The notes under the pieces are model-generated. The model made no database searches. It was not told where the DNA came from and was given only the letters and a program-made list of their open reading frames with translations. DNA of 64,000 bases, from assembly GCA_903882905.1 (NCBI GenBank), contig CAIRYW010000019.1:1406-65405 (forward strand), written 5' to 3'. Positions within the stretch are counted from its first letter, which is position 1. The number at the start of each line of letters is the position of its first letter. Source of the stretch: an uncultured bacterium (lineage in GTDB: Bacteria; Patescibacteriota; Minisyncoccia; Phycocordibacterales; CAIRYW01). This document shows positions 1 to 64,000 of the stretch, piece after piece. The translations under genes were made by a program, and so were the position numbers.

Positions 1-11
1 ATTCCTCTAAG

Positions 12-44
12 AAGCCGTCCTATACCTATAGGCGGCTTTTCTTT
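12..44 (+). terminator. Rho-independent terminator-like hairpin (aagccgtcc..ggcggctttt + T-tract) closing an upstream gene
   Basis: GC stem gccgtcc/ggcggc followed by TTTTCTTTT at window start. Confidence 0.45.
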
Positions 45-91
45 TGGATAATTTTTTAAAATATTTTTTAAAACAGGTTATAATTTCAAGT

Positions 92-790
92 ATGAAAGCT
101 TCAATTATCATTCCGGCTTACAACGAAGAAAAATATATAGAAAAAACTCTTGAACTTGCTTTAAAACAAAATTATCCAGATTTTGAAATTATTGTTGTTG
201 ATAATAATAGTACTGATAAGACAAATGAATTAGCAAGAAAATTTGACGTAAAAGTTTTTCTAGAAAAAAACAAAGGCACTCTATGGACTAGGGAAAGGGG
301 AAGGAAAGAAGCAAGCGGAGAGGTTTTGGCTTTTCTAGATGCAGATTGTCTACCTGATTCCGACTGGCTTAGAGAAGGAGTGAAATGGTTCGAGTTCGAT
401 AAAAATGTTGTAGCGGTTACAGGCCCTTATGATTATTTTGATAGTTCTTCGTGGTATCGATTTTTTTCTATGTTTTTGCAAAAAAATATTTATTCCTTTT
501 TTAATATTTTTTTGCAAAGGATTCATAAAGGTGCAGTTTTAATTTTTGGAAATAGTTTTATAAGAGCATCCAGTGCAGAAAATATTGGAGGTTTTAATAC
601 TAATATTACTTTTTATGGCGATGATACGGACACAGCCAAAAGACTTTCAAAGTTTGGAAAAATTGTTTTTGATAAAAAACTTATAATAAAATCCTCATCG
701 AGAAGATTGAAAAAAGAAGGAATGATAAAAATACCACTTCTCTATGTTCTAACTTTTTTTAAAATATTAATTCTAGGCGAGAGAAAGTAG
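92..790 (+). CDS. Glycosyltransferase family 2
   Basis: N-terminal IIIPAYNEE...DFEIIVVDNNSTDKT and LDADC motifs. Likely ATG start at 92 after a tataat-like box; the ORF track starts at TTG 44. Confidence 0.8.
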   Translation: MKASIIIPAYNEEKYIEKTLELALKQNYPDFEIIVVDNNSTDKTNELARKFDVKVFLEKNKGTLWTRERGRKEASGEVLAFLDADCLPDSDWLREGVKWFEFDKNVVAVTGPYDYFDSSSWYRFFSMFLQKNIYSFFNIFLQRIHKGAVLIFGNSFIRASSAENIGGFNTNITFYGDDTDTAKRLSKFGKIVFDKKLIIKSSSRRLKKEGMIKIPLLYVLTFFKILILGERK

Positions 791-1108
791 TACAACTGAA
801 ATAAGAGCGAGGATAATTCCCAAAATACTCAATGTATTTAATTTTTCTCCAAATACGATAACTCCAATAAGAACTGTCAAAAGCAGACTGATGACTGACC
901 ACATTGTTCCTATAATGGATAGCTGATGTTTTTCCATAATTGCAGGCAACCAAGCAATCAAGGAAATTACATCGACTAGTAGTAAATAGAAAAGCAAACT
1001 AAAACTTGGATGCAGTGCAAATTTTTTGGAAAAGAATTCTCCAAAAGCAAAAAAAATTCCTGAGGTTATGAGCCAGACAATTGGTGGAAAGAAAAAAAGA
1101 AAATTCAT
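773..1108 (-). CDS. Small 4-TM EamA/SMR-like membrane protein (ArnE/ArnF-like flippase subunit candidate)
   Basis: 111 aa, four hydrophobic helices, convergent with and overlapping the GT2 gene end. Confidence 0.55.
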   Translation of the reverse strand: MNFLFFFPPIVWLITSGIFFAFGEFFSKKFALHPSFSLLFYLLLVDVISLIAWLPAIMEKHQLSIIGTMWSVISLLLTVLIGVIVFGEKLNTLSILGIILALISVVLLSLA

Positions 1109-1273
1109 CCCGCACTAGAAAATGACCTCGCTTTCAAAAGCGCGGAAATTTTCAAAATTACTTTTAAACTCGACTTGAAATTCCATGTTGTGATCGTTTG
1201 TAAGGTTAAGCTTTTAAGGTCATTTTACAGTGACGGGATTCATCATTGTTAAATTATTATAGCTCAAATAGTA

Positions 1274-2071
1274 TCATTCACCAGATCTTGCAAGAGAAAA
1301 ACATAATACATGTCGAGCGCCATTTTGTTTTAAAATCTTTTTAGCTTCATCTAAAGTTGAACCGGTCGTTGTGACGTCATCAACTAGAATGAAAAAGGAG
1401 TGCAAAAATTCCGCAGGAATTTTTGCACTAAAAGAATCTGTAAGATTGTACAATCTTTCTTTTCTAGCAAGATTAGTTTGGTGTAGTGTGTTTTTTACTT
1501 TTTTCAAAATATTTTTTTCTACAATTGAATCTAAGGGAAAATTTTTTGATAATAAATTTGAAATATCTAGAGCTTGATTGAAACCTTTTTCGTAGAGTCT
1601 TTTTTTGTGGGAGGGAATAGGGACAAAAATAATTTTTTTATTTTTTACTTCATCTGATCTAAATGACCAAATATTTTCTTCAATATACAAAGAAAGTTCG
1701 TCCGCTGAAAATTTAGCCAAAGAAGTGAGAATTTTCTTGTTTCTACTATATTTGATTTCTTTTATTGCTTCTTTAACTTCTCCGTTTTCGTAGGAGAAAA
1801 AACTAAGAATGTTGTTTTTCTCTAGAGGTGAGAAAAATTTTACCCAATCGTCTTCTGTATATTTTTCGAGCCTAGTTGTAAGCTCACTTTTTACAAATAA
1901 AAAATCTTCTACTATTTCCCACAAATATACTAAAACGTTGAGGAAATTGCTTTTTATGCGTGTTATAATATTCATATCTATATTTATGAATGATTTTATT
2001 AAGAATTTATTTAATTTTAACAAGACAGATACAAATGTGATAGGGATTGATATAGGATCTTCTTCTATCAA
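1274..2071 (-). CDS. comF: ComF family competence protein (phosphoribosyltransferase domain)
   Basis: C-terminal PRTase motif FILVDDVTTTGSTL...ARHVLCFSLAR. The true start may be internal Met 33 (~1975), which would remove the overlap with pilM. Confidence 0.7.
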   Translation of the reverse strand: MIEEDPISIPITFVSVLLKLNKFLIKSFINIDMNIITRIKSNFLNVLVYLWEIVEDFLFVKSELTTRLEKYTEDDWVKFFSPLEKNNILSFFSYENGEVKEAIKEIKYSRNKKILTSLAKFSADELSLYIEENIWSFRSDEVKNKKIIFVPIPSHKKRLYEKGFNQALDISNLLSKNFPLDSIVEKNILKKVKNTLHQTNLARKERLYNLTDSFSAKIPAEFLHSFFILVDDVTTTGSTLDEAKKILKQNGARHVLCFSLARSGE

Positions 2072-3101
2072 GATTGTTCAACTTGCTAAATCAAAAGGCA
2101 AAGCAATTTTAAAGACTTATGGAAGTCTTGCTATTGGTCCATATGCTGGAGTTACGATCGGCCAAGCGGCGGTTCTCCCTGGAGAAAAATTGAGCGAGAT
2201 AATAATTGATTTAATGAAAGAAGCAAATGTTAATACAACAAATGCTGGTGTGGCTATTCCACTTCGTTCGAGTTTGGTTTCTTTAATAGAAATGCCGAAC
2301 CTCTCGCAAAGTGAACTTCAAAAAATGGTTCCACTTGAAGCAAGAAAATATATTCCAGTACCAATAAGTGAAGTAACTATGGATTGGTGGGTTATTCCAA
2401 AAGATGAGACAAGAACTTTTTCTTCACCTCAGACTGCACCAATGATTAAGGCAGATAAAGCCGAAGTATTAGTTGTTTCTATTCATAATGAAGTTTTAAA
2501 TAATTACACTTCAATAATAAAAAATGCTGGTCTGTCCACAAGTTTTTTTGAAATTGAAATGTTTGCAACGATCAGATCTCTTATAGAACATGAACTTAGC
2601 CCTGTGATGATTTTTGACATGGGAGCTTCTGCAACAAAACTTTATCTTGTTGAAAGAGGAGTCGTTAAACAGTCACACATCATTAACAGAGGTTCACAAG
2701 ATATCACAATCGCTCTTTCTCAAGGACTTCAAGTTTCAATGGAAAAAGCTGAAAAAATAAAAAGAAGTATCGGGACACTTACAAAAGAAGAAGAGAAAAA
2801 TATTTATGATATTTCTGAGCTCACCATGGATTATATTTTTTCAGAGGCTGGAAGTGTTTTACTTGCTTTTGAGAAAAAAAACCACAAGAGTGTTTCGAGA
2901 GTGTATTTGACCGGAGGAGGAATTCTAATGAAAGGTTTTCTTGATATTGCAAAATCAAAGTTTCAAACAGACGTTGTAATAGGGGATCCTTTTACAAAAA
3001 TAGAGGTTCCAGCTTTTCTTTCGGAGATTCTTAAGGAAAGCGGATTAGATTTCGCTGTAGCTACAGGACTTGCTTTACGTAAGTTACAGGAATTTTTGTA
3101 G
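1986..3101 (+). CDS. pilM: Type IV pilus assembly protein PilM (actin-like ATPase fold)
   Basis: NVIGIDIGSSSIKIVQL start motif. The ORF-track start 1809 overlaps comF on the other strand; in-frame ATG at 1986 chosen. Confidence 0.8.
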   Translation: MNDFIKNLFNFNKTDTNVIGIDIGSSSIKIVQLAKSKGKAILKTYGSLAIGPYAGVTIGQAAVLPGEKLSEIIIDLMKEANVNTTNAGVAIPLRSSLVSLIEMPNLSQSELQKMVPLEARKYIPVPISEVTMDWWVIPKDETRTFSSPQTAPMIKADKAEVLVVSIHNEVLNNYTSIIKNAGLSTSFFEIEMFATIRSLIEHELSPVMIFDMGASATKLYLVERGVVKQSHIINRGSQDITIALSQGLQVSMEKAEKIKRSIGTLTKEEEKNIYDISELTMDYIFSEAGSVLLAFEKKNHKSVSRVYLTGGGILMKGFLDIAKSKFQTDVVIGDPFTKIEVPAFLSEILKESGLDFAVATGLALRKLQEFL

Positions 3102-3105
3102 GAGG

Positions 3106-3396
3106 AACCCAGCACCTTTTTATGCACTATGTGTATGTAATACAAAGCATTATTGATAAAAGTTTATATTTTGGCATTACTAATGATCTAAGCCGTCGCC
3201 TGTTAGAGCATAATGATAAGAAAAATTTTTCCACGAGTTATAAAGGTCCATGGAGGTATGTGTACATTGAAGGATATTTAAGTAGGAAAGATGCTGCTTT
3301 GAGAGAAAAAATTTTTAAGCATTACGGTAATGCACGGACTTATGTTAAACGTCGATTGAAAAATAGTTTAAGTGCATAAGAAGGTGCTGGGAAAAG
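3106..3396 (+). mobile_element. GIY-YIG ORF flanked by perfect 11-bp inverted repeats CCCAGCACCTT / AAGGTGCTGGG (copy A of the CCCAGCAC IR family)
   Basis: IR arms at 3108-3118 and 3381-3391 bracket the 3122-3379 ORF exactly; lies in the pilM-pilN intergenic region. Confidence 0.55.
3122..3379 (+). CDS. GIY-YIG nuclease domain protein (small, 85 aa)
   Basis: YVYVIQS...YFGITNDLSRRLLEHN GIY-YIG motif. Confidence 0.8.
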   Translation: MHYVYVIQSIIDKSLYFGITNDLSRRLLEHNDKKNFSTSYKGPWRYVYIEGYLSRKDAALREKIFKHYGNARTYVKRRLKNSLSA

Positions 3397-3462
3397 ATAT
3401 TAACACCATTCTCACTTTAGGCATTCGCATATTTTTCTAATAAGCGCTAAAATATAAGTAAG

Positions 3463-4185
3463 ATGGAAACAAAGTTTCAAAATACATTTATACCAAAATC
3501 AGCTCTTGATACTCCAAGTATTACTCCTAATAGACAAGCGAACTTTTTGACTTTTGTTTCAATGATTATTTTTCTTTTGAGTTGTGTTTTGGCGGGTGGT
3601 GTATTTCTTTGGGGACAGTATCTTGCAGGTCAGGTGAGTTCACTAAATCAAAGTCTAGAAATAAATAAAAATGCTTTTGAACCAGGCACGATTGAACAAT
3701 ATTCTAGATTAAATAGTCGATTCGATAGTGCAAGAGGTCTTCTATCAAGTCATGTCGCAGCTTCTGCATTCTTTGATTTGCTCAACAAAGATACTTTGAA
3801 AACAATTCAATTTTCAGATTTGAAGTATTCACAAGACGGAAGCGGCCTTATTTCTATCAAAATGTCTGGTAAAGCAAAGTCATATAACTCAGTTGCTTAT
3901 CAAGCCAAAATTTTTTCAAACGAAGTAGCTTTCAAGAACGCAGTATTTTCAAATCTAGATCTTGATCAGTCTGGAAATGTGATTTTTGAATTTGATACAC
4001 AAGTTAATCCAAGTCTCGTAACCTATCAAAATAATATTGCAGCCTATAAAAATCTTTCAAATAATGTACCTCAGACTTTAAGTATTCCAGATCAAAATTC
4101 AGTTTCAAGCAGTAGTAGCGTAGGAGGTTTATCTTTTCCACCAGTAACGTCTACAAGTTCAAATGTTAAATCTATAAAAAAATAA
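3463..4185 (+). CDS. pilN: PilN-like pilus assembly protein (single N-terminal TM)
   Basis: Position after pilM, TM helix then periplasmic domain, Ser-rich tail. Confidence 0.6.
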   Translation: METKFQNTFIPKSALDTPSITPNRQANFLTFVSMIIFLLSCVLAGGVFLWGQYLAGQVSSLNQSLEINKNAFEPGTIEQYSRLNSRFDSARGLLSSHVAASAFFDLLNKDTLKTIQFSDLKYSQDGSGLISIKMSGKAKSYNSVAYQAKIFSNEVAFKNAVFSNLDLDQSGNVIFEFDTQVNPSLVTYQNNIAAYKNLSNNVPQTLSIPDQNSVSSSSSVGGLSFPPVTSTSSNVKSIKK

Positions 4186-4743
4186 ATGAAAGCAACAATT
4201 TTTCCAATATTATTAATAGCCGGTGCAATAGGACTTTTTGTCTTAGTAACAAATCCTCAGTATCAAGCGGCCAAAGATGTACAGACTCAAGTAGGTAGTC
4301 TAAGTGAAGCTTTGGGTAAGTCCGAGCAAATTCTTGCAAAAAGATCCGAATTACAAATACAATATAATAATTTTTCTTCCAAAGATATTACCTCGATTGA
4401 CAAACTTCTTCCTGACAATGTCGATAACGTCCAATTGGTACTTGATATGAATGGAATCGCAAGAAATCATGGTATGGTTCTTAGAAATATAAAAATTCAG
4501 GATCAGGGCGGTTCTGGAAACGCTAGTGCGCAAGGAACTCAAGCTTTAGGTCCAAATAATAGTCCAGTTGGCTCTTTGTCGCTCTCTTTTGATGTAACAG
4601 GAGATTACCAAAGCTTCACAGGTTTTCTAAAGGATTTGGAACAAAGTCTTAGGATCGTTGATGTTACTGGAATTAGTTTTAAATCGACAGATAAGGGTAT
4701 CTACGATTATGTAGTAAATATAAAAACCTATTGGTTAAAATAA
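4186..4743 (+). CDS. pilO: PilO-like pilus assembly protein
   Basis: N-terminal TM plus coiled-coil; directly follows pilN. Confidence 0.6.
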   Translation: MKATIFPILLIAGAIGLFVLVTNPQYQAAKDVQTQVGSLSEALGKSEQILAKRSELQIQYNNFSSKDITSIDKLLPDNVDNVQLVLDMNGIARNHGMVLRNIKIQDQGGSGNASAQGTQALGPNNSPVGSLSLSFDVTGDYQSFTGFLKDLEQSLRIVDVTGISFKSTDKGIYDYVVNIKTYWLK

Positions 4744-4746
4744 AAT

Positions 4747-5157
4747 ATGAAAGATTTATACGAAAAATTTAAATTACCAATCATTATCATAGCCCTCTTG
4801 GGTTTGGCTTTTGTTTTTTACAACATGTTTTTTAAAACTACAGCCGACTCCTCTGCACTTGTTAGTAATCCTGTTTCAGGTAACTCTGTTTCTGCAGATT
4901 TTTTGCCACTCCTACTTAAAATTCAGGATATCAAATTTGATCAAGGTTTTTTTGCAAATAGTACATACACTTCACTTAAAGATTTTGGTCAAACAATAAT
5001 TACTGAAGATAAACAAAGGAATGATCCATTTTCTCCTGTCTCTGGAGTAAATGTTTCTTCTTCTACTGTCGAAGGTTTAGGATTTACTGTGCAAACTGTT
5101 ACAGGAACATCAACTACTTCTTCTTCAAATTCTACAGCAACAGTTAAGACTAAATAA
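4747..5157 (+). CDS. Membrane-anchored pilus assembly accessory protein (PilP-like candidate)
   Basis: N-terminal TM, Ser/Thr-rich tail, sits between pilO and pilB. Confidence 0.4.
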   Translation: MKDLYEKFKLPIIIIALLGLAFVFYNMFFKTTADSSALVSNPVSGNSVSADFLPLLLKIQDIKFDQGFFANSTYTSLKDFGQTIITEDKQRNDPFSPVSGVNVSSSTVEGLGFTVQTVTGTSTTSSSNSTATVKTK

Positions 5158-5160
5158 AAT

Positions 5161-6882
5161 ATGGATTTAATTACGATTCTTTCAAAAAAAGGAGTACTTT
5201 CTTCTGGAGATGCTGATAGAGCAAGATCTGAATCAAAATCCCCAGAGGATATCGAGGAGATTTTGAAATCATATGGTATCAGCAAAACTGATATTCTTTC
5301 TGCAAAAGGAGAAGAGATGAACATTCCTACAAAAGAGATTGAAAATCCAAATATACCGATGGAGACGCTTAAGTATATTCCAGAGGATTCTGCTAATTAC
5401 TATCAAGTTATTCCACTCGGTTTAAATAAGGGTGCCCTTGAAGTTGGGATTGTTGATCCGGAAAATATAGAGGCTAGAGATGCTATAAGCTTTATTGCTT
5501 CAAAAAATAACGTTCCTTATAAAATATTTTTAATTTCTAAAGAAGATTTTGATAAAGGAATACTTGCTTACAAAGGACTTTCTGGAGAAGTGACCAGAGC
5601 TCTTTCTGAACTGGAAGAAGACCTTACCGACGAAGAGAAGGAAATGATCAGTCTTAAAGATGAAAATATAAACAGAAAGATCAATTCTGTGAATATTATC
5701 GAGGATGCGCCGGTAAAAAAAATAGTTGCGACGATTTTACGATACGCTATTGAAGGTGAGGCTTCTGATGTCCACATAGAACCAATGGTTGATAAGGTCA
5801 GAGTACGTTTTAGACTCGATGGAGCATTGCATACATCACTTATTTTGCCTATAAAAGTATTAAATACTGTAGTAGCGAGAATAAAAATTCTTTCGGATAT
5901 GAAACTTGATGAAAAAAGAAAACCACAAGATGGTCGTTTTAGTGCACGTATAGATGGCAGAAAAATTGATTTTCGTGTTTCAACTTTCCCAACTTACTAT
6001 GGAGAAAAAGTGGTTATGAGAATTCTTGACCAAGCTAAGGGGGTTAAACCCCTTGATGATCTGGATATTTCAGAGAGGGATTTAAAAATGATTAAAGAGG
6101 CTATACACAAACCATACGGATTGATTTTAATTTCTGGTCCTACGGGTTCTGGAAAGACAACTACTCTATATTCTATGCTTGGTGAAGTTGATAAAGAATC
6201 AAACAATGTACTCTCACTTGAAGATCCTGTTGAATACAACGTAGAAGGAATGAGTCAATCACAAATCAGACCTGAGATCGATTATACTTTTGCTAACGGA
6301 CTTAGAACTACTCTGAGACAAGACCCAGATATTATTATGGTGGGAGAAATTAGAGATAAAGAAACTGCTGCTCTTGCGATTCAAGCAGCACTTACAGGAC
6401 ACCTTGTGTTCTCAACTATTCACACAAATGATGCAATCGGGGTAATACCAAGATTGGTAGATATGGGTGTTGATCCGTACCTTATTGCTCCAACCTTGAT
6501 TTTATCAATGGCCCAAAGATTAGTCGCAAAAATTGCTCCAGGAGGAGGAAAAGAAATGCCAATAGAAGGAAGTATTCAAGTCATGATAGATAAACAATTT
6601 GTAGATTTACCTGAAGAATTTAAGAGTTCAATTCCAAAAGGAAATACTGTAGTTGAGGCGATCCCTACGAGCGAGTTTCCAAAAGGTACTCACGGAAGAA
6701 TAGGTGTGTTTGAAGTCTTTAAGATGGATAGGGAATTAGAAAATATTATTCTCACAAATCCAATAGAGACGGAAATTTGGAAAGTTGTTAGAAAACAAGG
6801 AATGTTTACTATGAAAGAAAACGCTATTGTTAAAGCCATAAAGCATGAAATTCCTTTTGAAGAAATAAGTGGTCTTGCTTAA
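5161..6882 (+). CDS. pilB: Type IV pilus assembly ATPase PilB (GspE family)
   Basis: Walker A ISGPTGSGKTTTLYSML, GspE N-domain, Asp/His boxes. Confidence 0.9.
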   Translation: MDLITILSKKGVLSSGDADRARSESKSPEDIEEILKSYGISKTDILSAKGEEMNIPTKEIENPNIPMETLKYIPEDSANYYQVIPLGLNKGALEVGIVDPENIEARDAISFIASKNNVPYKIFLISKEDFDKGILAYKGLSGEVTRALSELEEDLTDEEKEMISLKDENINRKINSVNIIEDAPVKKIVATILRYAIEGEASDVHIEPMVDKVRVRFRLDGALHTSLILPIKVLNTVVARIKILSDMKLDEKRKPQDGRFSARIDGRKIDFRVSTFPTYYGEKVVMRILDQAKGVKPLDDLDISERDLKMIKEAIHKPYGLILISGPTGSGKTTTLYSMLGEVDKESNNVLSLEDPVEYNVEGMSQSQIRPEIDYTFANGLRTTLRQDPDIIMVGEIRDKETAALAIQAALTGHLVFSTIHTNDAIGVIPRLVDMGVDPYLIAPTLILSMAQRLVAKIAPGGGKEMPIEGSIQVMIDKQFVDLPEEFKSSIPKGNTVVEAIPTSEFPKGTHGRIGVFEVFKMDRELENIILTNPIETEIWKVVRKQGMFTMKENAIVKAIKHEIPFEEISGLA

Positions 6883-6950
6883 AAAATGTTACAATAATGC
6901 TAAAGATTACTGGTTAGGAATTTAAAAAGTAAATTTTAAATTAAAAAAAC

Positions 6951-7343
6951 ATGGAAGAGGATAAAAACAAAAAAAAATTCAGTGTAGTATTGGTTGACGA
7001 CGACAAATTCCTTTTGAATATGTATGCGATGAAATTTACGAAAGAAGGTTATGGTATTACCGCTTTTCAATCTTCAGAAGAAGCATTAGAAAAATTTAGA
7101 CTAGGACTTAGTCCAGACGTAGTTCTTTTGGATGTTGTAATGCCTGGTATGGATGGACTTTCTTTGTTAAAAATATTACGTGATGAAAAACTTATACTAA
7201 ACTCAGCTGTTGTCATACTTTCAAATCAAGGAGCTCAAAGCGATATAGATAATGCAAAGGCCTTAAAAATTGATGGATATATTGTGAAAGCAACAACTAT
7301 TCCATCAGAAGTTTTGAGAGAAGTCTCTAGAATTGTCGAATAA
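6951..7343 (+). CDS. Single-domain response regulator (CheY-like receiver)
   Basis: VVLVDDD...DVVLLDVVMPGMDG phospho-acceptor region; embedded between pilB and pilT. Confidence 0.8.
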   Translation: MEEDKNKKKFSVVLVDDDKFLLNMYAMKFTKEGYGITAFQSSEEALEKFRLGLSPDVVLLDVVMPGMDGLSLLKILRDEKLILNSAVVILSNQGAQSDIDNAKALKIDGYIVKATTIPSEVLREVSRIVE

Positions 7344-7369
7344 AAAAAAGCAAATAATTTATAAAAAAT

Positions 7370-8431
7370 ATGGATTACGACAAAGAAATCAAAGAATTAC
7401 TCGAAACTGTCATAAGAGAGGGAGCGTCCGATTTACATATTTCAGAAAAAAGACACCCAACTATTAGGGTTTCAGGTAATTTAATTCCGCTTGTGAAAAA
7501 AGAAGCATTTTCAACACAAGATACCAGAGGAATACTTCGAAAATTGGTTAAACCAGAACTTGAAGATGCTTTTGAAAAAAATAAAGAAATAGATTTTTCA
7601 TATGAATTTGAAGGAAAAGCACGTTTTAGAGGAAATGCTTTTTTCCAACAAGGGCATATTTCAATTGCCCTACGATTAATTCCTAAAATAATTCAATCCC
7701 TTGAAGAATTAAAACTTCCAGCAATTTTGGGTGATTTTGCAAAGAAGAAGCAGGGATTCTTTTTGGTTGTTGGTCCCGTTGGGCAAGGAAAGACTACAAC
7801 TCTTGCCTCGATGGTTGAATTAATAAACCAAGAAAGAGCCGAACACATTGTGACAATTGAAGATCCTATCGAATATGCTTATGATCAAAAAAAATCAATC
7901 ATCGATCAGCGCGAAGTAAGAATTGATACAAAAGATTTTCACTCTGCTCTTATTTCAACTCTCAGAGAAGATATGAATGTGATCATGGTAGGAGAGATGA
8001 GAGACCCTGAGACAATGTCAGCTGCTGTAACAGCGGCAGAAACAGGTCACTTGGTATTTTCTACACTACATACAAATAATGCCGCTCAGACTATTGATAG
8101 AATTATTGACTCATTTCCTCCAGGACAGCAGGAACAAATTAGAATTCAACTTGCGGGATCTCTCATTGGAGTATTTTCACAAAGACTTATTCCTAGAATT
8201 TCAGGTGGAAGAATTCCTGCTTATGAATTAATGATTGCGAATGATGCAGTAGCAAACTTGATTCGTGAAAAAAGAGTTCATGAAATTGATACTGTAATTG
8301 AGACAAGCTCAGAGCAGGGAATGATTGATATGAATAGATGTTTGGCTGATTTGGTGCGTGCTGGGGAAATCACAATCGAAAATGCTTATAAGTTTGCATT
8401 TAAACCAAAGTCGCTTGAGAAGATGTTGTAG
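7370..8431 (+). CDS. pilT: Twitching motility / pilus retraction ATPase PilT
   Basis: Walker A VVGPVGQGKTTTLASMV, AIRNLIRE-like motif. Confidence 0.9.
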   Translation: MDYDKEIKELLETVIREGASDLHISEKRHPTIRVSGNLIPLVKKEAFSTQDTRGILRKLVKPELEDAFEKNKEIDFSYEFEGKARFRGNAFFQQGHISIALRLIPKIIQSLEELKLPAILGDFAKKKQGFFLVVGPVGQGKTTTLASMVELINQERAEHIVTIEDPIEYAYDQKKSIIDQREVRIDTKDFHSALISTLREDMNVIMVGEMRDPETMSAAVTAAETGHLVFSTLHTNNAAQTIDRIIDSFPPGQQEQIRIQLAGSLIGVFSQRLIPRISGGRIPAYELMIANDAVANLIREKRVHEIDTVIETSSEQGMIDMNRCLADLVRAGEITIENAYKFAFKPKSLEKML

Positions 8432-8464
8432 AAATTAAGGAGCAAAGCGACTATAATTTCAAAA

Positions 8465-8590
8465 CCCAGTACTAACTTTTCGGAACAATTTAAAAAAAAT
8501 GAGAATTAATAAATTACATAACATATTGAAAATAAAAATCAGTCAGACGACTGATTTTTGTGGTAAATTATCAGAAAAGTTAGTGCTGGG
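8465..8590 (+). repeat. CCCAGCAC-core inverted-repeat element, copy B (arms cccagtactaacttttc / gaaaagttagtgctggg, one mismatch)
   Basis: 17-bp arms separated by ~92 bp in the pilT-pilC spacer; the interior contains an ATGAG..TTAAT..AAATATT stretch similar to copies D/E and a small hairpin aatcagtc/gactgatt. Confidence 0.55.
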
Positions 8591-8630
8591 TGGCGATTTT
8601 AATACTCGCTTCACTCGTTAAAAATCAGCC

Positions 8631-9830
8631 ATGCTCTTCAACTACAAAGCCATAGATCCAAAAGGTACTCAAATAAGCGGATCAGTAGATGCCGTTTCTA
8701 CTGATAGTGCTATTTCCTCAATTCAAAAAAGAGGACTTGTAATTGTTAGTATCAATGAAGCAAAAAAAGGATTTAATCAGACTTTCAGTTTTTTAAACCG
8801 AGTAAAAAATAAAGATATAGTTATCCTTTCAAGACAAATTGCCACTCTTTTCACCGCTCAAGTTTCAGCTCTTAGAGTCTTTAGAATGCTTTCTGACCAA
8901 ACAGATAATCCAGCACTTGGTGTAGTGCTTGTTGAAGTTGCAAGTGATTTGCAAGGGGGAACCTCTATATCAAAAGCTCTATCAAAACATCCAAAAGTTT
9001 TTTCAAATTTCTATGTAAATATGGTTAAAGCAGGGGAGGAGTCTGGGAAACTTGATCTTACTTTTACATACTTGGCAGATTATCTAGATAGAAATTTTGC
9101 AGTAACATCAAAAGCAAAAAATGCTCTGATTTATCCAGCTTTCGTAATTTTTACTTTTATTGTTGTTATGGCTGTGATGTTTACAGTTGTTATCCCTCAG
9201 ATAACTTCGATTATTACTGATGCTGGTCAAGCTATTCCTTTATCTACTCAAATAGTTATCGGTATTAGTAATTTCCTGAGAGATTACGGAATATTTTTAG
9301 TTATTGCAATATTAATTGCAGGTTTTTTTGTTATCAAATACAGCAGAACCGAAAAAGGTTCTTACGCCTTATCCGAATTTCAGTTGCTAGTTCCATATGT
9401 TGGGACTTTATATAAAAAACTTTATCTTTCAAGAATTGCAGATAATATGAACACCTTACTTACTTCTGGAGTACCTATGGTCCGTGCACTTGAACTTACA
9501 GCAGATGTTGTTGATAACAGGGTTTATCAAACGATTCTTCTTGCTTCATTAGAAGCCGTGAAAGCTGGTAGCACTCTTTCTGATGCTTTTTCAAAATATG
9601 AGCAAATTCCGGGGATTATTGTTCAAATGGTAAAAGTTGGAGAGGAGACAGGGGAACTCGGAAAAATTTTGGAAACTTTAGCAAAGTTTTACGAAAGAGA
9701 GGTAGTAAATGCTGTTGATACTCTTGTTGATTTAATTGAACCTGTCATGATTGTTGTGTTAGGTTTGGGTGTCGCCTTTTTGCTTGTTTCTGTGCTTATG
9801 CCTATCTACAACTTGTCCTCGTCAATTTAA
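8631..9830 (+). CDS. pilC: Type IV pilus platform protein PilC (GspF family)
   Basis: Two GspF repeats, three TM segments. Confidence 0.9.
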   Translation: MLFNYKAIDPKGTQISGSVDAVSTDSAISSIQKRGLVIVSINEAKKGFNQTFSFLNRVKNKDIVILSRQIATLFTAQVSALRVFRMLSDQTDNPALGVVLVEVASDLQGGTSISKALSKHPKVFSNFYVNMVKAGEESGKLDLTFTYLADYLDRNFAVTSKAKNALIYPAFVIFTFIVVMAVMFTVVIPQITSIITDAGQAIPLSTQIVIGISNFLRDYGIFLVIAILIAGFFVIKYSRTEKGSYALSEFQLLVPYVGTLYKKLYLSRIADNMNTLLTSGVPMVRALELTADVVDNRVYQTILLASLEAVKAGSTLSDAFSKYEQIPGIIVQMVKVGEETGELGKILETLAKFYEREVVNAVDTLVDLIEPVMIVVLGLGVAFLLVSVLMPIYNLSSSI

Positions 9831-9852
9831 GGAGAAAAAACTTAGAGGCTTA

Positions 9853-9907
9853 AAAACCTGCGAGGCTAAGCCTCAAGGATTTTAAGAGGCTTAGCCTCGC
9901 AGGTTTT
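9853..9907 (+). repeat. Perfect 22-bp inverted repeat AAAACCTGCGAGGCTAAGCCTC / GAGGCTTAGCCTCGCAGGTTTT (large hairpin) downstream of pilC
   Basis: Arms 9853-9874 and 9886-9907, 11-nt loop; likely terminator or REP-like structure. Confidence 0.6.
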
Positions 9908-9921
9908 CACTACAAAATTTG

Positions 9922-9961
9922 CCCAGCACCTTCTTTTGCTGCAGCAAAAGAAGGTGCTGGG
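9922..9961 (+). repeat. Perfect 40-nt palindrome CCCAGCACCTTCTTTTGCTG|CAGCAAAAGAAGGTGCTGGG (copy C of the CCCAGCAC family, no spacer)
   Basis: Self-complementary around a CTGCAG centre. Confidence 0.6.
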
Positions 9962-10127
9962 TTTTCCACACCCTATTTTTTTTAAAAAGTATTTAATGTA
10001 TAATTACAGGACAATTAAAAACAAATTCGCTCGGGTCGAATCGAGCAGAAATTAATTTAAAAGTTATTAGCGTGCCCTCTCAAGTTTTTTGAAGAAAAAT
10101 TTGTTAGGGTTATAAATTACTAAAAAA

Positions 10128-10496
10128 ATGAATAAACAAAAAGGTTTTACACTGATCGAACTTTTGGTTGTTATTGCAATCATTGGTATTTTGTCTGCAG
10201 TTGTTCTTACATCATTGACTGGAGCAAGAACGAAGGCTCAAACAGCAGCATATAAAGCAGAACTAGCTGGTTTGCAACCTGCATTGATTAGCGATTGTGA
10301 TACTGGAGCTTTAACAACTGGTGCTGGTGATTTAATTGCGAATGGTCAACATTCTCTTGGAACCGTAAGTGCTCAGACTTGTGCTACAAATGGAGGAACA
10401 TTTACTGTTGGTTTCACTGTCGGTACGGGTAAATCAGGAGGTACTTGTACAGCTGGCCAGATAACAGATTCTGCTGTAACGTTTACTGGTTGTTAA
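10128..10496 (+). CDS. Type IV pilin (class III signal peptide MNKQKG|FTLIEL)
   Basis: Prepilin N-methylation motif, hydrophobic helix, C-terminal Cys pair. Confidence 0.85.
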   Translation: MNKQKGFTLIELLVVIAIIGILSAVVLTSLTGARTKAQTAAYKAELAGLQPALISDCDTGALTTGAGDLIANGQHSLGTVSAQTCATNGGTFTVGFTVGTGKSGGTCTAGQITDSAVTFTGC

Positions 10497-10524
10497 AAGA
10501 AGATCTAAGACTCACTACATAAGT

Positions 10525-10563
10525 AAAAAAACAGAATTCCTTAATTGGAGTTCTGTTTTTTTT
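10525..10563 (+). terminator. Rho-independent terminator after pilin 1
   Basis: acagaattcc..ggagttctgt stem followed by 8 T. Confidence 0.65.
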
Positions 10564-10566
10564 GAG

Positions 10567-10596
10567 TTGATTATATTCCTAAAAAAGTTGTATAAT
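10567..10596 (+). promoter_or_regulatory. Sigma70-like promoter for pilin 2 (TTGATT -18 nt- TATAAT)
   Basis: Consensus-like -35/-10 with 18-nt spacer, ~20 nt upstream of ATG 10617. Confidence 0.5.
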
Positions 10597-10616
10597 CTAT
10601 ATATAAATATATTAAA

Positions 10617-11030
10617 ATGAATAAACAAAAAGGTTTTACACTTATCGAACTTTTGGTTGTTATCGCAATCATTGGTATTTTGTCTGCAGTTGTTCTTACA
10701 TCATTGACTAGTGCGAGAACAAAAGCAAGGAGGGGGGCTGCTATTTCGACTATGCAAGGTATTATGCATGAATTCTTAATTTGTGATATTGATGGTGGAT
10801 ATGGTCTAACAACTGCAATCACTGCTGGTACATCATATGTCTGTGTAAGTGCATCAGGAGGCACAACTGCCATGGCTGGTCATACAATCACTTGGCCAAG
10901 CATAGCAAACACTGGTTATGCTTATGCAACTCCTGCAGGTCTTCTTTCTGCTGGAACATATCAATATACTGCAACTATTTCTGGTGGACCCACAATTACA
11001 TGTACTCCCTCGACAAACGTCTGTAGTTAA
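10617..11030 (+). CDS. Type IV pilin paralog
   Basis: MNKQKGFTLIELLVVIAIIGILSAVV N-terminus identical to pilin 1. Confidence 0.85.
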   Translation: MNKQKGFTLIELLVVIAIIGILSAVVLTSLTSARTKARRGAAISTMQGIMHEFLICDIDGGYGLTTAITAGTSYVCVSASGGTTAMAGHTITWPSIANTGYAYATPAGLLSAGTYQYTATISGGPTITCTPSTNVCS

Positions 11031-11120
11031 AATTGTCTGGATAAAATTTACAGTCCTATTAAAATAAAATAATTGTCCTCGATCACTATAATTAATATTT
11101 TTTCGTGTTAAAATATTTAC

Positions 11121-11486
11121 ATGAAAAAAGGTTTTACACTTATCGAACTTTTAGTTGTTATTGCAATAATTGGTATTTTGTCTTCTGTGGTTCTTACGTC
11201 TTTGAATGGTGCGAGAGACAAAGCAAAAATTTCTGCTTTCAAGTCTGAACTTTCTTCTCTTCAGTCTGGGTTGGTAAGTATTTGTGATTCTAGAGATATT
11301 GATGTTGCAACTGATACTCCAGCAATTGGTGCCCATAGCGCAGCTGATATTGCGAGTTTTGCACAAAGTTGTGCCGATGACACCGACCCGGTTTATACAT
11401 TTAGTGTTACATTCACTCCAACAAATGGTGCTGCCTGCACTGATGGGACTATCACTGATTCTACTACTACGTACACTGGTTGCTAA
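11121..11486 (+). CDS. Type IV pilin paralog
   Basis: MKKG|FTLIELLVVIAIIG, C-terminal Cys pair. Confidence 0.85.
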   Translation: MKKGFTLIELLVVIAIIGILSSVVLTSLNGARDKAKISAFKSELSSLQSGLVSICDSRDIDVATDTPAIGAHSAADIASFAQSCADDTDPVYTFSVTFTPTNGAACTDGTITDSTTTYTGC

Positions 11487-11536
11487 TAAAAATAGTTTTA
11501 TAGTACTTGTTGGTGATACTAAGTGATTTTCAAAAT

Positions 11537-12019
11537 ATGAAAAAAGGTTTTACCCAGCACCAAGTTTTCACAAAACAAGAGTTAATCAAGCGTAAGTTTT
11601 CTATTAGAAAACTTAGTGCTGGGTTTACACTTATCGAACTTTTAGTTGTTATTGCAATAATTGGTATTTTGTCTTCTGTGGTTCTTACGTCTCTAAGTGG
11701 GGCACAAGATAAAGCTAGAAAAGCTGCGGTGATTTCAAGCTTGCAGAGTATTATGCACGAACTTACAATGTGTGATATTGATGGTGGTTTTGGTAGAACG
11801 GAAAACCCTATAGTAGCTGGCGATTATATATGTGTCACTCCAAGTGGAACTGTTAATACTCCTATGACAAATCATACGGCTACTTGGCCAAACATTACAG
11901 GTATTGGTGGTACATATGGGAGTGCTAGGAATGCATTTTCAACTGGAACCTATTCTTATATAGCGACAGTTAATGGTGCAACCATAACTTGTACTTACTC
12001 AACCCAAGTTTGTAGTTAA
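11537..12019 (+). CDS. Type IV pilin paralog with 25-aa insertion in the leader peptide (MKKGFT-[QHQVFTKQELIKRKFSIRKLSAGFT]-LIEL)
   Basis: Start ATG 11537, internal to ORF-track start 11507. The mature part is a paralog of the 10617 pilin; the insertion corresponds to IR element copy G. Confidence 0.75.
   Translation: MKKGFTQHQVFTKQELIKRKFSIRKLSAGFTLIELLVVIAIIGILSSVVLTSLSGAQDKARKAAVISSLQSIMHELTMCDIDGGFGRTENPIVAGDYICVTPSGTVNTPMTNHTATWPNITGIGGTYGSARNAFSTGTYSYIATVNGATITCTYSTQVCS
11546..11628 (+). mobile_element. CCCAGCAC-core IR element copy G (68-bp insert with 7-bp target duplication GGTTT(T)AC) inside the pilin leader-coding sequence
   Basis: Arms acccagcaccaagttt / aaacttagtgctgggt (one mismatch). 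Flanking GGTTTTAC / GGTTTAC duplication reconstitutes the G-F-T codons; total 75 bp, in frame. Confidence 0.6.
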
Positions 12020-12056
12020 AAACTTTTAGTATAGATAATTGTGTTAAAATGTTCTT

Positions 12057-12509
12057 ATGGAAAAAGGATTTTCATTAATGGAACTCATGGTTGCTGTTGC
12101 GGTCATCGGTATTTTGACTGCTGTGGTTATTCCTTCATATTTGTCTTCAAAAGCAAGGTCTAGAGATGCTATTCGTCTCGGAGACTTAAAGAGTATTTCT
12201 TTGGCTATACAAAATTCTTGGCAAGAAAGTGGTTATACAACTTGGCCACAAAGTTTATCCGATATTTCCTCATATTTTAATGGCGTAATACCCACTGATC
12301 CGTCTGATCATTCACAATATTTATATACTCCCTATAGTCTTGATAGGGCAACTCAGATTGGCAATGATCCAAGTACTCAGAAAAAAGATTTTTGTCTTGG
12401 AACGAAAATGGAAGTAATATCGGCAACAACTACTTGCAATATGCAGGATGCTTATGCCCAAGGTAAAAGTTATCCAACTGGTTACAATTATACTTATGTA
12501 GGGCCGTAG
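12057..12509 (+). CDS. Type IV pilin-like protein (MEKG|FSLMELMVAVAVIG)
   Basis: Prepilin motif with E5, hydrophobic N-helix. Confidence 0.75.
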   Translation: MEKGFSLMELMVAVAVIGILTAVVIPSYLSSKARSRDAIRLGDLKSISLAIQNSWQESGYTTWPQSLSDISSYFNGVIPTDPSDHSQYLYTPYSLDRATQIGNDPSTQKKDFCLGTKMEVISATTTCNMQDAYAQGKSYPTGYNYTYVGP

Positions 12510-12534
12510 TTTTTCATTATGTTATAATTTACAT

Positions 12535-13356
12535 ATGTTTTATTATCTTTCAGCAGTAATTTTTGTTGTCGGTACGATTATTGGCAGTTTTCTTAATGTC
12601 GTCGCTCTTAGAATCAATACTGGTAAGGGCTTAATGGGTAGGTCTTTTTGCATGTCTTGTGGAAAGACAATAAAATCATATGATCTTTTTCCTATCTTGA
12701 GTTTTCTATCTCTGGGTGGAAAATCCCGTTGTTGCAAGACAAAAATTTCTTGGCAGTATCCTTTGGTTGAATTTATCACAGGACTAATTTTTCTTTCAGT
12801 TTTTTTAAAGTTTTATAGTCTTGCATACGTTCCAGTTTTGGTTCCAACTTTTTGGTATTTAGCTTTTTGTATTTTGATTGTTATCACGATTTATGATGTA
12901 AGACATCAGATTATTCCAGATTTTCTTTCATATACTTTTGCATTTTTATCTGTTTTATATTTTGTTGGAGATAAAAGTCTTACAAGTATTTTTTCTTATC
13001 CAGAAATTTTAAATTTTTTGGCTGGCCCAATTATTTTTGCTGTGTTCTCTTTGGTTTGGTTTGTTTCAAAAGGGAGATGGATTGGTTTTGGAGATGGAAA
13101 ACTAGCCCTTGGAATGGGGTTTGCATTAGGATTTTCAGAAGCTCTTTCGGCAATTGCTTTTGCCTTTTGGATCGGGGCAATCTGGAGTATTTTTATACTA
13201 CTTTTTCAAAAACTTGGTATTGCAAAAAGTAAATTTAATTTTAAGAGCGCTGTGCCGTTTGCACCATTTATGATTGCGGGATTTCTTTTGGCTTTTATTT
13301 TGAGCGCTGATGTTTTTAGTTTAAATATGTTAATTTTTGGCCCAGCACCTTTTTAA
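12535..13356 (+). CDS. pilD: Prepilin peptidase PilD (A24 family, bifunctional)
   Basis: N-terminal Cys tetrad CMSCGK...CCKTK, multiple TM, catalytic Asp region. Confidence 0.85.
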   Translation: MFYYLSAVIFVVGTIIGSFLNVVALRINTGKGLMGRSFCMSCGKTIKSYDLFPILSFLSLGGKSRCCKTKISWQYPLVEFITGLIFLSVFLKFYSLAYVPVLVPTFWYLAFCILIVITIYDVRHQIIPDFLSYTFAFLSVLYFVGDKSLTSIFSYPEILNFLAGPIIFAVFSLVWFVSKGRWIGFGDGKLALGMGFALGFSEALSAIAFAFWIGAIWSIFILLFQKLGIAKSKFNFKSAVPFAPFMIAGFLLAFILSADVFSLNMLIFGPAPF

Positions 13357-13440
13357 TTTGTTAAAATCATGAGTTTAATTAAAATAATAAAAAAATATTT
13401 TTCAAAAAAAAATCTTAATGAAGTACAAAAAGGTGCTGGG
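13341..13440 (+). repeat. CCCAGCAC-core IR element copy D (14-bp arms CCCAGCACCTTTTT / AAAAAGGTGCTGGG) enclosing the start codon and leader of pseudopilin 13369
   Basis: Left arm overlaps the pilD stop; right arm encodes K-G-A-G of the cleavage site. Confidence 0.6.
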
Positions 13441-14076
13441 TTCACCCTCGTCGAAATGATGGTGGTCGTGGCTATTGTAATTGTCATGACTTCTATTTTG
13501 CTTTTGAAACAATCAAAGTTTTCAAGTGATATTTTGGTTACAAACGCTGCTTACGAAGTAGCCCTCTCAATCCGAGAAGCTCAAGTTTATGGTATTAGTT
13601 CCAAACAAACTTCCACAAATTTAAATGTTGGATATGGAATATATTTAGACAATTCATCCACAAATTCTTTTACTATTTATTCTGATGGCGGCTATTCTAG
13701 TAGTAATACATATAATTACACTTTTAATTACGGAGATACTGGCGAATCTTATGTTTCAATAGAAAATCCTCAACTTACACAAGGTCAGACAATAAAAAAA
13801 ATTTGCGTTGCTTCGACAATGAATAATATTAGTTGTTCTGATACTGATTCAACGCTCACAAAACTTAATATAGGTTTTATAAAGCCAAACCCTGAAGCTT
13901 TAATATATAAAAATGGTACTACTGGTACATCAAATAGGCTAAATGAAGCTTTTATAGTCGTTGCATCTGTTCTTGGAGATAAATGTAGAGTCGTCCGAAT
14001 AACTTCTATTGGACAAATATCAGTTGATACTCCTCGTCCTCTAGGTGACGAATGTACCGCTTTACCAACATTATGA
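13369..14076 (+). CDS. Minor pseudopilin with long 24-aa leader (..KKYFSKKNLNEVQKGAG|FTLVEM)
   Basis: Prepilin cleavage motif G|FTLVE after an extended leader; hydrophobic helix. Confidence 0.75.
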   Translation: MSLIKIIKKYFSKKNLNEVQKGAGFTLVEMMVVVAIVIVMTSILLLKQSKFSSDILVTNAAYEVALSIREAQVYGISSKQTSTNLNVGYGIYLDNSSTNSFTIYSDGGYSSSNTYNYTFNYGDTGESYVSIENPQLTQGQTIKKICVASTMNNISCSDTDSTLTKLNIGFIKPNPEALIYKNGTTGTSNRLNEAFIVVASVLGDKCRVVRITSIGQISVDTPRPLGDECTALPTL

Positions 14077-14639
14077 TAATAAAAAAAATAAAACAAAAAA
14101 ATATTGATGGTTTTACACTTATCGAATTAATGGTTTCTGTTAGTATTTTCGCTATTGTCGTTTTGGTTTCTATAACTGCAATCCTTGCAATTGTTGAAGC
14201 AAATAAAAAAGCTCAAGCTTTGGATGACGTAATAAACAATATGAATTTTAGTGTTGAAAGTATGGTAAGAGATTTAAGGACAGGCTATAACTATACTTGT
14301 TATATAAATGGAAGTTATGGAGCTTGTCCTTCTAATTCGGCAGTAAGCTCGATTACTTTTTTTTCTAGTATCTCTGGTTGTAATGTTACATATCATTTGG
14401 CTAGTAATGCGATTTATAAAAATATTTCATGTAACGGCGGAACTGACATGTCTCTTACTCCAAGTAATATTAATGTCAGTCGGTTTGATCTTTATGTTTC
14501 AAACCCTGCTTATGTTGCTCCTAATTACACACAACCAATTATTCTTATGGTTCTTCAAGCTAAAGCAAGTGTAGGAAAGCAATCAACTGAATTTGATTTG
14601 CAAACTTTAATTTCACAAAGGAGATTAAATATCCAATAA
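14073..14639 (+). CDS. Minor pseudopilin (MIIKKIKQKNIDG|FTLIELMV)
   Basis: ATG 14073 overlaps the upstream stop (ATGA); ORF-track start 14052. Confidence 0.75.
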   Translation: MIIKKIKQKNIDGFTLIELMVSVSIFAIVVLVSITAILAIVEANKKAQALDDVINNMNFSVESMVRDLRTGYNYTCYINGSYGACPSNSAVSSITFFSSISGCNVTYHLASNAIYKNISCNGGTDMSLTPSNINVSRFDLYVSNPAYVAPNYTQPIILMVLQAKASVGKQSTEFDLQTLISQRRLNIQ

Positions 14640-14643
14640 TATG

Positions 14644-14745
14644 AACCCAGCACCTTTATCTTTTCAAAATCATGAACTTCATAAATAAAACAAAAAAATA
14701 TTTTTTAAAGAAAAATTTATACAAAGCACATAAAGGTGCTGGGTT
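14644..14745 (+). repeat. CCCAGCAC-core IR element copy E (16-bp arms AACCCAGCACCTTTAT / ATAAAGGTGCTGGGTT) enclosing the start and leader of pseudopilin 14672
   Basis: Interior is homologous to copy D (aaaatcatga..ttaat..aaaaaaatatttt..); the right arm encodes KGAG. Confidence 0.6.
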
Positions 14746-15292
14746 CACATTAATTGAAACTATGGTTGCAATTACCATCCTTCTTGTAACTATTGTTGGA
14801 CCGATGGAGATCGCTTCGAAAGCTTTATTTTCTGCTTTTTATGCTAGAGATCAAATAACTGCATATTATTTAGCACAAGAGGGTATAGAGTCTTTAAGAA
14901 ACTTCAGAGATGTTTATTATTTAAATGGCTTTACTGGTTGGCCTTCTTTTGTGACAGATTGTTCATATGACGGGATAAGTAAGTATGGGTGTAAAGTTGG
15001 TGCTTCTAGTGGTGCGAATCCTGTTTATAGTGTATTAAAATGTACTGCTAAATGTGATACACCTAGTGATGCCCTATATTACAATAGTGGGAATGGTATA
15101 TATTCTTATATTACTGATTCTGGTAATACCAAATCAAAATATACTAGATTAGTGAAAGTTACCCCAGATGCAACAAATCCTAATGATGCCGCGCTCGTTG
15201 AATCGACAGTTTATTGGACAGGAAGTTATCTATCGAGCGGTACAAAATCTTTTACAATAAAAGAAATGCTTTATAACTGGCAGACGAAATAA
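14672..15292 (+). CDS. Minor pseudopilin with long leader (..KKYFLKKNLYKAHKGAG|FTLIETMV)
   Basis: Prepilin motif; the leader is similar to that of the 13369 gene. Confidence 0.75.
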   Translation: MNFINKTKKYFLKKNLYKAHKGAGFTLIETMVAITILLVTIVGPMEIASKALFSAFYARDQITAYYLAQEGIESLRNFRDVYYLNGFTGWPSFVTDCSYDGISKYGCKVGASSGANPVYSVLKCTAKCDTPSDALYYNSGNGIYSYITDSGNTKSKYTRLVKVTPDATNPNDAALVESTVYWTGSYLSSGTKSFTIKEMLYNWQTK

Positions 15293-15301
15293 ATAAGAAT
15301 T

Positions 15302-15838
15302 ATGACAAAAGATTTAAGATTTAAGAATAAAAAAGAAAATGTAGGGTTTACACTCCTGTATGCCTCAATGATTGCAGGTCTTTTACTCGCTATTGGAGCA
15401 GCGATACTTAGTATTACTGTAAAACAAATTTCACTTTCTGCCGCTGGGAGAGAGTCGCAGTTTGCATTTTACAATGCAGATACAGGAACAGAATGTGCAG
15501 TTTATTGGTATAGAACGTCAAAAACCGGTATTTGTCCAGCTGGCCTTTTTCCACCAAAAAGTGATAGTACAAACGATCAGTCTTGCACTAATATAAGCTC
15601 AAATCCACCTAAATGTTTAGGATTGGCTTTGACTGACAAATATGGCGGGCAAATAACATCTTTTGCACAAACTGGGTTATATTCTTTTAGCATCACTTCT
15701 CAGGGTGCAAATAATATTTGCTTTGATGTAACAATTGACAAGAATACTGACCCAAGTAAAACTATAATAACCTCTAGAGGGTACAATACTTGTGATAAGG
15801 GGAACAGATTCGAGAGAGCAATTGAAGTTGATTTCTAG
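15302..15838 (+). CDS. Non-canonical pilin-like protein (G|FTLLY, lacks Glu5; PilX/ComGG-like candidate)
   Basis: Hydrophobic N-terminal helix after a GFTLL motif, Cys-rich C-terminus; last gene of the pilin block. Confidence 0.5.
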   Translation: MTKDLRFKNKKENVGFTLLYASMIAGLLLAIGAAILSITVKQISLSAAGRESQFAFYNADTGTECAVYWYRTSKTGICPAGLFPPKSDSTNDQSCTNISSNPPKCLGLALTDKYGGQITSFAQTGLYSFSITSQGANNICFDVTIDKNTDPSKTIITSRGYNTCDKGNRFERAIEVDF

Positions 15839-15849
15839 AACTGATTTAA

Positions 15850-17889
<2,040 letters not shown>

Positions 17890-17912
17890 CCTTTATTTGC
17901 TATACTCATTCC

Positions 17913-18191
17913 ATGATTTCTAAAGATGATATTAAAAAATTGGCTACCTTGTCTCGGCTCCAAATATCGGATTCTGAGCTTGAAAGTGTCTCAAAAGAGA
18001 TAGGTTCAATTCTTGAATATGTTGGAACTATTAATTCTGCTATTGCAGGTGAAGAAGAAAATTCTCCAGAGATTTATAACAATTTGCGGGAAGATGAAAA
18101 CCCAAATGACACAGGGGCACAAACCGAGACCCTTTTGTCATCAGCACCAAAGAGAGAAGAGAATTTTGTAAAAGTAAAACAAGTAATGTAA
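17913..18191 (+). CDS. gatC: Glu-tRNA(Gln)/Asp-tRNA(Asn) amidotransferase subunit C
   Basis: 92 aa, LSRLQISDSELE motif, directly upstream of gatA and overlapping it by 1 nt. Confidence 0.8.
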   Translation: MISKDDIKKLATLSRLQISDSELESVSKEIGSILEYVGTINSAIAGEEENSPEIYNNLREDENPNDTGAQTETLLSSAPKREENFVKVKQVM

Positions 18192-19603
18192 TGGATTTAA
18201 AAACTCTTACAATAAAACAAGCACGTAAAGATCTAGATGCTAAAAAATACACAGCTGTTGATTTAGTATCCGCATATCTTGAGGCGATCAAAGAAAAAAA
18301 TTCAAATCTAAATGCATATCTAGAAGTTTATAATGACGTCATTGCTCAAGCGGAAGCAGCTGATAAAAGAATCCAGAATGGTGAAAAAGGCGAACTTTTA
18401 GGAATACCTCTTGCGCTCAAAGATAATATTTTAGTTAAAGGCAGAATTGCATCTGCAGCATCAAAAATTTTAGAAAATTATGTCGCAACATATGATGCAA
18501 CCGCTATAGAGAAACTCAAAAAAAGCGGAGCTATTTTCTTAGGAAGATGCAATATGGACGAATTTGCTATGGGAGGTTCAACCGAAAATTCTGCATTTGG
18601 CCCAACAAAAAACCCTTATGATACTTCACGTGTGGCAGGAGGCTCTTCTGGTGGCTCAATAGCTACAGTAGCCTCAGATATAGCTCTTGGCGCCCTAGGA
18701 TCTGATACAGGGGGTTCTATTAGGCAACCAGCAGCCTTTTGTGGGGTAGTAGGAATGAAGCCGTCTTATGGAAGAGTTTCTCGTTATGGTCTTATGGCTA
18801 TGGGATCTTCTTTGGATCAAATTGGACCTGTAGCAAAAACGATTGAAGACGCAGAAATTATTTTTAAAGTTATAGAAGGGAAAGATAATTTTGATTCAAC
18901 TTCGAAAGAGTCTCCAATCGAAAAAAGACAAAATAAAAAAATAATTGGAGTGCCTAGAAAAATTCTAGAAGAGAAGGGAATTTCCGAAGAAGTCTTGAAA
19001 AATTTTAACGAATCAATTGAAAAATTTAAATCTGCTGGATATGAAATCCTAGACATAGAACTTCCAAGAATTTCATATTCTCTTTCAGTTTATTATATTT
19101 TGATGCCGGCAGAAGTTTCCTCAAACATGGCACGTTTTGATGGTGTTAAATTTGGAACTCTTGCTGAGGGAGAAACTTTGACTGAGGATTATATGAAAAC
19201 TAGAGGTACACTTTTGGGTAAAGAAGTCAGAAGGAGAATTTTGCTTGGGACATATGTTTTGTCGGCTGGATATTATGATGCTTATTATGGAAAAGCTACA
19301 AAAGTGAGATCCTTGATAAAAAAAGATTTTGATGAAGCCTTTAAAAAAGTTGATGCAGTCTTGATGCCTGTCTCTCCAACGCCAGCTTTTAAAATTGGTG
19401 AAAAAACATCGGATCCAATAGAAATGTATTTGGCAGACATTTTTACAGTGACGGCAAATTTAATCGGAACGCCAGCTATATCAATTCCTTCTGGGTTTAC
19501 TACGGGCGAATTACCACTACCTCTAGCAATTCAATTAATTGCTCCTTATATGCAAGACGAAATTCTTTTTGAAATTGGAAAAGATTTTGAAAAGTTGAAA
19601 TAG
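18191..19603 (+). CDS. gatA: Glu-tRNA(Gln) amidotransferase subunit A (amidase signature)
   Basis: GGSSGGS amidase signature, Ser-cisSer-Lys triad context. Confidence 0.9.
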   Translation: MDLKTLTIKQARKDLDAKKYTAVDLVSAYLEAIKEKNSNLNAYLEVYNDVIAQAEAADKRIQNGEKGELLGIPLALKDNILVKGRIASAASKILENYVATYDATAIEKLKKSGAIFLGRCNMDEFAMGGSTENSAFGPTKNPYDTSRVAGGSSGGSIATVASDIALGALGSDTGGSIRQPAAFCGVVGMKPSYGRVSRYGLMAMGSSLDQIGPVAKTIEDAEIIFKVIEGKDNFDSTSKESPIEKRQNKKIIGVPRKILEEKGISEEVLKNFNESIEKFKSAGYEILDIELPRISYSLSVYYILMPAEVSSNMARFDGVKFGTLAEGETLTEDYMKTRGTLLGKEVRRRILLGTYVLSAGYYDAYYGKATKVRSLIKKDFDEAFKKVDAVLMPVSPTPAFKIGEKTSDPIEMYLADIFTVTANLIGTPAISIPSGFTTGELPLPLAIQLIAPYMQDEILFEIGKDFEKLK

Positions 19604-19769
19604 TTTACCCTTTAAAGTTTTTACCTATACTAGTTTTTCTACTGAAAAACTAGCTAAAAATTGCTTTTTAAGATTATCGAGTGTGATAGAATTTATATAT
19701 GTTCAGTTTATAGTTTTGTGCAAAATTAGCTAAGCAATTTTTAATAGGTAAAAATTTTCTAGGGTATAT

Positions 19770-20456
19770 ATGGCAGACGCACATAAAGAAGAATCACATA
19801 GTAGCGGAAGTACTGAAGGAGCTGGAGGGGCCTTAGATGCTTTATTTTGGTTACTTTTTGTTTTGGTTGTTTTAATGATTCTAGGAGCATTTTTCAAGAT
19901 GTTTGGAGTAGATTTTTCTACATTCCCAAGTATTTCATCCGTATTTGAGTTAATCTTTAATAAGATTCAAGTCTTTTCAGTCTTTTTATCTTTAGTGTTT
20001 TTTTCTGCTTCAATTTATTTTAGCGTAAAAGTTACAGAGCTTTTTCATGGAGCGCACAGTCATGGACATGATCACGGAGGACATGAACATCACAAGGACG
20101 AAGGAGAACAAGTTCATGATTTAAATATCCAAAATCATGGGCCAAATAAAAAATGGTTGAAGATTGAAGAAAAAATGAATTCTCAGAATGAGCAGGATTG
20201 GAGGATTGCAATTGTTGATGCGGATATAATTCTTGAAGAAATGCTTGGACGCATGGGTTATGTTGGAGAGGGGATTGCAGAAAAATTAAAGCAAGTTGAT
20301 AAAGCTGATTTTAAAACAATCCAAAATGCTTGGAATGCACACAAACTTAGAAACAGAATTGCCCACGAAGGAAGTAATTTCCACCTATCTAGAACAGAGG
20401 CTGAAATAGCGATTGATGATTTCAAAAAAGTTTTCGAAGAGTTCTACTTTATTTAA
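19770..20456 (+). CDS. His-rich membrane protein with C-terminal soluble domain carrying an Rx4H (HEPN-like) motif
   Basis: Two or three TM helices, HGAHSHGHDHGGHEHH tract, C-terminal ...AHKLRNRIAHEG... Confidence 0.5.
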   Translation: MADAHKEESHSSGSTEGAGGALDALFWLLFVLVVLMILGAFFKMFGVDFSTFPSISSVFELIFNKIQVFSVFLSLVFFSASIYFSVKVTELFHGAHSHGHDHGGHEHHKDEGEQVHDLNIQNHGPNKKWLKIEEKMNSQNEQDWRIAIVDADIILEEMLGRMGYVGEGIAEKLKQVDKADFKTIQNAWNAHKLRNRIAHEGSNFHLSRTEAEIAIDDFKKVFEEFYFI

Positions 20457-20458
20457 TG

Positions 20459-20531
20459 TGTCGGAGGTGGGGATCGAACCCACGACCCCAGGCTTATGAG
20501 TCCTGTGCTCTACCGACTGAGCTACCCCGAC
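20459..20531 (-). tRNA. tRNA-Met or tRNA-Ile2 (anticodon CAT), elongator type
   Basis: Reverse complement GTCGGGGTAGCTCAGTCGGTAGAGCACAGGACTCATAAGCCTGGGGTCGTGGGTTCGATCCCCACCTCCGACA folds as a canonical cloverleaf; G1-C72 pair, so not initiator-like; no encoded CCA. Confidence 0.85.
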
Positions 20532-20629
20532 AAATTCTCAATTTGTTATTTATACTACAAACCGGTATTTAAATAAAGATTTGACTTGAAATAGCTTTAA
20601 AATAAGAGTAAGATACTTGAACTTATATA

Positions 20630-20698
20630 GCGGGATGGAGGAGTAGTACCTCGTCAGGCTCATAACCTGAAGACATCGGTGCAAGTCCGGTTCCCGCA
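20630..20698 (+). tRNA. Non-canonical tRNA-like gene with CAT anticodon (69 nt; D-loop lacks GG, T-loop TGCAAGT)
   Basis: Acceptor GCGGGA/TCCCGC, D-stem GAGG/CCTC, perfect anticodon stem TCAGG/CCTGA with loop CTCATAA; atypical D and T loops. Confidence 0.45.
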
Positions 20699-20784
20699 AC
20701 ACGTAATACAATTTAAGCTTTCTTTTCTATTTTTTTTCTAAATATAGGTTAGCATAATTTCCTGTCACGGTATATAATTATATT

Positions 20785-21474
20785 GTGCCAATATATAAGG
20801 AAGTAAACAAAAAATTTTTCAAAAAATGGAATCCTGAGATGGCTTACGTTTTGGGTTTTTTTGCTGCTGATGGATATATAACGATAAATAAAAGAGGTGG
20901 TCATTTTTGGTCGATTCAAATTACAGATGAAGATTTACTTAATAATATAAGAAGAGTTATTAGATCAAATCATAAAATCAGTTCAAGAAAAAAAATCGGT
21001 AATAAGAAAATTAGTTATAGATTACAAATAGGAAGTATGGAAATGTGTGAGGATTTGTCCCAATTAGGATTTAGCGAAAGAAAAACGAAAAATCTTTCTA
21101 TCCCAAATGTTCCTGAAAAGTATTTCAAAGATTTTGTTAGGGGATATTTTGATGGAGATGGGAATGTTTGGGTTGGTTACACGCATAAAAAAAGTAAAAA
21201 TCCGCTTAATGTTGTTAGAACAGTCTTTACTTCTTGTGCTTTAGAGTTTCTTAGCACTTTAGGAAAAAGACTTGAAAAATTTTCAATATACAAAGGTGTA
21301 GTTAGTAAAGGAAAGGGAAATTACTACAGACTTACGTATAGTGTTCACGGTTCTTTAAAATTATATGATTTTATGTATAATGGTCTAAAATCAGATTTAT
21401 TTCTTAATAGAAAGAAAATGGTTTTTGATAGGTTTATCGAAAGTAGAAGAGTTGCGGCTGTAGCTCAACGGTAG
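20785..21474 (+). CDS. LAGLIDADG homing endonuclease (double-motif, free-standing)
   Basis: LGFFAADGYI and RGYFDGDGNV motifs; the last 21 nt overlap exon 1 of tRNA-Asp. Confidence 0.8.
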   Translation: MPIYKEVNKKFFKKWNPEMAYVLGFFAADGYITINKRGGHFWSIQITDEDLLNNIRRVIRSNHKISSRKKIGNKKISYRLQIGSMEMCEDLSQLGFSERKTKNLSIPNVPEKYFKDFVRGYFDGDGNVWVGYTHKKSKNPLNVVRTVFTSCALEFLSTLGKRLEKFSIYKGVVSKGKGNYYRLTYSVHGSLKLYDFMYNGLKSDLFLNRKKMVFDRFIESRRVAAVAQR

Positions 21475-21742
21475 AGCACTCCCCTGTAGAATACTGCAGC
21501 TTTCTGTCGAAATGGCAGATTGAAACTCTCTGGGATATCGGTGAAGGCTAAGTTTACAAACTGTAAATATGCGAATACCGAGGGAACCCCTTTGTTTAAA
21601 ACTTTGGGGGCGCCGTAGAGACTAGATACCAGAGCACCTAAACCTTGATTTATCAGGCACGGTGAAGATATAGTCCACGCCTTTATGAAAATATTGGATA
21701 AGTGCACGGGAGAGGTCGAGGGATCATCACCCTTCAGCCGCG
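21454..21742 (+). tRNA. tRNA-Asp(GTC) interrupted by a group I intron (exon 1 21454-21487, exon 2 21705-21742)
   Basis: Exons join to a canonical cloverleaf with anticodon loop CTGT|CAC, stems CTCCC/GGGAG, discriminator G; 3' flank is ...AAG, so no encoded CCA. Confidence 0.7.
21488..21704 (+). ncRNA. Group I intron (217 nt, ORF-less) in the tRNA-Asp anticodon loop
   Basis: 5' splice site after U (P1: exon CUGU with IGS GCAG at 21497-21500); P7-like GACUA 21620-21624 / UAGUC 21671-21675; terminal G 21704. Confidence 0.6.
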
Positions 21743-21922
21743 CAAGAAAAAAACGCCTAAAGGCGTTTTTTTTTGTGGCTGAGAAAGGTGTGGGACACCT
21801 TTCGCAAGGGCGATGATGGGCGCAACGATGTTTTGTCAGCAGACAAAACAGTGAGCTGGGATAGCAAAATTTCCGAGCGACGGCGAAGAAATATTTGTGA
21901 TCATCACCCTTCAGCCGCGCAA
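21743..21922 (+). mobile_element. tRNA-associated mini-element E1: terminator + ~150-bp element ending AAATATTTGTGATC, then a 24-bp direct repeat of the tRNA-Asp T-loop-to-3' end with a second terminator
   Basis: gatcatcacccttcagccgcgcaa at 21722-21745 repeated at 21899-21922; interior motifs gttttgtcagcagacaaaac and agcgacggc shared with E2/E3. Confidence 0.55.
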
Positions 21923-22029
21923 TAAAAATCCCCGAAAGGGGATTTTTTCGTGGTCAATAAAAGCATAAGTAACGAAATAGATAAACCTACGTCTTTTGTG
22001 TTGTCTAAATCTGGTATAATTTTCTACAT

Positions 22030-23067
22030 ATGAAAAACTCTCAAAAAGGATTTATTGGTAAATTAGTTCTAATTATTATCGCAATCCTAATTATAGGTGG
22101 TTTATTTTTATACTATCAAAATAATAATCAATCAAAAGTAAATAATAATGTGGTCGATAATTTTTTATCGAAATGTGGTTTTAAAGTAACTTCAATTACT
22201 CCAAATGAAAAAGTAAATTTTCCTTTAATTGTGAAAGGTGTGATCGATAATTCAAATGCAAAAACTCTTGGGTGCTCTTGGCAAATGTTTGAAGGTGAAG
22301 CTGGTGTAGCGCAATTATATTTCAATAATAATCAAAGTTGGAATCCGATTGGTGTCGGTGTACCAATAAATGTTGCTGATTGGATGACTACGTCGACTAC
22401 CTTTTCCGTATTACTTAACTTTAATAATGACGGAATTGGGTTGTCTACAGGAACTCTAATGAAAATTACTTTCACAGAAGAAAATCCATCAGGACAAGGA
22501 ATAACTGATTCAATAGATCTTCCTATTATATTCGGTAACATTTCCTCTGTCTCAGAAAATGCAGTCTATGAAAATAAGCTAAACGGTTTTTCTTTTTCCT
22601 ATCCAAGTAAATTTAGTCTCGCAGATAATGAAACTATTTTAAATCAACCTTGGGAATACAATACAACAGATACTGGAAATTTAATTGCAAGAGTTGTGAT
22701 CCCAAGAACTATTCAGCCGAAAACAAATTTTGGTGAAGCTTATTTCGATGTCGGTGTGAGCACGAGTACAGATTCAATAAAAAATTGTCTTATATCTTCA
22801 GGTGTTAATACAACAGATGTATCTAGTATAAGTATAAATGACCAGAGTTTTGAAGTTTTTCATTACAACGACGCAGGAGCTGGAAATTTTTATGATGTAA
22901 CAAGTTATCATACAGTCAAGAATGGAAAATGTTTTGTGCTGGAATCTTTTGTTCATTCGTCAAATATAGGGAATTATTCACCGGACCAAGGAATAAAAGA
23001 ATTCGATAAAATTTTAGTAAATAATATTTTGAAAAATATAGTTGAATCATTCCAGTTTTTAAATTGA
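22030..23067 (+). CDS. Hypothetical membrane-anchored secreted protein
   Basis: N-terminal TM (KLVLIIIAILIIGGLFLY), Asn/Ser-rich extracellular region; no recognisable domain. Confidence 0.5.
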   Translation: MKNSQKGFIGKLVLIIIAILIIGGLFLYYQNNNQSKVNNNVVDNFLSKCGFKVTSITPNEKVNFPLIVKGVIDNSNAKTLGCSWQMFEGEAGVAQLYFNNNQSWNPIGVGVPINVADWMTTSTTFSVLLNFNNDGIGLSTGTLMKITFTEENPSGQGITDSIDLPIIFGNISSVSENAVYENKLNGFSFSYPSKFSLADNETILNQPWEYNTTDTGNLIARVVIPRTIQPKTNFGEAYFDVGVSTSTDSIKNCLISSGVNTTDVSSISINDQSFEVFHYNDAGAGNFYDVTSYHTVKNGKCFVLESFVHSSNIGNYSPDQGIKEFDKILVNNILKNIVESFQFLN

Positions 23068-23082
23068 TTTAAATAAAAATAT

Positions 23083-23502
23083 ATGGAAGAAAAAGAATTT
23101 AGAGTTGGTGTCGGCGTGATGATTTTTAAAGAAAATAAGATTCTACTTGGCAAGAGAAAGGGAAGTCATGGGTCAGGAGAATTTTCTTTCCCAGGAGGAA
23201 AAATGGAATACAAAGAATCTTTCAAAGATTGTGTTTTACGAGAAATTAAGGAAGAGTGTGGAGTAGAAATCGATAATATTGAATTTTTGATTGTCGCAAA
23301 TATAAAACAATATTTACCAAAACATCATGTCCTTGTGGGCTTTAGAGCGACATGGAAATCGAGTGAGCCTGCAGTATTGGAGCCAGAAAAATGTGAAGGC
23401 TGGGGTTGGTACGACTTAGATAAACTACCTGAACCACTTTTTGAAGCATCAAAAATAATGATTGATGCTTATAAAGATAAAAGATCTTTCCTAGATAGCT
23501 AA
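23083..23502 (+). CDS. NUDIX hydrolase
   Basis: Nudix box GGKMEYKESFKDCVLREIKEECG. Confidence 0.8.
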   Translation: MEEKEFRVGVGVMIFKENKILLGKRKGSHGSGEFSFPGGKMEYKESFKDCVLREIKEECGVEIDNIEFLIVANIKQYLPKHHVLVGFRATWKSSEPAVLEPEKCEGWGWYDLDKLPEPLFEASKIMIDAYKDKRSFLDS

Positions 23503-24011
23503 ATAATCTTTCCTTTTAATATTTTCATTACGTCTTTTCTAACTGCCGGGATTTTTTTGTTTGCATCTATAAAAATTGCATCTTTAAACTTTGGCGCTGA
23601 ATAGCGTAAGCAATTTTTTTTGATATCTCTTATTGTTCTACATTTTTTTCTACTTCTAGCTCTTTTAATACTATTTTCTAATTTAGTTTTTAAAAAAAGA
23701 TGAATATAATTTATTTTTCCTATTTTTATTTTTAATTCCTTTATTAATACTACTGTCCATGAACTACTTATTACAACATTTATATTTTTTGCAATATAGG
23801 AATTAATCATGTCAATCATCACACGTCTTGTGAGATTGTGATAAGAAATATTTTTCTGAAATGAATTAATAAAATATTTTATTATATCCATATCCAAAAA
23901 AACTGTTTTATTTGGAAGTTTTTTCTTTAGGTAACTAGCAAGAGTTGTTTTACCGGCACCTATAGGCCCATTTATTAGTAAAACAAAAGGTTTTACTTTA
24001 TGAGTTTTCAT
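23499..24011 (-). CDS. P-loop NTPase / small kinase-like protein (AAA_33-like)
   Basis: Walker A LLINGPIGAGKTTLAS, DMD Walker B-like; 170 aa. Confidence 0.6.
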   Translation of the reverse strand: MKTHKVKPFVLLINGPIGAGKTTLASYLKKKLPNKTVFLDMDIIKYFINSFQKNISYHNLTRRVMIDMINSYIAKNINVVISSSWTVVLIKELKIKIGKINYIHLFLKTKLENSIKRARSRKKCRTIRDIKKNCLRYSAPKFKDAIFIDANKKIPAVRKDVMKILKGKII

Positions 24012-24084
24012 ATCTTCATTATATCACACTTTATAATAAAGAGCAATTAGCTAATAATAAGATAGTCTGTAGAATTATAAAACT

Positions 24085-24780
24085 ATGAGCAAGACTTTTT
24101 GGGAAAAAGAATATAAAGATCCAAGACATTTAGCGATGTCAGATGAGCCTGCAGAAGACTTAATTCATTTTGCTAAGTGGACAGTTAGGAATGCAGAATG
24201 GAATCCATTTCCAAAAGATGGCTTTACACTTGATATTGGTTGTGGAAATGGAAGGAATATTATAAATCTTTGTGAAGAATACAATATGCATGGATTAGGT
24301 ATAGATATTTCGTCTACTGCAATTGAACAAGCTACAAACAAGACAAAAACAAAAAATTTAAAAATTAATTACGTAATAATGGAGGTAAAGGATCGGCTAC
24401 CAATCGAAGATGCAACTTGTGACGTCGTTTTAGATATGATGACTTCACATTTTTTGAATGAAGCAGATAGAAAATCTTTGGCGTTAGAGATTGCAAGAGT
24501 TACAAAGCCCTATGGTTGGGTAATGTTTAAAACTTTTATTATGGATGGAGATAGTCATGCGAAAAGATTGATTAAAGAATTTCCAGCCGGAGAAGAGGGA
24601 AGTTATATTCATCCAAAAATAAAGGTTGCTGAACATGTTTTTACTGAACAAGAAATTTATGATTTATTTTCTCCGAATTTTAAAATATTTAAGATGTTGA
24701 AAAGTTATAAGCATGTTCTTGATGGCAAACCACACAAGAGGAGAACAGTTTCTGTTTATCTAGAAAGAAAGAGAGATTAA
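24085..24780 (+). CDS. Class I SAM-dependent methyltransferase
   Basis: Motif I LDIGCGNGRN, acidic post-I residue, motif II VVLDM. Confidence 0.7.
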   Translation: MSKTFWEKEYKDPRHLAMSDEPAEDLIHFAKWTVRNAEWNPFPKDGFTLDIGCGNGRNIINLCEEYNMHGLGIDISSTAIEQATNKTKTKNLKINYVIMEVKDRLPIEDATCDVVLDMMTSHFLNEADRKSLALEIARVTKPYGWVMFKTFIMDGDSHAKRLIKEFPAGEEGSYIHPKIKVAEHVFTEQEIYDLFSPNFKIFKMLKSYKHVLDGKPHKRRTVSVYLERKRD

Positions 24781-24796
24781 TAATTAATAAAAAAAT

Positions 24797-25228
24797 ATGC
24801 AATCAAAAGATTTAACAAAAGAAGCCCCAAGAAGTCCTTATGAATTAATTAATGGTTTTACTATCTTAGCAAGGACAATAGATAAGTGCAGAGCTGTTAT
24901 TGCTGAAACAAATGGAGAATACCACTTTGATTGTCCTTTGGATAAAGCTTTATTTGGTTTTAAAGGAATCGATGCAAACGAGTTTAAGGATTTTGTTGCA
25001 TCAGGTAGTAGTGATGAAGAAATCGGAGAGTGGGTTTTTGAACATGGAACTCAAAAAACAGTTGATGAAATAAAAACTTGGAGTAAACATTTTCATTCTG
25101 ATTTCTCTTACTCAACAGATCCAAATAAAAGCACTTGGTTTAAAGGTGAATGCGAAAGACTTGGACTTGATCCAATGAAAACAACCCTTTTTGATTATCT
25201 AGAAGTAGACGATAAGGCAAGTTTTTAA
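24797..25228 (+). CDS. Conserved hypothetical protein (DUF-type, 143 aa)
   Basis: Intact ORF after the methyltransferase; no clear catalytic motif. Confidence 0.45.
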   Translation: MQSKDLTKEAPRSPYELINGFTILARTIDKCRAVIAETNGEYHFDCPLDKALFGFKGIDANEFKDFVASGSSDEEIGEWVFEHGTQKTVDEIKTWSKHFHSDFSYSTDPNKSTWFKGECERLGLDPMKTTLFDYLEVDDKASF

Positions 25229-25285
25229 AATACTTTTTTTAAATTGAAAATACTGTCCGATTATAATAGTATGTGCTGACAACTT

Positions 25286-25552
25286 GCCGTTGTAGCTCAG
25301 TTGGTAGAGCACGTCATTGGTTAGTTAAATAGCCCATCATTTTGGAAACGAAATGATGAATCCCGAATTACGGTTAAAGTCCACGCAAGTGGGTAAGACC
25401 GTGGCGAGAAATCGCCCGAACGACTGACAAGGGACGCTAAACCGAAAAGGTATGTGTAAGATACAGTCTAATCCTTTTATAAGTCATTGCGGCGAAATAA
25501 AGGTAGGAAATGAATGACGAGGTCTCCGGTTCAATCCCGGACAACGGCTCCA
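25286..25552 (+). tRNA. tRNA-Thr(GGT) interrupted by a group I-like intron (exon 1 25286-25321, exon 2 25513-25552, encoded CCA)
   Basis: Acceptor GCCGTTG/CAACGGC, anticodon stem CGTCA/TGACG, loop TTGGT|AA, variable AGGTC, T-arm TCCGG-TTCAATC-CCGGA. Confidence 0.7.
25322..25512 (+). ncRNA. Group I-like intron (191 nt) in the tRNA-Thr(GGT) anticodon loop after position 36
   Basis: Insertion after U, terminal G 25512, P7-like GACUG / CAGUC pairing elements; no ORF. Confidence 0.5.
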
Positions 25553-25555
25553 TTT

Positions 25556-25587
25556 AAAAACCACCAGCAAATTTGCTGGTGGTTTTT
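25556..25587 (+). terminator. Bidirectional rho-independent terminator
   Basis: aaaaaccaccagcaaatttgctggtggttttt. Confidence 0.7.
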
Positions 25588-25613
25588 AATTTCCATAGAA
25601 TCAGATATCACAT

Positions 25614-25838
25614 TTAGGCAGATATTTTTGAAGATGAAACGCACGCTTTGCAAGTTTTTTTGTGAATTACAACTTCAACGATTGCAGCAACACCGACAAG
25701 AATGTAGACAATATTTGCTAAAGTACTTCCTGCTCCAAAAGCCATTGCGACTAAGTCCCATCCTCCAATTCCTACCAAAAGCCAGTTAAGGCCTCCAATA
25801 ATAAGAAGGATGAAAGAAATCATGTGAATAGTTTTCAT
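25614..25838 (-). CDS. DUF378 family small membrane protein
   Basis: GGLNWLLVGI...STLANIVYILVG signature, two TM helices. Confidence 0.65.
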   Translation of the reverse strand: MKTIHMISFILLIIGGLNWLLVGIGGWDLVAMAFGAGSTLANIVYILVGVAAIVEVVIHKKTCKACVSSSKISA

Positions 25839-26033
25839 AGAGTTTTGAAATTAAATTGTTAATTTCGACCTCGAGTCTGACACTTAAATTATAACACTTT
25901 ATTTAGAGTTATAGACACCTAAGAGAATAATGTTTGAGCCTTTGCAACAATTAATAAGGTTTGATGACTTTCATCTTGATTTAGAGACCATATTGAAATG
26001 TAATGGTACATTATCAAATTCGTCATATAGGTT

Positions 26034-26477
26034 GTGAGGAACATACCAAAAAAATATTTAATTGTGATTGGGGTTTTTGTTGTTGTTGTCTTGGTGTCAC
26101 TTTTTATTATATTTAATCCATTCAATCATCTCGATAGCGCCACACTTGCCGCAAGAAGAGGAGCTACCGAACTCTTATCAGTCACCATCATGACTGATTT
26201 AGTTAGTTACTATAATGTTGAGAGTAATTTTTTGGACTTCTCAAAAAGTCTTGCAGTAAAACAAAAAATTGCGGGGGAGATTTTAGATCTAAAAACAAAA
26301 TACGGAGGAGACTATGATTATAAAATTTTTGAAATATCAGAAAGGGGATTGTCTATTAAGACAGTCGAGAAAACTACGGGGACTTATTATTGTATCGATA
26401 ACGCAACCTATGTTCCTGTTGAAATTAAAAGCGATCAATTTACTGTAAATTCAGATTGTACTGGAAAAAGATTGTGA
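26034..26477 (+). CDS. Hypothetical membrane-anchored protein
   Basis: N-terminal TM, no known domain. Confidence 0.45.
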   Translation: MRNIPKKYLIVIGVFVVVVLVSLFIIFNPFNHLDSATLAARRGATELLSVTIMTDLVSYYNVESNFLDFSKSLAVKQKIAGEILDLKTKYGGDYDYKIFEISERGLSIKTVEKTTGTYYCIDNATYVPVEIKSDQFTVNSDCTGKRL

Positions 26478-26532
26478 TTTTTTTAAATTAAGTAATTGAT
26501 TTATTCGGTGCTATGTAATATCTTTTCTTAGT

Positions 26533-26608
26533 GCCGATGTAGCTCAGTTGGTAGAGCAGGCGCTTCGTAAGCGTCAGGTCGACAGTTCGATTCTGTCCAT
26601 CGGCTCCA
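26533..26608 (+). tRNA. tRNA-Thr(CGT)
   Basis: GCCGATGTAGCTCAGTTGGTAGAGCAGGCGCTTCGTAAGCGTCAGGTCGACAGTTCGATTCTGTCCATCGGCTCCA, canonical cloverleaf, encoded CCA. Confidence 0.9.
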
Positions 26609-26676
26609 TAAATATAGAATATCTATATTTAGAGAATCGAAAAGCGCAGATATATTTTTCTGGTAATATTGTATTA

Positions 26677-27549
26677 ATGAAAGAAGAAAAAGAGAAAAGA
26701 ATATTAGAAATAGAACAACTTATGACAGGCTCGGATTTTTGGGCTGATAAAGAAAAAGCTCAACTTTTGATTAAAGAATTACAGGAGTTAAAGACTACTG
26801 TTGAGGGCGGAAGTCCCTTTGATAGCGGAGATGCTATTTTGACGATTTTTTCTGGAGCAGGGGGAATTGATTCTGAAGATTTTGCCTCAATGCTTCTTTC
26901 GATGTACCAAAAATATGTTGCAAAGAGAGGATGGGGAACGTACTTGGTTCATGAAAATAAAAATGATCATGGTGGAATTCGCAATACTACTTTTGAAATA
27001 AAAGGAAAGAACGCGTATGGAATTTTAAAAAATGAATCAGGTGTTCATCGTCTTGTGCGACTTTCTCCGTTTAATTCAAAAAGTTTGAGACATACCTCAT
27101 TTGCAATGGTTGAAATAATTCCAAAGTTTGAAAAAAAAATGAATATAGAGGTACCAGAATCTGAACTTAAAATTGAATTTTCAAAATCTAGTGGTCCAGG
27201 AGGACAAAATGTAAACAAAAGAGAAACAGCTGTGAGGATTGTTCATGTTCCAACAAAAATTTCGGTGCATGTAGATTCTCAGAGGAGTCAGGGACAAAAT
27301 AAAGAAAAAGCACTTGAGATTTTAAAAGGCAAACTCTACACGATTTTTGAGGCAGAAAGAATTGCTCGAGAAAAGGGAATGCAAATATCTAAGACCACAG
27401 ATGTGGAGTGGGGAAATCAGATTCGCTCTTATGTTTTGCATCCATATAAGATGGTTAAGGACCATAGAACGAATGTTGAGACCGCAAATACAGAAGCTGT
27501 TTTAAATGGAGATATCGAAAAATTCTTAGAAGCCGAAAAATTTCTGTGA
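26677..27549 (+). CDS. prfB: Peptide chain release factor 2 (short N-terminal domain, no +1 frameshift site)
   Basis: SPF tripeptide (RLSPFNSK), GGQ (SGPGGQNVNK). The ORF-track start 26548 runs through the tRNA-Thr gene and is spurious; first ATG is 26677. Confidence 0.85.
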   Translation: MKEEKEKRILEIEQLMTGSDFWADKEKAQLLIKELQELKTTVEGGSPFDSGDAILTIFSGAGGIDSEDFASMLLSMYQKYVAKRGWGTYLVHENKNDHGGIRNTTFEIKGKNAYGILKNESGVHRLVRLSPFNSKSLRHTSFAMVEIIPKFEKKMNIEVPESELKIEFSKSSGPGGQNVNKRETAVRIVHVPTKISVHVDSQRSQGQNKEKALEILKGKLYTIFEAERIAREKGMQISKTTDVEWGNQIRSYVLHPYKMVKDHRTNVETANTEAVLNGDIEKFLEAEKFL

Positions 27550-27561
27550 AGAAATTTTGAG

Positions 27562-27665
27562 GCCCAGCACATAGTTTTTCTGATTTCGTGCCATGTTGGT
27601 CTAATTTTGATATAATTAATACACATTGAGTTTTAATTTTCTACCCAGAAAAACTATGTGCTGGG
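27562..27665 (+). repeat. CCCAGCAC-core IR element copy F (21-bp arms GCCCAGCACATAGTTTTTCTG / CAGAAAAACTATGTGCTGGGC)
   Basis: Perfect arms separated by 62 bp between prfB and ftsE. Confidence 0.6.
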
Positions 27666-27705
27666 CATTAATTTCTAAAACTCATTTCATTCGTTAAGAA
27701 ATTAT

Positions 27706-28386
27706 ATGATCTACTTTGATAAAGTTTCAAAAAAATATTCTGATACATCTACTGCTCTTGAAGAGATAACAATTTCTGTGGAACCAAAAGAGTTTGTTTC
27801 TATTGTGGGCCACTCTGGTGCAGGAAAAACGACGCTTCTTAAAATGATTTTAGGTGAAGAATCACCGTCACAGGGAAGTGTCTATTTTGAATCAGTAAAC
27901 ATTCATAAATTAGGGAAGCACGATATAAACAAATATCGCAGAAGAATTGGTACTGTTTTTCAAGATTTCAGACTTTTACCCCACTTAACAGTTTTTGAAA
28001 ATATAGCTTTTGCTATGGAAGCCTCAGGAAGAAGTGAAGAAGATATTGCTTCTGATGTTCCTCATGTTCTTGAATTGGTAAATCTTTCAGACAAGATCAT
28101 GTCTTTTCCAAGACAACTTTCTGGTGGAGAAAAACAAAGAGTTGCTATTGCGCGTGCGATTGTAAATCAACCAGATATTATTATTGCTGACGAGCCGACT
28201 GGAAACCTAGATCCAATTTCAAGTAGAGAAATTATTGATATCCTTCAAAAAATAAATGAATTAGGAACAGTAGTCATTCTTGCAACTCATAATAAAGAAA
28301 TTGTTGATTCACTTGGAAAGAGAGTCATTACTATGGAAAAAGGAAAAATTATTAGAGACAACAAGAAAGGTAAATTTGTGATGTAA
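27706..28386 (+). CDS. ftsE: Cell division ABC ATPase FtsE
   Basis: Walker A GHSGAGKTT, LSGGEKQRVAIARA signature, paired with ftsX. Confidence 0.85.
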   Translation: MIYFDKVSKKYSDTSTALEEITISVEPKEFVSIVGHSGAGKTTLLKMILGEESPSQGSVYFESVNIHKLGKHDINKYRRRIGTVFQDFRLLPHLTVFENIAFAMEASGRSEEDIASDVPHVLELVNLSDKIMSFPRQLSGGEKQRVAIARAIVNQPDIIIADEPTGNLDPISSREIIDILQKINELGTVVILATHNKEIVDSLGKRVITMEKGKIIRDNKKGKFVM

Positions 28387-28390
28387 AAAT

Positions 28391-29311
28391 ATGTTTTGGA
28401 TTAATACAAAAAGAATAGTCAGACTTGGTTTTATAAATTTTGCTAGAAATATTTCTGTTTCTATTGCAGCTGTTTTAATTACAACTGTTGCTTTATTGGT
28501 TATAGCTTCACTTATGTTTTCAAGAGCTGTTCTTGATTCAACTTTGTCTCAAATACAAAATGCCGTTGATATAAGAGTTTATCTTTCAAATTCTGCAAAC
28601 AATGATGAAATTGCATCGCTCCAAAAAAGAATAGAAGCCTTGCCTGAAGTTGCCCAAGTTTCATTATCGACAAATGATCAAGAGTTGGCTGATTTTACAA
28701 GCAGACATCAAAATGATCAGCTTACCCTTCAAGCTATAGAAGAGATTGGTGCAAATCCTTTTGGATCAGCGTTTAGTATCAAAGCAAAAGATATTTCTCA
28801 ATATTCAGGTATCGCATCATTTTTAGATGCAGAACAAAATCAGACTCAAAGTAGTATTATCGACCGTGTAAACTATTCAAGAAATAAACAAGCAATCGAC
28901 GTTATAAATAAAATGATTGCCTCATCAAAAAAACTTGGAATTACAGGAGTAATATTTTTCTCATTGATTTCACTTTTGATAACCTTCAACACAATTAGCC
29001 TTGCAATATATATGGCAAGAGAAGAGATATCTGTGATGAGACTTGTCGGCGCAAGTACGCGTTATATTCGAGGGCCATTTATAGTGAGTGGTTTGATTTA
29101 TGGTCTGTGTGCATCAATACTTTCACTAATAATTATCCTTCCTATTACTTATTGGGTGGGGCCAAAAATCTATGATTTAGGAACCGGAATAAACCTATTT
29201 AACTTTTATCTATCAAATATAGTTATGTTTATTGGTGTTATCACTGCTTCAGGTCTTGCTATCGGAGCTTTGTCTAGCTATTTGGCCGTAAGAAAGTATT
29301 TAAAAGTCTAA
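28391..29311 (+). CDS. ftsX: Cell division permease-like protein FtsX
   Basis: 4 TM with large first extracellular loop, follows ftsE. Confidence 0.8.
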   Translation: MFWINTKRIVRLGFINFARNISVSIAAVLITTVALLVIASLMFSRAVLDSTLSQIQNAVDIRVYLSNSANNDEIASLQKRIEALPEVAQVSLSTNDQELADFTSRHQNDQLTLQAIEEIGANPFGSAFSIKAKDISQYSGIASFLDAEQNQTQSSIIDRVNYSRNKQAIDVINKMIASSKKLGITGVIFFSLISLLITFNTISLAIYMAREEISVMRLVGASTRYIRGPFIVSGLIYGLCASILSLIIILPITYWVGPKIYDLGTGINLFNFYLSNIVMFIGVITASGLAIGALSSYLAVRKYLKV

Positions 29312-29332
29312 AAAACCAATTAGGTCATATCA

Positions 29333-29364
29333 AATATGCTCTGTAAATAGAGCATATTTTTTTA
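29333..29364 (+). terminator. Rho-independent terminator after ftsX
   Basis: aatatgctctgtaaatagagcatattttttt. Confidence 0.65.
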
Positions 29365-29385
29365 TTTTCGATACAATAGAAAGCA

Positions 29386-31020
29386 ATGAAAAAGTCACAT
29401 AAATACATTTTTGTAGTTGGAGGAGTGATGTCTGGAGTAGGAAAAGGAGTGACAACTTCTTCAATCGGAATGCTTCTTCAGTCCTGCGGTTACAAAGTAA
29501 ATATTGTAAAAGTAGATCCTTATCTAAACGTTGATGCTGGTACAATGAATCCAACAGAGCACGGAGAAGTTTTTGTGCTCGACTCTGGATTAGAGACCGA
29601 TCAAGACATGGGAAACTATGAAAGATTTTTAAACCGTGATATTTCGTCTAATTGTTATATGACCAGTGGAATGGTTTACAAATCTGTAATCGAAAAAGAA
29701 AGATCTCTTGGATATGGAGGTAAATGTGTTGAAGCGATTCCGGATATTCGAGATGAAATTATCAAACGTTTCAATTTTGCAGGAGATAAAGCTCATTCTG
29801 ATATTTCTATAATTGAAATTGGAGGAACAGTTGGTGATTACCAAAACATAATGTTCATCGAAGCGGCTCGAGTAATGAAAATCAGAAATCCCAAAGATGT
29901 TATTTTCATAATGGTCTCCTATCTTCCAGTTCCAGGAAAATTAGGAGAAATGAAATCAAAGCCGACACAAAACGCAATGCGAATGCTTAATTCCTATGGA
30001 GTTCAAGCAGATGTTTTGATTGCAAGAAGTGAAGTTGGAATGGACGATAAGAGAAGAGAAAAAATTGCTATTTCATGCAGTATTCCAAAAGACTATGTCA
30101 TTTCTGCACCAGATGTTGATGTTATTTATGAAGTTGCAGAAAATTTTGAAAAAGGAAATTTAAGTAAAATTATTTTGAATTTGATTAGTCTTCCTAAAAA
30201 GCCATTAGATCTAACTCCTTGGAAAAACTTTATTTCAAAAGTTAAAAATGTAAAAAAAGAAGTAAAAATCGCTGTGGTAGGAAAATATTTTGATACAGGA
30301 GATTTTACACTTTCTGATGCATATCTTTCTGTTATTGAAGCAGTCAAGTTTTCTGCATACCACAGTGGCGCAAAAGCAAAGCTTACATGGCTTAATTCAA
30401 AAGAATTTGAAAAAGATTCAAGTAAATTAAATTCTCTCAAAAATTTTGATGGAATCATTGTTCCAGGAGGATTTGGAGAAACAGGAATCGAAGGAAAGCT
30501 TTCTGCTATTAAATTTGCAAGAGAAAATAAAATTCCATATTTTGGACTATGTTACGGTATGCAACTCATGGTAATTGAATACGCACGCAATGTTTTAGGC
30601 TGGAAAGATGCAAATACATCCGAAATTACAAAAAAATCTGATCATTTGGTGATTGATATAATGCCAGACCAAGAGAAAAAACTTTTGGAAAAGGATTTTG
30701 GTGGATCAATGAGACTCGGTGCTTACCCAGCTGTTCTAAAGAAGGGAACAGTCGCATTTGCAAGTTACGATATAGATAAAATTTCTGAACGTCATCGACA
30801 TCGATACGAAGTAAATCAGGAGTTTATAAAAGATTTAGAAAATGCTGGTTTGGTTTTTTCTGGAACATCTCCAGACGGAAAATTAATGGAAATTGCCGAA
30901 CTTCCAAAATCAAAACATCCATTTTTCCTAGGAACTCAATTTCATCCAGAATTTAGAGCACGACCTCTTTCACCGCACCCACTCTTTTCAGCTTTCATAA
31001 AAGCTGCGCTAAAGAAATAA
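29386..31020 (+). CDS. pyrG: CTP synthase
   Basis: N-terminal synthetase motif VVGGVMSGVGKG, C-terminal glutamine amidotransferase (GLCYGMQ). Confidence 0.9.
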   Translation: MKKSHKYIFVVGGVMSGVGKGVTTSSIGMLLQSCGYKVNIVKVDPYLNVDAGTMNPTEHGEVFVLDSGLETDQDMGNYERFLNRDISSNCYMTSGMVYKSVIEKERSLGYGGKCVEAIPDIRDEIIKRFNFAGDKAHSDISIIEIGGTVGDYQNIMFIEAARVMKIRNPKDVIFIMVSYLPVPGKLGEMKSKPTQNAMRMLNSYGVQADVLIARSEVGMDDKRREKIAISCSIPKDYVISAPDVDVIYEVAENFEKGNLSKIILNLISLPKKPLDLTPWKNFISKVKNVKKEVKIAVVGKYFDTGDFTLSDAYLSVIEAVKFSAYHSGAKAKLTWLNSKEFEKDSSKLNSLKNFDGIIVPGGFGETGIEGKLSAIKFARENKIPYFGLCYGMQLMVIEYARNVLGWKDANTSEITKKSDHLVIDIMPDQEKKLLEKDFGGSMRLGAYPAVLKKGTVAFASYDIDKISERHRHRYEVNQEFIKDLENAGLVFSGTSPDGKLMEIAELPKSKHPFFLGTQFHPEFRARPLSPHPLFSAFIKAALKK

Positions 31021-31141
31021 TTCGGAGGACTTGTAGGTAATTCCTCCTGTGGAGGTTTTTCCTCTAAGTCTTTTTATTTTGATTTTTTGGTTAAAAAAAG
31101 CTAAAGTAATTGAGCTTTTAGTATTTCTATAAGCAATAAAT

Positions 31142-31296
31142 TGCGGGTTCGTCTAATGGTAGGACGTTCACTCTGAGGAGCTATTGGGGTGAGCTTGGGA
31201 TAAGGGACCCAAGTGCAAGACCGGAATCCGCGTAGGCGGATGAGGAGGGGTCGCGAAATTTTTCAGCAGAAAAATATTTGTGACCGAGTCCCTGAC
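31142..31296 (+). pseudogene. Degenerate tRNA-Gln-like copy: 5' part (31142-31190) + 95-bp insertion (31191-31285) in the T-loop + T-loop/T-stem fragment GAGTCCCTGAC; broken anticodon stem, no 3' acceptor strand
   Basis: First 24 nt identical to the downstream tRNA-Gln; the insertion ends AAATATTTGTGACC and contains tttcagcagaaaaa (mini-element E2). Confidence 0.55.
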
Positions 31297-31306
31297 AAAA
31301 AAATAT

Positions 31307-31380
31307 TGCGGGTTCGTCTAATGGTAGGACATCTCCCTCTGGAGGAGGCTATTGGGGTTCGAGTCCCTGACCCGCAGCCA
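31307..31380 (+). tRNA. tRNA-Gln(CTG)
   Basis: U1-A72 pair, discriminator G, anticodon loop CTCTGGA, encoded CCA. Confidence 0.8.
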
Positions 31381-31455
31381 GCGCTTTAAAATTTTGATTA
31401 TTCTACTTCCGGTTAACTAAGTTAACCAAAGGTTTGAAATTGGAGTTTATAAAAA

Positions 31456-32154
31456 ATGAAAACAGAACCAAATGACGAAGTAATTAAGAATAGTAAATAT
31501 TATTTTTATGTTGCTATTTTATTTGTTGCAACCTTAATGATCTCAAATACGGTTGCGGTTAAGTTGGTCGGATTAGGACCGATGGTTTTTTCTGGTGCTT
31601 TTATAATTTTTCCTGTTGTTTATATTTTTGGAGACATTCTTACAGAAGTTTATGGATATAAAGCAACAAGAAGAATAATTTGGGCTGGATTTTTTAGTCA
31701 AATATTGATGGTGCTCTGTTATTGGTTGGTGCAAATTATGCCATCTGCAGATGTTTGGCCAAATCAAAATGCGTATGAATTAATTCTTGGATCTGTTCCA
31801 AGAATTGTATTTGCATCATTGATTGCCTATTTCATAGGTGAATTTGCTAATTCATATGTTATGTCAAAAATGAAGATTTTTACTAACGGTAAATATCTTT
31901 GGACAAGGACTATTGGTTCTACTGTTGTTGGCCAGTTGCTAGACACCATTATTTTTACAACAATTGCTTTTGGAGGGACAGTTCATGTATCTGTTTTATT
32001 TGTAATTATTGTATTTGAATATTTCGGTAAAGTTTTTTATGAGACAATCTTGACTCCTGTGACATATTTTGTGATTAAGAAATTGAAAAAAGCCGAAGGT
32101 CTAGATGTTTATGATAGGGGTATAGACTATAATCCTTTTGGTTTTGAGGAATAA
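31456..32154 (+). CDS. YhhQ/DUF165 family queuosine-precursor transporter
   Basis: FPVVYIFGDILTEVYGYKATRRII motif, 6 TM. Confidence 0.7.
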   Translation: MKTEPNDEVIKNSKYYFYVAILFVATLMISNTVAVKLVGLGPMVFSGAFIIFPVVYIFGDILTEVYGYKATRRIIWAGFFSQILMVLCYWLVQIMPSADVWPNQNAYELILGSVPRIVFASLIAYFIGEFANSYVMSKMKIFTNGKYLWTRTIGSTVVGQLLDTIIFTTIAFGGTVHVSVLFVIIVFEYFGKVFYETILTPVTYFVIKKLKKAEGLDVYDRGIDYNPFGFEE

Positions 32155-32230
32155 ATTTTTAATTGAGTAGCCTTTAGGCAAGGTGAGTCCTTGCCGAAGG
32201 GTGAGGATTGATAACTGAGGTTTAAATGTT

Positions 32231-32743
32231 ATGAATAAAAAAATTTTTGTTAGTGACAAAATGCAGAAAAAATATACTTATGTTCTTTCTCAACCTGTAG
32301 GGGAAAATTTTGACCCTGAATTTAAACCAGATTTAACTCCAAAAGAAATGCTTGAGCTTGGGGTTTTTGGCGGTAGATATCTTCGTGATTGCAGAGATGA
32401 ATTTCCAAAAGAATGGTTTAGTAAAGCAAAATTGTATGAAGGTATTAAGGGACACAATAAAAAACTAAACTATTTTGGTGTTGATGCTTCACAGTCTTTG
32501 TCAGAATGGCTGAAGAAAGGTTGGATATATAAAGATGATCCTCGTGGATGGTTTGAGTGGTATTGTCGTTACTATATGGGGCGGCGCATACCAGATGAGG
32601 ATAAAAGGCAGATTAAAAGATGGAAAGCTATGAGAAGACATATTTCTCAGTTGAAAAATAATTGTAGAGAAGGGGATATTTTCTGTCGTCCTAGACAACG
32701 CCAGGCGCTGTTACATTGGGCATATGATAGTCGGCTGATATAA
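32231..32743 (+). CDS. Conserved hypothetical protein (basic, WFEWYCRYYMGRR motif)
   Basis: Intact 170-aa ORF; family not recognised with certainty. Confidence 0.45.
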   Translation: MNKKIFVSDKMQKKYTYVLSQPVGENFDPEFKPDLTPKEMLELGVFGGRYLRDCRDEFPKEWFSKAKLYEGIKGHNKKLNYFGVDASQSLSEWLKKGWIYKDDPRGWFEWYCRYYMGRRIPDEDKRQIKRWKAMRRHISQLKNNCREGDIFCRPRQRQALLHWAYDSRLI

Positions 32744-32774
32744 TTATTAGGTTGATAATTAATAAATTGAAAAT

Positions 32775-33011
32775 ATGAAAAATAAAAATTGCGAAAGTTG
32801 CATGATGCCATTTGCAAAAGACCCTGGGGTGAGAGAGTCAGAGAAGTCTTGTAGCTATTGTTTTAATAACGGAAAGCTTTGCTACGAAGGGAATGATTTG
32901 AAAGTCTTTCAAGAGGCAAGTTATGATGCAATGGTTAAAAAGGGAATGAACAAATATAAAGCAAAATTCTTTACATTTTTAATTAGATTTGCTCCAAGGT
33001 GGAAAAAATAA
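32775..33011 (+). CDS. Zinc-ribbon domain protein
   Basis: CESC...CSYC Cys4 arrangement, 78 aa. Confidence 0.5.
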   Translation: MKNKNCESCMMPFAKDPGVRESEKSCSYCFNNGKLCYEGNDLKVFQEASYDAMVKKGMNKYKAKFFTFLIRFAPRWKK

Positions 33012-33136
33012 AAGCAATTATTTAATTTATCCATCTATAAAATTTTTTTTAAAAATATGTAATTTTGCTCTGAAAATAGATATCCACAGGTTGTTTCGTA
33101 AACAAAAATGTATGTGTTACAATTTGTCCAATTTAC

Positions 33137-34111
33137 ATGAATAATCCTTGGAATCTAAAAGAACAATTTCTTAATGAAGTGAATGAAAAAGGAGGATTTG
33201 TTAATTGTCACGGACACTTTGACAAGGCTTTTTATATTACCAAGGATGGTCTCGATAAGACCATGGTGGATATGGAAACCAAGTGGAGAATGAGCGATGA
33301 CATAAAAAGGAATTCCACTGAAGATGAAATCGCCACTCGAATCAGAACAGCATTGGATATATTAGTGTCGCAGGGAGTAAAACTCACTGCGACTTTTGTT
33401 GATGCCTACGATGCAGTAGGACATAAAGCAATTGATGCTGCCCTGAAAGTAAAAGAAGAATATAAAGATAAGATAAAACTGCTTATTGCTACTCAACCAC
33501 TCGGAGGGCTTGTTGATAAAAACGCTCGCGAACTTTTTGAAGCAATTTCGGCCAAGGCGGATATTGTTGGAGGGCTACCTTCAAAAGATCGACCAAATGA
33601 TGACGAGAATTTTGATTTACTTTTTGAAATTGCAAAAAAATTAAATAAGCCACTTCATGTACACATTGATCAAGAAAATAATCCAAATGAAAGAGATACT
33701 GAAAGATTGATTGAGTATACGATAAAGCATGGTTATCAAGGAAGGGTAGTTGCAGTTCATGCTATTTCAGTCTCGGCACAAAACAAAGAGTACAGAAAAG
33801 AAATATATAAAAAATTAGCAGATGCAAAAATCGCAGTGATTGTTTGTCCTTCCGCTGCGATTTCAATGAGACAGCTTGATCAATTTTCATCTCCGATACA
33901 CAACTCAATTGCAAACGTTTCTGAGATGCTTGAAGCTGGAGTTTTAGTTGGCCTCGGTGTAGATAATATTTCTGATTTCTATCAGCCATTTATTGATGGT
34001 GATATGTGGACTGAAGTTAGAATGCTTCAGGAAGCTTGCAGGTATTATAACTTTGAGAATTTAGTAGACATTGCGTCGGTAAATGGTAAAAAGATTTTAG
34101 AAATTAAATAA
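33137..34111 (+). CDS. Amidohydrolase superfamily protein (cytosine deaminase-like metal-dependent hydrolase)
   Basis: VNCHGHFD metal-binding HxH, HVHIDQ, conserved Asp near the C-terminus. Confidence 0.65.
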   Translation: MNNPWNLKEQFLNEVNEKGGFVNCHGHFDKAFYITKDGLDKTMVDMETKWRMSDDIKRNSTEDEIATRIRTALDILVSQGVKLTATFVDAYDAVGHKAIDAALKVKEEYKDKIKLLIATQPLGGLVDKNARELFEAISAKADIVGGLPSKDRPNDDENFDLLFEIAKKLNKPLHVHIDQENNPNERDTERLIEYTIKHGYQGRVVAVHAISVSAQNKEYRKEIYKKLADAKIAVIVCPSAAISMRQLDQFSSPIHNSIANVSEMLEAGVLVGLGVDNISDFYQPFIDGDMWTEVRMLQEACRYYNFENLVDIASVNGKKILEIK

Positions 34112-34119
34112 AAAATTTT

Positions 34120-35406
34120 ATGGCAAAACTTTGGCAGACAAAATCAACATCGCTTCATCCGCTAGTAGAGAAATATACTGTAGGTAATGATTATATTCTT
34201 GATACAAAGCTTTTGCCTTTTGATATTGAAGCTTCAAAGGCGCACGCCCAGGCTTTGGTGAAAATGAAAATTTTGACACAAGCAGAATTTGAAAAATTAA
34301 AAACTGGATTAAATGAAATTTTAAAACTATATAAAGAAGGGAAGTTTGAAATAAAACAATCTGATGAGGATTGCCATACAGCTATCGAAAATTATTTAAC
34401 CGAAAAATACGGAGTGCTTGGAAAAAAGATTCACACATGCAGATCAAGAAATGATCAGGTTTTGGTTGCAACAAGACTTTATACAAAAAATGAGCTCAAA
34501 GAAATAAGTCGTGAACTTATTAATGCTCAAAAAGTATTTTTAAAAATCGCAAAAAAATATGAGTTTGTTCCTATGCCTGGATATACACATACAAGAAGGG
34601 CGATGCCTTCAAGTGTAGGGCACTGGGCAGCTGCTTATGTTGAGGAATTGATTAACGACCACATGATCCTTGAATCGGCGTATAAGTTGAATGACCAAAA
34701 CCCTCTTGGCGCAGCCGCTGGTTTTGGAATAAATATGCCACTCGATAGAAAGCTTACAACTAAATTGATGAAGTTTGATAGAGTTCAGGTCAATACGCTT
34801 TATTGTGTTAACAGTAGAGGGCCTTCAGAAAGTTTTATTCTTTCCGTTATGACAAAAATTATGATGACTTTGGGACGTTTAGCGGGGGAGATGATTTGGT
34901 TTTCGACTCCAGAGTTTGGATTTTTTAATTTGCCAAATGAATTTACGACAGGTTCTTCAATAATGCCCCAGAAGAAAAATCCAGACGTTTTTGAAATTTT
35001 GAGAGGAAATGTAAATGTGGTTGTATCGCTTCAGAGTCAGATTAGAGATATTTCTAAAAATTTAATTTCTGGGTACAACAGAGATACACAACTTACAAAA
35101 GAGTCTTTGATTGAAGGCTTAGAAATTACAAAAAAAAGTTTGGAGATCGTATCTCTAGTAATGGAAAAAGTTACTCCTAACAAAGAAAATCTAATGAAAT
35201 CTATTGCACCAGAATTTTTAGCTGTAAATGAAGCTAATAAATTGGTGAAAGGCGGTATGGCTTTCCGAGATGCATATCAAAATGTAAAAGAAAACCTAGA
35301 CAAGCTTACTGTAGGAGATCCAGTAAAAGTTATAAAAGAAATAAATTCACTTGGTGCTCCAGGTAATTTAAGACTTCAGGACTATAAAGTAAGTAAACCG
35401 CTTTAA
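34120..35406 (+). CDS. argH: Argininosuccinate lyase family (fumarate lyase superfamily)
   Basis: RSRNDQV signature, GSSIMPQKKNPD, MPGYTHTRRAMP. Confidence 0.75.
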   Translation: MAKLWQTKSTSLHPLVEKYTVGNDYILDTKLLPFDIEASKAHAQALVKMKILTQAEFEKLKTGLNEILKLYKEGKFEIKQSDEDCHTAIENYLTEKYGVLGKKIHTCRSRNDQVLVATRLYTKNELKEISRELINAQKVFLKIAKKYEFVPMPGYTHTRRAMPSSVGHWAAAYVEELINDHMILESAYKLNDQNPLGAAAGFGINMPLDRKLTTKLMKFDRVQVNTLYCVNSRGPSESFILSVMTKIMMTLGRLAGEMIWFSTPEFGFFNLPNEFTTGSSIMPQKKNPDVFEILRGNVNVVVSLQSQIRDISKNLISGYNRDTQLTKESLIEGLEITKKSLEIVSLVMEKVTPNKENLMKSIAPEFLAVNEANKLVKGGMAFRDAYQNVKENLDKLTVGDPVKVIKEINSLGAPGNLRLQDYKVSKPL

Positions 35407-35464
35407 TTGAAAGAAAGAAGTTATTTTGAGATTAAGTTACTTAGCCTGAAAAAGTAAATATATT

Positions 35465-36538
35465 ATGTTATATCAACCTTTCTACAATCCAGAAAAATCA
35501 TACGAAGAAAATTTTAAGGAAGGACCGTATGGAATTTTTTCTGATAAAGAAATTTTTCTTGAAGAAGGTGAGCCTCAATATGATTTTTTGGGACACAAAG
35601 TTTATTCACCATTTGGAATTCCTGCTGGCCCTTTAATAAATGGGAATTTTGTAGAAGCTGCGCTTGATAAAGGTTTTGATATTGTGACGTACAAAACAGT
35701 GCGAACAAAAAAATATCCATGCCATCCTTGGCCAAATGTTTTAGCAGTACATTTAGAGGGCGATCTAACTATCGAAAAGGCAAATAATAAACTTGCGGCG
35801 GATGGTGATTATAAAGAACCGCTTTCTATTACTAATTCTTTTGGTGTACCTTCTTTTGAGCCAGAGTTTTGGCAAAAGGACATAGAACAGGTTGTAAAAA
35901 ATACCCGAAAAGGTCAAATAATTGTTGGAGCTTTTCAGGGAACTAAAACAGAAGACGGAAATGTAGAAAATTATATAAAAGATTTTTGCTTGGCGGCTCG
36001 AGTATTAAAAGAGAGTGGAGTAAAAGTATTTGAAGTAAATTTTAGTTGTCCAAATGAAGGGACTACAAATTTACTTTGTTTTGATGTGGATAGAAGTGAA
36101 CTCGTTGCTAAGGCTATAAAAGAAGAAATTGGGGAGCTTCCTTTGATTGTGAAGATTGCTTACTTTAAAGAGGAAGAAATACTTAAAAATTTTGTAAAAA
36201 AAGTTGGTCCTGTTGTTCAAGGAATTTCAGCAATCAACACAATTTCAGCTGAAATAATAGACAAAGATGGAAATCAGGCGCTTCCGGGGGAAGGAAGAAT
36301 TAGAAGTGGGGTTTGCGGACATTCTATTAAGTGGGCAGGACTTGAGATGGTGAAGAGGCTAAAGAAACTTCGTACAGAGTTTGGATATTCTTATACTATA
36401 ATAGGCGTAGGAGGTGTAAACGAAGTAAAAGATTTTATTGAATACAGAGAACAAGGTGCAGATATTGTGATGTCTGCAACTGGTGCGATGTGGAATCCTT
36501 ATTTAGCAAAAGAAATTAAAGAACAATTACAGAAATAA
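35465..36538 (+). CDS. pyrD: Dihydroorotate dehydrogenase-like flavoenzyme
   Basis: NFSCPN motif, IGVGGV FMN-binding tail; adjacent to pyrE/pyrF. Confidence 0.7.
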   Translation: MLYQPFYNPEKSYEENFKEGPYGIFSDKEIFLEEGEPQYDFLGHKVYSPFGIPAGPLINGNFVEAALDKGFDIVTYKTVRTKKYPCHPWPNVLAVHLEGDLTIEKANNKLAADGDYKEPLSITNSFGVPSFEPEFWQKDIEQVVKNTRKGQIIVGAFQGTKTEDGNVENYIKDFCLAARVLKESGVKVFEVNFSCPNEGTTNLLCFDVDRSELVAKAIKEEIGELPLIVKIAYFKEEEILKNFVKKVGPVVQGISAINTISAEIIDKDGNQALPGEGRIRSGVCGHSIKWAGLEMVKRLKKLRTEFGYSYTIIGVGGVNEVKDFIEYREQGADIVMSATGAMWNPYLAKEIKEQLQK

Positions 36539-36542
36539 ATTT

Positions 36543-37169
36543 ATGAGTGATGTAATAGAAATTTTAAAAAAAGTTGGTGCACTAATTCCAAATGATCATT
36601 TTGTTGGTACTTCTGGAATGCATATTGATACGTATATAAATAAAGATGCACTCTATCCGCACACCAAAGAAACCTCAGAAGTCGGAAAATTATTTGCAGA
36701 AAAATATAAAGATAAAAATATTGATGTTGTAGTTGCTCCCGCGCTTGGGGGTATTATTTTGTCTGTTTGGACCGCATACCACTTGAGCGAGTTGAATTCA
36801 AAAGATGTTTTGGGAGTTTATACAGAAAAAACTCCAGAAGGGAATCAAATTTTTACTAGAGGTTATGATAAATATGTAACTGGAAAAAATATTTTAATAG
36901 TTGAAGATTTAACAACCACTGGTGGATCGGTTTTGAAAGTTGTAAATACTGTAAAAGAGAAAAGAGGAAATATTATTGGAGTTTGCGTGATGGTGAACAA
37001 AAATCCAAAATTAGTTAATAGCGAAACTTTAGACATTCCTTTTGATTCGCTCGCCGAATATCCTGTGGAGGCATTCGATGCAAAGGACTGTCCACTTTGT
37101 AAGACTGGAGTTCCGGTGAATGTCACTGTTGGTCATGGAAAAAAATTTGTTGAGAGTCAGAAAATATAA
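36543..37169 (+). CDS. pyrE: Orotate phosphoribosyltransferase
   Basis: PRTase motif ILIVEDLTTTGGS. Confidence 0.8.
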   Translation: MSDVIEILKKVGALIPNDHFVGTSGMHIDTYINKDALYPHTKETSEVGKLFAEKYKDKNIDVVVAPALGGIILSVWTAYHLSELNSKDVLGVYTEKTPEGNQIFTRGYDKYVTGKNILIVEDLTTTGGSVLKVVNTVKEKRGNIIGVCVMVNKNPKLVNSETLDIPFDSLAEYPVEAFDAKDCPLCKTGVPVNVTVGHGKKFVESQKI

Positions 37170-37178
37170 AATAAAAAA

Positions 37179-37988
37179 ATGAATCCTATAGAAAAATATA
37201 ATATTAGAGCAAGAAAAATTAATTCTCTTGTCTGTGTTGGGCTTGATGCAGATTTTGATAAGATGCCAGAAAAATTTAAAAGTCTCGGAGGTAGTGAAGC
37301 TCAGTTTCAATTTAATAAATATATTATTGATTCCACAAATGAATTTGCATCTGCCTTCAAACCAAATGCAGCATTTTATGAGGCAAGAGGAGTTGAGGGA
37401 ATGGAAGCCTTGAAAAAGACTATGGATTACATCCACGAGTTTTATCCAGATGTTTTTACAATTTTTGACGCCAAGCGTGCAGATATTGGAAATACAAATA
37501 ATGGCTATATTACATCGATTTTTGATTGGTTTGGATTTGATGCTGTAACACTTCATCCATATTTAGGACAAGAAGCCCTACAACCTTTTTTTGATAGAAA
37601 TGATAAATGTTCAATAATTTTGGCTCGTACCTCAAATCCCGGAGCTCCAGAATTTCAAGATTTAATTTTGAAAGATTCAGATGAGCCTCTTTGGCAAAAT
37701 GTTGCAAAAAAAGTAAGTAGTGAATGGAATGAAAATAAAAATCTAATGATCGTGCTTGGGGGCACCTATCCAGAAGAAATTGGAAAAGCTCGTCAGATTA
37801 CTGGTGAGATGACTTTTTTGGTTCCTGGGATTGGTGCTCAAGGTGGAGAAGTAAAAGATGTTATTATCAAAGGGAAAAATAGTGAGGGTTTAGGTTTGAT
37901 AATAAATTCCTCACGAGGAATTATTTTTGCCGAAAATCCGGCGGAAGAAGCACAAAAACTCAGAGATGAAATTAGAAAATATCTGTAA
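37179..37988 (+). CDS. pyrF: Orotidine 5'-phosphate decarboxylase (long type 2)
   Basis: VGLDA, FDAKRADIGNT catalytic Lys/Asp motif. Confidence 0.8.
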   Translation: MNPIEKYNIRARKINSLVCVGLDADFDKMPEKFKSLGGSEAQFQFNKYIIDSTNEFASAFKPNAAFYEARGVEGMEALKKTMDYIHEFYPDVFTIFDAKRADIGNTNNGYITSIFDWFGFDAVTLHPYLGQEALQPFFDRNDKCSIILARTSNPGAPEFQDLILKDSDEPLWQNVAKKVSSEWNENKNLMIVLGGTYPEEIGKARQITGEMTFLVPGIGAQGGEVKDVIIKGKNSEGLGLIINSSRGIIFAENPAEEAQKLRDEIRKYL

Positions 37989-38002
37989 TTAATAAAAATA
38001 AT

Positions 38003-39256
38003 ATGAAAATTTTAATTGTAGGGAGCGGAGGCAGAGAACACGCACTAGCATGGAAAATCAAACAATCATCAAAGGTTGAAGAACTTTTTATTGCGCCAGG
38101 AAATCCTGGAACTGCAAAATTAGGAACAAATATTTCAATTACAAAAACTGAAGAAATAATTGATTGGCTAAAAGAAAATGAAGTGGATTTGGTTTTGATA
38201 GGGCCTGATAATTATTTGGCTGATGGAATCGTTGATGAAATTCAGAAAATGGAGATTGCGGTTTTCGGCCCAACAAAAGATGCATCAGAAATAGAATGGT
38301 CAAAATCTTTTGCAAAACAGTTTATGCAGGAAGAAGGAATCCCAACTGCTCGATTTAAAGTTTTTAATAGTTTTGAAGAAGCAAATAAATATATTGAGAC
38401 ACAAAACTTTCCGCTAGTTATAAAGGCTAGTGGTCTGGCTTTGGGAAAAGGAGTCATAATTGCCCAAACTTTCGAAGAAGCAAAAAAAACTCTCGAGGAA
38501 ATCATGACCACAAAAATATTTGGTGATGCTGGTGATGAAGTGGTTATTGAAGAATTTTTAGTAGGAAAGGAAATTTCAACGCATGCATTCTGTGATGGAG
38601 AAAATGTTTCAATGTTTCCAGCCTCACAAGACCACAAGACAATTTTTGAAGGCGATAAAGGCCCAAATACAGGCGGTATGGGCACAATTGCGCCAGTGCC
38701 TTGGGTCACAGAAGAACACATGAAAGCTATCGAAAATCAGATTGTTAGACCTACAATTAATGCTCTCAAAAAAAGAGGCAGACCTTTTAAGGGAGTGTTA
38801 TTTCCTGGAATAATGATTACCGAAAGTGGTCCAAAAGTTATTGAATTTAATGCTCGTTTTGGTGATCCTGAAACTGAATCTTATATGAGAATTCTTAAAA
38901 CTGATTTGGTTGATATTCTTTTGACTTGTGTAGATGGAAAATTAAATGAGCAGAAAATTGAATGGGAAAATTTTAGTGCTTGTACTGTAATGTGTGCCTC
39001 AGGTGGATATCCTGGAAGTTATGAAAAGGGAAAGGTGATTGGCGGTTTGGATAATTTAGAAAAAGATGTGGTTGTTTTTCATGCAGGCACAAAAGAAATT
39101 AATGGAGAAATTGTTACAAACGGAGGAAGGGTTTTAGGTATAAGTGCTATTGGAAGTGATTTGAACGAAGCTCTTTCAAAAGCTTATGGCTCGATCGAAA
39201 AAGTTTCCTTTGATGGAATGCAGTTTAGGAAAGACATAGGAGCTAAATCAATTTAA
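38003..39256 (+). CDS. purD: Phosphoribosylamine--glycine ligase
   Basis: MKILIVGSGGREHALAWK N-terminus, ATP-grasp domain. Confidence 0.9.
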   Translation: MKILIVGSGGREHALAWKIKQSSKVEELFIAPGNPGTAKLGTNISITKTEEIIDWLKENEVDLVLIGPDNYLADGIVDEIQKMEIAVFGPTKDASEIEWSKSFAKQFMQEEGIPTARFKVFNSFEEANKYIETQNFPLVIKASGLALGKGVIIAQTFEEAKKTLEEIMTTKIFGDAGDEVVIEEFLVGKEISTHAFCDGENVSMFPASQDHKTIFEGDKGPNTGGMGTIAPVPWVTEEHMKAIENQIVRPTINALKKRGRPFKGVLFPGIMITESGPKVIEFNARFGDPETESYMRILKTDLVDILLTCVDGKLNEQKIEWENFSACTVMCASGGYPGSYEKGKVIGGLDNLEKDVVVFHAGTKEINGEIVTNGGRVLGISAIGSDLNEALSKAYGSIEKVSFDGMQFRKDIGAKSI

Positions 39257-39259
39257 AAT

Positions 39260-40069
39260 ATGAAATTAATTTCTCTAAATATTGAGCTCAATAAGCACAG
39301 AGAAGTTGTTTTAAATTTCTTTAAAAAAGAAAATCCAGATGTTATTTGCGTCCAAGAACTTTTAGAAGAAGATTTTTTAAGATTTAAAAAAGAATTAGGG
39401 ATGGAAGGAGTACTTGGAATGTGGGATTACATAACCGATCTTCATCGTCCAGAATGCAGAGGTAAAAGGCACGGAGTTGCAATTTTTTCAAAAAATATTC
39501 TAAGTTCGGGTTCTAATTTTTATATGGGTAAAGAGGAGGATATTTTAAAACCTTTTGAGGAATATTTACTTGATAATAAAAGACAAGCTAATAGTGTTTT
39601 GCTTTGGATTGAAACAAAAAACAACAAAGGAGAGAAATTTAAATTTGCGACAACCCATTTACCTGTAACAAAAGAAGGGGAGGTAACAGATTATCAGCTT
39701 CAGATTGTCAGTTCTCTTTTGAAAGAACTTAAGAAAATTCCAGAATTTATTGTGTGTGGTGATACAAATGCCCCAAGAGGAAGAGAAGCCTTTGATCGGA
39801 TTGCTCGAATATACAAAGATAATATTCCTCTAGAATATAAAACAAGTCTTGATCAGAATCTCCATAGAGTCAAAGGTCTTATTCATATGGTTGATGCACT
39901 TTTTACGACATCAGGTTACAAAGCTTCAAATGTAAAATTAGTTGACGGAGTTAGTGACCATATGGCAATCGTTGCGGATATAGAAAAGGCCAAAAAAATA
40001 TCAAACAAGTTACTTGGCTTTCCGGTAAAGGTAGTAAAAAGACTTTCTATTCTCTCTAAAATGAAGTAG
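39260..40069 (+). CDS. Endonuclease/exonuclease/phosphatase (EEP) family protein
   Basis: VICVQEL, CGDTN, SDHMAIVAD motifs. Confidence 0.7.
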   Translation: MKLISLNIELNKHREVVLNFFKKENPDVICVQELLEEDFLRFKKELGMEGVLGMWDYITDLHRPECRGKRHGVAIFSKNILSSGSNFYMGKEEDILKPFEEYLLDNKRQANSVLLWIETKNNKGEKFKFATTHLPVTKEGEVTDYQLQIVSSLLKELKKIPEFIVCGDTNAPRGREAFDRIARIYKDNIPLEYKTSLDQNLHRVKGLIHMVDALFTTSGYKASNVKLVDGVSDHMAIVADIEKAKKISNKLLGFPVKVVKRLSILSKMK

Positions 40070-40078
40070 TCTTGTTGG

Positions 40079-41578
40079 ATGGCAAAAGATGAAGTCATTC
40101 TACGCTTTGAAAAACTCAGTTTTGAGTATGGTCATACCAAACCTATTTTAGATGAGGTTGATTGTTCAATTCGGAGAGGAACAAAAACCACAATCATGGG
40201 ACAAAACGGTGCTGGAAAAAGCACTATTTTTCAACTTATTACAGGAGGACTCAAACCCGAATCTGGAAGAGTAATTGTTTCAAATGGACCGACTATTGCT
40301 ATTTCTAGACAAGTTATTCCTCGAAACGAATTAGACCTGACAGTAAGAGAATTTTTTCTAAAAGCTTTTGAAGATTCTGTACAAGCAGGACTCAGGAAAG
40401 ATACAGGAAGAATTTATGATATTGATCCAAAAATTGATGATGTACTTGAAGTGGTGAATTTGAAAGGTCACATAAAAATGCACGAAAGGATTGTGAGGAG
40501 TTTTTCTGGCGGGCAGCAGGCGAGATTACTTTTGGCCTCTGCGCTTATTCAAGATCCAGATCTTTTGCTTTTGGATGAACCAACAAATAATCTTGATAAA
40601 GCAGGCATAGAACACCTAACAAAATTTCTTAAGGATTACAAAAAAACAGTAATTGTTATTTCCCATGAGGCAGATTTTCTAAACTCTTTTACTGATGGAG
40701 TTTTATATTTGGATATTTTCACAAAAAAGCTTGAGCAGTATGTCGGAAACTATTTTGATGTGTCAGAGCAAATTTTAGCAAGACTTGAAAAAGAAAATAG
40801 AAAAAATGCTTTGCTTGCAAAAGAAATTCAAGAGAACAAAGACAAGGCAAACTTTTTTGCGATGAAGGGAGGTCAGATGAGAATGGTTGCGAAAAGAATG
40901 CGTGAAAAAGCAGAAGAGCTTGAAGAAGAAAAAGTTGATATTAGAAGAGAAGATAAAACTATTCGTTCTTTTGTCATTCCACACCAGCCGGATTTGATTG
41001 GAGATATCATTAGCCTTACGGGATTTAGTGTTATGAATCCAAAGACCCATAAAATTGTAAAAAGAAAAACAAATATAATTTTGAGAAAAAATCAGCATTT
41101 ACTCTTAAAGGGTCCAAATGGAATCGGAAAGAGTACTTTGCTTGAATCTATTGCAAAGGGGACGGCAGATGGAATTGTTATTCCAAAAGATGTAAAGGTT
41201 GGATATTACAGACAGGATTTTTCCACATTAAATTTTGATGACACAGTTTATGATTGTTTGCTTCAGGTGATGGATAAGCATGTGGAAGAAACTATGCGCG
41301 GGGTGGCCGCAGGATTTTTAATTACTGGAGATATGATTCGTACCAGAATTGGAAATCTATCAGAAGGTCAAAAAGGTTTAGTGGCTTTTGCAAGACTGGT
41401 ACTTGAAAGACCGGGGCTGTTAATTTTGGATGAGCCGACAAACCATATAAATTTTAGGCACATTCCAATTATTGCTGAGGCACTAAATAAATATCAAGGC
41501 GCTATGATTTTGGTTAGTCATGTTCCAGACTTCGTAGAAAAAATTAGAATTGATGATGTCCTCGATTTAGAGCAATAA
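40079..41578 (+). CDS. ABC-F family ATPase (tandem ABC domains, EttA/Uup-like)
   Basis: Two Walker A (GQNGAGKST, GPNGIGKST) and two signature motifs, no TM domain. Confidence 0.85.
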   Translation: MAKDEVILRFEKLSFEYGHTKPILDEVDCSIRRGTKTTIMGQNGAGKSTIFQLITGGLKPESGRVIVSNGPTIAISRQVIPRNELDLTVREFFLKAFEDSVQAGLRKDTGRIYDIDPKIDDVLEVVNLKGHIKMHERIVRSFSGGQQARLLLASALIQDPDLLLLDEPTNNLDKAGIEHLTKFLKDYKKTVIVISHEADFLNSFTDGVLYLDIFTKKLEQYVGNYFDVSEQILARLEKENRKNALLAKEIQENKDKANFFAMKGGQMRMVAKRMREKAEELEEEKVDIRREDKTIRSFVIPHQPDLIGDIISLTGFSVMNPKTHKIVKRKTNIILRKNQHLLLKGPNGIGKSTLLESIAKGTADGIVIPKDVKVGYYRQDFSTLNFDDTVYDCLLQVMDKHVEETMRGVAAGFLITGDMIRTRIGNLSEGQKGLVAFARLVLERPGLLILDEPTNHINFRHIPIIAEALNKYQGAMILVSHVPDFVEKIRIDDVLDLEQ

Positions 41579-41580
41579 AT

Positions 41581-42294
41581 TTAATTCATTCCTAAATCCC
41601 CAAGGAATTTTTTTAATTCCTCACCCTCAATATTTCTGTGAGCTCCTTCGCTAAGTGAGTCCAATTTAATATTCATTATTCTTATGCGCTTCAGGTCGTC
41701 TACTTCTTGAAAGAGGGCAGAGCACATTCTGCGGATTTGGTGTTTTTTTCCTTCAGTTAGAATTACTTTAAATTTTCTTTCATCTAAAATTTGAACTTTG
41801 CAGGGAGCTGTTTTTTCAGCTTCTATCTGAACACCAGCCTCCATCTTTTCTTTAAAATTTGATCTCAGATCATTTTTGGTTGTTACGATGTATTCTTTCT
41901 CGTGGAAATATTTTGGACCAAGTAATCTTTCGGTAATTCTTCCATCATTTGTAAGAATAATTAGGCCATGAGAATCTTTGTCTAGTCTGCCGATAGGGTA
42001 CACATCTTTTAGTGCAAAAACATTCTTGATTTCTTTTTCTCCTTTTTGGGCGCTGTGAGTGACGATTCCTCTAGGTTTATTGTAAGCAATGTACATGTAA
42101 GGCTTTTGTTTGCCTCTAAAACTTACTTTAACTAGGTCGCTTTCACTTACCTTGTCTCCTAAAACCGCTTGTTTGCCATTAATAAATACCTGACCTTTTT
42201 CAATCAGTTCATCAGCCCCTCTTCGGGTCGAATGACCTTTTAAGGCTAAATATTTGTTGATTCTCATTGGGTAAAGTGGTTTTTGGATTTCCAT
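41581..42294 (-). CDS. rRNA pseudouridine synthase (RsuA/RluB family, S4 domain)
   Basis: S4 RNA-binding N-terminus, PIGRLDKDSHGLIILTNDG catalytic Asp motif. Confidence 0.8.
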   Translation of the reverse strand: MEIQKPLYPMRINKYLALKGHSTRRGADELIEKGQVFINGKQAVLGDKVSESDLVKVSFRGKQKPYMYIAYNKPRGIVTHSAQKGEKEIKNVFALKDVYPIGRLDKDSHGLIILTNDGRITERLLGPKYFHEKEYIVTTKNDLRSNFKEKMEAGVQIEAEKTAPCKVQILDERKFKVILTEGKKHQIRRMCSALFQEVDDLKRIRIMNIKLDSLSEGAHRNIEGEELKKFLGDLGMN

Positions 42295-42330
42295 AATTGG
42301 CAGTATAGCATTTCGCGATAGAATATCAGT

Positions 42331-42576
42331 ATGGCTTATTACGTTTATATTCTTGAATGCAAAGATAAAACTTTATATACAGGTTCAACTAATGATCTTC
42401 AAAAAAGAGTTTTTACCCATAATAATTCGAAAACAGGTGCAAAATATACAAAAGCACGCAGGCCAGTCGTATTAAAATATTCTGAAAAATTTAGAACGAA
42501 AAGTAAGGCTATGAAAAGGGAGTGCACAATAAAAAATTTAACAAGAAAAGAAAAATTGAAGCTAATTAAGTTATAA
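42331..42576 (+). CDS. GIY-YIG nuclease domain protein (second copy, 81 aa)
   Basis: YYVYILECKDKTLYTGSTNDLQKRVFTHN; no flanking CCCAGCAC repeats. Confidence 0.8.
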   Translation: MAYYVYILECKDKTLYTGSTNDLQKRVFTHNNSKTGAKYTKARRPVVLKYSEKFRTKSKAMKRECTIKNLTRKEKLKLIKL

Positions 42577-42583
42577 TTAAAAA

Positions 42584-43672
42584 ATGGTTGTAAGCAAACT
42601 CAAAAATTTTTACCACAGGTATGAGAGGCATATTGGTACTCTGACTATAGTTATTGGTTTTGTTTTTGATAATCTCACTCTTCGAAATGCTTCAATTAAT
42701 ACTCAGACACAAGTTTTTCTTCTTTACCTAGTCCTTTCGGCAGTCTCAATACTTTTTCTTCATTTTCTTGAAAGTAAAGATGGAAGAAAAGAAAAATCAG
42801 AGACATTATATTTTTGGGTTTTTCTTTTGATGCAATTTTCGATTGGGGCACTTTTCAGTATGTTTTTTGTTTTTTACTCTCGTGGGTTTGCTCTTTCGGC
42901 ATCATGGCCATTTCTTTTACTTCTTTTTGCGAACTTAGTTGGAAATGAACTTTTTAAAAAATATTACACAAGACTTAGTTTGCAGGTGTCACTTTTTTTC
43001 CTCGGAATTTTTTCTTTCTTTATCTATTACATACCAGTGATTCTCCATGAGATGAGTGATAAAGTCTTTATCTATAGTGGACTTGCTAGCTTGCTGTCGT
43101 GGTTTATTTTTATGAGACTGCTTGATTTGGTTTCTTTTAAAAAAACAAACAAATCCAGAATAAGAATTATAATTGGAGTTTTATCTGTTTATGTTTTGAT
43201 AAATATTTTTTATTTTACGAATCTTATTCCTCCTGTGCCTCTTGTGATGAAAGATGGAGGTGTTTATCACAATTTTTCTATAAATGATCAAGGTGATTAT
43301 ATTGTTTATCATGAGCCAACAACCCTTTGGGAAAATTTATTGAATGAGTATCCTGTTTACCACAGAGTTTTCGGTGAAAGTGTTTATGTAGTTACTTCTG
43401 TTTATGCACCTTCTGAATTAGGCACTCAAATAATTCATGATTGGCAATATTACGATACAGCTTCAAAAAAATGGATTAGTGCTAGCAAAATAGTTGTACC
43501 TATTGTTGGTGGTAGGGAAGGAGGATATAGATTTTATTCGTTGAAACAAAATTTAACCGCAGGAAATTGGAGAGTAGATGTTGAAACGCTTCGAGGGCAA
43601 AATATTTCAAGAATAAAGTTTGAGATTGTTGATGCAACCTCTACTCCAAATCTCGAGCAGGTTACGTATTAA
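42584..43672 (+). CDS. Polytopic membrane protein with C-terminal extracytoplasmic domain, hypothetical
   Basis: ~7 TM helices then a ~150-aa soluble domain. Confidence 0.5.
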   Translation: MVVSKLKNFYHRYERHIGTLTIVIGFVFDNLTLRNASINTQTQVFLLYLVLSAVSILFLHFLESKDGRKEKSETLYFWVFLLMQFSIGALFSMFFVFYSRGFALSASWPFLLLLFANLVGNELFKKYYTRLSLQVSLFFLGIFSFFIYYIPVILHEMSDKVFIYSGLASLLSWFIFMRLLDLVSFKKTNKSRIRIIIGVLSVYVLINIFYFTNLIPPVPLVMKDGGVYHNFSINDQGDYIVYHEPTTLWENLLNEYPVYHRVFGESVYVVTSVYAPSELGTQIIHDWQYYDTASKKWISASKIVVPIVGGREGGYRFYSLKQNLTAGNWRVDVETLRGQNISRIKFEIVDATSTPNLEQVTY

Positions 43673-43756
43673 CCACATACCTGTGGATAAAGTTGGGTAG
43701 GTCGGTCCTACGGTAAAAAAAAGAATACAGAACATGGTTGTTGTGTATTCTTGGGT

Positions 43757-43999
43757 TCAAATAGACTCGCTCTGAGGGTCTTCTGAAGACGTCTCTTTGA
43801 TGTCGATGATTTCATCTGGATCGATCTTGTCGATCTCGGCACGCTCTACATCGGACAATTCGGCGACGATAAGTAGTTCGCCTTTGTCATTTGTGCTCGG
43901 TTTTACATCCCTTTCAATAAGGAACTTGATGACTTTTCCATAATCACGACACGAACAAGGACGGATTGTGTAGGGTTTCTTCGTATCTTGCTTATTCAT
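43757..43999 (-). CDS. Hypothetical small acidic protein on a compositionally atypical (GC-richer) segment
   Basis: 80-aa ORF; local GC clearly above the window average. Confidence 0.35.
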   Translation of the reverse strand: MNKQDTKKPYTIRPCSCRDYGKVIKFLIERDVKPSTNDKGELLIVAELSDVERAEIDKIDPDEIIDIKETSSEDPQSESI

Positions 44000-44061
44000 A
44001 AAATCTCAATTTAGGTTGGCTCCTGTGAGCGGGTGGACTTTTCAACGAAATAGTACTCCCA

Positions 44062-45324
44062 TTACACGTTCTTTTCAATGCAGTGGGTACCTGCAACAAA
44101 ACCTGTTGTCCAGCAAAGTTGTAAACTATAACCACCAGAAGGGCGGTCAATGTTTAAAATATCGCCGACTAAATAAAGGTTAGAAAATTTTCTCGAGCGC
44201 ATGGTTTTAAAATCCACTTCAGAAAGATCAACTCCGCCGCTTGAGATAATGGCTTTGTCTACTCCTAAAAGCTTATCTATATGAATTGGAATATCTTTTA
44301 ACAATTTTATAAAATTTAATCTTTCTTCTCTGGTAACGCTGTTTGATTTTTTTTCGGGATCAATTTTTGAAAGTTCTAACACGACAGGAACTATTGCGGA
44401 GGGAATAAGTTCACTCAAAGAATTTTTAAATTTCGTATTACTTTTTTCTGAGAAAACTTCTTGGAGCTTTGTGTTAAGTTGACTGTAATCAAATGTTGGT
44501 AATAAATCTAATGAAACTGTTACTTCGCCATATTTCAAAAGTTCCCCAATATCTTTACTCATATTTAAAATTGTTGGTCCGCTTACTCCAACGTGTGTAA
44601 AAAGAATCTTTCCTTTTTTTATTTGTCTTTTTTCTCCATTCTGAATTACTGTTAATTTGATATCTGATAAGCTCACTCCTGCGAGTCTATGAGTCCAAAC
44701 ATCTTTTGTTGCAAGTGGAACAAGTGATGGTGTCGGTTCTGTTACAGTATGTCCAATATCTTTTAGCCATTTAAATCCATCACCAGTTGAACCTGTTTCT
44801 GGGTGTGATGTTCCCCCTGTGGCCATGACAACTGATTTGGCTAAAATTATTTTTTTATTTTTTAATTTAACACCAGTAACTTTTTTCTTATCATCAGATA
44901 AAATAATTTCAGTGACAGGTGAATTTGCTAGGATTGTGACACTTTTTTCTCTAATATATTTTTCTAAAACATTTAAAACAGACTGTGACATATTACTTGT
45001 AGGGAAGACTCGGAGTCCTGGTTCTACTTTTGTTTCCATCCCTTTTGAATTAAAAAAATCTAATGTTTCTTTTACTCCATATTGGGAAAAAGCTGAAAAT
45101 AAAAATTTTCCATCATCTTTAAATTTTTCTAAAAGTTTTCGTGTATCAAATTCGGCATTAGTTACATTACATCTTCCTCCGCCGGTGATTAAAAGTTTCT
45201 TACCTAGTGTTTCATTTTTTTCAATCAAAATAACCTCACCGCCTAGTCCTGCAGCCCTGCCGGCAGCCATCATTCCAGCTGGTCCGCCTCCAACCACCAA
45301 TACATCAAAGATTTTTTCTTCCAT
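44062..45324 (-). CDS. HI0933-family NAD(P)/FAD-dependent oxidoreductase (BaiN/aminoacetone oxidase-like)
   Basis: N-terminal DVLVVGGGPAGMMAAGRAA dinucleotide-binding motif, GGGRCNVTN. Confidence 0.8.
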   Translation of the reverse strand: MEEKIFDVLVVGGGPAGMMAAGRAAGLGGEVILIEKNETLGKKLLITGGGRCNVTNAEFDTRKLLEKFKDDGKFLFSAFSQYGVKETLDFFNSKGMETKVEPGLRVFPTSNMSQSVLNVLEKYIREKSVTILANSPVTEIILSDDKKKVTGVKLKNKKIILAKSVVMATGGTSHPETGSTGDGFKWLKDIGHTVTEPTPSLVPLATKDVWTHRLAGVSLSDIKLTVIQNGEKRQIKKGKILFTHVGVSGPTILNMSKDIGELLKYGEVTVSLDLLPTFDYSQLNTKLQEVFSEKSNTKFKNSLSELIPSAIVPVVLELSKIDPEKKSNSVTREERLNFIKLLKDIPIHIDKLLGVDKAIISSGGVDLSEVDFKTMRSRKFSNLYLVGDILNIDRPSGGYSLQLCWTTGFVAGTHCIEKNV

Positions 45325-45444
45325 TAGCCAATATTATCATAAGATGCCTAGTTTCTAGGTAATTTGAGTTGGCTCGGGACGGCATCATAAAGTAAGACAA
45401 GTAAGATATAAAACCAAAATTATTACTAGAACGTAATATAGCAA

Positions 45445-46245
45445 GTGATAAATATGCCAGCTTTAGTTAAAAAAATATTTAATAATGTTTTACTTGAACC
45501 TATTCTTTTAGGTGTTCTTTTGTTTGCGATTGTCTCGTCTGTTTTGTTTTCATCTATGAATAACAAAAGTTTTTCTAATCAAAATATTGTTCCATCAACA
45601 ACTTCCAAACTAAGTAATAATGCCGGAGTGTTAGTTGTTCCAAAAGTAAATACAACAACGATTCAGACAAAAGTTTTGTTGATAGTTCCATATACTGATG
45701 AAGTGCCCACAAATACTTGGACTGGACCATGGAAAAACGCCTGTGAGGAAGCTTCAATCACGATGGTAGAAAAATTCTACAAAGGACAAAAAACGATAAT
45801 TAAATCTGAAGCAGCGACATTTATGCAAATGCTGTTTGATGCAGAAAATAAACTTTATGGATCAAATGCAAATTCTGATGCTCCTAGAAGTAATTATTTA
45901 GTAAATAATTACACTTCTTTTCTTGGAGTAATCAAAACAAACCCAACTCTTGAAGATATTAAAGCTGAGCTTAGAGCAGGTCATCCTGTCATTGCTTTTC
46001 ATAACGGCTTTGATCTTAGTAATAAAGATATTCCTTTTTTGCCAACAGGTTCTGCTTACCATTCAACTGTAATTGTTGGTTACGATGACAACCAGAAAGC
46101 ATTTATTGTTAATGATCCGGGAGATACAACTTTAGGGAAAGATCATGTTTATGGTTACGACTTATACATGAACTCTCTTCATGACTATAACTACACAGAT
46201 AAAAAAGCGGATGGTCCTGCAAGAGTAATTTTTACCTCCAAGTAA
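45445..46245 (+). CDS. Membrane-anchored papain-like (C39-like) cysteine peptidase candidate
   Basis: N-terminal TM; Cys in WKNACEEAS and His in YHSTVIVGYDD form a plausible catalytic dyad. Confidence 0.5.
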   Translation: MINMPALVKKIFNNVLLEPILLGVLLFAIVSSVLFSSMNNKSFSNQNIVPSTTSKLSNNAGVLVVPKVNTTTIQTKVLLIVPYTDEVPTNTWTGPWKNACEEASITMVEKFYKGQKTIIKSEAATFMQMLFDAENKLYGSNANSDAPRSNYLVNNYTSFLGVIKTNPTLEDIKAELRAGHPVIAFHNGFDLSNKDIPFLPTGSAYHSTVIVGYDDNQKAFIVNDPGDTTLGKDHVYGYDLYMNSLHDYNYTDKKADGPARVIFTSK

Positions 46246-46301
46246 TTATTTCTATCATTATTCGTCTTAGGTATATATAATTATCAATTAAAATTAAATT
46301 T

Positions 46302-46454
46302 ATGCTCACAACAATTGCAATCGTACTTGTGCTTCTATGGGTTCTCGGTGTTATTGGAGTCTATTCAATAGGGTGGTTTATTCACATTCTTTTGGTAATC
46401 GCAGTTATCTTAATTCTTATTAGAGTAATTCGCGGAGAAAATCCTTTTAAGTAG
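46302..46454 (+). CDS. Lmo0937-family small membrane protein (50 aa)
   Basis: MLTTIAIVLVLLWVLGVIGVYSIGWFIHILLVIAVILILIRVIRG; below the ORF-track size cutoff. Confidence 0.6.
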   Translation: MLTTIAIVLVLLWVLGVIGVYSIGWFIHILLVIAVILILIRVIRGENPFK

Positions 46455-46460
46455 ATAAGA

Positions 46461-46499
46461 AAGAGCGAACTTGGAGTTATTTACCAAGTTCGCTTTTCC
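46461..46499 (+). terminator. Rho-independent terminator
   Basis: agcgaacttgg..ccaagttcgct stem + TTTT. Confidence 0.65.
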
Positions 46500-46676
46500 T
46501 TGACTAAACTCTATTTTTGATATATTATACAAAAGTAAGTTAATCTCATTGGTTTTGTTCGGGTATTTCCGAATTCAAGGACTAAAAATCTTTAAAAACT
46601 GGCGAGAACACTAATCGCCTTACACTCAATTAAAGATTAGATAAGACGCGGTAAAACCGTGTTGTAAAAGAAATAT

Positions 46677-47936
46677 ATGTTTAATAAAAGTAGCGGAAGT
46701 CATTCCGCAAGCAGAGGATCTTTTAGAGGTCCTGCAAGAAGTAGTTCATCAAGAGGTCCTTCAAGAGGAGGGCGTTCTTTTGGTGGTGGTAGCCGAGGTG
46801 GAGGAGGTGGTCGTGGAAGAAGTTTTAAGAGATCAATTGATCCTTCTAAATTTATAAACAAAGCTGTCATTACAGAAGAGGTAGTGCATTTTGTGCCAGA
46901 GCACAATTTCATCGATTTTGATATTGATCCTCGTCTTAAAGATAATATTGTAAAGAAGGGATATAAAACTCCAACACCTATTCAAGATAGAGCTATTCCT
47001 TATGTACTCAAGGGAGTGGATGTTGTGGGTATTGCAAATACAGGGACAGGAAAAACCGCTGCCTTTTTAATTCCATTAATTAATAAAGTTTTAAAAGATC
47101 CAAAAGAAAGAATTCTTGTTGCAGTTCCAACTCGCGAACTTGCTCAACAAATTGAAATGGAGCTTCTGGGATTTGCAAAATATCTTCCGATATTTTCAGT
47201 CTGTGCAGTGGGTGGAGCCCCGATCGCTAAGCAGATGGCTGGACTTCGCAGACAACATAGTTTTGTAATTGGAACACCAGGAAGAATTAAAGATCTTATT
47301 GAAAAAAGATGTTTGGATCTCTCAATGTTTAAAACTGCAGTGCTTGATGAAGCAGACAGAATGCTTGATATGGGATTCGTAAATGATATGAGATTTTTTA
47401 TGGCGAAGATGCCAAAAGATCGTCATACACTTTTCTTTTCAGCAACAATGTCTCGTGAAGTTGAAACTTTGATCAAAGAATTTTTGAAGGAACCAGTTTC
47501 TATTTCTGTTAAGACAGGAGATACAGCAAAAGGAGTTGAACAAGATGTTATTAAAGTTGAAAAAGGAAAAAATAAAGTCGATGTGTTACAACAACTTCTT
47601 TCTTCTGAAGGATTTAGCAAAGTGTTAATTTTTGGAGAAACAAAACACGGTGTTGAGAGACTAAGTAAAGATTTGATTGCGAGAGGTTTTAAAGCAGAGT
47701 CTATTCATGGAAATAAAAATCAATCAAAGAGACAAAGAGCTTTAGGACTTTTCAAAGATAACCATATCCAAGTGCTAGTTGCGACTGATGTTGCGGCTCG
47801 TGGAATTGATGTAAATGACATAAGTCATGTTATCAACTACGATATTCCTGCAACTTACGACGATTATATTCACCGTATCGGAAGAACAGGCAGAGCTGGT
47901 AAAAAAGGAAAGGCTTTGACTTTCATCAACGGATAA
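46677..47936 (+). CDS. DEAD-box ATP-dependent RNA helicase with N-terminal Arg/Gly-rich region
   Basis: Q motif, GTGKT, DEAD (VLDEADRML), SAT, HRIGRTGR; ~60-aa RGG-rich N-terminus. Confidence 0.9.
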   Translation: MFNKSSGSHSASRGSFRGPARSSSSRGPSRGGRSFGGGSRGGGGGRGRSFKRSIDPSKFINKAVITEEVVHFVPEHNFIDFDIDPRLKDNIVKKGYKTPTPIQDRAIPYVLKGVDVVGIANTGTGKTAAFLIPLINKVLKDPKERILVAVPTRELAQQIEMELLGFAKYLPIFSVCAVGGAPIAKQMAGLRRQHSFVIGTPGRIKDLIEKRCLDLSMFKTAVLDEADRMLDMGFVNDMRFFMAKMPKDRHTLFFSATMSREVETLIKEFLKEPVSISVKTGDTAKGVEQDVIKVEKGKNKVDVLQQLLSSEGFSKVLIFGETKHGVERLSKDLIARGFKAESIHGNKNQSKRQRALGLFKDNHIQVLVATDVAARGIDVNDISHVINYDIPATYDDYIHRIGRTGRAGKKGKALTFING

Positions 47937-47979
47937 AAGTCAGTTTGTAGGAAAAAGTTTCAGTGAACAGAAAATCAAC

Positions 47980-48016
47980 AAAGCCCGCAAGACGAAGTCT
48001 TGCGGGCTTTGTTTTG
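47980..48016 (+). terminator. Rho-independent terminator after the helicase
   Basis: aaagcccgcaagacgaagtcttgcgggctttgtttt. Confidence 0.8.
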
Positions 48017-48096
48017 ACTTAGAAATTGAAATCACTATTTATGATACAATTAGTTTGTTAGTAGGAGTTTTAAACTAAAATAATCAAAAAAATATT

Positions 48097-48609
48097 ATGC
48101 CTAAATTTATTGGATATATGCTTATGGGAGTCGCTGGTATTTGGCATGGAATGTTCGGTGCACATGTACCGGTAAATAATAACGCACAGTATGGAGGACA
48201 ATATGGCCAAAATTCAATGCAAAATCGTCCTGTTAATCCAAATGGAACAAGTATTATGGGTACTGTATCAAGTATTAATGGGACAACAATTATTATTCAA
48301 GCTCTTCAGAGACCAGATCCAACTTTAGCAACTACTACTTCTGTTGATTTTACTGTTGATGCATCCAATGCAAGAATCATTAAATCAGGATCAACAACCA
48401 CTGCTACTGTTGCAAATATCGGAGTTGGCGACAGAGTAATCGCACAAGGTACTGTTGATGGAAATTCAATTACTGCAAGACTTATTATTGATACATTACC
48501 TCCAGAGCAGATTCAAAAGCCTGCAACAAAAGCTCCAGCAAAGAATCCAGTAAAAGCTCCAACAAAAGTTACTAAACCATCTTCAACCAAAACTCCTGTC
48601 AAGAAATAG
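48097..48609 (+). CDS. Secreted hypothetical protein with Pro/Thr/Lys-rich C-terminal tail
   Basis: Signal/TM at the N-terminus, low-complexity PAKNPVKAPTKVTKP tail. Confidence 0.5.
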   Translation: MPKFIGYMLMGVAGIWHGMFGAHVPVNNNAQYGGQYGQNSMQNRPVNPNGTSIMGTVSSINGTTIIIQALQRPDPTLATTTSVDFTVDASNARIIKSGSTTTATVANIGVGDRVIAQGTVDGNSITARLIIDTLPPEQIQKPATKAPAKNPVKAPTKVTKPSSTKTPVKK

Positions 48610-48620
48610 TATAAGAATTA

Positions 48621-48653
48621 AAACCGGCGGGCTTCGAGCCCGCCGGTTTTTTT
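48621..48653 (+). terminator. Rho-independent terminator
   Basis: aaaccggcgggcttcgagcccgccggttttttt. Confidence 0.8.
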
Positions 48654-48680
48654 ATTAAGATAGTGTTAAAATATTATCAC

Positions 48681-50342
48681 ATGAATTCACAATTAAATTT
48701 AAAATCGGAGTTACAAAAAGTTATAAAAGGTGAAGTTTTTGATGATGCAGAAACTATAAAAAAATATAGTCACGATGCGAGTTTACTTGAGGTTTTGCCA
48801 TCATTTGTCATATTTCCAAAAGATAAAGAAGATATAAAAAACATCGTCAAGTTTGTAAATGAAAATAAATTCCAATATCCAGAATTATCAATAACAGGCA
48901 GATCGGCAGGGTCTGATATGACTGGAGGACCTCTCAGTGAATCTATAATTCTTGATTTTACGAAATATTTTAAAAGAGATGAAATAAATTTTGAAAAATT
49001 AGAAGCAGTAGTCGAACCTGGAGTTTTTTATCGGGATTTTGAAAAAGAAACCTTGTTAAAAAGAATTTCTTATCCTTCGTATCCTGCTTCAAAAATGCTT
49101 GCAGCTTTTGGAGGAATGGTAATGAATAATTCCGCAGGAGAAAGAACTCTTCGTTATGGCCAGACCAGAGACTATGTTGAAGGACTAAAGATAGTTCTCT
49201 CTGACGGTAACGAATATGAAATTAAGCCATTAAGTTTAAATGAACTTAGAGAAAAGATTTCCCAAGGAGACTTTGAAGGTGAGTTGTATAGAAAGACATT
49301 CGAATTAATTGAAAAAAATTACGAGAATATAAAAGAAGCTAAACCAAAAGTTTCAAAAAATTCTTCTGGCTATGCGCTCTGGAGAGTAATAGATAAAGAA
49401 AAAGGTATTTTTGACCTTACGCAGCTTTTTGTTGGCTCTCAAGGAACTCTTGGAATTTTGACAGAAGCTAAAGTTAAACTAATAAGAGAAAAATCTTTTA
49501 GGAAAATGATTGTGGTATTTTTTAATAGTTGGAATGATTTGCCTGCAGTTGTAAACGAAGTTCTACCATATGATCCAGAAAGTATGGAAACGTTTGATGA
49601 TGCCACCTTAAAATTAGGAATTCGTTTTATGCCAGAGATTGCAAAAAAAGCTCATATTAGTTTTTTTAAATTCGCTTTACAATTTTTACCAGAAGTTTGG
49701 ATTGGAATAAAGATGCTTAGGTTACCTAAACTAATTGTAATGATTGAACTGACTGAGGATAGTGAACAAGAAATAAAAAGAAAAACAAATGAAATTGTAA
49801 CAAGGTTAAAAAAATTTAGTGGAATACAATATAGAATTTTAAAAAACGAGAAAGAAGAAGATAAATATTGGGTAATGAGAAGAGAAAGTTTTAATTTACT
49901 TCGTCAGCATGTCAAAGGGAAGAGAACTGCACCTTTTGTGGAAGATTTTTGCATACTGCCCGCACGAATGCCAGAGTTTTTGCCAAAGCTTTTGAAAATT
50001 CTCAAAGATAACAAAATCAAAGCAAATATTGCTGGACATGCAGGGGATGGAAATTATCACATAATTCCTTTGATGGATTTAACTAAAGAAAGTGAGCGAG
50101 CAAAAATTGTACCTGTAGCTGAAAAAGTTTTTGCCTTAATTAAAGAATATGGAGGAACAATTACTGCCGAGCACAATGATGGAATTATTCGAACCCCGTT
50201 TCTTAGAGAAATGTTTGGTGAAAAAATTTATGGCTTATTTGAAGAGATAAAAAACATTTTTGATCCTAAGAATATTTTTAATCCTGGTAAAAAAGTGGGA
50301 GGAAGCAAAGAGTATATAAATAAGCATATTTCGAAGCAGTAA
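48681..50342 (+). CDS. FAD-linked oxidase (GlcD / D-lactate dehydrogenase family, PCMH-type FAD-binding)
   Basis: GRSAGSDMTGG FAD-binding motif, C-terminal FAD-oxidase domain; start at in-frame ATG 48681. Confidence 0.75.
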   Translation: MNSQLNLKSELQKVIKGEVFDDAETIKKYSHDASLLEVLPSFVIFPKDKEDIKNIVKFVNENKFQYPELSITGRSAGSDMTGGPLSESIILDFTKYFKRDEINFEKLEAVVEPGVFYRDFEKETLLKRISYPSYPASKMLAAFGGMVMNNSAGERTLRYGQTRDYVEGLKIVLSDGNEYEIKPLSLNELREKISQGDFEGELYRKTFELIEKNYENIKEAKPKVSKNSSGYALWRVIDKEKGIFDLTQLFVGSQGTLGILTEAKVKLIREKSFRKMIVVFFNSWNDLPAVVNEVLPYDPESMETFDDATLKLGIRFMPEIAKKAHISFFKFALQFLPEVWIGIKMLRLPKLIVMIELTEDSEQEIKRKTNEIVTRLKKFSGIQYRILKNEKEEDKYWVMRRESFNLLRQHVKGKRTAPFVEDFCILPARMPEFLPKLLKILKDNKIKANIAGHAGDGNYHIIPLMDLTKESERAKIVPVAEKVFALIKEYGGTITAEHNDGIIRTPFLREMFGEKIYGLFEEIKNIFDPKNIFNPGKKVGGSKEYINKHISKQ

Positions 50343-50481
50343 TGAGCAAGGGTGACCCTTGCTCAATTTGCCTAGCCATGAAAAATGGTCTTGATAAGGA
50401 AGGCTTGGAGGAAAAACCTCCGCGGGAGGAATTACCTCCAAGCCCATTTGATTTTCCTTCTTTTCTGTATATAATGTTTAA

Positions 50482-51126
50482 ATGGTAACAATTACAGTAA
50501 AAAAGAGAGATTCTAAAGAAAGCCTTTCAAGACTTAGGTCAAATGGCAGTATCCCTGCAGTATTTTATGGTCCAAAGCAGGATTCTACACCTATTTCTTT
50601 GGACTATATTCAATTTAATAAAGTTTTGAGCGAAAACGGTGAATCATCAGTTATTTCTCTGATTGGAGATGCTGGTGAACACGACGCTCTCATTCATGAT
50701 ATTTCAAGAGAACCTGTCACAGGTAAAATTGTTCACGTTGACCTTTATGTTATGGAAAAAGGTAAGAAAGTTAAGGTTAATGTTCCTGTTGAATACGTTG
50801 GAGTTTCTGCTGCTGTTAAAGACATGGGAGCAATTCTCGTTAAAGTTATGCATGAAATTGAAGTTGAGGCTATGCCAAAAGATCTTCCTCATAATCTTGA
50901 AGTAGATATTTCAAAGATTGTTGACCTGGATTCACATGTTTCTGCAGGAGATATTAAACTACCCCATGGTGTTCTATTAGTTACTGGAGCAGAAGAAATT
51001 GTCGCTTTAGCTAAGATGGCTAAAGAAGAAGTTGAGGAAACAACCCCAATCGACCTTTCATCGATTGAAGTAGAGAAGAAAGGAAAGGAAGAAACCGAGG
51101 AAGGGGTAGAGGAAGCAAAGAAATAA
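50482..51126 (+). CDS. rplY: Ribosomal protein bL25 (Ctc/general stress protein form)
   Basis: N-terminal RSNGSIPAVFYG region, acidic C-terminal extension. Confidence 0.8.
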   Translation: MVTITVKKRDSKESLSRLRSNGSIPAVFYGPKQDSTPISLDYIQFNKVLSENGESSVISLIGDAGEHDALIHDISREPVTGKIVHVDLYVMEKGKKVKVNVPVEYVGVSAAVKDMGAILVKVMHEIEVEAMPKDLPHNLEVDISKIVDLDSHVSAGDIKLPHGVLLVTGAEEIVALAKMAKEEVEETTPIDLSSIEVEKKGKEETEEGVEEAKK

Positions 51127-51166
51127 TTTTCTTTGCTTTTTAAATTTGTTTTTTACTTAATTCTAA

Positions 51167-52519
51167 ATGATAAAAAATTTTAAAGGTTCTTTCGCAATTT
51201 TTTTTATCCTAATTTTACTTATAGGAGGTTTTTTGTTTTTATATAAAAAAAGTGAAGCTCAGATTGTAACTGATCCAGCCCAAAGAGCTGTTTTGCAGTC
51301 TCAACTTAATGAAATAGAAGCCGAGATAGCACAACAACAAGCTATTCTCGCCCAAAAACAAACAGAAGGATCTTCTATCTCACGAGACATTGCAATTCTT
51401 GATGCAAAAATCAAAGCATCACAATTAAAAATCAAAGCATACGATATTCAAATCAATCAACTTGGACAAGATATAACAGTTAAAACAAAAACTATTCAGA
51501 CTTTGGATGGTCAAATTTCTTCAGGCCAAGATTCTCTTGGACAAATTTTAAGACAAACTAAAGCACTTGATGATGTATCTCTTCCAGAGGTTTTGCTTTC
51601 GGGTCAAGATATTTCTTCTTTTTTTGTTGATTTAGATTCTTTTGATGCTGTTAAAACTTCACTATCAGATACTTTCAATAATCTTCGAGATGCAAAACAG
51701 GAAAACCAAAATCAGAAAGCAGATTTGAGTAAAAAACAAAATGCTACAATAGATACAAAGACCAATGTTCAAAAAGAACAAGCTCTTATCAAACAAAATC
51801 AAGCCGAAAAACAAAGACTTCTTTCTTTAAACAAGACAGAGCAGGCAGGATACCAGGCGGTGATTGCATCAAAATCTGCTCAAGCAGCAAAAATCCGTGC
51901 AGCACTTTTTTCCTTGGCTAACACTGCAGCAATTCCATTCGGGACAGCTCTTGAGTATGCTCAGGCTGTTCAAAAAATTACAAGCGTTGATCCAGCTTTT
52001 CTATTGGCTATTGTTACTCAAGAATCAAATCTTGGATCAAATGTTGGAGCTTGCTATTTAACTAACACGACAACTGGTGCAGGAGTGAATGTAACGAGTG
52101 GAAGAGTTTGGTCAAATCTTATGAAGCCGTCAAGAGATGTCGCTCCTTTTCTTGCAATAACTAGTGCTATTGGAAGAGATCCAATGAAGACAAAAGTTTC
52201 TTGTCCAATTGCTGGTGCTGGAGGATACGGAGGGGCAATGGGTCCAGCGCAATTTATTCCTTCAACTTGGGTTTTATTTGAGGACAGAATTAAATCTGGA
52301 TTGGGTGTGCAAAATACTGATCCATGGAATCCTGAACAAGCCTTTTTAGCCTCAGCACTTTATTTGTCTGATCTTGGAGCTGTAAATGGAAGTTATACTG
52401 GAGAAATAAAAGCCGCATGTAAATATTATGGTTCAGGCGGATCAACTTGTACTTACGGAAAACAAGTGATGGCGAAAGTGGCACAAATACAGGCTAATAT
52501 AAATATACTTAATAATTAG
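51167..52519 (+). CDS. Coiled-coil protein with C-terminal lytic transglycosylase (SLT/lysozyme-like) domain
   Basis: N-terminal TM, Gln-rich coiled coil, C-terminal VTQESNLGS...GAMGPAQFIPSTW SLT motif. Confidence 0.65.
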   Translation: MIKNFKGSFAIFFILILLIGGFLFLYKKSEAQIVTDPAQRAVLQSQLNEIEAEIAQQQAILAQKQTEGSSISRDIAILDAKIKASQLKIKAYDIQINQLGQDITVKTKTIQTLDGQISSGQDSLGQILRQTKALDDVSLPEVLLSGQDISSFFVDLDSFDAVKTSLSDTFNNLRDAKQENQNQKADLSKKQNATIDTKTNVQKEQALIKQNQAEKQRLLSLNKTEQAGYQAVIASKSAQAAKIRAALFSLANTAAIPFGTALEYAQAVQKITSVDPAFLLAIVTQESNLGSNVGACYLTNTTTGAGVNVTSGRVWSNLMKPSRDVAPFLAITSAIGRDPMKTKVSCPIAGAGGYGGAMGPAQFIPSTWVLFEDRIKSGLGVQNTDPWNPEQAFLASALYLSDLGAVNGSYTGEIKAACKYYGSGGSTCTYGKQVMAKVAQIQANINILNN

Positions 52520-52579
52520 TTTAGATTCTCTGCCAAAAAGTTGCCTTTTTGAAGGTTTTTTTGTAGTATGTACGAACAT

Positions 52580-52849
52580 ATGAAAAAAGATATACATCCA
52601 GCAAATTACAGAAAAGTAGCTTTTGAAGATACCTCAAATAAGGAGATTTTTCTTATTTCCTCAACTGTTGCTACAAAAGAAACTACAAAAGTAGATGGTA
52701 AAGAATATCCACTATACAAAGTTGAAATTTCAAGTGCCTCACATCCTTTTTATACAGGAAACGACAATGTCGTTGACTCAGCAGGAAGAGTGGAAAGATT
52801 CAAAGCAAGAGCAACTAAAACTGGAGCTAAGAAAGAAAGTAAAAAATAA
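52580..52849 (+). CDS. rpmE: Ribosomal protein bL31 (type B, non-zinc form)
   Basis: MKKDIHPANYRKVAF...HPFYTG; the ORF-track start at 52568 adds 4 aa. Confidence 0.8.
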   Translation: MKKDIHPANYRKVAFEDTSNKEIFLISSTVATKETTKVDGKEYPLYKVEISSASHPFYTGNDNVVDSAGRVERFKARATKTGAKKESKK

Positions 52850-52860
52850 CTTCTCCTTTT

Positions 52861-52890
52861 AAAACCCAAGGCATACTTGGGTTTTTATTT
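52861..52890 (+). terminator. Rho-independent terminator after rpmE
   Basis: aaaacccaaggcatacttgggttttt. Confidence 0.75.
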
Positions 52891-52891
52891 T

Positions 52892-53899
52892 ATGGAACCT
52901 TCAAATTTCGATTTATCAAAATATAAAGAAAATAACAAAACTCGCTTTTTAGCAGAGGATTTTGAGCGTCTTTTGAAAGAAGAAATTGAAATCAAAGATA
53001 TCATTGCAAAAGAGCCAAGTATGAAAGAACTTTCAGAGGAAGAACTTGAAACAATTGAAAAACAAAAAAAAGAAATTGTCATACAAATGGAATCTATTTT
53101 GAAAGAGGAAGAAGTAGAAGAAGAATTTCCAAATGAAATAGTTCTTGAAGTGCGCGCTGGAGCTGGAGGCGAAGAAGCTTCACTTTTTGCAGAATCACTT
53201 GCAAAGATGTATGAGGGATATGCAAACATCGAAGGATTTGAATGGAGACCAGTAGATGAATCACAAAGTCAGATTGGAGGTTTTAAAGAAGCATCATTTG
53301 AGGTTAGAGGTAGAGATGTCTATAAAAAACTTAGGTATGAGACGGGTGTGCACAGAGTCCAAAGAATTCCAGCTACAGAAAAATCTGGAAGAGTACACAC
53401 ATCAACTGCTTCTGTTGCAATTTTGCCCATTAGAAAGAAAACAAAATTAGAAATTAAAGAAAGTGATCTTTTGATTGAGACTTCAAGATCAGGAGGAAAA
53501 GGGGGTCAAAATGTGAACAAAGTGGAAACAGCAGTGAGAATAGTTCACAAGCCAACTGGTATCGAAGTTAGAAGTACTTCACAGCGAAGTCAGCTGAAAA
53601 ATAAAGAAATGGCAATGTCTATTCTTTTTGCAAAGCTTGAAGCTCTTAAAGAAGAAACTGAAAACAAAAAATTTGCAAAAGACAGAAAAGCACAAATTGG
53701 GACAGGAGATCGTTCGGAAAAAATCCGAACTTATAATTATCTCCAGGATAGAATTACAGACCATAGAATAAAAGAATCTTGGCATAATTTACCTCAAATA
53801 ATGTTTGGTAACATAAAACCGATCATAGATGCTATTGCCGAGAAAGTAGAAAGTGGAAATGTTTCAGAAAACTCGTCCGGTGAGGATTTAGAGGATTAA
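52892..53899 (+). CDS. prfA: Peptide chain release factor 1
   Basis: PAT tripeptide ([10 protein letters not shown]), GGQ ([11 protein letters not shown]). ATG 52892 chosen because the ORF-track TTG 52877 lies in the terminator stem. Confidence 0.85.
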
Positions 53900-53905
53900 T
53901 TTTTT

Positions 53906-53950
53906 AAAGGACCGACCTTAAATCTTCAAAAAGGTCGGTCCTTTTGTTTT
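53906..53950 (+). terminator. Rho-independent terminator after prfA
   Basis: aaaggaccgacc..ggtcggtccttttgttttt. Confidence 0.75.
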
Positions 53951-54010
53951 TAAAAAACCTCCCCTGGGGTATAATTAAATTACTATTAATTAATCGGTTA
54001 ATTATAAACA

Positions 54011-55516
54011 ATGAAAAAATATCTTTCTCTTCTCGGTGTTGGTTTGCTTTCTTTAGCAGTTTTTTCTCCAACGTTTGCTCAAAGTACAAGTACATCCTCA
54101 ACTGATTTAAACGTAACTACTCAAGCTTTAATAAAAGTATTAACCCAACTTCTTCAACAACTTGAATTGCAGTTGCAAACTTTGTTGGCAGAGCGGGGGA
54201 ATAATACTAATATCAATATGTCTGGTGGTAATTGCTCTTCTGGGCAAACGTGGAGTGGTTTAAATGGTGGTTGTATATCTCAAACACAAAATCAATCCTC
54301 ATCAATCACAGTTACTTCACCAAATGACGGAGACAGCTTAGTTATTGGTCAGAGTTATCAAATTAAGTGGATTCCTAATTCCACAAAAGTAAATATATTC
54401 TTAAACACATACGATCAAAACGGAAATCAGATCGGAAACGGACAACTTCAATGGATTGCTCAGGCAATAGATAATACTGGAATTTATAACTGGACACCGT
54501 CAACATCTGCCTTGACTCTCAGTACTGCATATAAATATAAAATAAGAATCACAAAGGCAAATGATTTGTCTTATGGTGTAAGTGATATGGGAGAATCTGC
54601 AGGGTTCTTTACTCTCAGAAATAGTTCAACACAAAATCAACCTTTCACAATTACTTTTCCAACACAGGGAGCAAGTCTTCAGGCTGGGCAGACTTATAAC
54701 GTAAGTTGGACGGGTTCTGATACAAATGTTAATAGCTATGCTGTGTATTTAAGTGGAGGAAAGCTTGGATCAAATGGTAGTAGTTTTATTGGTACAGCAT
54801 ATCCTCGCGGTGCTGGAAATGTTGGAACATTTTCTTGGGCAATTCCTGCTGACTTAACTTCAGCTTCAAATTACCAAATTCAATTTAGTGGAGCAGGTGC
54901 TACGGGTGGAAATAGTGGGACATTTAGTATTTCTGGTTCAACACAAAATCAACCTTCAATAACGATCAATTCACCGGGATCAGGTAAAATGTATAATCAA
55001 GGTGATACTTTAAACATTTCTTGGATAGCAAATGGTGTTAGTGGTGTTGGCTTAGGTCTAGACCATACCGATGGAACTTTCGCATCAATTATTGCTGTAG
55101 GTCTTCCTACTTCAGGAAATTATTCTTGGCAAATACCATCTAACTTTCCAACAGGTTCTTATGTAATTGTTGGTTCAGTTAATAATAATGGTAATCTAAT
55201 TTACAGTAATGGCCCTACTATTTCTATTGGTTCAGCGCAAAATCAAACAGTTTATCCGCCAAATATAGAAAGTGTTGGGTCGTCAGCCAATCCAGCAAAT
55301 TCATTTTATCCAGGTGATAATGTAAAGATTGTTGGAAGTAATTTTCCTCAAAATCCAACTATAATGATAGGTAATGCGTATGTTCTAGGACAGACAAATT
55401 CAAGTGGAATGAATATAAATTTTATAGCCCCATCACTTTCAGCAGGAACTTACAGTTTAAGTATTGCAGCAAAAGGTGGAGGTAATACTGTTCAAGTCAC
55501 AGTTTTATCTAGATAG
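54011..55516 (+). CDS. Secreted repeat protein (about five ~75-aa Ser/Thr/Asn/Gly-rich Ig-like repeats); adhesin or surface-layer candidate
   Basis: Signal peptide, recurring ..Y.I.W..S..VNI.L.. repeat units. Confidence 0.55.
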   Translation: MKKYLSLLGVGLLSLAVFSPTFAQSTSTSSTDLNVTTQALIKVLTQLLQQLELQLQTLLAERGNNTNINMSGGNCSSGQTWSGLNGGCISQTQNQSSSITVTSPNDGDSLVIGQSYQIKWIPNSTKVNIFLNTYDQNGNQIGNGQLQWIAQAIDNTGIYNWTPSTSALTLSTAYKYKIRITKANDLSYGVSDMGESAGFFTLRNSSTQNQPFTITFPTQGASLQAGQTYNVSWTGSDTNVNSYAVYLSGGKLGSNGSSFIGTAYPRGAGNVGTFSWAIPADLTSASNYQIQFSGAGATGGNSGTFSISGSTQNQPSITINSPGSGKMYNQGDTLNISWIANGVSGVGLGLDHTDGTFASIIAVGLPTSGNYSWQIPSNFPTGSYVIVGSVNNNGNLIYSNGPTISIGSAQNQTVYPPNIESVGSSANPANSFYPGDNVKIVGSNFPQNPTIMIGNAYVLGQTNSSGMNINFIAPSLSAGTYSLSIAAKGGGNTVQVTVLSR

Positions 55517-55725
55517 TGTTATAGAAATAGTCATAAAACATAAGGAGGCATCCTAACAGAGGATGGTCTCTTTATGTAGAAAGTTGCAAAAGGCCTAATA
55601 AGCTGATAATATAGCCCTCACATACGTGTCCCGTTAGAAATCAAACGGGGGAGGAAAAGACGTTAAATATATATAGATATCAACATATTTTATTAAAAAA
55701 TTATAGAAAATAAATTCTAACTGGG

Positions 55726-56445
55726 ATGGCAAAAACAGACAAAGAAATACCAAAAACAATCCAAGAAATGTTCGACGCAGGGGTGCATTTTGGCCTAATT
55801 AAGAGCCGAAGAGATCCTTCAACAAAGTCTTATATTTTTGGACAAAAAGGAAGTATGGAGATTTTTGATCTCGAAAAGACTAGTGGAATGCTAGAAAAAG
55901 CATTGGAACAAGTTAGCAAACTCGGAACAGAAAAGAAAACAATTCTTTTTGTCTCAAGTAAGAATGAATCAAAATCTTTAGTAAAATCTGCGGCTGAAAG
56001 ACTAAGTATGCCTTTTATTGCTGGACGTTGGATTGGAGGACTTCTTACTAACTTTAACGAAATAAAAAAGCGTTCAAGTAGACTTGTTGATTTAGAATCA
56101 AAAAAAGAAAAAGGAGAACTTATAAAATATACAAAAAAAGAAAGATTGCTTCTTGATAGAGAAATGGCAAACTTGAATGAACTTTTTGGAGGCATAAGAA
56201 CTCTTACAAAAATTCCAGATGCAATTTTTGTTGTTGATTCAAGAAAAGAATCAATTGCAGTTTTGGAAGCAAAAGGAATGAAGGTTCCAGTGATTGCACT
56301 TGCTTCAAGTGATTGCAATCTTAAAGAAGTTACTTTTCCAATTCCAGGGAATGATGCTTCAAGATCAAGTATTGAATATATTTTGAAGAGAGTAACTGAT
56401 GCATATCAGAGTGCGCCTGTTGCAGCCCCAGCGCCCACAGTTTAA
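55726..56445 (+). CDS. rpsB: Ribosomal protein uS2
   Basis: MFDAGVHFG, long structured upstream leader. Confidence 0.85.
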   Translation: MAKTDKEIPKTIQEMFDAGVHFGLIKSRRDPSTKSYIFGQKGSMEIFDLEKTSGMLEKALEQVSKLGTEKKTILFVSSKNESKSLVKSAAERLSMPFIAGRWIGGLLTNFNEIKKRSSRLVDLESKKEKGELIKYTKKERLLLDREMANLNELFGGIRTLTKIPDAIFVVDSRKESIAVLEAKGMKVPVIALASSDCNLKEVTFPIPGNDASRSSIEYILKRVTDAYQSAPVAAPAPTV

Positions 56446-56478
56446 TTAAATTTAAAAATTAATTTTGTTCATTTAACT

Positions 56479-57069
56479 ATGATTACTACAGAACAAGTAA
56501 AAGAACTTCGTGATAGAACAGGAATCTCTATTATGCAATGCAAAAAAGCCCTTGAGGATGCAGGAGGTGATGCAGAAAAGGCATTAGTACTACTACAGAA
56601 AAAAGGAGCAGAAGTCGCAGATAAAAAATCAGATAGAAGCCTAGGGGCAGGTGTTGTTGTGTCATATATTCACAATACAGGCACTGTAGGTACATTAATT
56701 GAACTTTGGTGCGAAACAGATTTCGTGGCTAAAAATGAAGAGTTTAAGGCCCTTGCAAAGGATATCGCTATGCACATTGCCGCTACAAATCCCGCATATC
56801 TTTCTGTAGAGGATATTCCAGAAGCTGACAGAGCAACTGCTAAAGAAGTGTTTGCAAAGGAAGTCGAAGGAAAGCCAGAAGCAATGAAACAACAAATTCT
56901 TGATGGAAAAATTGCTGCTTATTTCAAAGACAAAGTTCTTTTAGAACAGGAATATATAAAGGATCCATCACTTACAATTTCCACACTGCTAAAAAATGCT
57001 ATTCAGAAGTTTGGTGAAAAGACTGTCATTGGAAAATTCGTAAGATTTTCTACAGTAGCAAAGTTCTAA
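56479..57069 (+). CDS. tsf: Elongation factor Ts (short form)
   Basis: ITTEQVKELRDRTGISIMQCKKALEDAGGDAEKA UBA-like N-terminus. Confidence 0.85.
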   Translation: MITTEQVKELRDRTGISIMQCKKALEDAGGDAEKALVLLQKKGAEVADKKSDRSLGAGVVVSYIHNTGTVGTLIELWCETDFVAKNEEFKALAKDIAMHIAATNPAYLSVEDIPEADRATAKEVFAKEVEGKPEAMKQQILDGKIAAYFKDKVLLEQEYIKDPSLTISTLLKNAIQKFGEKTVIGKFVRFSTVAKF

Positions 57070-57081
57070 TTTATTTCAACT

Positions 57082-57462
57082 ATGTTTGCAACATCTATTA
57101 CAGTTTTTTTGGTCTCATTTATTGGAGCTATTTTTCTTGTAATAAATAGAGCAAGATTTAGTGACGGAAGAGTTGCTTATGTTAGTTTTCCAAAAGAATG
57201 GGATAAACTCCTTTCAGGGTTTTATCATGCTTCAAAAGTTCTTTTTACTGAATTACCAAAACATGTTGCCATCAATGTTTATCATTTTTTTGTCATTACA
57301 TTTGTTGATGCATCAAAGAAGACAAAACTCTTGATTTATCCAAAGATTTCACATATTGTAGAGACAGTTAAAGGAACGAATTTGCCGGAACAGAAGAAGC
57401 CGGCATCAGAGTTTTTGAAAGCGATCGTGAAGGAAGAAGTAGATAGTGAAAAAACAATATAA
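57082..57462 (+). CDS. Hypothetical membrane-associated protein
   Basis: 126-aa ORF immediately before tRNA-Thr. Confidence 0.4.
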   Translation: MFATSITVFLVSFIGAIFLVINRARFSDGRVAYVSFPKEWDKLLSGFYHASKVLFTELPKHVAINVYHFFVITFVDASKKTKLLIYPKISHIVETVKGTNLPEQKKPASEFLKAIVKEEVDSEKTI

Positions 57463-57464
57463 AC

Positions 57465-57540
57465 GCCGCCTTAGCTCAGTTGGTAGAGCGCCACTTTTGT
57501 AAAGTGGATGTCCTCAGTTCAAATCTGAGAGGCGGCTCCA
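57465..57540 (+). tRNA. tRNA-Thr(TGT)
   Basis: GCCGCCTTAGCTCAGTTGGTAGAGCGCCACTTTTGTAAAGTGGATGTCCTCAGTTCAAATCTGAGAGGCGGCTCCA, encoded CCA. Confidence 0.9.
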
Positions 57541-57809
57541 GAAAAAAGTCCCTTATGGGGACTTTTTTATTTGCCACCTCAGAACTCAATGGGTATTGAG
57601 TTCATTCAGATTTGAAAGGCGCAGCTAGGTTTTTCAGCAGAAAAACCAGCGAGTCGGGTGAGAAGCGAAGACTTGAAGCTTCGCAAGACCTTTTCAGATT
57701 TTTTATGAGATTTGCGAAATAAAAATCGAAAAGGTGTACTGAAACTGTAAGTTTCGAGAAATTTTGAAAGCGACGGCTTTCAAAATATTCGTGACCAAAT
57801 CTGAGAGGC
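57541..57809 (+). mobile_element. tRNA-associated mini-element E3: terminator + ~225-bp element ending AAATATTCGTGACC, then a 14-bp direct repeat of the tRNA-Thr(TGT) T-loop/3' region (caaatctgagaggc)
   Basis: Repeat at 57520-57533 and 57796-57809; interior tttttcagcagaaaaa and agcgacggc are shared with E1/E2. Confidence 0.55.
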
Positions 57810-57837
57810 TTAAAGTAACTCGTGACTAAATCCCTTT

Positions 57838-58548
57838 TTACTTCTTCGTACTCGTTGCAGTACTACTTGCAACGCTAGCAGCTTTAAGGTCGGCTTTTGT
57901 CTCAGCTGGATATTGTTCAGTTAGGATTTTTTCCAAAACTTCTTTTTCTTGAAAGCCGTTAATTGTTTTGTCTCCGATGACAATAGCGGGAAGATTATTT
58001 TTGATGTCAAAGATTTGAATGATAGTTGATATTGCAGAAAGATCTAATCCGTAATCGAATGAATAAACACGTAGGTCTGGATATTTTTGTCGAAGATATG
58101 TTAGTGCGTAACTTGCTTTGTCACACTCAGGACATTTTGTTCCTTGGTCGTAGAAATAAAGGGCGAACATAAATTTTTTACCACATTTATCAGAAACCTG
58201 TCTCATCAAAAGATAATCCTTTATCTCAAGTAATGAGTAGTATTTTTTTAGTTGAATAATTTCTGAAGCATTGCTACCAGAATTATTTTCGCTATAACTA
58301 ATTTTTTCTCCAAGGTCTGAAATTTCTGATGATAATAGGGAATTGCCGGCTTCTTTGCATGAAAGTTCTGATAGCAGTGAAAATTGAGTTTCAGATGAAA
58401 GTATGTCTGTTGAAACTGTATCTTGAATAGATTTGATTTCGGTGATGCGCTTACTATTGATCGCATTGCTTATGTAAATTGCAGTGACAAAAATCGTACC
58501 TGTTATCAAAAACACTAATAAATATTTTTTCCAGTCTGTTTTTTTCAT
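57838..58548 (-). CDS. Membrane-anchored thioredoxin-fold protein (CPEC active-site motif, DsbA-like)
   Basis: N-terminal TM, GTKCPECDKA CxxC motif. Confidence 0.55.
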   Translation of the reverse strand: MKKTDWKKYLLVFLITGTIFVTAIYISNAINSKRITEIKSIQDTVSTDILSSETQFSLLSELSCKEAGNSLLSSEISDLGEKISYSENNSGSNASEIIQLKKYYSLLEIKDYLLMRQVSDKCGKKFMFALYFYDQGTKCPECDKASYALTYLRQKYPDLRVYSFDYGLDLSAISTIIQIFDIKNNLPAIVIGDKTINGFQEKEVLEKILTEQYPAETKADLKAASVASSTATSTKK

Positions 58549-58573
58549 TCGAATGTTTTTATTTTAAATTAAT

Positions 58574-59872
58574 TTAACGCCAAGAAGCATCTTTAGTAGT
58601 CACTGTATTATATATTGCTTTTGTAATCCAGAAAGGTGAAATAATTATGTAAACAGTTAAAAAGTAAATTACTTCAAATGAAAAATGCCATTTACCAGTC
58701 GAAATTTTATGTCCGAGCCATACTGTAAATATAGTAACAGCAATGAGAGAAAGTCCTAATATTGAAACTGCGCTTGTATCAAAATAGAACCAATCAAAAT
58801 TTGGTGCATGAAAATAGAAACCTCCAAAATATATTTTTTCAAATTCCATCCACAATGAATTAAATAAACTAACAACACCTTTGATAAAAACGAAAAAACT
58901 AAGAAATACTCCAAATGCTGCAAAAGGTAAAACTATTAAGCCAAGGTCGCCGTATTTTTTATTGAAAACCATTCCTTTGTAGTCAATAAGGTTTGCCAAA
59001 AAACCGCTAACCCAACGTACTCTTTGTTTGTATAATTTTTTGATACTGTTTGGTCCAACTGTATAAACCAAGGCTCTTGGTTCGTTAACAATTTTATAAC
59101 CATTTTTTTGAAGGCGCATAGCCATTTCCATATCCTCAGTATTATGAGCCTTACGGTACATTCCAACTTTTTCAAAAACTGATTTTCTATAAAAAGAAAA
59201 AGGTCCAGGGGCAATGTGAATAGCTCCAATAGCGCAAAAAGCTTTTCTGACAAAATTTCCGTATTGATATTCGGCTTTTTGAGTTTTACGAATAATATTG
59301 TTTGCATCATCAATTACCACAGAAGGTGTTACAGCCATCACATTTTCATTTCTAAATCTCTGAACAATCAATTTCAATGCTTCTCTATCAACAAAAGAAT
59401 CAGCATCAAGACAACCGATAAATTCTGCTTTTGAAGTTTGAATGCCAAGATTTAATGCAGTATGTTTCCCACCATTTTCTTTTGAAAGGACAATAATATT
59501 TTTTTTATCTTCAAATTTTTTTAGAACCTCAAGTGTGTTGTCTGTGGAGCCGTCGTTGATTGCAAAAATATTATATTTATCTTTAGGATAATCAAGGGCT
59601 AAAAGGGAATGTAGGGTTTTTGATATAGTAGTTTCTTCGTTAAAAATTGGGACAATGATGTCTACAAATGGAAAGTAGTCCCCGTCTTTTTTTTCATCGT
59701 CTGAACCATCCATAAGAGACATTAATAAAAATACCTCGAAGTAAAGCGAGACGAAAATGAAGATATAGTTCGTTAAACCTATGAGTCCAGTCATTAGGTA
59801 GCATTTTACCGCATTTTGGGTTTTTTGGGAATAATTACCTATATTTGATATAATCTTTTGAATGCAAGACAA
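58574..59872 (-). CDS. Processive family-2 glycosyltransferase (cellulose/chitin-synthase-like, integral membrane)
   Basis: DGSTDNT, CLDADS, QRVRW (QxxRW) motifs, flanking TM helices. Confidence 0.75.
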   Translation of the reverse strand: MSCIQKIISNIGNYSQKTQNAVKCYLMTGLIGLTNYIFIFVSLYFEVFLLMSLMDGSDDEKKDGDYFPFVDIIVPIFNEETTISKTLHSLLALDYPKDKYNIFAINDGSTDNTLEVLKKFEDKKNIIVLSKENGGKHTALNLGIQTSKAEFIGCLDADSFVDREALKLIVQRFRNENVMAVTPSVVIDDANNIIRKTQKAEYQYGNFVRKAFCAIGAIHIAPGPFSFYRKSVFEKVGMYRKAHNTEDMEMAMRLQKNGYKIVNEPRALVYTVGPNSIKKLYKQRVRWVSGFLANLIDYKGMVFNKKYGDLGLIVLPFAAFGVFLSFFVFIKGVVSLFNSLWMEFEKIYFGGFYFHAPNFDWFYFDTSAVSILGLSLIAVTIFTVWLGHKISTGKWHFSFEVIYFLTVYIIISPFWITKAIYNTVTTKDASWR

Positions 59873-60566
59873 AAATGAAAAAACAGGGCATTTACACCCA
59901 ATAACTTTAGCAATAGACGAAATCAGACGAATCTTTAAGGAAGTTGGCTTTTCTGTGGCTGAGGGACCTGAAATTGAAAAAGAATATTACAATTTTGATG
60001 CATTAAATATGCCAGCTGATCATCCTGCCCGCGATATGCAAGATACTTTTTGGGTAGCGCCACTAAGTGAAAAAAAAGTTTTGCGTACACATACTTCTCC
60101 TGTACAGATTCATTATATGGAAAATCACAAACCGCCGATTGCAATTATTGTGCCAGGTAAGGTTTATCGAAATGAAGCTACTGATGCGACTCACGGAGCG
60201 GAATTTTATCAAGTTGAAGGACTTTATATAAACAAAAAAGTTTCGATGGCAGATTTAAAGGGAGTGCTTTCACATTTTTTCAAGGAATTTTTTGGACCTG
60301 ATGTTGAAATTAGATTTCGACCAAGTTTTTTTCCTTTTACCGAACCTTCTGTAGAAATTGATATGAAGTACAAAGATAAGTGGCTTGAGATGATGGGAGC
60401 TGGGCTTGTGCATCCAAAAGTTTTGGAAGCAGGAGGAATTGATTCAAAAGAATACAGTGGTTTTGCTTTTGGTGGCGGAATCGACAGAATGGTGATGCTT
60501 AAATATGGCATTGAAGATTTACGTTTGCTTTATTCAGGAGATTTGAGGGTAATTAATCAGTTTTAA
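59862..60566 (+). CDS. pheS: Phenylalanine--tRNA ligase alpha subunit (catalytic core only, lacks N-terminal helical domain)
   Basis: Class II motifs: ADHPARDMQDTF, FRPSFFPFTEPS, GLVHP; 234 aa. Confidence 0.85.
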   Translation: MQDKNEKTGHLHPITLAIDEIRRIFKEVGFSVAEGPEIEKEYYNFDALNMPADHPARDMQDTFWVAPLSEKKVLRTHTSPVQIHYMENHKPPIAIIVPGKVYRNEATDATHGAEFYQVEGLYINKKVSMADLKGVLSHFFKEFFGPDVEIRFRPSFFPFTEPSVEIDMKYKDKWLEMMGAGLVHPKVLEAGGIDSKEYSGFAFGGGIDRMVMLKYGIEDLRLLYSGDLRVINQF

Positions 60567-60570
60567 TTTT

Positions 60571-62520
60571 ATGTTAGTTTCATACAAATGGCTTCAGACT
60601 TATTTCAAAGACCCACTTCCAAGTGTGGAAGATTTGGCTGAGTTGATTACTTTTAGTTCTTTTGAAATTGAAAACATTGAAAAAAAAGCCAATGATTTTG
60701 TTTTGGATGTAAAAGTTTTGCCAGACCGCGCTTGTTATGCATTAAGTCACCAAGGAATTGCAAAAGAAATTTCTGCGGTTTTGACTGACAATGTATTTAC
60801 TCCACGCGACACAAGTTTTTCTTCAAAATCTGAATTTAAAACTCCAGAAGTCCTTATTCAGAATATAGATATTTGCAAAAGATATGTGGCAACAAAAGTT
60901 ATAAATATTTCTCATGAATCGCCTTTGTGGCTGAAAGAAAGATTAAATTCTGTAGGACAGCGTTCAATAAGTTTGCTTGTTGATCTAACAAACTTTGTGA
61001 TGCTTGATATTGGTGAGCCGATGCATGTTTTTGATGCTGAAAAAATTGTGGAAAAAATAGTTGTACGTGATTCAGAAAAAGATGAAAAAATTGAACTGCT
61101 AGATGGAAAAGAAGTTGCTCTGCCTGAGGGAACTCTTTTGATTTGTGATGAAAAAGGACCACTTGCTGTGGCTGGTATTAAAGGCGGAAAGAAAGCAGAA
61201 GTTGGAGCACATACCGAGTCAGTTATTGTTGAAGCAGCAAATTTTGATTCTACTGCTATTAGAAAAACTTCTACAAAAATTGGTATAAAAACAGATTCAT
61301 CAAAAAGATTTGAAAACAATCTCTCTTCAGAGAAAGCTATTGAAGGTATGAAATATTTTCTAAAGCTTTTGAAAAAGGAAGATTCTTTGATTTCAGTTAG
61401 TGAAATAAATGACCAGAATTTTTCAAATGAGACTGAAAAAATGCTTGAGGCTCCTTTTGAAAAAGTTAGAGAAATGCTTGGAGTGGATATTTCAAATGCT
61501 GAAATAATTAATTGTCTAAATAGAGTTGGTCTTATATCTGAGATGGCTGGAGACAAAATCTTGTTGAGAGTTACTCAAGAAAGAAAAGATATAAATATTG
61601 CAGAGGATGTTGCAGAAGAGGTAGGACGCATTTACGGGTATAACAAAATTATAGGTACATTTCCCGAAATTAAAAATCTATATTCAGCAAACAAAAATTT
61701 TTCAGTTCAAAACAAAATTAGAAACTTTTTAGTAGAAAAAGGATTTTCAGAAATAATTACTTATTCATTGAATGAATTAGGGGAAGTAAAGTTAGCAAAT
61801 CCGCTTGCTTCAGATAAGGGGCAACTTAGAACAAATTTGTCTGATTCAATCGAGGAAAAACTGGCATTTAATCTTCATTCTTCAGATCTGTTAAATACAA
61901 ATGAGATAAGAATTTTTGAGATCGGAACAATTTTTCTAAAAGATGGTGAAAGGAAATCACTTGCGATTGGCGTTGCATATAAAAAAACAAAAGGTAAAAC
62001 TCGTCCTAACGATGAAATTAAAATCGTCCGAGATGAACTTTTTGAAGCACTTAATTTGAATCTAAATACTGTATGCACAATTGATGATTCTGGTGGGTTA
62101 ATTATGGAAGGTTCAAAACAAATTGGGACAATTAATAACAAAGATGGAATCTTTGAAATAGATTTAGATTTTATTACTGGTTTAGTGAATGAAAATGAAG
62201 ATACTTTCATCGAGACGAAAAGTATACTTGAGAAATATCAACCATTTTCTGTTTATCCTTTCGTTGTCCGTGATATTGCCGTTTTTGTTCCAAGCGAAGT
62301 TAAACAGGAAGAAATTTTGAAGATTATTAAAATTCAAGCGGGAGAACTTTTGGTAAAGACAAATCTTTTCGACGTGTTTTCTAAAGATGGAAAGACTTCA
62401 TATGCTTTTAGATTGATTTTCCAGTCTTTTTATAAAACCCTTGTTGAAAAAGAAGTTGAAGAAATAATGTATAGAATTACATCAGTTTTGAATTCCAGAG
62501 AAAATTGGAAAGTTAGATAA
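60571..62520 (+). CDS. pheT: Phenylalanine--tRNA ligase beta subunit (short form without N-terminal OB tRNA-binding domain)
   Basis: B3/4, B5 (LGVDISNAEIINCLNRVG), FDX-ACB C-terminal domains; 649 aa. Confidence 0.8.
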   Translation: MLVSYKWLQTYFKDPLPSVEDLAELITFSSFEIENIEKKANDFVLDVKVLPDRACYALSHQGIAKEISAVLTDNVFTPRDTSFSSKSEFKTPEVLIQNIDICKRYVATKVINISHESPLWLKERLNSVGQRSISLLVDLTNFVMLDIGEPMHVFDAEKIVEKIVVRDSEKDEKIELLDGKEVALPEGTLLICDEKGPLAVAGIKGGKKAEVGAHTESVIVEAANFDSTAIRKTSTKIGIKTDSSKRFENNLSSEKAIEGMKYFLKLLKKEDSLISVSEINDQNFSNETEKMLEAPFEKVREMLGVDISNAEIINCLNRVGLISEMAGDKILLRVTQERKDINIAEDVAEEVGRIYGYNKIIGTFPEIKNLYSANKNFSVQNKIRNFLVEKGFSEIITYSLNELGEVKLANPLASDKGQLRTNLSDSIEEKLAFNLHSSDLLNTNEIRIFEIGTIFLKDGERKSLAIGVAYKKTKGKTRPNDEIKIVRDELFEALNLNLNTVCTIDDSGGLIMEGSKQIGTINNKDGIFEIDLDFITGLVNENEDTFIETKSILEKYQPFSVYPFVVRDIAVFVPSEVKQEEILKIIKIQAGELLVKTNLFDVFSKDGKTSYAFRLIFQSFYKTLVEKEVEEIMYRITSVLNSRENWKVR

Positions 62521-62545
62521 TCTTTTAATTAATAATTAATAAAAT

Positions 62546-63058
62546 ATGAATATACATCCAATTTTTGTTCACTTTCCAATTGCTTTACTTACAGTTTATG
62601 CAATTTTAGAGATGATTCATTTTAGAAAACTTATTTATAAGATTGAATTTTTTTATATTAAATTTTTATTACTAATTATAGGAACACTCGGCGCTTTTAT
62701 ATCTCTTGCGACAGGGGATAGCGCTTCAAGATTACATCGAGATGTTCGAGCTCTTGTTCATCTGCATAGTAATTTTGCATCTGCAACAACAATAATTTTT
62801 GGAGTACTTCTTCTTGTTTATATTTTTGATTGGGTGCACCTTGTATTCGGTGAAAAACTTTCCAGTTCAAAATTTTCAAAAATTTGGAGTCTTAAAAAAC
62901 TTGTAGTTCATAAAGTATTTAGTGGGCCAGTTATTATTCTTCTGGCTATTTTAGGATTAATTGCCTTATTGATAACTGGTGCTCTTGGGGGAGCGATTGT
63001 GTATGGTGTAAGCGGCGATCCATTTACTGCCTTTGTTTATAAAATTTTCTTTCCGTAA
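62546..63058 (+). CDS. DUF2231-like polytopic membrane protein
   Basis: HPIFVHFPIALL start motif, 4 TM. Confidence 0.55.
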   Translation: MNIHPIFVHFPIALLTVYAILEMIHFRKLIYKIEFFYIKFLLLIIGTLGAFISLATGDSASRLHRDVRALVHLHSNFASATTIIFGVLLLVYIFDWVHLVFGEKLSSSKFSKIWSLKKLVVHKVFSGPVIILLAILGLIALLITGALGGAIVYGVSGDPFTAFVYKIFFP

Positions 63059-63166
63059 GAAGTTCACTCTCTTTTTAGACTGAAAAAAGCACCAAAATAA
63101 AGGTTTTTAGCGTATCAATGCATGTGAGGTTTTACACAATTACAACAACCAAAATAAAAATTCAAA

Positions 63167-63757
63167 ATGAAAAAATACATAATTTCTACACTGACCGTGC
63201 TAACCTTTGCTGTTTATGTGCTCTACCAAAGAGTCAGTGGAAGTCCTGTTGTTCTTCCAAATAATCAATTAGCAACAAATACGACGTCGGACGTTACGTC
63301 TCAAAGTTCTTCTTCTGGAGATGGAGGAAATAATATTTTTTCTAATATTTTAAATTCAGTTACAACTTCATCGCCTACTCCAGCTCCGATAACAACTAAA
63401 AAAACTACAACAGTAAAAACTACACCAGTTGTTGTTAAACCAACACCAGTGCCAGTCGCACAACAACAAGGTAAATATAAAAATGGTACGTACACAGGAA
63501 GTGTTGGGGATGCGTATTATGGAAATGTTCAGGTCCAAGCTGTAATTCAAAATGGTGCGTTAGCAAATGTAGTTATTCTTGATTATCCACAAGATCGAAG
63601 TCGATCAGTTTCTATAAATACCAGAGTGATGCCAATTTTAGTTAGTGAAGCGATTCAAGCTCAGAGTGCAAACGTTAACACAGTCTCTGGAGCAACAGAT
63701 TCAAGTGGAGCTTTTAGGCAGTCTCTAGATGCTGCATTGTCACAAGCTTTAATTTAA
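63167..63757 (+). CDS. Secreted FMN-binding domain protein (flavinylation target)
   Basis: Signal peptide, Thr/Pro linker, FMN_bind motif VSGATDSS. Confidence 0.7.
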   Translation: MKKYIISTLTVLTFAVYVLYQRVSGSPVVLPNNQLATNTTSDVTSQSSSSGDGGNNIFSNILNSVTTSSPTPAPITTKKTTTVKTTPVVVKPTPVPVAQQQGKYKNGTYTGSVGDAYYGNVQVQAVIQNGALANVVILDYPQDRSRSVSINTRVMPILVSEAIQAQSANVNTVSGATDSSGAFRQSLDAALSQALI

Positions 63758-63765
63758 ATTAAAAA

Positions 63766-64000
63766 TGAAAGAAACTCGCATAATGATGGGGATGACGATT
63801 ACAGTTGAAATAGCTGATAAAGTTTTTGATCCTAAAATTTTTAAAAAAGTTTTTGATTATTTTGAGTATGTAGATCAAAAATTTAGTATGTACAAACCAA
63901 CAAGTGAAATTTCACACATAAATAAAAAACAAATTAAAAAAGAGGAATATAGCCACGATATGCAGGAAGTTTTGAATTTATCAGAAGAAACAAAAAAAGT
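63766..64000 (+). CDS. ApbE-like FAD:protein FMN transferase (partial, runs off the window end)
   Basis: N-terminal MGMTITVEIAD, typical of the ApbE family; truncated by the window. Confidence 0.5.

What the first reader, a model, noticed from the sequence alone, without database searches (positions are those of the whole stretch)
3106..27665. Family of seven miniature inverted-repeat elements with a conserved CCCAGCAC core
Seven loci carry perfect or one-mismatch inverted arms that all begin with CCCAGCAC.

The extensions beyond the core are copy-specific but remain self-complementary within each copy: CTT, CTTTTT, CTTTAT, CAAGTTT, TAACTTTTC, ATAGTTTTTCTG and CTTCTTTTGCTG. The arms are 11-21 bp long and enclose 0-276 bp of spacer.

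Copy locations:
- A: 3108-3118 / 3381-3391
- B: 8465-8481 / 8574-8590
- C: palindrome 9922-9961
- G: 11552-11567 / 11608-11624
- D: 13341-13354 / 13427-13440
- E: 14644-14659 / 14730-14745
- F: 27562-27582 / 27645-27665

Five of the seven copies sit in the type IV pilus locus. The interiors of B, D and E share sequence.

The conserved core combined with compensatory variable stem extensions is unlike classical MITE TIRs and unlike REP elements. It suggests either a mobile hairpin-forming element or a selected RNA/DNA stem structure.
Basis: seen in the sequence. Interest (0 to 1): 0.7.

Follow-up and report, generated by a model that had tools for sequence, protein, structure and literature searches.

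The report
Mobile hairpins derived from GIY-YIG cassette
The seven inverted repeats are real: one is a tiny selfish gene cassette (a GIY-YIG nuclease gene closed by a conserved stem, otherwise found inside ribosomal RNA genes of these ultra-small bacteria), and six are gene-less hairpin relatives of it that sit in the pilus locus and one other spacer, three of them in the disposable leader-peptide codons of pilin genes.

Summary
CCCAGCAC/GTGCTGGG occurs 14 times against 0.49 expected, and 13 of those hits plus one variant form seven convergent pairs.

The window comes from a Patescibacteria (CPR) genome. Copy A encloses an 85-aa GIY-YIG nuclease gene of the UPF0213/Slx1 lineage. Homologues of this protein (52-69% identical) were sampled in eight independent contexts, counting copy A: inside 16S and 23S rRNA genes, in the 16S leader, and in ribosomal-protein operons. 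All are bracketed by the same (A)CCCAGCACCTT...AAGGTGCTGGG(T) stem, and all are co-oriented with host transcription. Stem pairs 2-8 never vary; nine further pairs covary.

Copies B-G have no ORF. Close relatives and a paralogue show empty sites for B, C, D, F and G. Clean pilin insertions duplicate TTTA, sit exactly after the G-F-T codons of the prepilin cleavage motif, and stay in frame. The extra peptide would be cut off with the leader.

Best reading: these are MITE/REPIN-like non-autonomous hairpins belonging to a stem-bounded GIY-YIG cassette. That the nuclease mobilises them is inferred, not shown. GIY-YIG ORFs in CPR rRNA insertions are published; I found no description of the conserved stem, the miniature derivatives or the pilin-leader niche.

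The parts
3108..3391 (+). Copy A: the ORF-bearing unit. A 21-bp closing stem (3108-3128 / 3371-3391, one G.U) encloses the GIY-YIG ORF, in the spacer between pilM and the next pilus gene (pilN position, no Pfam match).
   Evidence: The same unit is present in the same orientation in two other assemblies, L001 and L002.
3122..3379 (+). 85-aa GIY-YIG nuclease gene (PF01541) of the UPF0213/Slx1 lineage. Its ATG and stop codon lie inside the stem arms.
   Evidence: Pfam E = 1e-13. (PDB 1zg2 at 1e-13, then 1ywl, then SLX1). Y5, Y16, R26, H30 and E62 are invariant; that these are the catalytic positions is my inference from the GIY-YIG motif.
8465..8590 (+). Copy B: ORF-less 126-bp hairpin in the pilT-pilC spacer. 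Its arms are CCCAGTACTAACTTTTC / GAAAAGTTAGTGCTGGG. An internal terminator-like hairpin lies at 8534-8559.
   Evidence: (z = -8.6). The spacer is about 30 bp in L004. In L048 and L051 the same spot holds a second-type GIY-YIG unit.
9922..9961 (.). Copy C: 40-bp perfect palindrome after pilC, consisting of the stem only.
   Evidence: An orthologous hairpin in L051 (5900-5939) shows a compensatory C-G to G-C swap. The hairpin is absent in L048, L004 and L003.
11549..11627 (+). Copy G: a 71-bp element (11553-11623) flanked by duplicated TTTA (11549-11552 and 11624-11627). It is inserted in frame after the G-F-T codons of pilin gene 11537-12019.
   Evidence: The paralogue at 11121 reads MKKGFTLIELLVV. 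This gene reads MKKGFT[QHQVFTKQELIKRKFSIRKLSAGFT]LIELLVV.
13341..13440 (+). Copy D: a 100-bp element. Its left arm lies in the last codons of pilD. Its right arm (GGT GCT GGG = G-A-G) abuts F+1 of pilin 13369-14076. An internal ATG starts a 24-aa leader.
   Evidence: orthologues in L003 and L004 have short leaders and no arms.. L048 has the same architecture with a sister element.
14642..14747 (+). Copy E: a 98-bp element (14646-14743) whose stem extends into the flanks TGAA/TTCA. It follows the ancestral ATGAA of pilin 14672-15292 and supplies a new ATG and leader.
   Evidence: The orthologue in L051 carries a 41-bp in-frame hairpin at the G-F-T site.
27562..27666 (+). Copy F: ORF-less hairpin with 21-bp perfect arms in the prfB-ftsE spacer.
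   Evidence: z = -7.6. The spacer is 55 bp in the syntenic locus L050, against 156 bp here.

Best explanation
**What it is.** The seven loci belong to one family of small selfish elements of Patescibacteria. Their unit is a closed stem whose base is (A)CCCAGCAC...GTGCTGGG(T).

**The full form (copy A).** The stem encloses an ~84-aa GIY-YIG nuclease gene of the UPF0213/Slx1 lineage. The gene's start and stop codons lie in the stem. It has no evident promoter of its own in copy A. The unit sits in the sense orientation inside transcription units that tolerate a looped-out insert.

**The other six (B-G).** These are ORF-less derivatives, either stem-only or stem plus a short interior.
- They inserted at TTTA with a 4-bp duplication.
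- They survive at harmless places: intercistronic spacers, and the leader-peptide codons of prepilins exactly at the G|F-T cleavage motif.
- At the cleavage motif, an in-frame insert would simply be removed by prepilin peptidase.

**Shown:**
- the family relationship between the copies;
- the link to the GIY-YIG gene;
- insertion polymorphism and the TTTA duplication;
- in-frame pilin insertions;
- an invariant core with covarying upper stem.

**Inferred:**
- The invariant core is the cis site recognised in trans by the GIY-YIG protein, which mobilises both forms. This would resemble RAYT acting on REPINs.
- The upper stem stays complementary because the transcript, or single-stranded DNA, must fold shut. 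In rRNA this would let the insert be looped out or cut out by RNase III, as with intervening sequences.
For: **Core statistics.** 14 hits against 0.49 expected.

**Copy A.** It encloses a GIY-YIG ORF. A 21-bp closing stem contains the ATG and the stop codon.

**Eight independent contexts of the 84-87-aa clade (52-69% identity).** All carry the same core and a 14-26-bp stem, and all are co-oriented with the host transcript:
- two 16S internal sites (L025/L026, L027);
- the 16S leader (L028/L029);
- a 23S internal site (L045-L047);
- UDG to fusA (L030-L039);
- upstream of rplJ (L040/L041);
- rplE to rpsH (L042-L044);
- the spacer downstream of pilM (this window).

Sources.

**More distant GIY-YIG genes lack this stem.** This holds for window 42331-42573 and for L005. 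A second clade, in L048 and L051, has its own stem CCCTGTTAAAT/ATTTAACAGGG.

**Covariation across 18 elements.** Pairs 2-8 are invariant, 9 of 17 pairs change on both sides, 96% of cells are paired, and 0 of 500 shuffles reach this.

**Derivation of the short copies.** C's arm matches A's right arm.

**Mobility:**
- G against its paralogue.
- L048 filled against L049 empty, differing by a 38-bp hairpin plus TTTA.
- B, C, D and F absent at orthologous sites.
- TTTA flanks in 9 copies.

**In-frame, stop-free pilin inserts.** Lengths are 42, 45, 45, 75 and 3 x 138 bp. The protein signature GFTQH...(S/G)AG|FT recurs in further metagenomic orthologues.

**No other candidate enzyme.** No transposase or recombinase was found in any window ORF.
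Against: - **No test of the nuclease.** Nothing shows that the GIY-YIG protein binds or cuts the core.
- **Size.** The protein is only a catalytic domain with no DNA-binding module.
- **Chemistry.** GIY-YIG chemistry gives no covalent intermediate for strand transfer (my background knowledge; not tested here).
- **Two insertion modes?** ORF-bearing units show no target duplication (0 of 8), while the short hairpins do. The two forms may therefore insert by different routes.
- **An unseen transposase.** A 4-bp TSD is what a conventional transposase encoded elsewhere in the genome would produce, and only 64 kb of the genome was seen.
- **Missing partner in L051.** L051 has three hairpins with the type-1 core, but only a type-2 GIY-YIG gene lies in the 17 kb held.
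- **Rarity elsewhere.** No ORF-less copies were found next to the other sampled ORF units.
- **RNA versus DNA.** The G.U over A.C bias in stems (7:2) is not significant, so selection at the RNA level cannot be separated from selection at the DNA level.
Confidence: 0.6

Rival explanations
1. The hairpins are host regulatory RNA structures of the pilus operon. They would act as RNase III processing sites, terminators, or translational attenuators that enclose the start codons of minor pilins. On this reading they are kept by selection and do not function as mobile DNA.
For: - All copies lie at gene boundaries and in the sense strand of one long operon.
- Predicted stems are very stable.
- C is followed by a T-rich tail and B contains a terminator-like hairpin.
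- The orthologous C hairpins in the window and L051 differ by a compensatory swap.
- Mismatches lean towards G.U in the sense strand, 7:2.
- Correia elements are known to be cut by RNase III in transcripts (PMC10969869).
Against: - Close relatives with the same operon lack B, C, D and F.
- The same core brackets a nuclease gene in rRNA genes and ribosomal-protein operons of unrelated lineages.
- Inserts carry TTTA duplications.
- Exaptation of individual copies is not excluded and is compatible with the main explanation.
Confidence: 0.15
2. The hairpins are ordinary MITEs moved by a conventional transposase encoded elsewhere in the genome. The GIY-YIG gene would be only a passenger, or an independent selfish gene that landed inside one copy.
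For: - The copies have terminal inverted repeats, a 4-bp TTTA duplication, small size and multiple copies.
- ORF-bearing units lack the duplication.
- L051 has hairpins without a type-1 GIY-YIG gene in the DNA held.
Against: - The stem and the GIY-YIG clade co-occur in 8 of 8 independent contexts, with the core unchanged while the protein diverges to 52% identity.
- A second GIY-YIG clade has its own distinct stem.
- No transposase gene occurs in the 64-kb window, and none is called in the gene tables returned with the related loci.
Confidence: 0.15
3. The inverted repeats are invertons. A site-specific recombinase would flip the enclosed segment to switch pilin genes on and off (phase variation).
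For: - A conserved core with copy-specific extensions is what families of invertible promoters look like (my background knowledge; not checked against the literature here).
- D, E and G enclose pilin start regions.
- Pili are classic phase-variable structures (also my background knowledge).
Against: - The enclosed GIY-YIG gene is never inverted in 10 assemblies of one locus, nor in 3 assemblies of copy A, and it is co-oriented with the host in 8 of 8 contexts.
- C and the 38-41-bp hairpins have nothing to invert.
- No recombinase gene is present in the window.
- Inserts are translated through, in frame.
Confidence: 0.03
4. The core is a DNA uptake sequence, or another genome-wide signal word, that happens to occur as inverted pairs.
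For: - The bacteria carry a type IV pilus apparatus, the kind of machinery used for DNA uptake.
- Uptake sequences in Neisseria and Haemophilus often form inverted pairs at terminators (my background knowledge; not checked here).
Against: - There are no copies in the last 36 kb of the window, and only one unpaired copy.
- The word is absent from the two closest relatives.
- It is shared by distant lineages only as the bracket of one gene family.
Confidence: 0.02

Closest known systems
GIY-YIG-encoding, non-intron insertion sequences in CPR rRNA genes (Tsurumaki et al. 2024, PMC11270868)
   Same: The ORF-bearing relatives of copy A are this kind of insert. They are about 290-335 bp in total, with no room for a ribozyme, and Rfam found no group I or II intron model. 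They sit inside 16S and 23S genes at different, poorly conserved sites.
   Different: - A search of that paper's text found no 'inverted repeat' or 'palindrom' and only an unrelated use of 'stem'.
- It does not describe ORF-less derivatives or copies outside rRNA genes.
- Here the unit sits in a pilus operon, and the miniature copies sit in protein-coding leaders.
REPIN / RAYT systems
   Same: A single-copy nuclease-type gene is flanked by the same inverted sequence that also occurs as gene-less hairpin-forming copies elsewhere in the genome. The base motif is conserved while the stems covary.
   Different: - The protein is a GIY-YIG (Slx1-like) domain, not a Y1 HUH transposase.
- Copy number is small.
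- The copies have a TTTA duplication.
- They insert into genes and rRNA rather than being only extragenic.
Rickettsia palindromic elements (RPE; reviewed in PMC10969869)
   Same: Palindromic mini-elements are inserted in frame inside protein-coding genes, adding a peptide segment that the protein tolerates. No transposase gene was found in the DNA examined here, and I recall none being known for RPEs.
   Different: - The lineage is unrelated. Sequence relatedness to RPEs was not tested.
- Here the inserts target the cleaved-off prepilin leader, so the mature protein is unchanged.
- An ORF-bearing sister element exists.
Correia / NEMIS and other bacterial MITEs
   Same: They share terminal inverted repeats, a short target duplication, co-transcription with neighbouring genes, and stems that are RNase III substrates in Correia (PMC10969869).
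   Different: - No DDE transposase partner is known here.
- The shortest copies are bare 38-41-bp palindromes.
- The ORF-bearing form encodes a nuclease domain only.
rRNA intervening sequences (IVS) excised by RNase III
   Same: A stem formed by inverted ends closes an insert in a variable rRNA helix, and some IVSs carry a small ORF (the ORF point is from my background knowledge).
   Different: - Excision was not tested here.
- The stem base is sequence-conserved across hosts, which RNase III alone does not explain.
- The same element is also found in mRNAs.

Membership tests
MITE (miniature inverted-repeat transposable element) | Terminal inverted repeats, small size, no ORF, several copies | tested here: met
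   Six ORF-less copies of 40-126 bp, with 14-21-bp arms.
MITE (miniature inverted-repeat transposable element) | Target-site duplication and filled/empty sites | tested here: met
   TTTA is duplicated at G, at L048, at two L051 copies and at three L003 copies. Empty sites were seen in a paralogue and in relatives. No duplication was seen at A, B or F; C, D and E show only partial matches.
MITE (miniature inverted-repeat transposable element) | Autonomous partner with the same ends that encodes a transposase | tested here: inconclusive
   A partner with the same ends exists (copy A and 7 other contexts), but it encodes a GIY-YIG nuclease, not a known transposase. No transposase was found in the window.
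REPIN/RAYT | Associated RAYT (Y1 HUH, IS200/IS605-like) gene flanked by the repeats | tested here: not met
   The flanked gene is PF01541 GIY-YIG. No Y1 transposase domain was found.
GIY-YIG homing endonuclease gene (intron-borne or free-standing) | GIY-YIG catalytic domain | tested here: met
   PF01541 E = 1e-13. Y5, Y16, R26, H30 and E62 are invariant; that they are the catalytic positions is my inference.
GIY-YIG homing endonuclease gene (intron-borne or free-standing) | DNA-binding module and one conserved homing site | tested here: not met
   The 84-87-aa protein is the catalytic domain only. It falls far below the cut-off of TIGR01453 (17 against 56 bits). There are eight different insertion sites with no shared flank.
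Group I / group II intron | Ribozyme core | tested here: not met
   No Rfam intron family matched in the window or in the rRNA-borne units. Units are only 284-335 bp including the ORF.
rRNA intervening sequence (IVS) | Insert in an rRNA helix closed by a stem | tested here: met
   Met for the relatives L025, L027 and L045. Not applicable to the window copies, which lie in mRNA.
rRNA intervening sequence (IVS) | Excision from the transcript by RNase III | not testable with these tools
   This needs transcript-end mapping.
Inverton (invertible DNA switch) | Both orientations occur in a population, and a cognate recombinase is present | tested here: not met
   One orientation only in 10 assemblies of one locus and 3 assemblies of copy A. 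No recombinase was found in the window.
Rickettsia palindromic elements | In-frame palindromic insert inside an ORF | tested here: met
   Seen at G, L048, two L051 copies and three L003 copies. This is a functional analogy only; sequence relatedness was not tested.

The most novel reading that the evidence does not exclude
The stem-bounded GIY-YIG cassette and its gene-less hairpins would form a new class of prokaryotic transposable element.
- A minimal Slx1-like, structure-specific nuclease, with no DDE, HUH, serine or tyrosine enzyme, would recognise the CCCAGCAC stem base on a folded hairpin or cruciform.
- It would drive excision and insertion at TTTA, with host repair and ligation finishing the job.
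- The element would persist by living only in transcribed 'safe harbours': rRNA variable loops, operon spacers and cleavable prepilin leaders.
Probability: 0.25. Interest if true: 0.85.

Novelty: new variant of a known kind. Interest (0 to 1): 0.66.

Why it matters
- **A handle on the CPR rRNA insertions.** GIY-YIG inserts in CPR rRNA genes are so far described only as non-intron and 'outside the context of homing'. This result gives them a defined cis element, an invariant stem base with covarying upper stem.
- **Spread beyond rRNA.** The same element also lives in operon spacers.
- **Mobile miniature derivatives.** It spawns gene-less copies that move.
- **A new safe harbour.** In-frame insertion into prepilin leader codons is, as far as I could find, an undescribed niche for selfish DNA. 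The host's own leader peptidase would erase the insert from the mature protein. This recurs in several related genomes and element families.
- **If the nuclease mobilises the hairpins.** This would be the first MITE-like system tied to an Slx1-type nuclease.
- **Practical consequences.** These hairpins can break assemblies, mislead start-codon calling for pilin genes, and inflate apparent leader lengths.

Tried and rejected
- **Chance.** Rejected.
- **Invertons.** Rejected. Orientation is constant across assemblies, the stem-only copies have nothing to invert, and there is no recombinase.
- **DNA uptake sequence.** Rejected. Copies are clustered and always paired. The word is absent from the nearest relatives but present in distant lineages, and there only around one gene family.
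- **Known RNA families or introns.** Rfam finds only tRNAs in the window and only rRNAs and tRNAs in the related loci.
- **IS200/IS605-type insertion 3' of TTAC.** I considered this because G follows TTAC. No Y1 transposase is present, and the ends pair with each other rather than forming separate subterminal hairpins. A 4-bp TTTA duplication fits all clean cases better.
- **RNA splicing of the pilin inserts.** Unlikely. All read-through inserts are in frame and stop-free, which splicing would not require.
- **'MLIFG|FTL' as an ancestral pilin start at D.** This was my early reading. It turned out to be the C-terminus of pilD.
- **Metagenome scan with pilD.** Gave only the already known relative.
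- **Viral-contig scans for the stem and for the protein.** Gave one probable chance hit and no type-1 unit.
- **G.U against A.C mismatch bias.** Tried as an RNA-versus-DNA discriminator. The result was 7:2, p = 0.18, which is inconclusive.

Full report
**1. Observation**

The 8-mer CCCAGCAC and its complement occur 14 times in the window. The expectation is 0.49, and 0 of 100 shuffles reach 14. Thirteen hits, plus one variant (CCCAGTAC, the left arm of B), form seven convergent pairs at the reported places. The fourteenth hit is a lone copy inside pilT.

The six ORF-less copies fold into long closed stems, with z-scores of -4.8 to -8.6.

Some details needed correction:
- A's arms are 21 bp, not 11.
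- The E, G and F arms are slightly longer or shifted.
- Six copies, not five, lie in the pilus locus.

**2. Context**

The window is AT-rich (about 34% GC) and comes from a Patescibacteria/CPR genome. The closest pilD relatives are 'Candidatus Paceibacterota' and similar MAGs.

The gene order is as follows:
- pilM, then [A]
- an unassigned ORF at the pilN position (no Pfam match), pilO, one more unassigned ORF, pilB, a response regulator, pilT, then [B]
- pilC, then [C]
- three pilins, then the pilin carrying [G], then one more pilin
- pilD, with [D] spanning the end of pilD and the start of the next pilin
- a further pilin, then [E] at the start of the next pilin
- one more pilin-like gene, then ligA
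- F lies between prfB and ftsE

No ORF in the 64 kb has a transposase, integrase or recombinase domain.

**3. Copy A is a gene cassette**

The A arms enclose an 85-aa ORF with a GIY-YIG domain. The closest solved relatives are the stand-alone UPF0213 proteins 1zg2 and 1ywl, followed by SLX1. The literature places that group in the Slx1 lineage (PMC1564403). Residues Y5, Y16, R26, H30 and E62 are invariant; I infer that these are the catalytic positions.

The 21-bp closing stem contains both the ATG and the stop codon. A Shine-Dalgarno-like AGGAGG sits just outside the stem.

**4. The same stem brackets this gene family elsewhere**

A profile search found thousands of homologues. I sampled members of the 84-87-aa clade, which are 52-69% identical to the window protein. 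Their contexts are:
- two different sites inside 16S rRNA genes (L025/L026, L027)
- the 16S 5' leader (L028/L029)
- inside a 23S rRNA gene (L045-L047)
- between UDG and fusA (L030-L039)
- upstream of rplJ (L040/L041)
- between rplE and rpsH (L042-L044)

Sources for these are.

With copy A, that makes eight independent contexts. In all eight:
- the gene is bracketed by (A)CCCAGCAC...GTGCTGGG(T), usually CCCAGCACCTT, with stems of 14-26 bp;
- the gene is co-oriented with the host transcript;
- no shared flank or target duplication is visible.

More distant GIY-YIG genes lack the stem. These include a second one in the window at 42331-42573 and one in L005. A different clade occupies the pilT-pilC spacer of L048 and L051, which is the position of B. 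That clade has its own stem, CCCTGTTAAAT/ATTTAACAGGG.

The published survey of CPR rRNA insertions reports GIY-YIG ORFs in non-intron inserts at scattered, poorly conserved sites, 'outside the context of homing'. A search of its text found no mention of inverted repeats (PMC11270868).

**5. Invariant base, covarying upper stem**

I compared 18 elements: seven from the window, seven ORF units and four hairpins from related loci. Stem pairs 2-8 never vary. Nine of the 17 pairs change on both sides; pair 12, for example, is U-A, C-G or G-C. In all, 96% of cells are paired, and no shuffle or slid register comes close.

The orthologous C hairpins of the window and L051 differ by a C-G to G-C swap.

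The core is unchanged while the protein diverges to 52% identity. That argues for sequence-specific recognition rather than mere pairing.

Mismatches lean towards G.U in the sense strand, 7 against 2, but this is not significant. The constraint could therefore act on RNA, on single-stranded DNA, or on both.

**6. The ORF-less copies are derived and have moved**

- **C.** Its arm, CCCAGCACCTTCTTTTGCTG, is nearly the reverse complement of A's right arm.
- **G.** It is a clean insertion relative to the neighbouring paralogue. The paralogue reads ATGAAAAAAGGTTTTA|CACTT. The G gene reads ...GGTTTTA[71 bp]TTTACACTT. This is 75 bp in frame with TTTA duplicated.
- **Filled and empty pair.** The empty orthologue in L049 reads AAAGGTTTCA|CATTG. 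The filled one in L048 reads AAAGGATTTA[38-bp hairpin]TTTACCCTG.
- **L051.** This syntenic locus has three 40-41-bp hairpins with the exact core. One is at the C position and two are in minor pilins at the G-F-T site.
- **L003.** Its pilD is 86% identical to the window's. It has three 134-bp sister elements, in frame (138 bp with the duplication), in three consecutive pilins at the same site. An intermediate form in L048, TCCAGCACTAACTTTGG..., links this variant to the window's B and G.
- **Absences.** B, C, D and F are absent at orthologous sites in one or more relatives.

Among 120 homologues of pilin E, most leaders are 5-15 residues long. A subset shows the translated signature of the element, GFTQH...(S/G)AG|FT, and near-identical empty relatives exist for some of them.

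Every read-through insert is a multiple of three and free of stop codons.

In D and E, the ancestral leader upstream of the element has been lost, and an ATG inside the element now starts a 24-aa leader ending in K-G-A-G|F.

**7. How it most likely works**

Shown:
- This is a stem-bounded GIY-YIG cassette with gene-less derivatives.
- The derivatives inserted at TTTA.
- Copies persist only where a looped-out or translated insert does no harm: rRNA variable regions and leader, intercistronic spacers, and the prepilin leader.

Inferred:
- The GIY-YIG protein recognises the invariant stem base and mobilises both forms, in the way RAYT is thought to act on REPINs.
- The closing stem keeps the insert structurally insulated in the transcript and, in rRNA, allows IVS-like removal.
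- The stem also sequesters the nuclease's own start codon.

Weak points:
- The protein is a bare catalytic domain.
- ORF units show no duplication, whereas the hairpins do.
- Only part of each genome was seen, so a conventional transposase elsewhere cannot be excluded.

**8. Comparison with known systems, and novelty**

The closest known things are:
- the GIY-YIG rRNA insertions of CPR, which are the same objects as the ORF units;
- REPIN/RAYT, which has the same logic with a different enzyme;
- Rickettsia palindromic elements, which are in-frame palindromes in genes;
- Correia-type MITEs, which have a target duplication and RNase III-sensitive stems (PMC10969869);
- rRNA intervening sequences.

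The element fails the defining tests for RAYT systems, classical homing endonuclease genes, introns and invertons (see the membership table).

I found no description of the conserved stem, of the miniature derivatives, or of prepilin-leader insertion.

**Verdict:** a real feature, and a new variant of a known kind. The reading with higher novelty, a nuclease-driven hairpin transposon, remains open.

Noticed in passing
window 9853-9908; L003 4447-4459, 4623-4635, 5310-5322: A second, unrelated hairpin family built on the palindrome GAGGCT(T/A)AGCCTC. The window copy is a 22-bp-arm hairpin directly after pilC and just upstream of copy C. Three copies lie in the pilin cluster of the related genome L003.
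   Followed up: partly
window 10020-10060 (hairpin 10028-10047); also L003, L004, L048: A strongly conserved block, AATTCGCTCGGGTCGAATCGAGCAGAAATTAATT, lies downstream of a conserved TATAAT and upstream of the first major pilin gene. It is invariant across relatives whose flanks diverge. It could be a 5'-UTR regulatory hairpin.
   Followed up: no
window 42331-42573 (+): A second small GIY-YIG ORF (81 aa, 35% identical to copy A's protein) lies between a pseudouridine synthase gene and a DUF2914 gene. It has no CCCAGCAC stem.
   Followed up: partly
window 20785-21474 (+), next to tRNA genes at 20459-20531 (-) and 20629-20699 (+): A free-standing LAGLIDADG_3 ORF lies beside two tRNA genes. A LAGLIDADG_3 ORF sits at the syntenic position in L051 (16417-17049).
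   Followed up: no
L048 9367-9520 and 10001-10130; L049 7440-7560: A third kind of leader extension occurs in minor pilins of related genomes. It encodes ...FYPTNFLPKSV..FLLDNKKVKILE.. and contains the palindrome ACCGAAATCGGT. It is present in two different pilins of L048, but in only one of the two corresponding pilins of L049. Prepilin leaders seem to collect several insert families.
   Followed up: partly
L048 4108-4393; L051 4381-4666; L003 ~1975-2090: A second-type GIY-YIG unit (MYYIYVLISKKDKKFYTGF...SYLTG) with its own stem, CCCTGTTAAAT/ATTTAACAGGG, sits in the pilT-pilC spacer, sharing its left boundary with window copy B. L003 holds a decayed remnant of it.
   Followed up: partly
window 8534-8559: A terminator-like hairpin (AAAAATCAGTCAGACGACTGATTTTT) lies inside copy B. 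It could end pilT transcription.
   Followed up: no
window 1-64000: Nearly all genes are on the + strand and cumulative GC skew rises throughout. The window therefore probably lies on one replichore, with genes co-oriented with replication.
   Followed up: no
L053 3811-3861 (IMG/VR contig): The only viral-contig match to CCCAGCACCTT...AAGGTGCTGGG lies inside a phage ORF, and its interior is not self-complementary. It is probably a chance match; by my own rough estimate, about 0.3 such hits are expected.
   Followed up: partly

Follow-up and report, generated by a model that had tools for sequence, protein, structure and literature searches.

A GIY-YIG nuclease gene lodged in the loop of its own hairpin repeat in a type IV pilus operon: a probable Ssn-like mobile cassette

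The window, as the whole 64-kb stretch of DNA analysed here is called, consists of low-GC DNA (~34% GC) and carries a type IV pilus operon comprising pilM, pilN, pilO, pilB, pilT, pilC, several pilin genes, pilD and minor pilin genes. An earlier note on this DNA had placed a GIY-YIG gene in the pilM-pilN spacer of an otherwise tight operon, and this was borne out: pilM stops at 3101 and pilN does not start until 3463, whereas the genes at the following junctions of the operon are only 0-4 nt apart. The 85-aa product of the gene was matched by the Pfam GIY-YIG model (PF01541; E 1.1e-13, residues 1-72 covered), and residues Y5, Y16, R26, H30, E62 and N70 showed no variation among its close homologs. 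There was no match to the product in PHROGs, and NCBIfam returned only a sub-threshold match to a group I intron endonuclease model (TIGR01453, 17 bits against a cut-off of 56). Nor did a scan of viral contigs, which gave two partial matches only, point to a phage vector. With Rfam, neither the window (searched at the gathering threshold) nor 2900-3600 (at an E-value threshold) yielded an RNA family for the cassette or an intron; no rRNA genes were found in the 64-kb window either, and the copy described here, lying between pilM and pilN, is not in an rRNA gene. The coordinates of the cassette and of the related units in the window are given in Table 1.

Table 1. Positions of the GIY-YIG cassette, its parts and the ORF-less units in the window
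Feature	Position	Strand	Remarks
Whole cassette (left arm, GIY-YIG ORF, right arm)	3108..3391	+	284 bp; absent from the pilM-pilN spacers of L088, L091, L093 and L094; units of the same length with the same ends at other loci in L008 and L009
Left arm, CCCAGCACCTTTTTATGCACT	3108..3128	+	Nt 1-8 form the nearly invariant foot; the ATG at 3122 falls within the arm
Predicted single-domain GIY-YIG nuclease gene (Ssn-like / prokaryotic Slx1-like), 85 aa	3122..3379	+	Assigned from Pfam match, residues, hhalign and pN/pS
Right arm, AGTGCATAAGAAGGTGCTGGG	3371..3391	+	The TAA stop (3377-3379) falls within the arm
ORF-less unit, 126 bp, foot CCCAGTAC...GTGCTGGG	8465..8590	+	pilT-pilC spacer; family membership uncertain
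ORF-less perfect hairpin, 40 bp	9922..9961	+	Follows pilC and precedes TTTT; L093 has an orthologous unit of 40 bp at 14848-14887
ORF-less unit, 71 bp (75 bp with TTTA duplication)	11553..11623	+	In frame in the prepilin leader, MKKGF[TQH...SAGF]TLIEL; absent from the 11121 paralog and from the orthologs of relatives
ORF-less unit, 100 bp	13341..13440	+	Runs across the pilD stop into a minor pilin gene, covering its start codon and leader; right foot is G-A-G before F(+1)
ORF-less unit, 98 bp	14646..14743	+	Supplies start codon and leader to the next minor pilin; right foot is G-A-G
ORF-less unit, 103 bp, 20-nt perfect arms	27563..27665	+	prfB-ftsE spacer

Perfect 11-nt inverted arms had been reported on either side of the ORF, and these are present (CCCAGCACCTT at 3108-3118 and AAGGTGCTGGG at 3381-3391), although the real repeat is longer: the full arms are 21 nt each and 95% complementary, with a T:G pair as the sole mismatch and 242 nt between them, and they take in both the start and the stop codon of the ORF. 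The earlier note had itself raised the thought that such flanking might be peculiar to this gene and the repeats a coincidence, the left arm belonging to a pilM terminator and the right arm to an unrelated promoter or hairpin. The 40-bp unit at 9922 could indeed also terminate transcription, with its run of TTTT. At the cassette, however, neither arm is a local hairpin and the two pair with each other across the 242 nt, no terminator-like site was detected between 2900 and 3600, and homologous ORFs of other phyla-level lineages lie between the same arms, repeat-flanking being typical of whole protein clades. The terminator-plus-promoter reading was rejected on the mutual pairing of the arms and the absence of a terminator-like site, and coincidence is considered vanishingly improbable. 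The second GIY-YIG gene of the window (42331..42576) had been described as lacking such repeats, correctly so, since its best flanking stem scored 7, equal to the control median; its product belongs to a different protein clade from that of the cassette.

Relatives whose PilN is 75-77% identical to that of the window carry the same operon in the same gene order on their contigs. In four of these syntenic relatives (L088, L091, L093 and L094) the pilM-pilN locus, to which the earlier note had pointed as a check, proved to be empty, with a spacer of ~86-106 nt and neither ORF nor cassette. In alignment the empty spacers lead from the pilM stop straight to a conserved AAAGATAT(T/C)AACAC, and in the window this sequence starts directly after ...GTGCTGGG. 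The cassette at 3108-3391 is an insertion. No CCCAGCAC...GTGCTGGG pairs were found in L088, L089, L091, L094 or L095 (10-21 kb of each), while L093 has a 40-bp unit after pilC, in the same place as that at 9922-9961 of the window.

The same foot, as the outermost nucleotides of the repeat are termed here, brackets genes whose products share 62-65% identity with the window protein. Cassettes were placed by Rfam within the 16S rRNA genes of L001, L003, L012, L014, L024 and L032; that of L010 overlaps the 5' end of the 16S match, and those of L004 and L005 are just upstream of the 16S 5' end. The 16S genes were aligned to each other, each thus serving as an empty site for the others, and at least two insertion sites were mapped in this way. 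At one site in the 5' domain (site A) the junctions read GATGGT|CCCAGCAC...GTGCTGGG|TAAAG, L001 having a 10-nt mini-hairpin (CCCTCACGGG) at this position, and at another (site B) L001 reads GGAAAAA|CCCAGC...GCTGGG|TGATGG as against GGAAA-TTAT-TGACG in L014. The 16S cassettes sit at helix tips, and their ORFs are always co-oriented with the rRNA. A 284-bp unit whose 17-nt arms resemble those of the window was also found in two further genomes, L009 and L008 (titled Candidatus Wolfebacteria), after pheS and between lepB and hisS. In all, one unit of ORF plus repeat was seen at no fewer than six unrelated sites. Short units were also found within group I introns of rRNA genes (L024, L211).

The limits of the unit are sharp in two copies from one MAG (L066 and L073), where similarity begins with AATTCATCCGCACAC... 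and stops with ...GTGTGCGGATAAAT; the flanks of the two copies show no relationship and no duplication, and although the two ORFs have diverged (pS 0.55, pN 0.06) their 26-nt arms are identical. The exact outer ends of the repeat are the boundaries of the mobile unit. A fixed-length target-site duplication was absent from the 16S sites, the pilM-pilN site and the L066/L073 pair; the one recurrent duplication is TTTA, which was seen at pilin-leader sites only and not at rRNA or spacer sites. Among the features of classical IS elements and MITEs, inverted ends are present at the cassette and a DDE transposase is absent.

A scan of one genome per species gave 183 loci with relatives of the protein, of which the best 80 of 183 were kept, most being from CPR/Patescibacteria. 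A repeat bracketing the ORF with a score of >=14 was found at 40 of the 82 scorable loci; shifted controls gave 2 of 298 and swapped controls 0 of 82. The outer ends of these repeats are C-rich variants (CCCAGCAC, CCCCGCTC, ATCCCGTTAGAGAC, CCCCTCAC, CCGCACAC and CCCCCACCAC), with one protein clade to each foot variant; in the clade of the window the foot is (C/T)CCAGCAC in all 13 of 13 members. The Bacteroidota-type and other non-CPR protein clades were without a bracketing repeat. The ORF and its type of repeat have been passed on as a pair across many unrelated insertion sites, and the nuclease ORF is under purifying selection (pN/pS of homolog pairs 0.07-0.28). A profile search of protein clusters recovered 12,738 representatives at E <= 1e-3 and 2,066 at E <= 1e-10. 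Where both neighbouring genes were compared to the ORF, they were co-oriented with it at 10 loci and opposed at 1.

The outer 20 nt of each arm were compared across 17 units of the CCCAGCAC type. Paired cells made up 94.7% of this alignment as against 75.7% in shuffles, both sides had changed in 12 of the 20 stem pairs, and sliding the register brought pairing down to 42-54%. Hardly any variation was seen in the outer 8 pairs (positions 2-5, 7 and 8 fixed; positions 1 and 6 varying in one sequence each); inward of this 8-bp foot (CCCAGCAC/GTGCTGGG) the pairs covary. Conservation of the foot sequence itself points to recognition by a protein, while the inner stems, which differ between units of one genome and are each self-complementary, are needed for pairing and not for their sequence. 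Internal stem mismatches over all bracketed loci were of G:T type in 25 cases and of A:C type in 4 (binomial p 1e-4; 22 had T in the left arm and G in the right), a ratio which becomes roughly 14 to 4 when shared ancestry is counted once, as some of the G:T mismatches are inherited and not independent. This excess indicates that the fold is selected on the sense strand as a single strand, be it RNA or single-stranded DNA. In the predicted RNA fold of 3100-3400 the closing stem is present in both the MFE and the centroid structure (z -3.6).

Selection on a single strand raises the question of whether the unit acts at the level of RNA, like the intervening sequences of rRNA, with a stem that serves for RNase III cutting or folds the insert away and a nuclease that is a mere passenger. 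The many homologous cassettes at 16S helix tips in the orientation of the rRNA, the wobble-type mismatches on the sense strand, the closing stem in the predicted fold and the ten-to-one co-orientation with both neighbours all accord with such an element. It would leave unexplained, however, the nearly invariant 8-nt foot, the clade-specific feet and the strong purifying selection on the nuclease, and no Rfam family matches. An RNA-level element is thus judged very unlikely as the whole account; RNA folding is probably part of the reason why the insert is tolerated, and not its whole function.

The best matches of the protein among solved structures were UPF0213 (1zg2, E 1e-7; 1ywl, 5e-5), followed by SLX1. 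The earlier description of a homing-type nuclease was not upheld: the product is a bare 85-aa domain, closest to the UPF0213 and SLX1 structures and to Ssn-type proteins, and unlike the GIY-YIG homing endonucleases (I-TevI/Seg) it has no DNA-binding domain and no intron or phage setting. Prokaryotic stand-alone Slx1-like/UPF0213 proteins, which share with it a minimal GIY-YIG domain and no extra domains (1zg2, 1ywl), are regarded as repair enzymes. A 2006 survey classed UPF0213/SLX1-type proteins as prokaryotic Slx1-like minimal domains and described no association with repeats.

In the literature on GIY-YIG proteins in connection with MITEs, terminal repeats, pilins and UPF0213, nothing was found closer than Ssn and the rRNA insertions of CPR bacteria. 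In the description by Chenal et al. 2025 (PMC11893778), the Ssn family (cd10448) comprises GIY-YIG proteins of one domain and ~94 aa which bind a hairpin repeat (NTS/SRM) and cut the adjacent single-stranded DNA on one strand only, leaving duplex DNA and RNA uncut. The repeat has the consensus ATTCCC N8 GGGAAT with a conserved CGTC upstream, and 42% of ssn genes are flanked by it on both sides, a layout which its authors likened to insertion sequences and to REP/RAYT, with mobility as a hypothesis only (PMC11893778). The profile of the window clade was aligned by hhalign with proteins of Azospirillum and Sinorhizobium (97.8%, E 1e-12, ~37% identity over 67 residues), whose alphaproteobacterial, plasmid-borne genes lie between complete NTS-like hairpins (for example CGTCATCCCCGCGAAGGCGGGGATCCAG), and it is on these two hairpin-flanked, plasmid-borne homologs that the link of the window protein to Ssn rests.

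Both systems have a single-domain GIY-YIG protein of ~90 aa, a hairpin repeat which brackets the gene and is dispersed in many ORF-less copies, protein and repeat that co-vary, and a C-rich foot (...TCATTCCCGCG in NTS, ...TTTA-CCCAGCAC in the window, ATCCCG... and TCATCCGCACAC in other CPR clades). They differ in that the window gene lies within one split hairpin with one arm on each side, whereas an Ssn gene lies between two complete hairpins, and in that the foot CCCAGCAC is not the SRM/NTS consensus but only C-rich, other CPR clades being closer to it (ATCCCG..., TCATCCGC...). In addition, cassettes of the window type occur in rRNA genes and in prepilin leaders, in-frame fusions included, and their mobility is documented by empty sites, while the activity of the window clade is predicted from sequence. 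The low identity to Ssn-type proteins, the match to UPF0213 as well and the non-canonical architecture may all be counted against an Ssn-like reading. On balance, the cassette at 3108-3391 is probably an Ssn-like mobile cassette of nuclease and hairpin, in which the gene is nested in the loop of its own hairpin. The earlier proposal that it is an autonomous member of its repeat family holds broadly, in that inverted repeat and ORF form one insertable unit at unrelated sites; the part that did not stand is the kind of enzyme, which is not that of homing elements and probably that of Ssn.

Besides the cassette, the window is rich in copies of the repeat without an ORF. CCCAGCACC occurs in it 20 times with at most one mismatch (<=1), compared to 3.4 +/- 1.8 in shuffles, none of 100 of which reached 20. 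Each exact CCCAGCAC on the + strand is followed by GTGCTGGG 40-284 nt on, with complementarity extending inward, which gives 7 paired units in 64 kb, six of the seven within 12 kb of the pilus/pilin cluster. The sequence CCCAGCACCTT is common to the cassette and 4 of the 6 ORF-less units, and the interiors are unrelated except for those at 13341 and 14646. Since the ORF-less copies have little in common beyond the 8-9-nt foot, they are not simple recent deletion derivatives of 3108-3391, and such an origin is not supported as a general account. The six in the window are probably non-autonomous or decayed relatives, and the case for their mobilisation by the GIY-YIG gene at 3122..3379 is circumstantial. 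In position, the unit at 8465..8590 corresponds to a full cassette of another type in L093 and to remnants of that cassette in L088 and L091. Units that have the same 8-nt foot but no ORF are not confined to the window and are widespread in metagenomes.

It may be asked whether two parasites are present instead of one, the CCCAGCAC hairpins being an independent REP- or MITE-like family with another means of spread and the GIY-YIG gene a free-standing homing gene which secondarily invades their loops, its product cutting ORF-less hairpins and the gene being copied in by repair with the arms as homology. ORF-less hairpins outnumber and out-range the ORF-bearing units, both kinds occupy like sites (such as the G|F position of pilins and, between the window and L093, the pilT-pilC spacer), and the ORF is always in the loop, near the arms. 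Each protein clade has its own foot sequence, however, which argues that nuclease and repeat have long co-evolved; moreover, the protein lacks the DNA-binding domain of known homing enzymes, arms of 11-26 nt would be short homology for repair, and the Ssn relatives cut single-stranded DNA only (PMC11893778). Two separate elements are therefore considered unlikely.

The claim that the pilin leader is a target was confirmed: GGN TTT A|C, at the G|F cleavage position of prepilin, is a recurrent insertion site for ORF-less units and full cassettes alike. In the window the pilin gene with the unit at 11553-11623 reads ATGAAAAAAGGTTTTA|CCCAGCACC...AGTGCTGGG|TTTACACTT, where the 11121 paralog and the orthologs of relatives read ATGAAAAAAGGTTTTACA..., and the 75-nt insert is in frame and ends in S-A-G ahead of Phe(+1). 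Among orthologs of the minor pilin at 14672, P0048 has KKGF[NQHLLFIKKISAGF]TLIE where P0047 has KKGFTLIE, and P0049 (L093) has KIGF[TQHLLFLKKKEGAGF]TLIE. Metagenomes were scanned for the pattern CCCAGCACC-N10-40-GGTGCTGGG, and only hairpins with a stem of >=13 were used. Matches in high-GC contigs were discarded as chance, their pairing being limited to the 9-10 specified bases, while low- and mid-GC contigs yielded perfect hairpins with stems of 13-19 nt. Six independent loci among these hairpins had the form ...TTTA|unit|TTTAC..., and at four pilin loci (three of the six TTTA loci and L168, whose left flank is TTCA) the N-terminus of a pilin came next (FTLLEV, FSFIEV, FTLIEV or FTFVEV). Over all units, TTTA was immediately 5' of the foot at 19 of 136 ends.

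Full cassettes were found in the same position. In L206, the order from the start of a pilin (ATGAAGGGATTTA) onward is left arm, nuclease ORF, right arm and TTTACTCTTATTGAG, and in L060 a nuclease ORF without a stop continues in frame into a pilin (...KKRIGLSGAG|FTLVELVIV). Fusions of nuclease and prepilin made up 33 of the best 150 related cluster representatives; the junction was G-A-G or S-A-G|F in 29 of the 33, and A-G stood ahead of the cleavage site in 32. Prepilin peptidase requires Gly(-1) in established type IV prepilin processing. As GGTGCTGGG translates as G-A-G, the right end of the unit rebuilds Gly(-1) for this peptidase, and from this established processing it may be expected that prepilin peptidase would cleave at the rebuilt Gly|Phe site.

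Given that all but one of the units lie near the pilus/pilin cluster, the family could also be a domesticated host system, in which the nuclease would cut incoming single-stranded DNA at hairpins around pilin genes and control which DNA recombines after natural transformation, as has been proposed for SsnA and NTS of Neisseria. CPR bacteria are thought to depend on pilus-mediated DNA uptake, which would fit such a role. So would the published finding that NTS repeats cluster around important genes, often those for membrane proteins, and that SsnA modulates transformation (PMC11893778). Against it stand close relatives with the same operon but no units, cassettes in rRNA genes and unrelated spacers, and two diverged copies in one genome; unit-free relatives, unrelated sites and diverged copies within a genome are the pattern of a mobile element. 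Domestication is accordingly held to be rather improbable as the main explanation, and the mobile-element and domesticated-system readings are mutually compatible.

Other elements share parts of this arrangement. In REP/RAYT systems (REPtrons, REPINs) and IS200/IS605, a nuclease gene likewise lies between inverted copies of a short, dispersed palindromic repeat, the substrate is a single-stranded hairpin and there is no regular target duplication. Their enzyme, however, is an HUH/Y1 transposase, whereas the sole ORF of the window cassette is a GIY-YIG nuclease, which by itself cannot rejoin strands. Rickettsia palindromic elements and in-frame MITEs are similar in that short palindromic units are translated within a coding sequence, as at 11553-11623 and in P0048 and P0049; the family of the window differs in being site-specific (the prepilin leader), in having a nuclease gene associated with it and in a peptide that prepilin peptidase could remove. 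Finally, according to Tsurumaki et al. 2024 (PMC11270868), the GIY-YIG proteins encoded in CPR rRNA insertions do not belong to introns of group I or group II and seemingly fall outside homing spread; inverted repeats, palindromes and copies outside rRNA are unmentioned there. Homologs of the window cassette are exactly such 16S helix-tip insertions, while the window copy itself is in a protein-coding operon.

From the biochemistry of Ssn (PMC11893778), a mechanism can be proposed for the Ssn-like cassette in which the 85-aa protein would bind its own hairpin in single-stranded DNA, at replication or during the uptake of transforming DNA, and would cut just outside the foot, probably on the side bearing TTTA; TTTA beside the foot may correspond to the conserved upstream bases that direct cutting at NTS. 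Host repair, recombination or replication would then copy, move or delete the unit, so that ORF-less hairpins would remain. This copying step is the weakest part of the model, as a GIY-YIG enzyme cannot ligate. The element would persist only where it is harmless, that is in operon spacers, at rRNA helix tips, where the stem would close the insert off, and in the prepilin leader, where the right end, GGT GCT GGG|TTT, would rebuild the Gly|Phe peptidase site and the insert would be removed with the leader. That inserts are tolerated in rRNA and in pilin leaders is explained by the closing stem and by a right end that is read as G-A-G.

The family may even constitute an undescribed class of autonomous mobile element of CPR bacteria and neighbouring phyla, a proposition to which we give slightly less than an even chance. 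Its sole protein would be a bare 85-aa nuclease specific for structure and sequence, it would have three self-erasing harbours (rRNA helix tips, operon spacers and the prepilin leader), and the nuclease would possibly be made as the leader of a pilin and freed by prepilin peptidase. Ssn was described only in 2025, and the general principle is thus published, an IS-like layout having been noted there and movement hypothesised. What is new relative to published Ssn is the nesting in a split hairpin, the documented mobility, the rRNA and intron sites, and the prepilin-leader harbour with its widespread nuclease::pilin fusions. The empty sites, the sharply bounded copies within one genome and the many independent insertion sites provide a mobility model for Ssn, and the family explains the non-intron, GIY-YIG-encoding rRNA insertions of CPR bacteria. 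Removal of the prepilin-leader insert by the leader peptidase, if true, would be a new means of tolerating an insert in a coding sequence and would parallel intron splicing at the level of the protein. In each clade a tiny nuclease goes with a different foot; these nucleases are candidate single-strand-specific cutters with new specificities.

Full GIY-YIG cassettes were identified at the Gly|Phe site (the prepilin peptidase site) of prepilin genes at two loci from other genomes, L060 and L206 (coordinates in the table). The nuclease ORF of L060 lacks a stop codon and continues in frame into the pilin (...SGAG|FTLVEL). Such nuclease::prepilin fusions, within proteins P0172-P0311, accounted for 33 of the best 150 cluster representatives, and the nuclease in them would thus be produced as a prepilin leader of roughly 90-130 amino acids. 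In L206 a 42-nt segment, AAAAAAAGTGATACAAAGGGTTTA[T/C]CCAGCACCACTTTTCAG, is tandemly duplicated 3' of the nuclease ORF (10205-10290, minus strand), giving a new start in frame and a long leader that ends in SGAG|FTLIEV; this duplication is consistent with more than one round of insertion at a regenerated GGGTTTAC site.

A second site that is occupied, both in the window and in three relatives with a syntenic pilus operon, is the pilT-pilC spacer. The spacer in L093 contains a full cassette of another nuclease clade, while those of L088 and L091 hold decayed remnants, the start ATGTATTATATA among them; at the position aligned with these the window spacer (8432-8630) has a 126-bp ORF-less unit.

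Two further repeat structures were found in the window. The first, an ORF-less unit with a different foot, is present there in one copy, between two minus-strand genes; TTC lies directly before its foot, yielding TTCATCCCGC, which is similar to TCATTCCCGCG, the NTS/SRM motif found in Ssn systems (single-domain GIY-YIG ssDNA nucleases with hairpin repeats). The second is a palindrome adjoining, on the upstream side, the 40-bp CCCAGCAC hairpin 3' of pilC, so that two strong hairpins stand in tandem at the operon break.

Coordinates of nuclease cassettes and repeat units in the window and other loci
Feature	Arms or motif	Position	Strand	Site
Full GIY-YIG cassette		L060:1486-2100		prepilin Gly|Phe
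Full GIY-YIG cassette		L206:10168-10560	-	prepilin Gly|Phe
Full GIY-YIG cassette, another clade (MYYIYVL...)	CCCTGTTAAAT/ATTTAACAGGG	L093:13300-13620		pilT-pilC spacer
Second ORF-less inverted-repeat unit, other foot	ATCCCGCACTAGAAAATGACC ... GGTCATTTTACAGTGACGGGAT	window 1107-1239
Perfect palindrome, 22-nt arms	AAAACCTGCGAGGCTAAGCCTC / GAGGCTTAGCCTCGCAGGTTTT	window 9853-9907
Short hairpin, 37-42 bp	CCCAG(C/T)AC	L024:2189-2228		rRNA-gene group I intron
Short hairpin, 37-42 bp	CCCAG(C/T)AC	L024:2257-2298		rRNA-gene group I intron
Short hairpin, 37-42 bp	CCCAG(C/T)AC	L211:5156-5192		rRNA-gene group I intron

The 16S gene with intron hairpins in L024 also holds a full GIY-YIG cassette, at a different site. 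At site A in the 16S 5' domain, where five other 16S genes carry a cassette of 304-307 bp, L001 has a 10-nt CCCTCACGGG mini-hairpin (4820-4835) whose foot is similar to that of another nuclease clade, the CCCCTCAC type; this could be a remnant or a natural helix tip.

Outside the CPR, in Deltaproteobacteria, Gammaproteobacteria, Sphingomonadales and Bacteroidota, small GIY-YIG homologue genes were found within or immediately 3' of tRNA genes (L064, L078, L079, L068, L071 and L057; region ~1400-1900 or the locus start), with either a portion of the 3' half of the tRNA or its terminator repeated 3' of the ORF. The CCC-type bracketing repeat was absent at these six loci, and the harbour is of another kind.

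A Y1_Tnp gene (IS200/IS605- or RAYT-type) was also observed between pilin genes in the pilin cluster of the relative L091 (18450-19118). The pilin cluster seems to gather more than one kind of hairpin-dependent element.

Follow-up and report, generated by a model that had tools for sequence, protein, structure and literature searches.

Short palindromic elements that lie in frame within ORFs, and also in RNA genes, are known from Rickettsia (Ogata et al. 2000, as presented in PMC1779305 and in the MITE review PMC10969869). By that description they resemble the element reported here in two respects, the reduced genomes of host-dependent bacteria that carry them and the tolerance of the peptide they add; they are not known to have a nuclease gene associated with them or to favor one codon site. 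Tsurumaki et al. (2024, PMC11270868) reported GIY-YIG insertion sequences in CPR rRNA genes, noting that they belong to neither the group I nor the group II introns and do not resemble classical homing. A term search of that article returned neither inverted repeats nor palindromes, and the parts of it used here describe neither miniature copies nor sites in protein genes.

MITEs, such as the Correia elements of Neisseria, are small, ORF-less and multi-copy; they have terminal inverted repeats, a short duplication, presence/absence polymorphism and a longer partner with the same ends. Homing endonuclease genes in group I introns and inteins, for example that of the GIY-YIG enzyme I-TevI, place a nuclease gene at a highly conserved sequence of a conserved gene and are harmless because the inserted segment is taken out of the gene product. 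The IS200/IS605 group is hairpin-based with a tetranucleotide-type target. The family described below shares these traits with the respective group, the removal of the inserted segment being a prediction in its case.

We analyzed a 64-kb stretch of DNA (64,000 nucleotides, the window) from an uncultured member of the Patescibacteria in which one pilin gene carries 75 extra bases. Our preferred reading, to which we assign a probability of about 0.8, is that a palindromic mobile family supplied 71 of these bases, in the form of an ORF-less member, and a 4-bp duplication the rest, and that the element is a site-preferring, tolerated selfish one. It differs from the Rickettsia palindromic elements in its site, a prepilin cleavage motif, in adding its peptide to a leader whose removal is predicted, in having full-length partners with a GIY-YIG gene and in its host lineage, the Rickettsia elements being found outside the Patescibacteria. 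In the literature searched we found no description of the repeat, of GIY-YIG proteins with palindromes or target duplications, or of GIY-YIG proteins with a prepilin.

The insertion in the pilin leader

The product of the pilin gene at 11537 has an N_methyl domain (Pfam, residues 25-50, E = 3.4e-8) and the features of a class III signal peptide (...KLSAG|FTLIELLVVIAIIGIL, with Gly at -1, Phe at +1, Glu at +5 and a hydrophobic helix). Over its first 17 nt (11537-11553) the ORF matches the beginning of the paralogue at 11121 exactly. Translation from the ATG at 11537 reads MKKGFT-QHQVFTKQELIKRKFSIRKLSAGFT-LIELLVV and that of the paralogue MKKG|FTLIELLVV, a difference of exactly 75 bp. The sequence-only reading had proposed an in-frame insertion of 75 bp, or exactly 25 codons, that lengthens the leader from 4 to 29 residues, regenerates the G|FTLIEL site and leaves the mature pilin unchanged. 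The alignment bears this out: the terminal GCT GGG of the element and the TTT AC that begins with the right-hand TTTA rebuild Ala-Gly|Phe-Thr. A stretch of 72 bp (11130-11201 and 11621-11692) is 98.6% identical between the two paralogues.

The homologues of the 11537 pilin, 45-51% identical, align over the mature part only. Like the paralogues, all those listed have leaders of 4-15 residues without the insert, and a long-leader extension was found in none of the 22 homologues read, of 4339 scored (E <= 1e-5). Comparison with these genes shows the 75-bp insert to be the derived state. Contigs of ERZ18625109 and ERZ27313095 contain it at 99.8-100% identity, and in ERZ1426629 a 160-aa gene call carries it; with three other assemblies containing it, the insert is not an assembly artefact. 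The long leader is not a property of all orthologues. Long leaders as such are natural to the lineage: that of gene 14052 has 20 aa and that of the L132 orthologue has 40. For the 11537 gene, no clean empty-site allele was found. The sole shorter allele, L002, was rejected as one: in it the body of 11537 follows on the upstream region and 5' end of 11121, with the joint in the 72-bp repeat, and the body of the pilin at 10128 is missing too. It is a recombinant or a collapsed assembly.

An inverted repeat of 18 nt, 94% complementary, bounds the insert (ACCCAGCACCAAGTTTTC at 11552-11569 and GAAAACTTAGTGCTGGGT at 11607-11624). The RNA of the insert folds at -26.8 kcal/mol (z = -4.8 against shuffles), and it contains no in-frame ATG, GTG or TTG and no other start-to-stop ORF. 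It matches no Rfam family at the gathering score, with only generic hairpin matches below threshold, and no phage DNA was found. Comparison across the family defines the element as CCCAGCAC...GTGCTGGG, 71 bp, with an exact 4-bp TTTA on each side (Table 1). The sequence-only reading had rightly seen an inverted-repeat element and a duplication, but its sizes of 68 bp and 7 bp do not hold, as GGTTTTAC (8 nt) and GGTTTAC (7 nt) are unequal and the family statistics favor 71 + 4. The extra apparent matches of the duplication pair the target Gly codon GGT with the element-terminal GGG and the first C of the element with the C of the target. A parse of 73 bp, with the outer A...T included, and a 2-bp duplication of TT was also rejected. 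It would have fitted the 2-nt, not 4-nt, overhangs of characterized GIY-YIG endonucleases, but enrichment is seen for 4-bp repeats and not for 2-bp ones (8 against 11.3 expected).

Table 1. Features of the pilin locus and bounded family copies in the window
Feature	Position	Strand	Details
Full-length member, 21-nt inverted repeat	3108..3391	+	Same termini around 85-aa GIY-YIG nuclease ORF (3122-3379)
ORF-less member between pilT and pilC	8465..8590		Left end CCCAGTAC
40-bp perfect hairpin member 3' of pilC	9922..9961		Orthologous copy in L134 at 1900-1939
Paralogous pilin with empty site	11121..11486	+	GGTTTTAC at 11130-11137; ORF list, paralogue alignment
Prepilin gene with insertion	11537..12019	+	160 aa; ORF and translation; predicted leader 29 aa; mature start FTLIELLVV
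Original start and leader codons ATG AAA AAA GGT (MKKG)	11537..11548	+	Kept 5' of element
TTTA, left copy of 4-bp duplication	11549..11552		Flank comparison across family
Palindromic element, ORF-less, 71 bp, CCCAGCACCAAGTTTTC...GAAAACTTAGTGCTGGG	11553..11623		Pilin-frame reading (T)QHQVFTKQELIKRKFSIRKLSAG
TTTA, right copy of 4-bp duplication	11624..11627		GCTGGGTTTACACTT read at 11618-11632
Prepilin peptidase PilD, expected cutter at G|F	12535..13356	+	Pfam A24_N_bact E = 4e-28, Peptidase_A24 E = 2e-12
100-bp member	13341..13440	+	Left arm = last codons and stop of pilD
98-bp member, ~75% identical to 13341 copy	14646..14743	+	Internal ATG at 14672
Unoccupied target GGGTTTAC in pilin-like gene 15302-15838	15344..15351	+	Orthologues filled
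103-bp intergenic member	27563..27665		CCCAGCACA ends

Copies of the family in the window and in other genomes

The window contains 14 occurrences of the motif CCCAGCAC, where 0.49 are expected. Seven bounded copies of the palindromic family are present there, six of them inside the pilus gene cluster. Their ends have the form (A)CCCAGCAC(C)...(G)GTGCTGGG(T), with the outer 8-10 nt common to all copies; the inner arms vary among copies yet stay complementary within each copy. The copy at 11553-11623 belongs to the family by its termini, its interior being single-copy in the window, where no donor for it was found. The exact 4-bp flanking repeat is absent in the other six window copies.

The ORF at 3122-3379 codes for an SLX1/UPF0213-like nuclease (Pfam GIY-YIG, E = 1.1e-13) with homologues, 63-66% identical, between the same repeat in other genomes. 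Two shorter members supply pilin leaders: an internal ATG (13369) and the right arm of the 13341 copy give the next pilin its 24-aa leader, MSLIKIIKKYFSKKNLNEVQKGAG|, and an internal ATG (14672) and the right arm of the 14646 copy encode the leader MNFINKTKKYFLKKNLYKAHKGAG| of the pilin at 14672-15292. We considered whether these two arose from the nuclease copy at 3108 by internal deletion; aligned to it, they score just 2-3 SD above shuffles. At the position of the 8465-8590 copy, related genomes have a GIY-YIG element of a sister subfamily, and the sites orthologous to 15344 hold a 41-bp hairpin in L134 and a 281-bp GIY-YIG element in L257.

Family copies are found in at least 119 loci of a genome collection, representing many Patescibacteria lineages and other phyla, and in at least 120 loci of a second collection, of metagenomes. 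In L008-L011, GIY-YIG ORFs lie between the same repeats inside or adjoining 16S rRNA genes, and the same termini are found within RNase P RNA genes. With homologues of the window nuclease in 16S rRNA genes between CCCAGCAC repeats, the insertions described in PMC11270868 evidently belong to the same family; the 11553-11623 copy differs from the rRNA insertions of that description in being ORF-less and in lying in a pilin leader. We dropped the idea that the inverted repeats form a shufflon-like or invertible-promoter system once the same ends had been found flanking nuclease genes in rRNA genes and also in many phyla.

The position of six of the seven window copies in the pilus gene cluster might suggest a local regulatory hairpin, since hairpins can be terminators or processing sites and the 9922 copy scores terminator-like. 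We give almost no credence to this, to an ancestral long leader or to an assembly artefact, all of which were already disfavored. The same termini surround nuclease genes and lie in the rRNA and RNase P RNA genes of many phyla, the target duplication is seen at the level of the family, homologues lack the insert, no Rfam family reaches threshold and three independent assemblies contain the insert.

Exact 4-bp TTYA repeats flank 15 of 157 copies from other genomes, against 2.7 expected, and exact TTTA or TTCA repeats also flank copies at unrelated non-pilin sites. Position -1 of the flank is A in 83% of family copies and position +1 is T in 78%. Older copies have mostly lost the flanking repeat, the exact form being kept in only about 10%. 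Filled and empty orthologous sites can be compared directly (L131 with L132, and L134 and L257 with the window). The suggestion of the sequence-only reading that the duplication is a transposition footprint gains support from these sites, from the terminal inverted repeats and from the TTYA duplication of the family.

In its size without an ORF, its terminal inverted repeats, its fixed-length duplication and the multi-copy, presence/absence distribution of its family, the 11553-11623 copy has the properties of a MITE. The family is unlike MITEs in that its partner encodes an SLX1/UPF0213-like GIY-YIG protein and no DDE or other recognized transposase, in that the inner arms vary but remain co-complementary, and in its strong preference for one coding motif. 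The full-length partners with the same CCCAGCACC ends encode only GIY-YIG, which makes it the candidate mobility enzyme. No other ORF was found between family repeats in any copy seen, including Y1 TnpA and TnpB.

It is also conceivable that the insert is a hairpin derivative resembling the palindrome-associated elements of IS200/IS605. A tyrosine HUH transposase from another locus would then have carried it in single-stranded form and inserted it 3' of a TTAC-like tetranucleotide, with the apparent duplication made up of the target and a matching element end. TTAC does close the left flank (GGTTTTAC|CCAGCAC), and ...GGGTTTAC is a possible reading of the right end; in essence the element forms a single hairpin, and its arms evolve together, as fits a single-strand hairpin intermediate. 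This origin is nonetheless very improbable. GIY-YIG is the only ORF ever found between the repeats, with neither a Y1 transposase nor TnpB, and distinct GIY-YIG subfamilies have distinct cognate repeats: the sister subfamily has its own repeat, ACCCTGTTAAAT, protein subfamily and repeat changing together, and the arms in L257 co-vary (CCCCGCACC / GGTGCGGGG). Members of the IS200/IS605 group have a separate subterminal hairpin at each of their two ends, whereas here a single inverted repeat spans the element.

Recurrence at prepilin cleavage sites

Five more hairpin cases of the in-frame type were found at pilin Gly|Phe-Thr sites in related loci, two in L134 and the others in L131, L136 and L257, the last a full-length element; empty orthologues of these sites are in L132 and the window. 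To the metagenomes we applied a scan whose pattern fixed TTTA/TTYAC flanks, and its 35% share of pilin sites holds for the matches listed. Among these, 42 of the 120 flank-defined copies lie in the prepilin cleavage site G|F[TS]LxE, in 40 distinct pilins, and 39 of the 42 have GGN just upstream. The CCCAGCACCA sub-lineage accounts for 37 of the 42 pilin-site copies listed and for 12 of the 78 elsewhere (Fisher p = 3e-15). By contrast, an unbiased genome scan restricted to CCCAGCACCTT found none of the 149 copies of that sub-lineage at a pilin site. The site preference is therefore a trait of one sub-lineage, and a pilin association of the whole family is not supported.

The pilin-site copies tend to preserve the reading frame. 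Among the matches listed, 27 of 42 are in frame where one third is expected (p = 5e-5), an excess that is also seen against the length spectrum of the non-pilin copies (p = 0.02). An ATG in the pilin frame is kept by 44 of 47 pilin-site copies. The sequence-only reading had attributed frame retention to selection or a target-specific mechanism. The recurrent Gly|Phe-Thr site and the in-frame excess support this. While the observation behind that reading was confirmed in part, its interpretation as transposition with frame retention is supported more generally than proposed.

Homing or gene conversion that carried the element from one pilin gene to another could also give such a distribution. 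A break at the conserved pilin 5' end would be repaired from a filled pilin, with FTLIELLVVIAIIG as the downstream homology and TTTA inherited with the insert. A separate sub-lineage at pilin sites (37/42 against 12/78 among the matches listed) would be expected from such spread, and the 72 bp past the junction, 98.6% identical between two paralogues, and L002, which suggests recombination among pilin 5' repeats, are consistent with it. So are the unequal flanking repeats (TTTA/TTCA) and Gly codons (GGA/GGG) of L134 and L257. We regard this as unlikely, since exact TTTA or TTCA repeats are also found at unrelated non-pilin sites, suggesting that the duplication is made at each insertion. Moreover, the upstream homology among pilin genes is just a few bases, and no donor with the 11553-11623 interior is in the window.

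A further alternative is that the insertion is not silent: the hairpin or the doubled G-F-T would block translation or processing, leaving a silenced or decaying pilin that is tolerated through three other major-pilin paralogues. Disruptive insertions do persist, as 15 of the 42 metagenome pilin-site copies are out of frame among the matches listed; the hairpin is strong (-26.8 kcal/mol) and four pilin paralogues lie in tandem. We doubt that it applies to the 11537 gene, in which the ORF is intact over 160 codons and the mature part is conserved, including the C-terminal Cys. In-frame copies are over-represented, the encoded peptide is basic, as natural leaders are, and long leaders are natural at the pilus locus.

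Prepilin processing and the nuclease

Under our preferred reading of a tolerated mobile element, integration would take place at TTTA within GGT|TTTA|C, where the codons for Gly(-1), Phe(+1) and Thr(+2) lie, with duplication of TTTA. A 4-nt staggered cut at the TTTA of the predicted target AAAGGNTTTACNCTNATHGAA may be the means and the GIY-YIG protein the candidate mobility enzyme. Against this, its 85-aa domain has no evident DNA-binding module, and the overhangs left by characterized GIY-YIG endonucleases are of 2 nt. As 71 + 4 = 75, the frame is kept, so translation would run from the old ATG through the element. The GCT GGG of its 3' end and the duplicated TTT AC would then present Ala-Gly|Phe-Thr ahead of the unchanged mature pilin. 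PilD is predicted to process the long leader, and removal of all 29 residues by this peptidase would make the insertion of little cost. The insertion is thus probably tolerated because the A-G|F-T cleavage site is rebuilt. The 17-bp mRNA hairpin, 15 nt past the start codon, would be tolerated as well. With similar in-frame insertions in dozens of other pilin genes, the host leader peptidase probably strips them from the protein.

Homing endonuclease genes differ from this family in several ways. Removal of the product would here be carried out on the protein by the host prepilin peptidase, and the nuclease is without an evident DNA-binding domain. No self-splicing carrier, ribozyme or intein, was found, with no Rfam family at the gathering score and only GIY-YIG and N_methyl in Pfam. 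Homing does not produce a target duplication, whereas the family has one of 4 bp, both here and at unrelated sites, and ORF-less miniatures are abundant.

We also consider, at somewhat less than even odds, that a selfish GIY-YIG lineage specifically colonizes the prepilin Gly|Phe-Thr site and is made phenotypically silent by the prepilin peptidase, since the 3' end of the element restores the cleavage site and its peptide would leave with the leader. In full-length copies the prepilin leader would be the nuclease itself, freed by PilD in the cytoplasm. The 11553-11623 copy would then be a miniature derivative, and the discarding of the leader a protease-dependent counterpart of inteins and self-splicing introns. 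If confirmed, leader-peptide removal would be a third shelter for selfish nuclease genes in essential genes, beside RNA and protein splicing; since the target motif is conserved across bacteria, each genome would offer many pilin genes. If true, it would explain the unusually long and variable pilin leaders of candidate-phyla-radiation bacteria and would tie the GIY-YIG insertions of CPR rRNA genes to one family with defined ends and a duplication. It would also make a minimal SLX1/UPF0213-like nuclease a candidate mobility enzyme for an IS-like element; we know of no recognized insertion-sequence family that uses such a nuclease. The tolerated site may be of use for tagging prepilins or fusing cargo to them.

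Nuclease and prepilin are joined in one ORF in several cases. At four loci the GIY-YIG ORF reads into the pilin; Pfam identifies both GIY-YIG and N_methyl at three of them, and the remaining one has the FTLVE motif. Among the best 150 GIY-YIG cluster representatives, at least 20 prove to be nuclease::prepilin fusions in one frame. A nuclease ORF thus sits at a conserved site of a conserved gene in L257, L165, L185, L191 and L256 as well as in the fusion clusters, of which there are at least 20. Automated gene calling will give element-carrying pilins a wrong start or fuse them. Among copies of 95-100 bp, with shared descent not controlled for, a mini-ORF (MNF...KGAG) is present in about 20 of 72 in one orientation and in 2 in the other.

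The insertion in pilin 11537 and its family

The type IV pilus cluster at 1.8-15.8 kb of the window (34% G+C) encodes pilM-like, pilB, pilT and pilC genes, four tandem major-pilin paralogues, pilD and several minor pilins, followed by ligA. The nearest named homologues are in Patescibacteria/Paceibacterota genomes. Position 11537, the first coordinate given by the sequence-only reading, is the true start (ATG) of a pilin ORF that reads MKKGFTQHQVFTKQELIKRKFSIRKLSAG/FTLIELLVVIAIIGIL (slash, prepilin cleavage site); the paralogue at 11121 reads MKKG/FTLIELLVVIAIIGIL. When the four paralogue 5' ends are aligned, 75 bp are inserted in this gene and the surrounding sequence is nearly identical. The insert is delimited by an 18-nt inverted repeat, 94% complementary, with an RNA fold of -26.8 kcal/mol (z = -4.8). 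It has no in-frame ATG, GTG or TTG, so expression of this pilin depends on read-through from the ATG at 11537.

The window contains 14 occurrences of the octamer core CCCAGCAC, where 0.49 would be expected. The ends (A)CCCAGCAC(C)...(G)GTGCTGGG(T) delimit seven elements, all of which fold far better than shuffles. The arms of each copy are 14-21 nt and nearly perfect, with the outer 8-10 nt alone common to all copies.

Elements of the inverted-repeat family in the window
Position	Length	Content or location
3108-3391	284 bp	contains nuclease ORF 3122-3379
8465-8590	126 bp	pilT/pilC gap
9922-9961	40 bp	perfect hairpin, 3' of pilC
11553-11623	71 bp	in pilin 11537
13341-13440	100 bp	covers pilD stop and leader of following pilin
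14646-14743	98 bp	source of leader for pilin 14672
27563-27665	103 bp	intergenic

The ORF of the longest copy encodes an 85-aa protein with a GIY-YIG domain (Pfam E = 1e-13); among solved structures it is closest to UPF0213 proteins and to SLX1, a structure-specific nuclease. The copies at 13341 and 14646, about 75% identical to each other, each serve a minor pilin, the two pilins being otherwise unrelated: the start codon and the entire 24-residue leader, ending in KGAG/, come from within the element. The left arm of the 13341 copy also contributes the final codons and stop of pilD. The single insertion in pilin 11537 is a modest event. Through it, a recurrent, site-preferring element family comes to light that is tolerated in an unusual way. 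A perfect 22-nt inverted repeat at 9853-9907 (AAAACCTGCGAGGCTAAGCCTC and GAGGCTTAGCCTCGCAGGTTTT), 15 nt 5' of the hairpin after pilC, has no sequence kinship with the CCCAGCAC family.

The insert is also found in contigs of other assemblies: L001 is 100% identical to the insert-bearing sequence across 2.7 kb, L003, from a different study, is 99.8% identical, and in a third sample the gene is called at 160 aa. The proteins most similar to the pilin (45-51% identity, 132-147 aa) align only in the mature part. All 20 short-leader homologues examined, with leaders of 4-15 residues, lack the insert, indicating it is derived. A fourth contig, L002, comes from another sample and has a 135-aa gene. 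It was rejected as an empty-site allele because in it the DNA upstream of pilin 11121 and the 5' end of that gene run into the body of 11537 at a 72-bp repeat. L002 aligns with window 10024-10231, 10602-11201 and 11621-12672; the bodies of pilins 10128 and 11121 are missing along with the insert, and the junctions are within conserved pilin 5' repeats of 72-121 bp. Either the assembly has collapsed here or recombination has deleted pilin cassettes.

Target duplication and the prepilin cleavage site

In a set of 157 non-redundant copies, 83% have A at position -1 and 78% have T at +1. The CCCAGCAC...GTGCTGGG unit lies between exact direct repeats of 4 bp in 15 of the 157, versus 2.7 expected from shuffled pairings, with no enrichment of 2- or 3-bp repeats in the same set. 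All but one of the 15 (TGAG) are TTTA, TTCA or their complements. The family is mobile and palindromic, its ends are defined and it duplicates 4 bp of target (TTYA). Pilin 11537 matches this pattern exactly, with GGT-TTTA-[71 bp]-TTTA-CAC. A repeat does flank the element, and the sequence-only observation holds in all but the length of that repeat, which is 4 bp (TTTA) and not 7 (GGTTTAC). The repeat appears to be 7 bp because the target GG adjoins TTTA and the element ends in GGG, and because the first C of the element matches the target C after TTTA.

One sub-lineage is concentrated on the prepilin Gly/Phe-Thr codons, where the 3' end of the element, GCT GGG, and the duplication, TTT AC, recreate A-G/F-T. 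Scanning metagenomes with TTTA-CCCAGCAC-(25-85 nt)-GTGCTGGG-TTYAC returned at least 120 loci, and 120 non-redundant copies were analyzed. Among those listed, 42 of 120 are exactly at G/F-[TS]-L-x-E of a prepilin-like gene, with 40 different mature N-termini; this 35% share comes from a pattern with fixed flanks and is not an unbiased rate. GGN is directly upstream in 39 of the 42. The sub-lineage CCCAGCACCA, read as T-Q-H-H-F ... K-S-G-A-G, makes up 37 of the 42 listed pilin-site copies versus 12 of the 78 others (p = 3e-15); its tenth base is shared by the window copy, CCCAGCACCAAG. Among the matches listed in an unbiased scan for the CCCAGCACCTT sub-lineage, none was at a pilin site. By a rough, uncomputed estimate TTTAC is far commoner than the handful of pilin sites in AT-rich genomes, so the 5-nt target alone cannot explain the concentration.

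Retention of the reading frame, which the sequence-only reading took to suggest selection or a target-specific mechanism, extends to other pilin-site copies. The listed pilin-site copies are in frame in 27 of 42 cases (p = 5e-5 versus one third; p = 0.02 versus the non-pilin length spectrum), and about 24 of the 27 are open throughout. An ATG in the pilin frame is kept by 44 of 47 pilin-site copies (those listed from metagenomes plus the window and contig L134), either upstream with read-through, like 11537, or within the element, like 13341 and 14646. In-frame or self-starting copies are in excess at pilin sites.

Homologues of minor pilin 14672 (n = 120) mostly have leaders of 5-16 residues, and several have a doubled motif. 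These include P0133 (...KIGFTQHLLFLKKKEGAG/FTLIE), P0132 (...KKGFNQHLLFIKKISAG/FTLIE; its close relative P0131 reads ...GKKG/FTLIE) and P0146 (...KKGFIQRFFSNLKNLKKSAG/FTLIE; P0149 reads ...KRG/FTLIE). Of the genes with doubled motifs, L134 has two, for different pilins, and L131 one; they contain hairpins of 41, 41 and 38 bp at GGA-TTTA-...-TT(T/C)A-C, and orthologous sites in L132 and the window are empty. All three hairpins are 2 mod 3 and with the 4-bp repeat add 45, 45 and 42 bp.

Nuclease-encoding copies and pilin fusions

Nuclease homologues with 63-66% identity are bounded by the same repeats as the window 3108 copy and, judged from flanking motifs, lie within 16S rRNA genes (L008/L009 8080-8384; L010 2074-2377) or just 5' of one (L011), which links the family with the GIY-YIG-encoding insertions in rRNA genes of CPR bacteria. 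Tsurumaki et al. (PMC11270868) class those insertions with neither group I nor group II introns and describe them as inconsistent with classical homing; a term search of the paper turned up neither inverted repeats nor palindromes.

Scanning one genome per species for CCCAGCACCTT...AAGGTGCTGGG gave at least 119 loci; matches listed come from many Patescibacteria lineages, Omnitrophota, Planctomycetia, Methylomarinum, Akkermansia, Acidobacteriota and others. Judging from flanks and conserved rRNA and RNase P motifs, we take three L014 copies to be in a 23S rRNA gene, and the copy in L016 (5484-5559) and its relatives to be in RNase P RNA, apparently in place of helix P12. Further copies were judged intergenic. 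Those in rRNA and RNase P RNA genes would make long stems in the transcript and may be cut out in the way that RNase III-processed intervening sequences are. Of 72 copies of 85-105 bp, about 20 (e.g. L077 6473-6567, L029 3386-3480, L122 6040, L109 135) have a 20-26-codon ORF, M-N-F-L-A-Q-..-Y-.-P-..-V-K-G-A-G, leading out through one arm, versus 2 in the opposite orientation, a count that ignores shared descent. This ORF resembles the leaders from window copies 13341 and 14646. At the L077, L084, L036 and Ga0180009 loci elements are nested in another conserved palindromic repeat (...GAGCGAAGCGAG..TTAGAAAATCTTACA[element]TAAG..TCGCTTCGCTC...; also GGACGTATTTA[element]TTTACGGCGTCC), producing multi-copy composite repeats.

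Where pilT meets pilC, two related genomes, L131 (90-400) and L134 (380-680), carry a GIY-YIG gene of a sister subfamily with an inverted repeat of its own, ACCCTGTTAAAT...ATTTAACAGGGT; in the window an ORF-less CCCAGTAC...GTGCTGGG element occupies that position. A full-length pilin-site element in L257 (3020-3300) carries a matched double change in its arms, CCCCGCACC and GGTGCGGGG; its two ends change together. Covariation of protein with repeat and of arm with arm is expected of an element whose nuclease recognizes that element's ends and which goes through a hairpin or cruciform state, and we infer that both may be the case.

In four metagenome loci a GIY-YIG ORF with its own ATG continues without a stop through a small hairpin element into a pilin. 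In all four Pfam places GIY-YIG at residues 1-73. Three also have N_methyl, at about 95-139, and the remaining one has the FTLVE motif without a Pfam match to N_methyl. HMMER with the window nuclease found 3439 relatives. About 24 of the 150 best-scoring cluster representatives have lengths of 190-370 aa, and at least 20 of these are fusions of the form nuclease-linker-(K/S/N)xGAG/FTLIE-pilin. Stop-less nuclease ORFs that continue in frame through the right arm, read as ..K-x-G-A-G, into a prepilin are present at L165, L185, L191, L256 and L257 and among proteins P0270-P0393. At the position in L191 matching window 13341, the pilD stop is followed by the left arm, a complete nuclease ORF, the right arm and an FTLVE pilin. 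P0285, the orthologue of window gene 15302-15838, whose GGGTTTAC site is empty, reads MKNKGF-TPHHFF-MHYVYFLKS...nuclease...SLKNGAG/FTLLFSV; in its DNA GGATTCA and TTTAC flank an element of 281 bp (2 mod 3), present on seven contigs from three sources. In non-pilin copies (window 3108, L008-L011) the ORF stop precedes the right arm, so the lack of a stop at pilin sites looks selected.

Related systems and a possible mechanism

Three kinds of system come closest: Rickettsia palindromic elements, ordinary MITEs, and homing endonuclease genes that shelter in introns or inteins. Like the first, the element is an in-frame palindrome in an ORF, though its membership in that group is putative at most. 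It has the other characteristics of a MITE, the GIY-YIG protein of its partner being a candidate enzyme. Intron and intein homing elements have a self-splicing carrier and no target duplication, whereas this family lacks the former and has the latter. Our literature search, incomplete in coverage, did not turn up the repeat, GIY-YIG elements with such ends or GIY-YIG::prepilin fusions, any of which may have been described elsewhere.

The defined ends and recurrent pilin-site copies support and generalize the earlier proposal of transposition, and we give insertion of a palindromic mobile element at the prepilin site a probability of roughly 0.8. The GIY-YIG protein, with a catalytic domain akin to that of SLX1, would cut the target, the extruded hairpin ends or both. 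PilD would then remove the element-encoded peptide with the leader, leaving the mature pilin unchanged, and full-length copies would make their nuclease as a leader freed by the same cut. This full scheme of a selfish nuclease spliced out by the peptidase is tentative, at slightly under even odds. Natural leaders of 20-40 residues in the locus and its relatives make processing of the 29-residue leader plausible. In class III signal peptides a productive site needs Glu+5 and a hydrophobic helix; the first G-F-T (MKKG/FTQHQ) has neither and should not be productive. A possible cost of the insertion is a 17-bp mRNA hairpin beginning 15 nt after the 11537 start codon.
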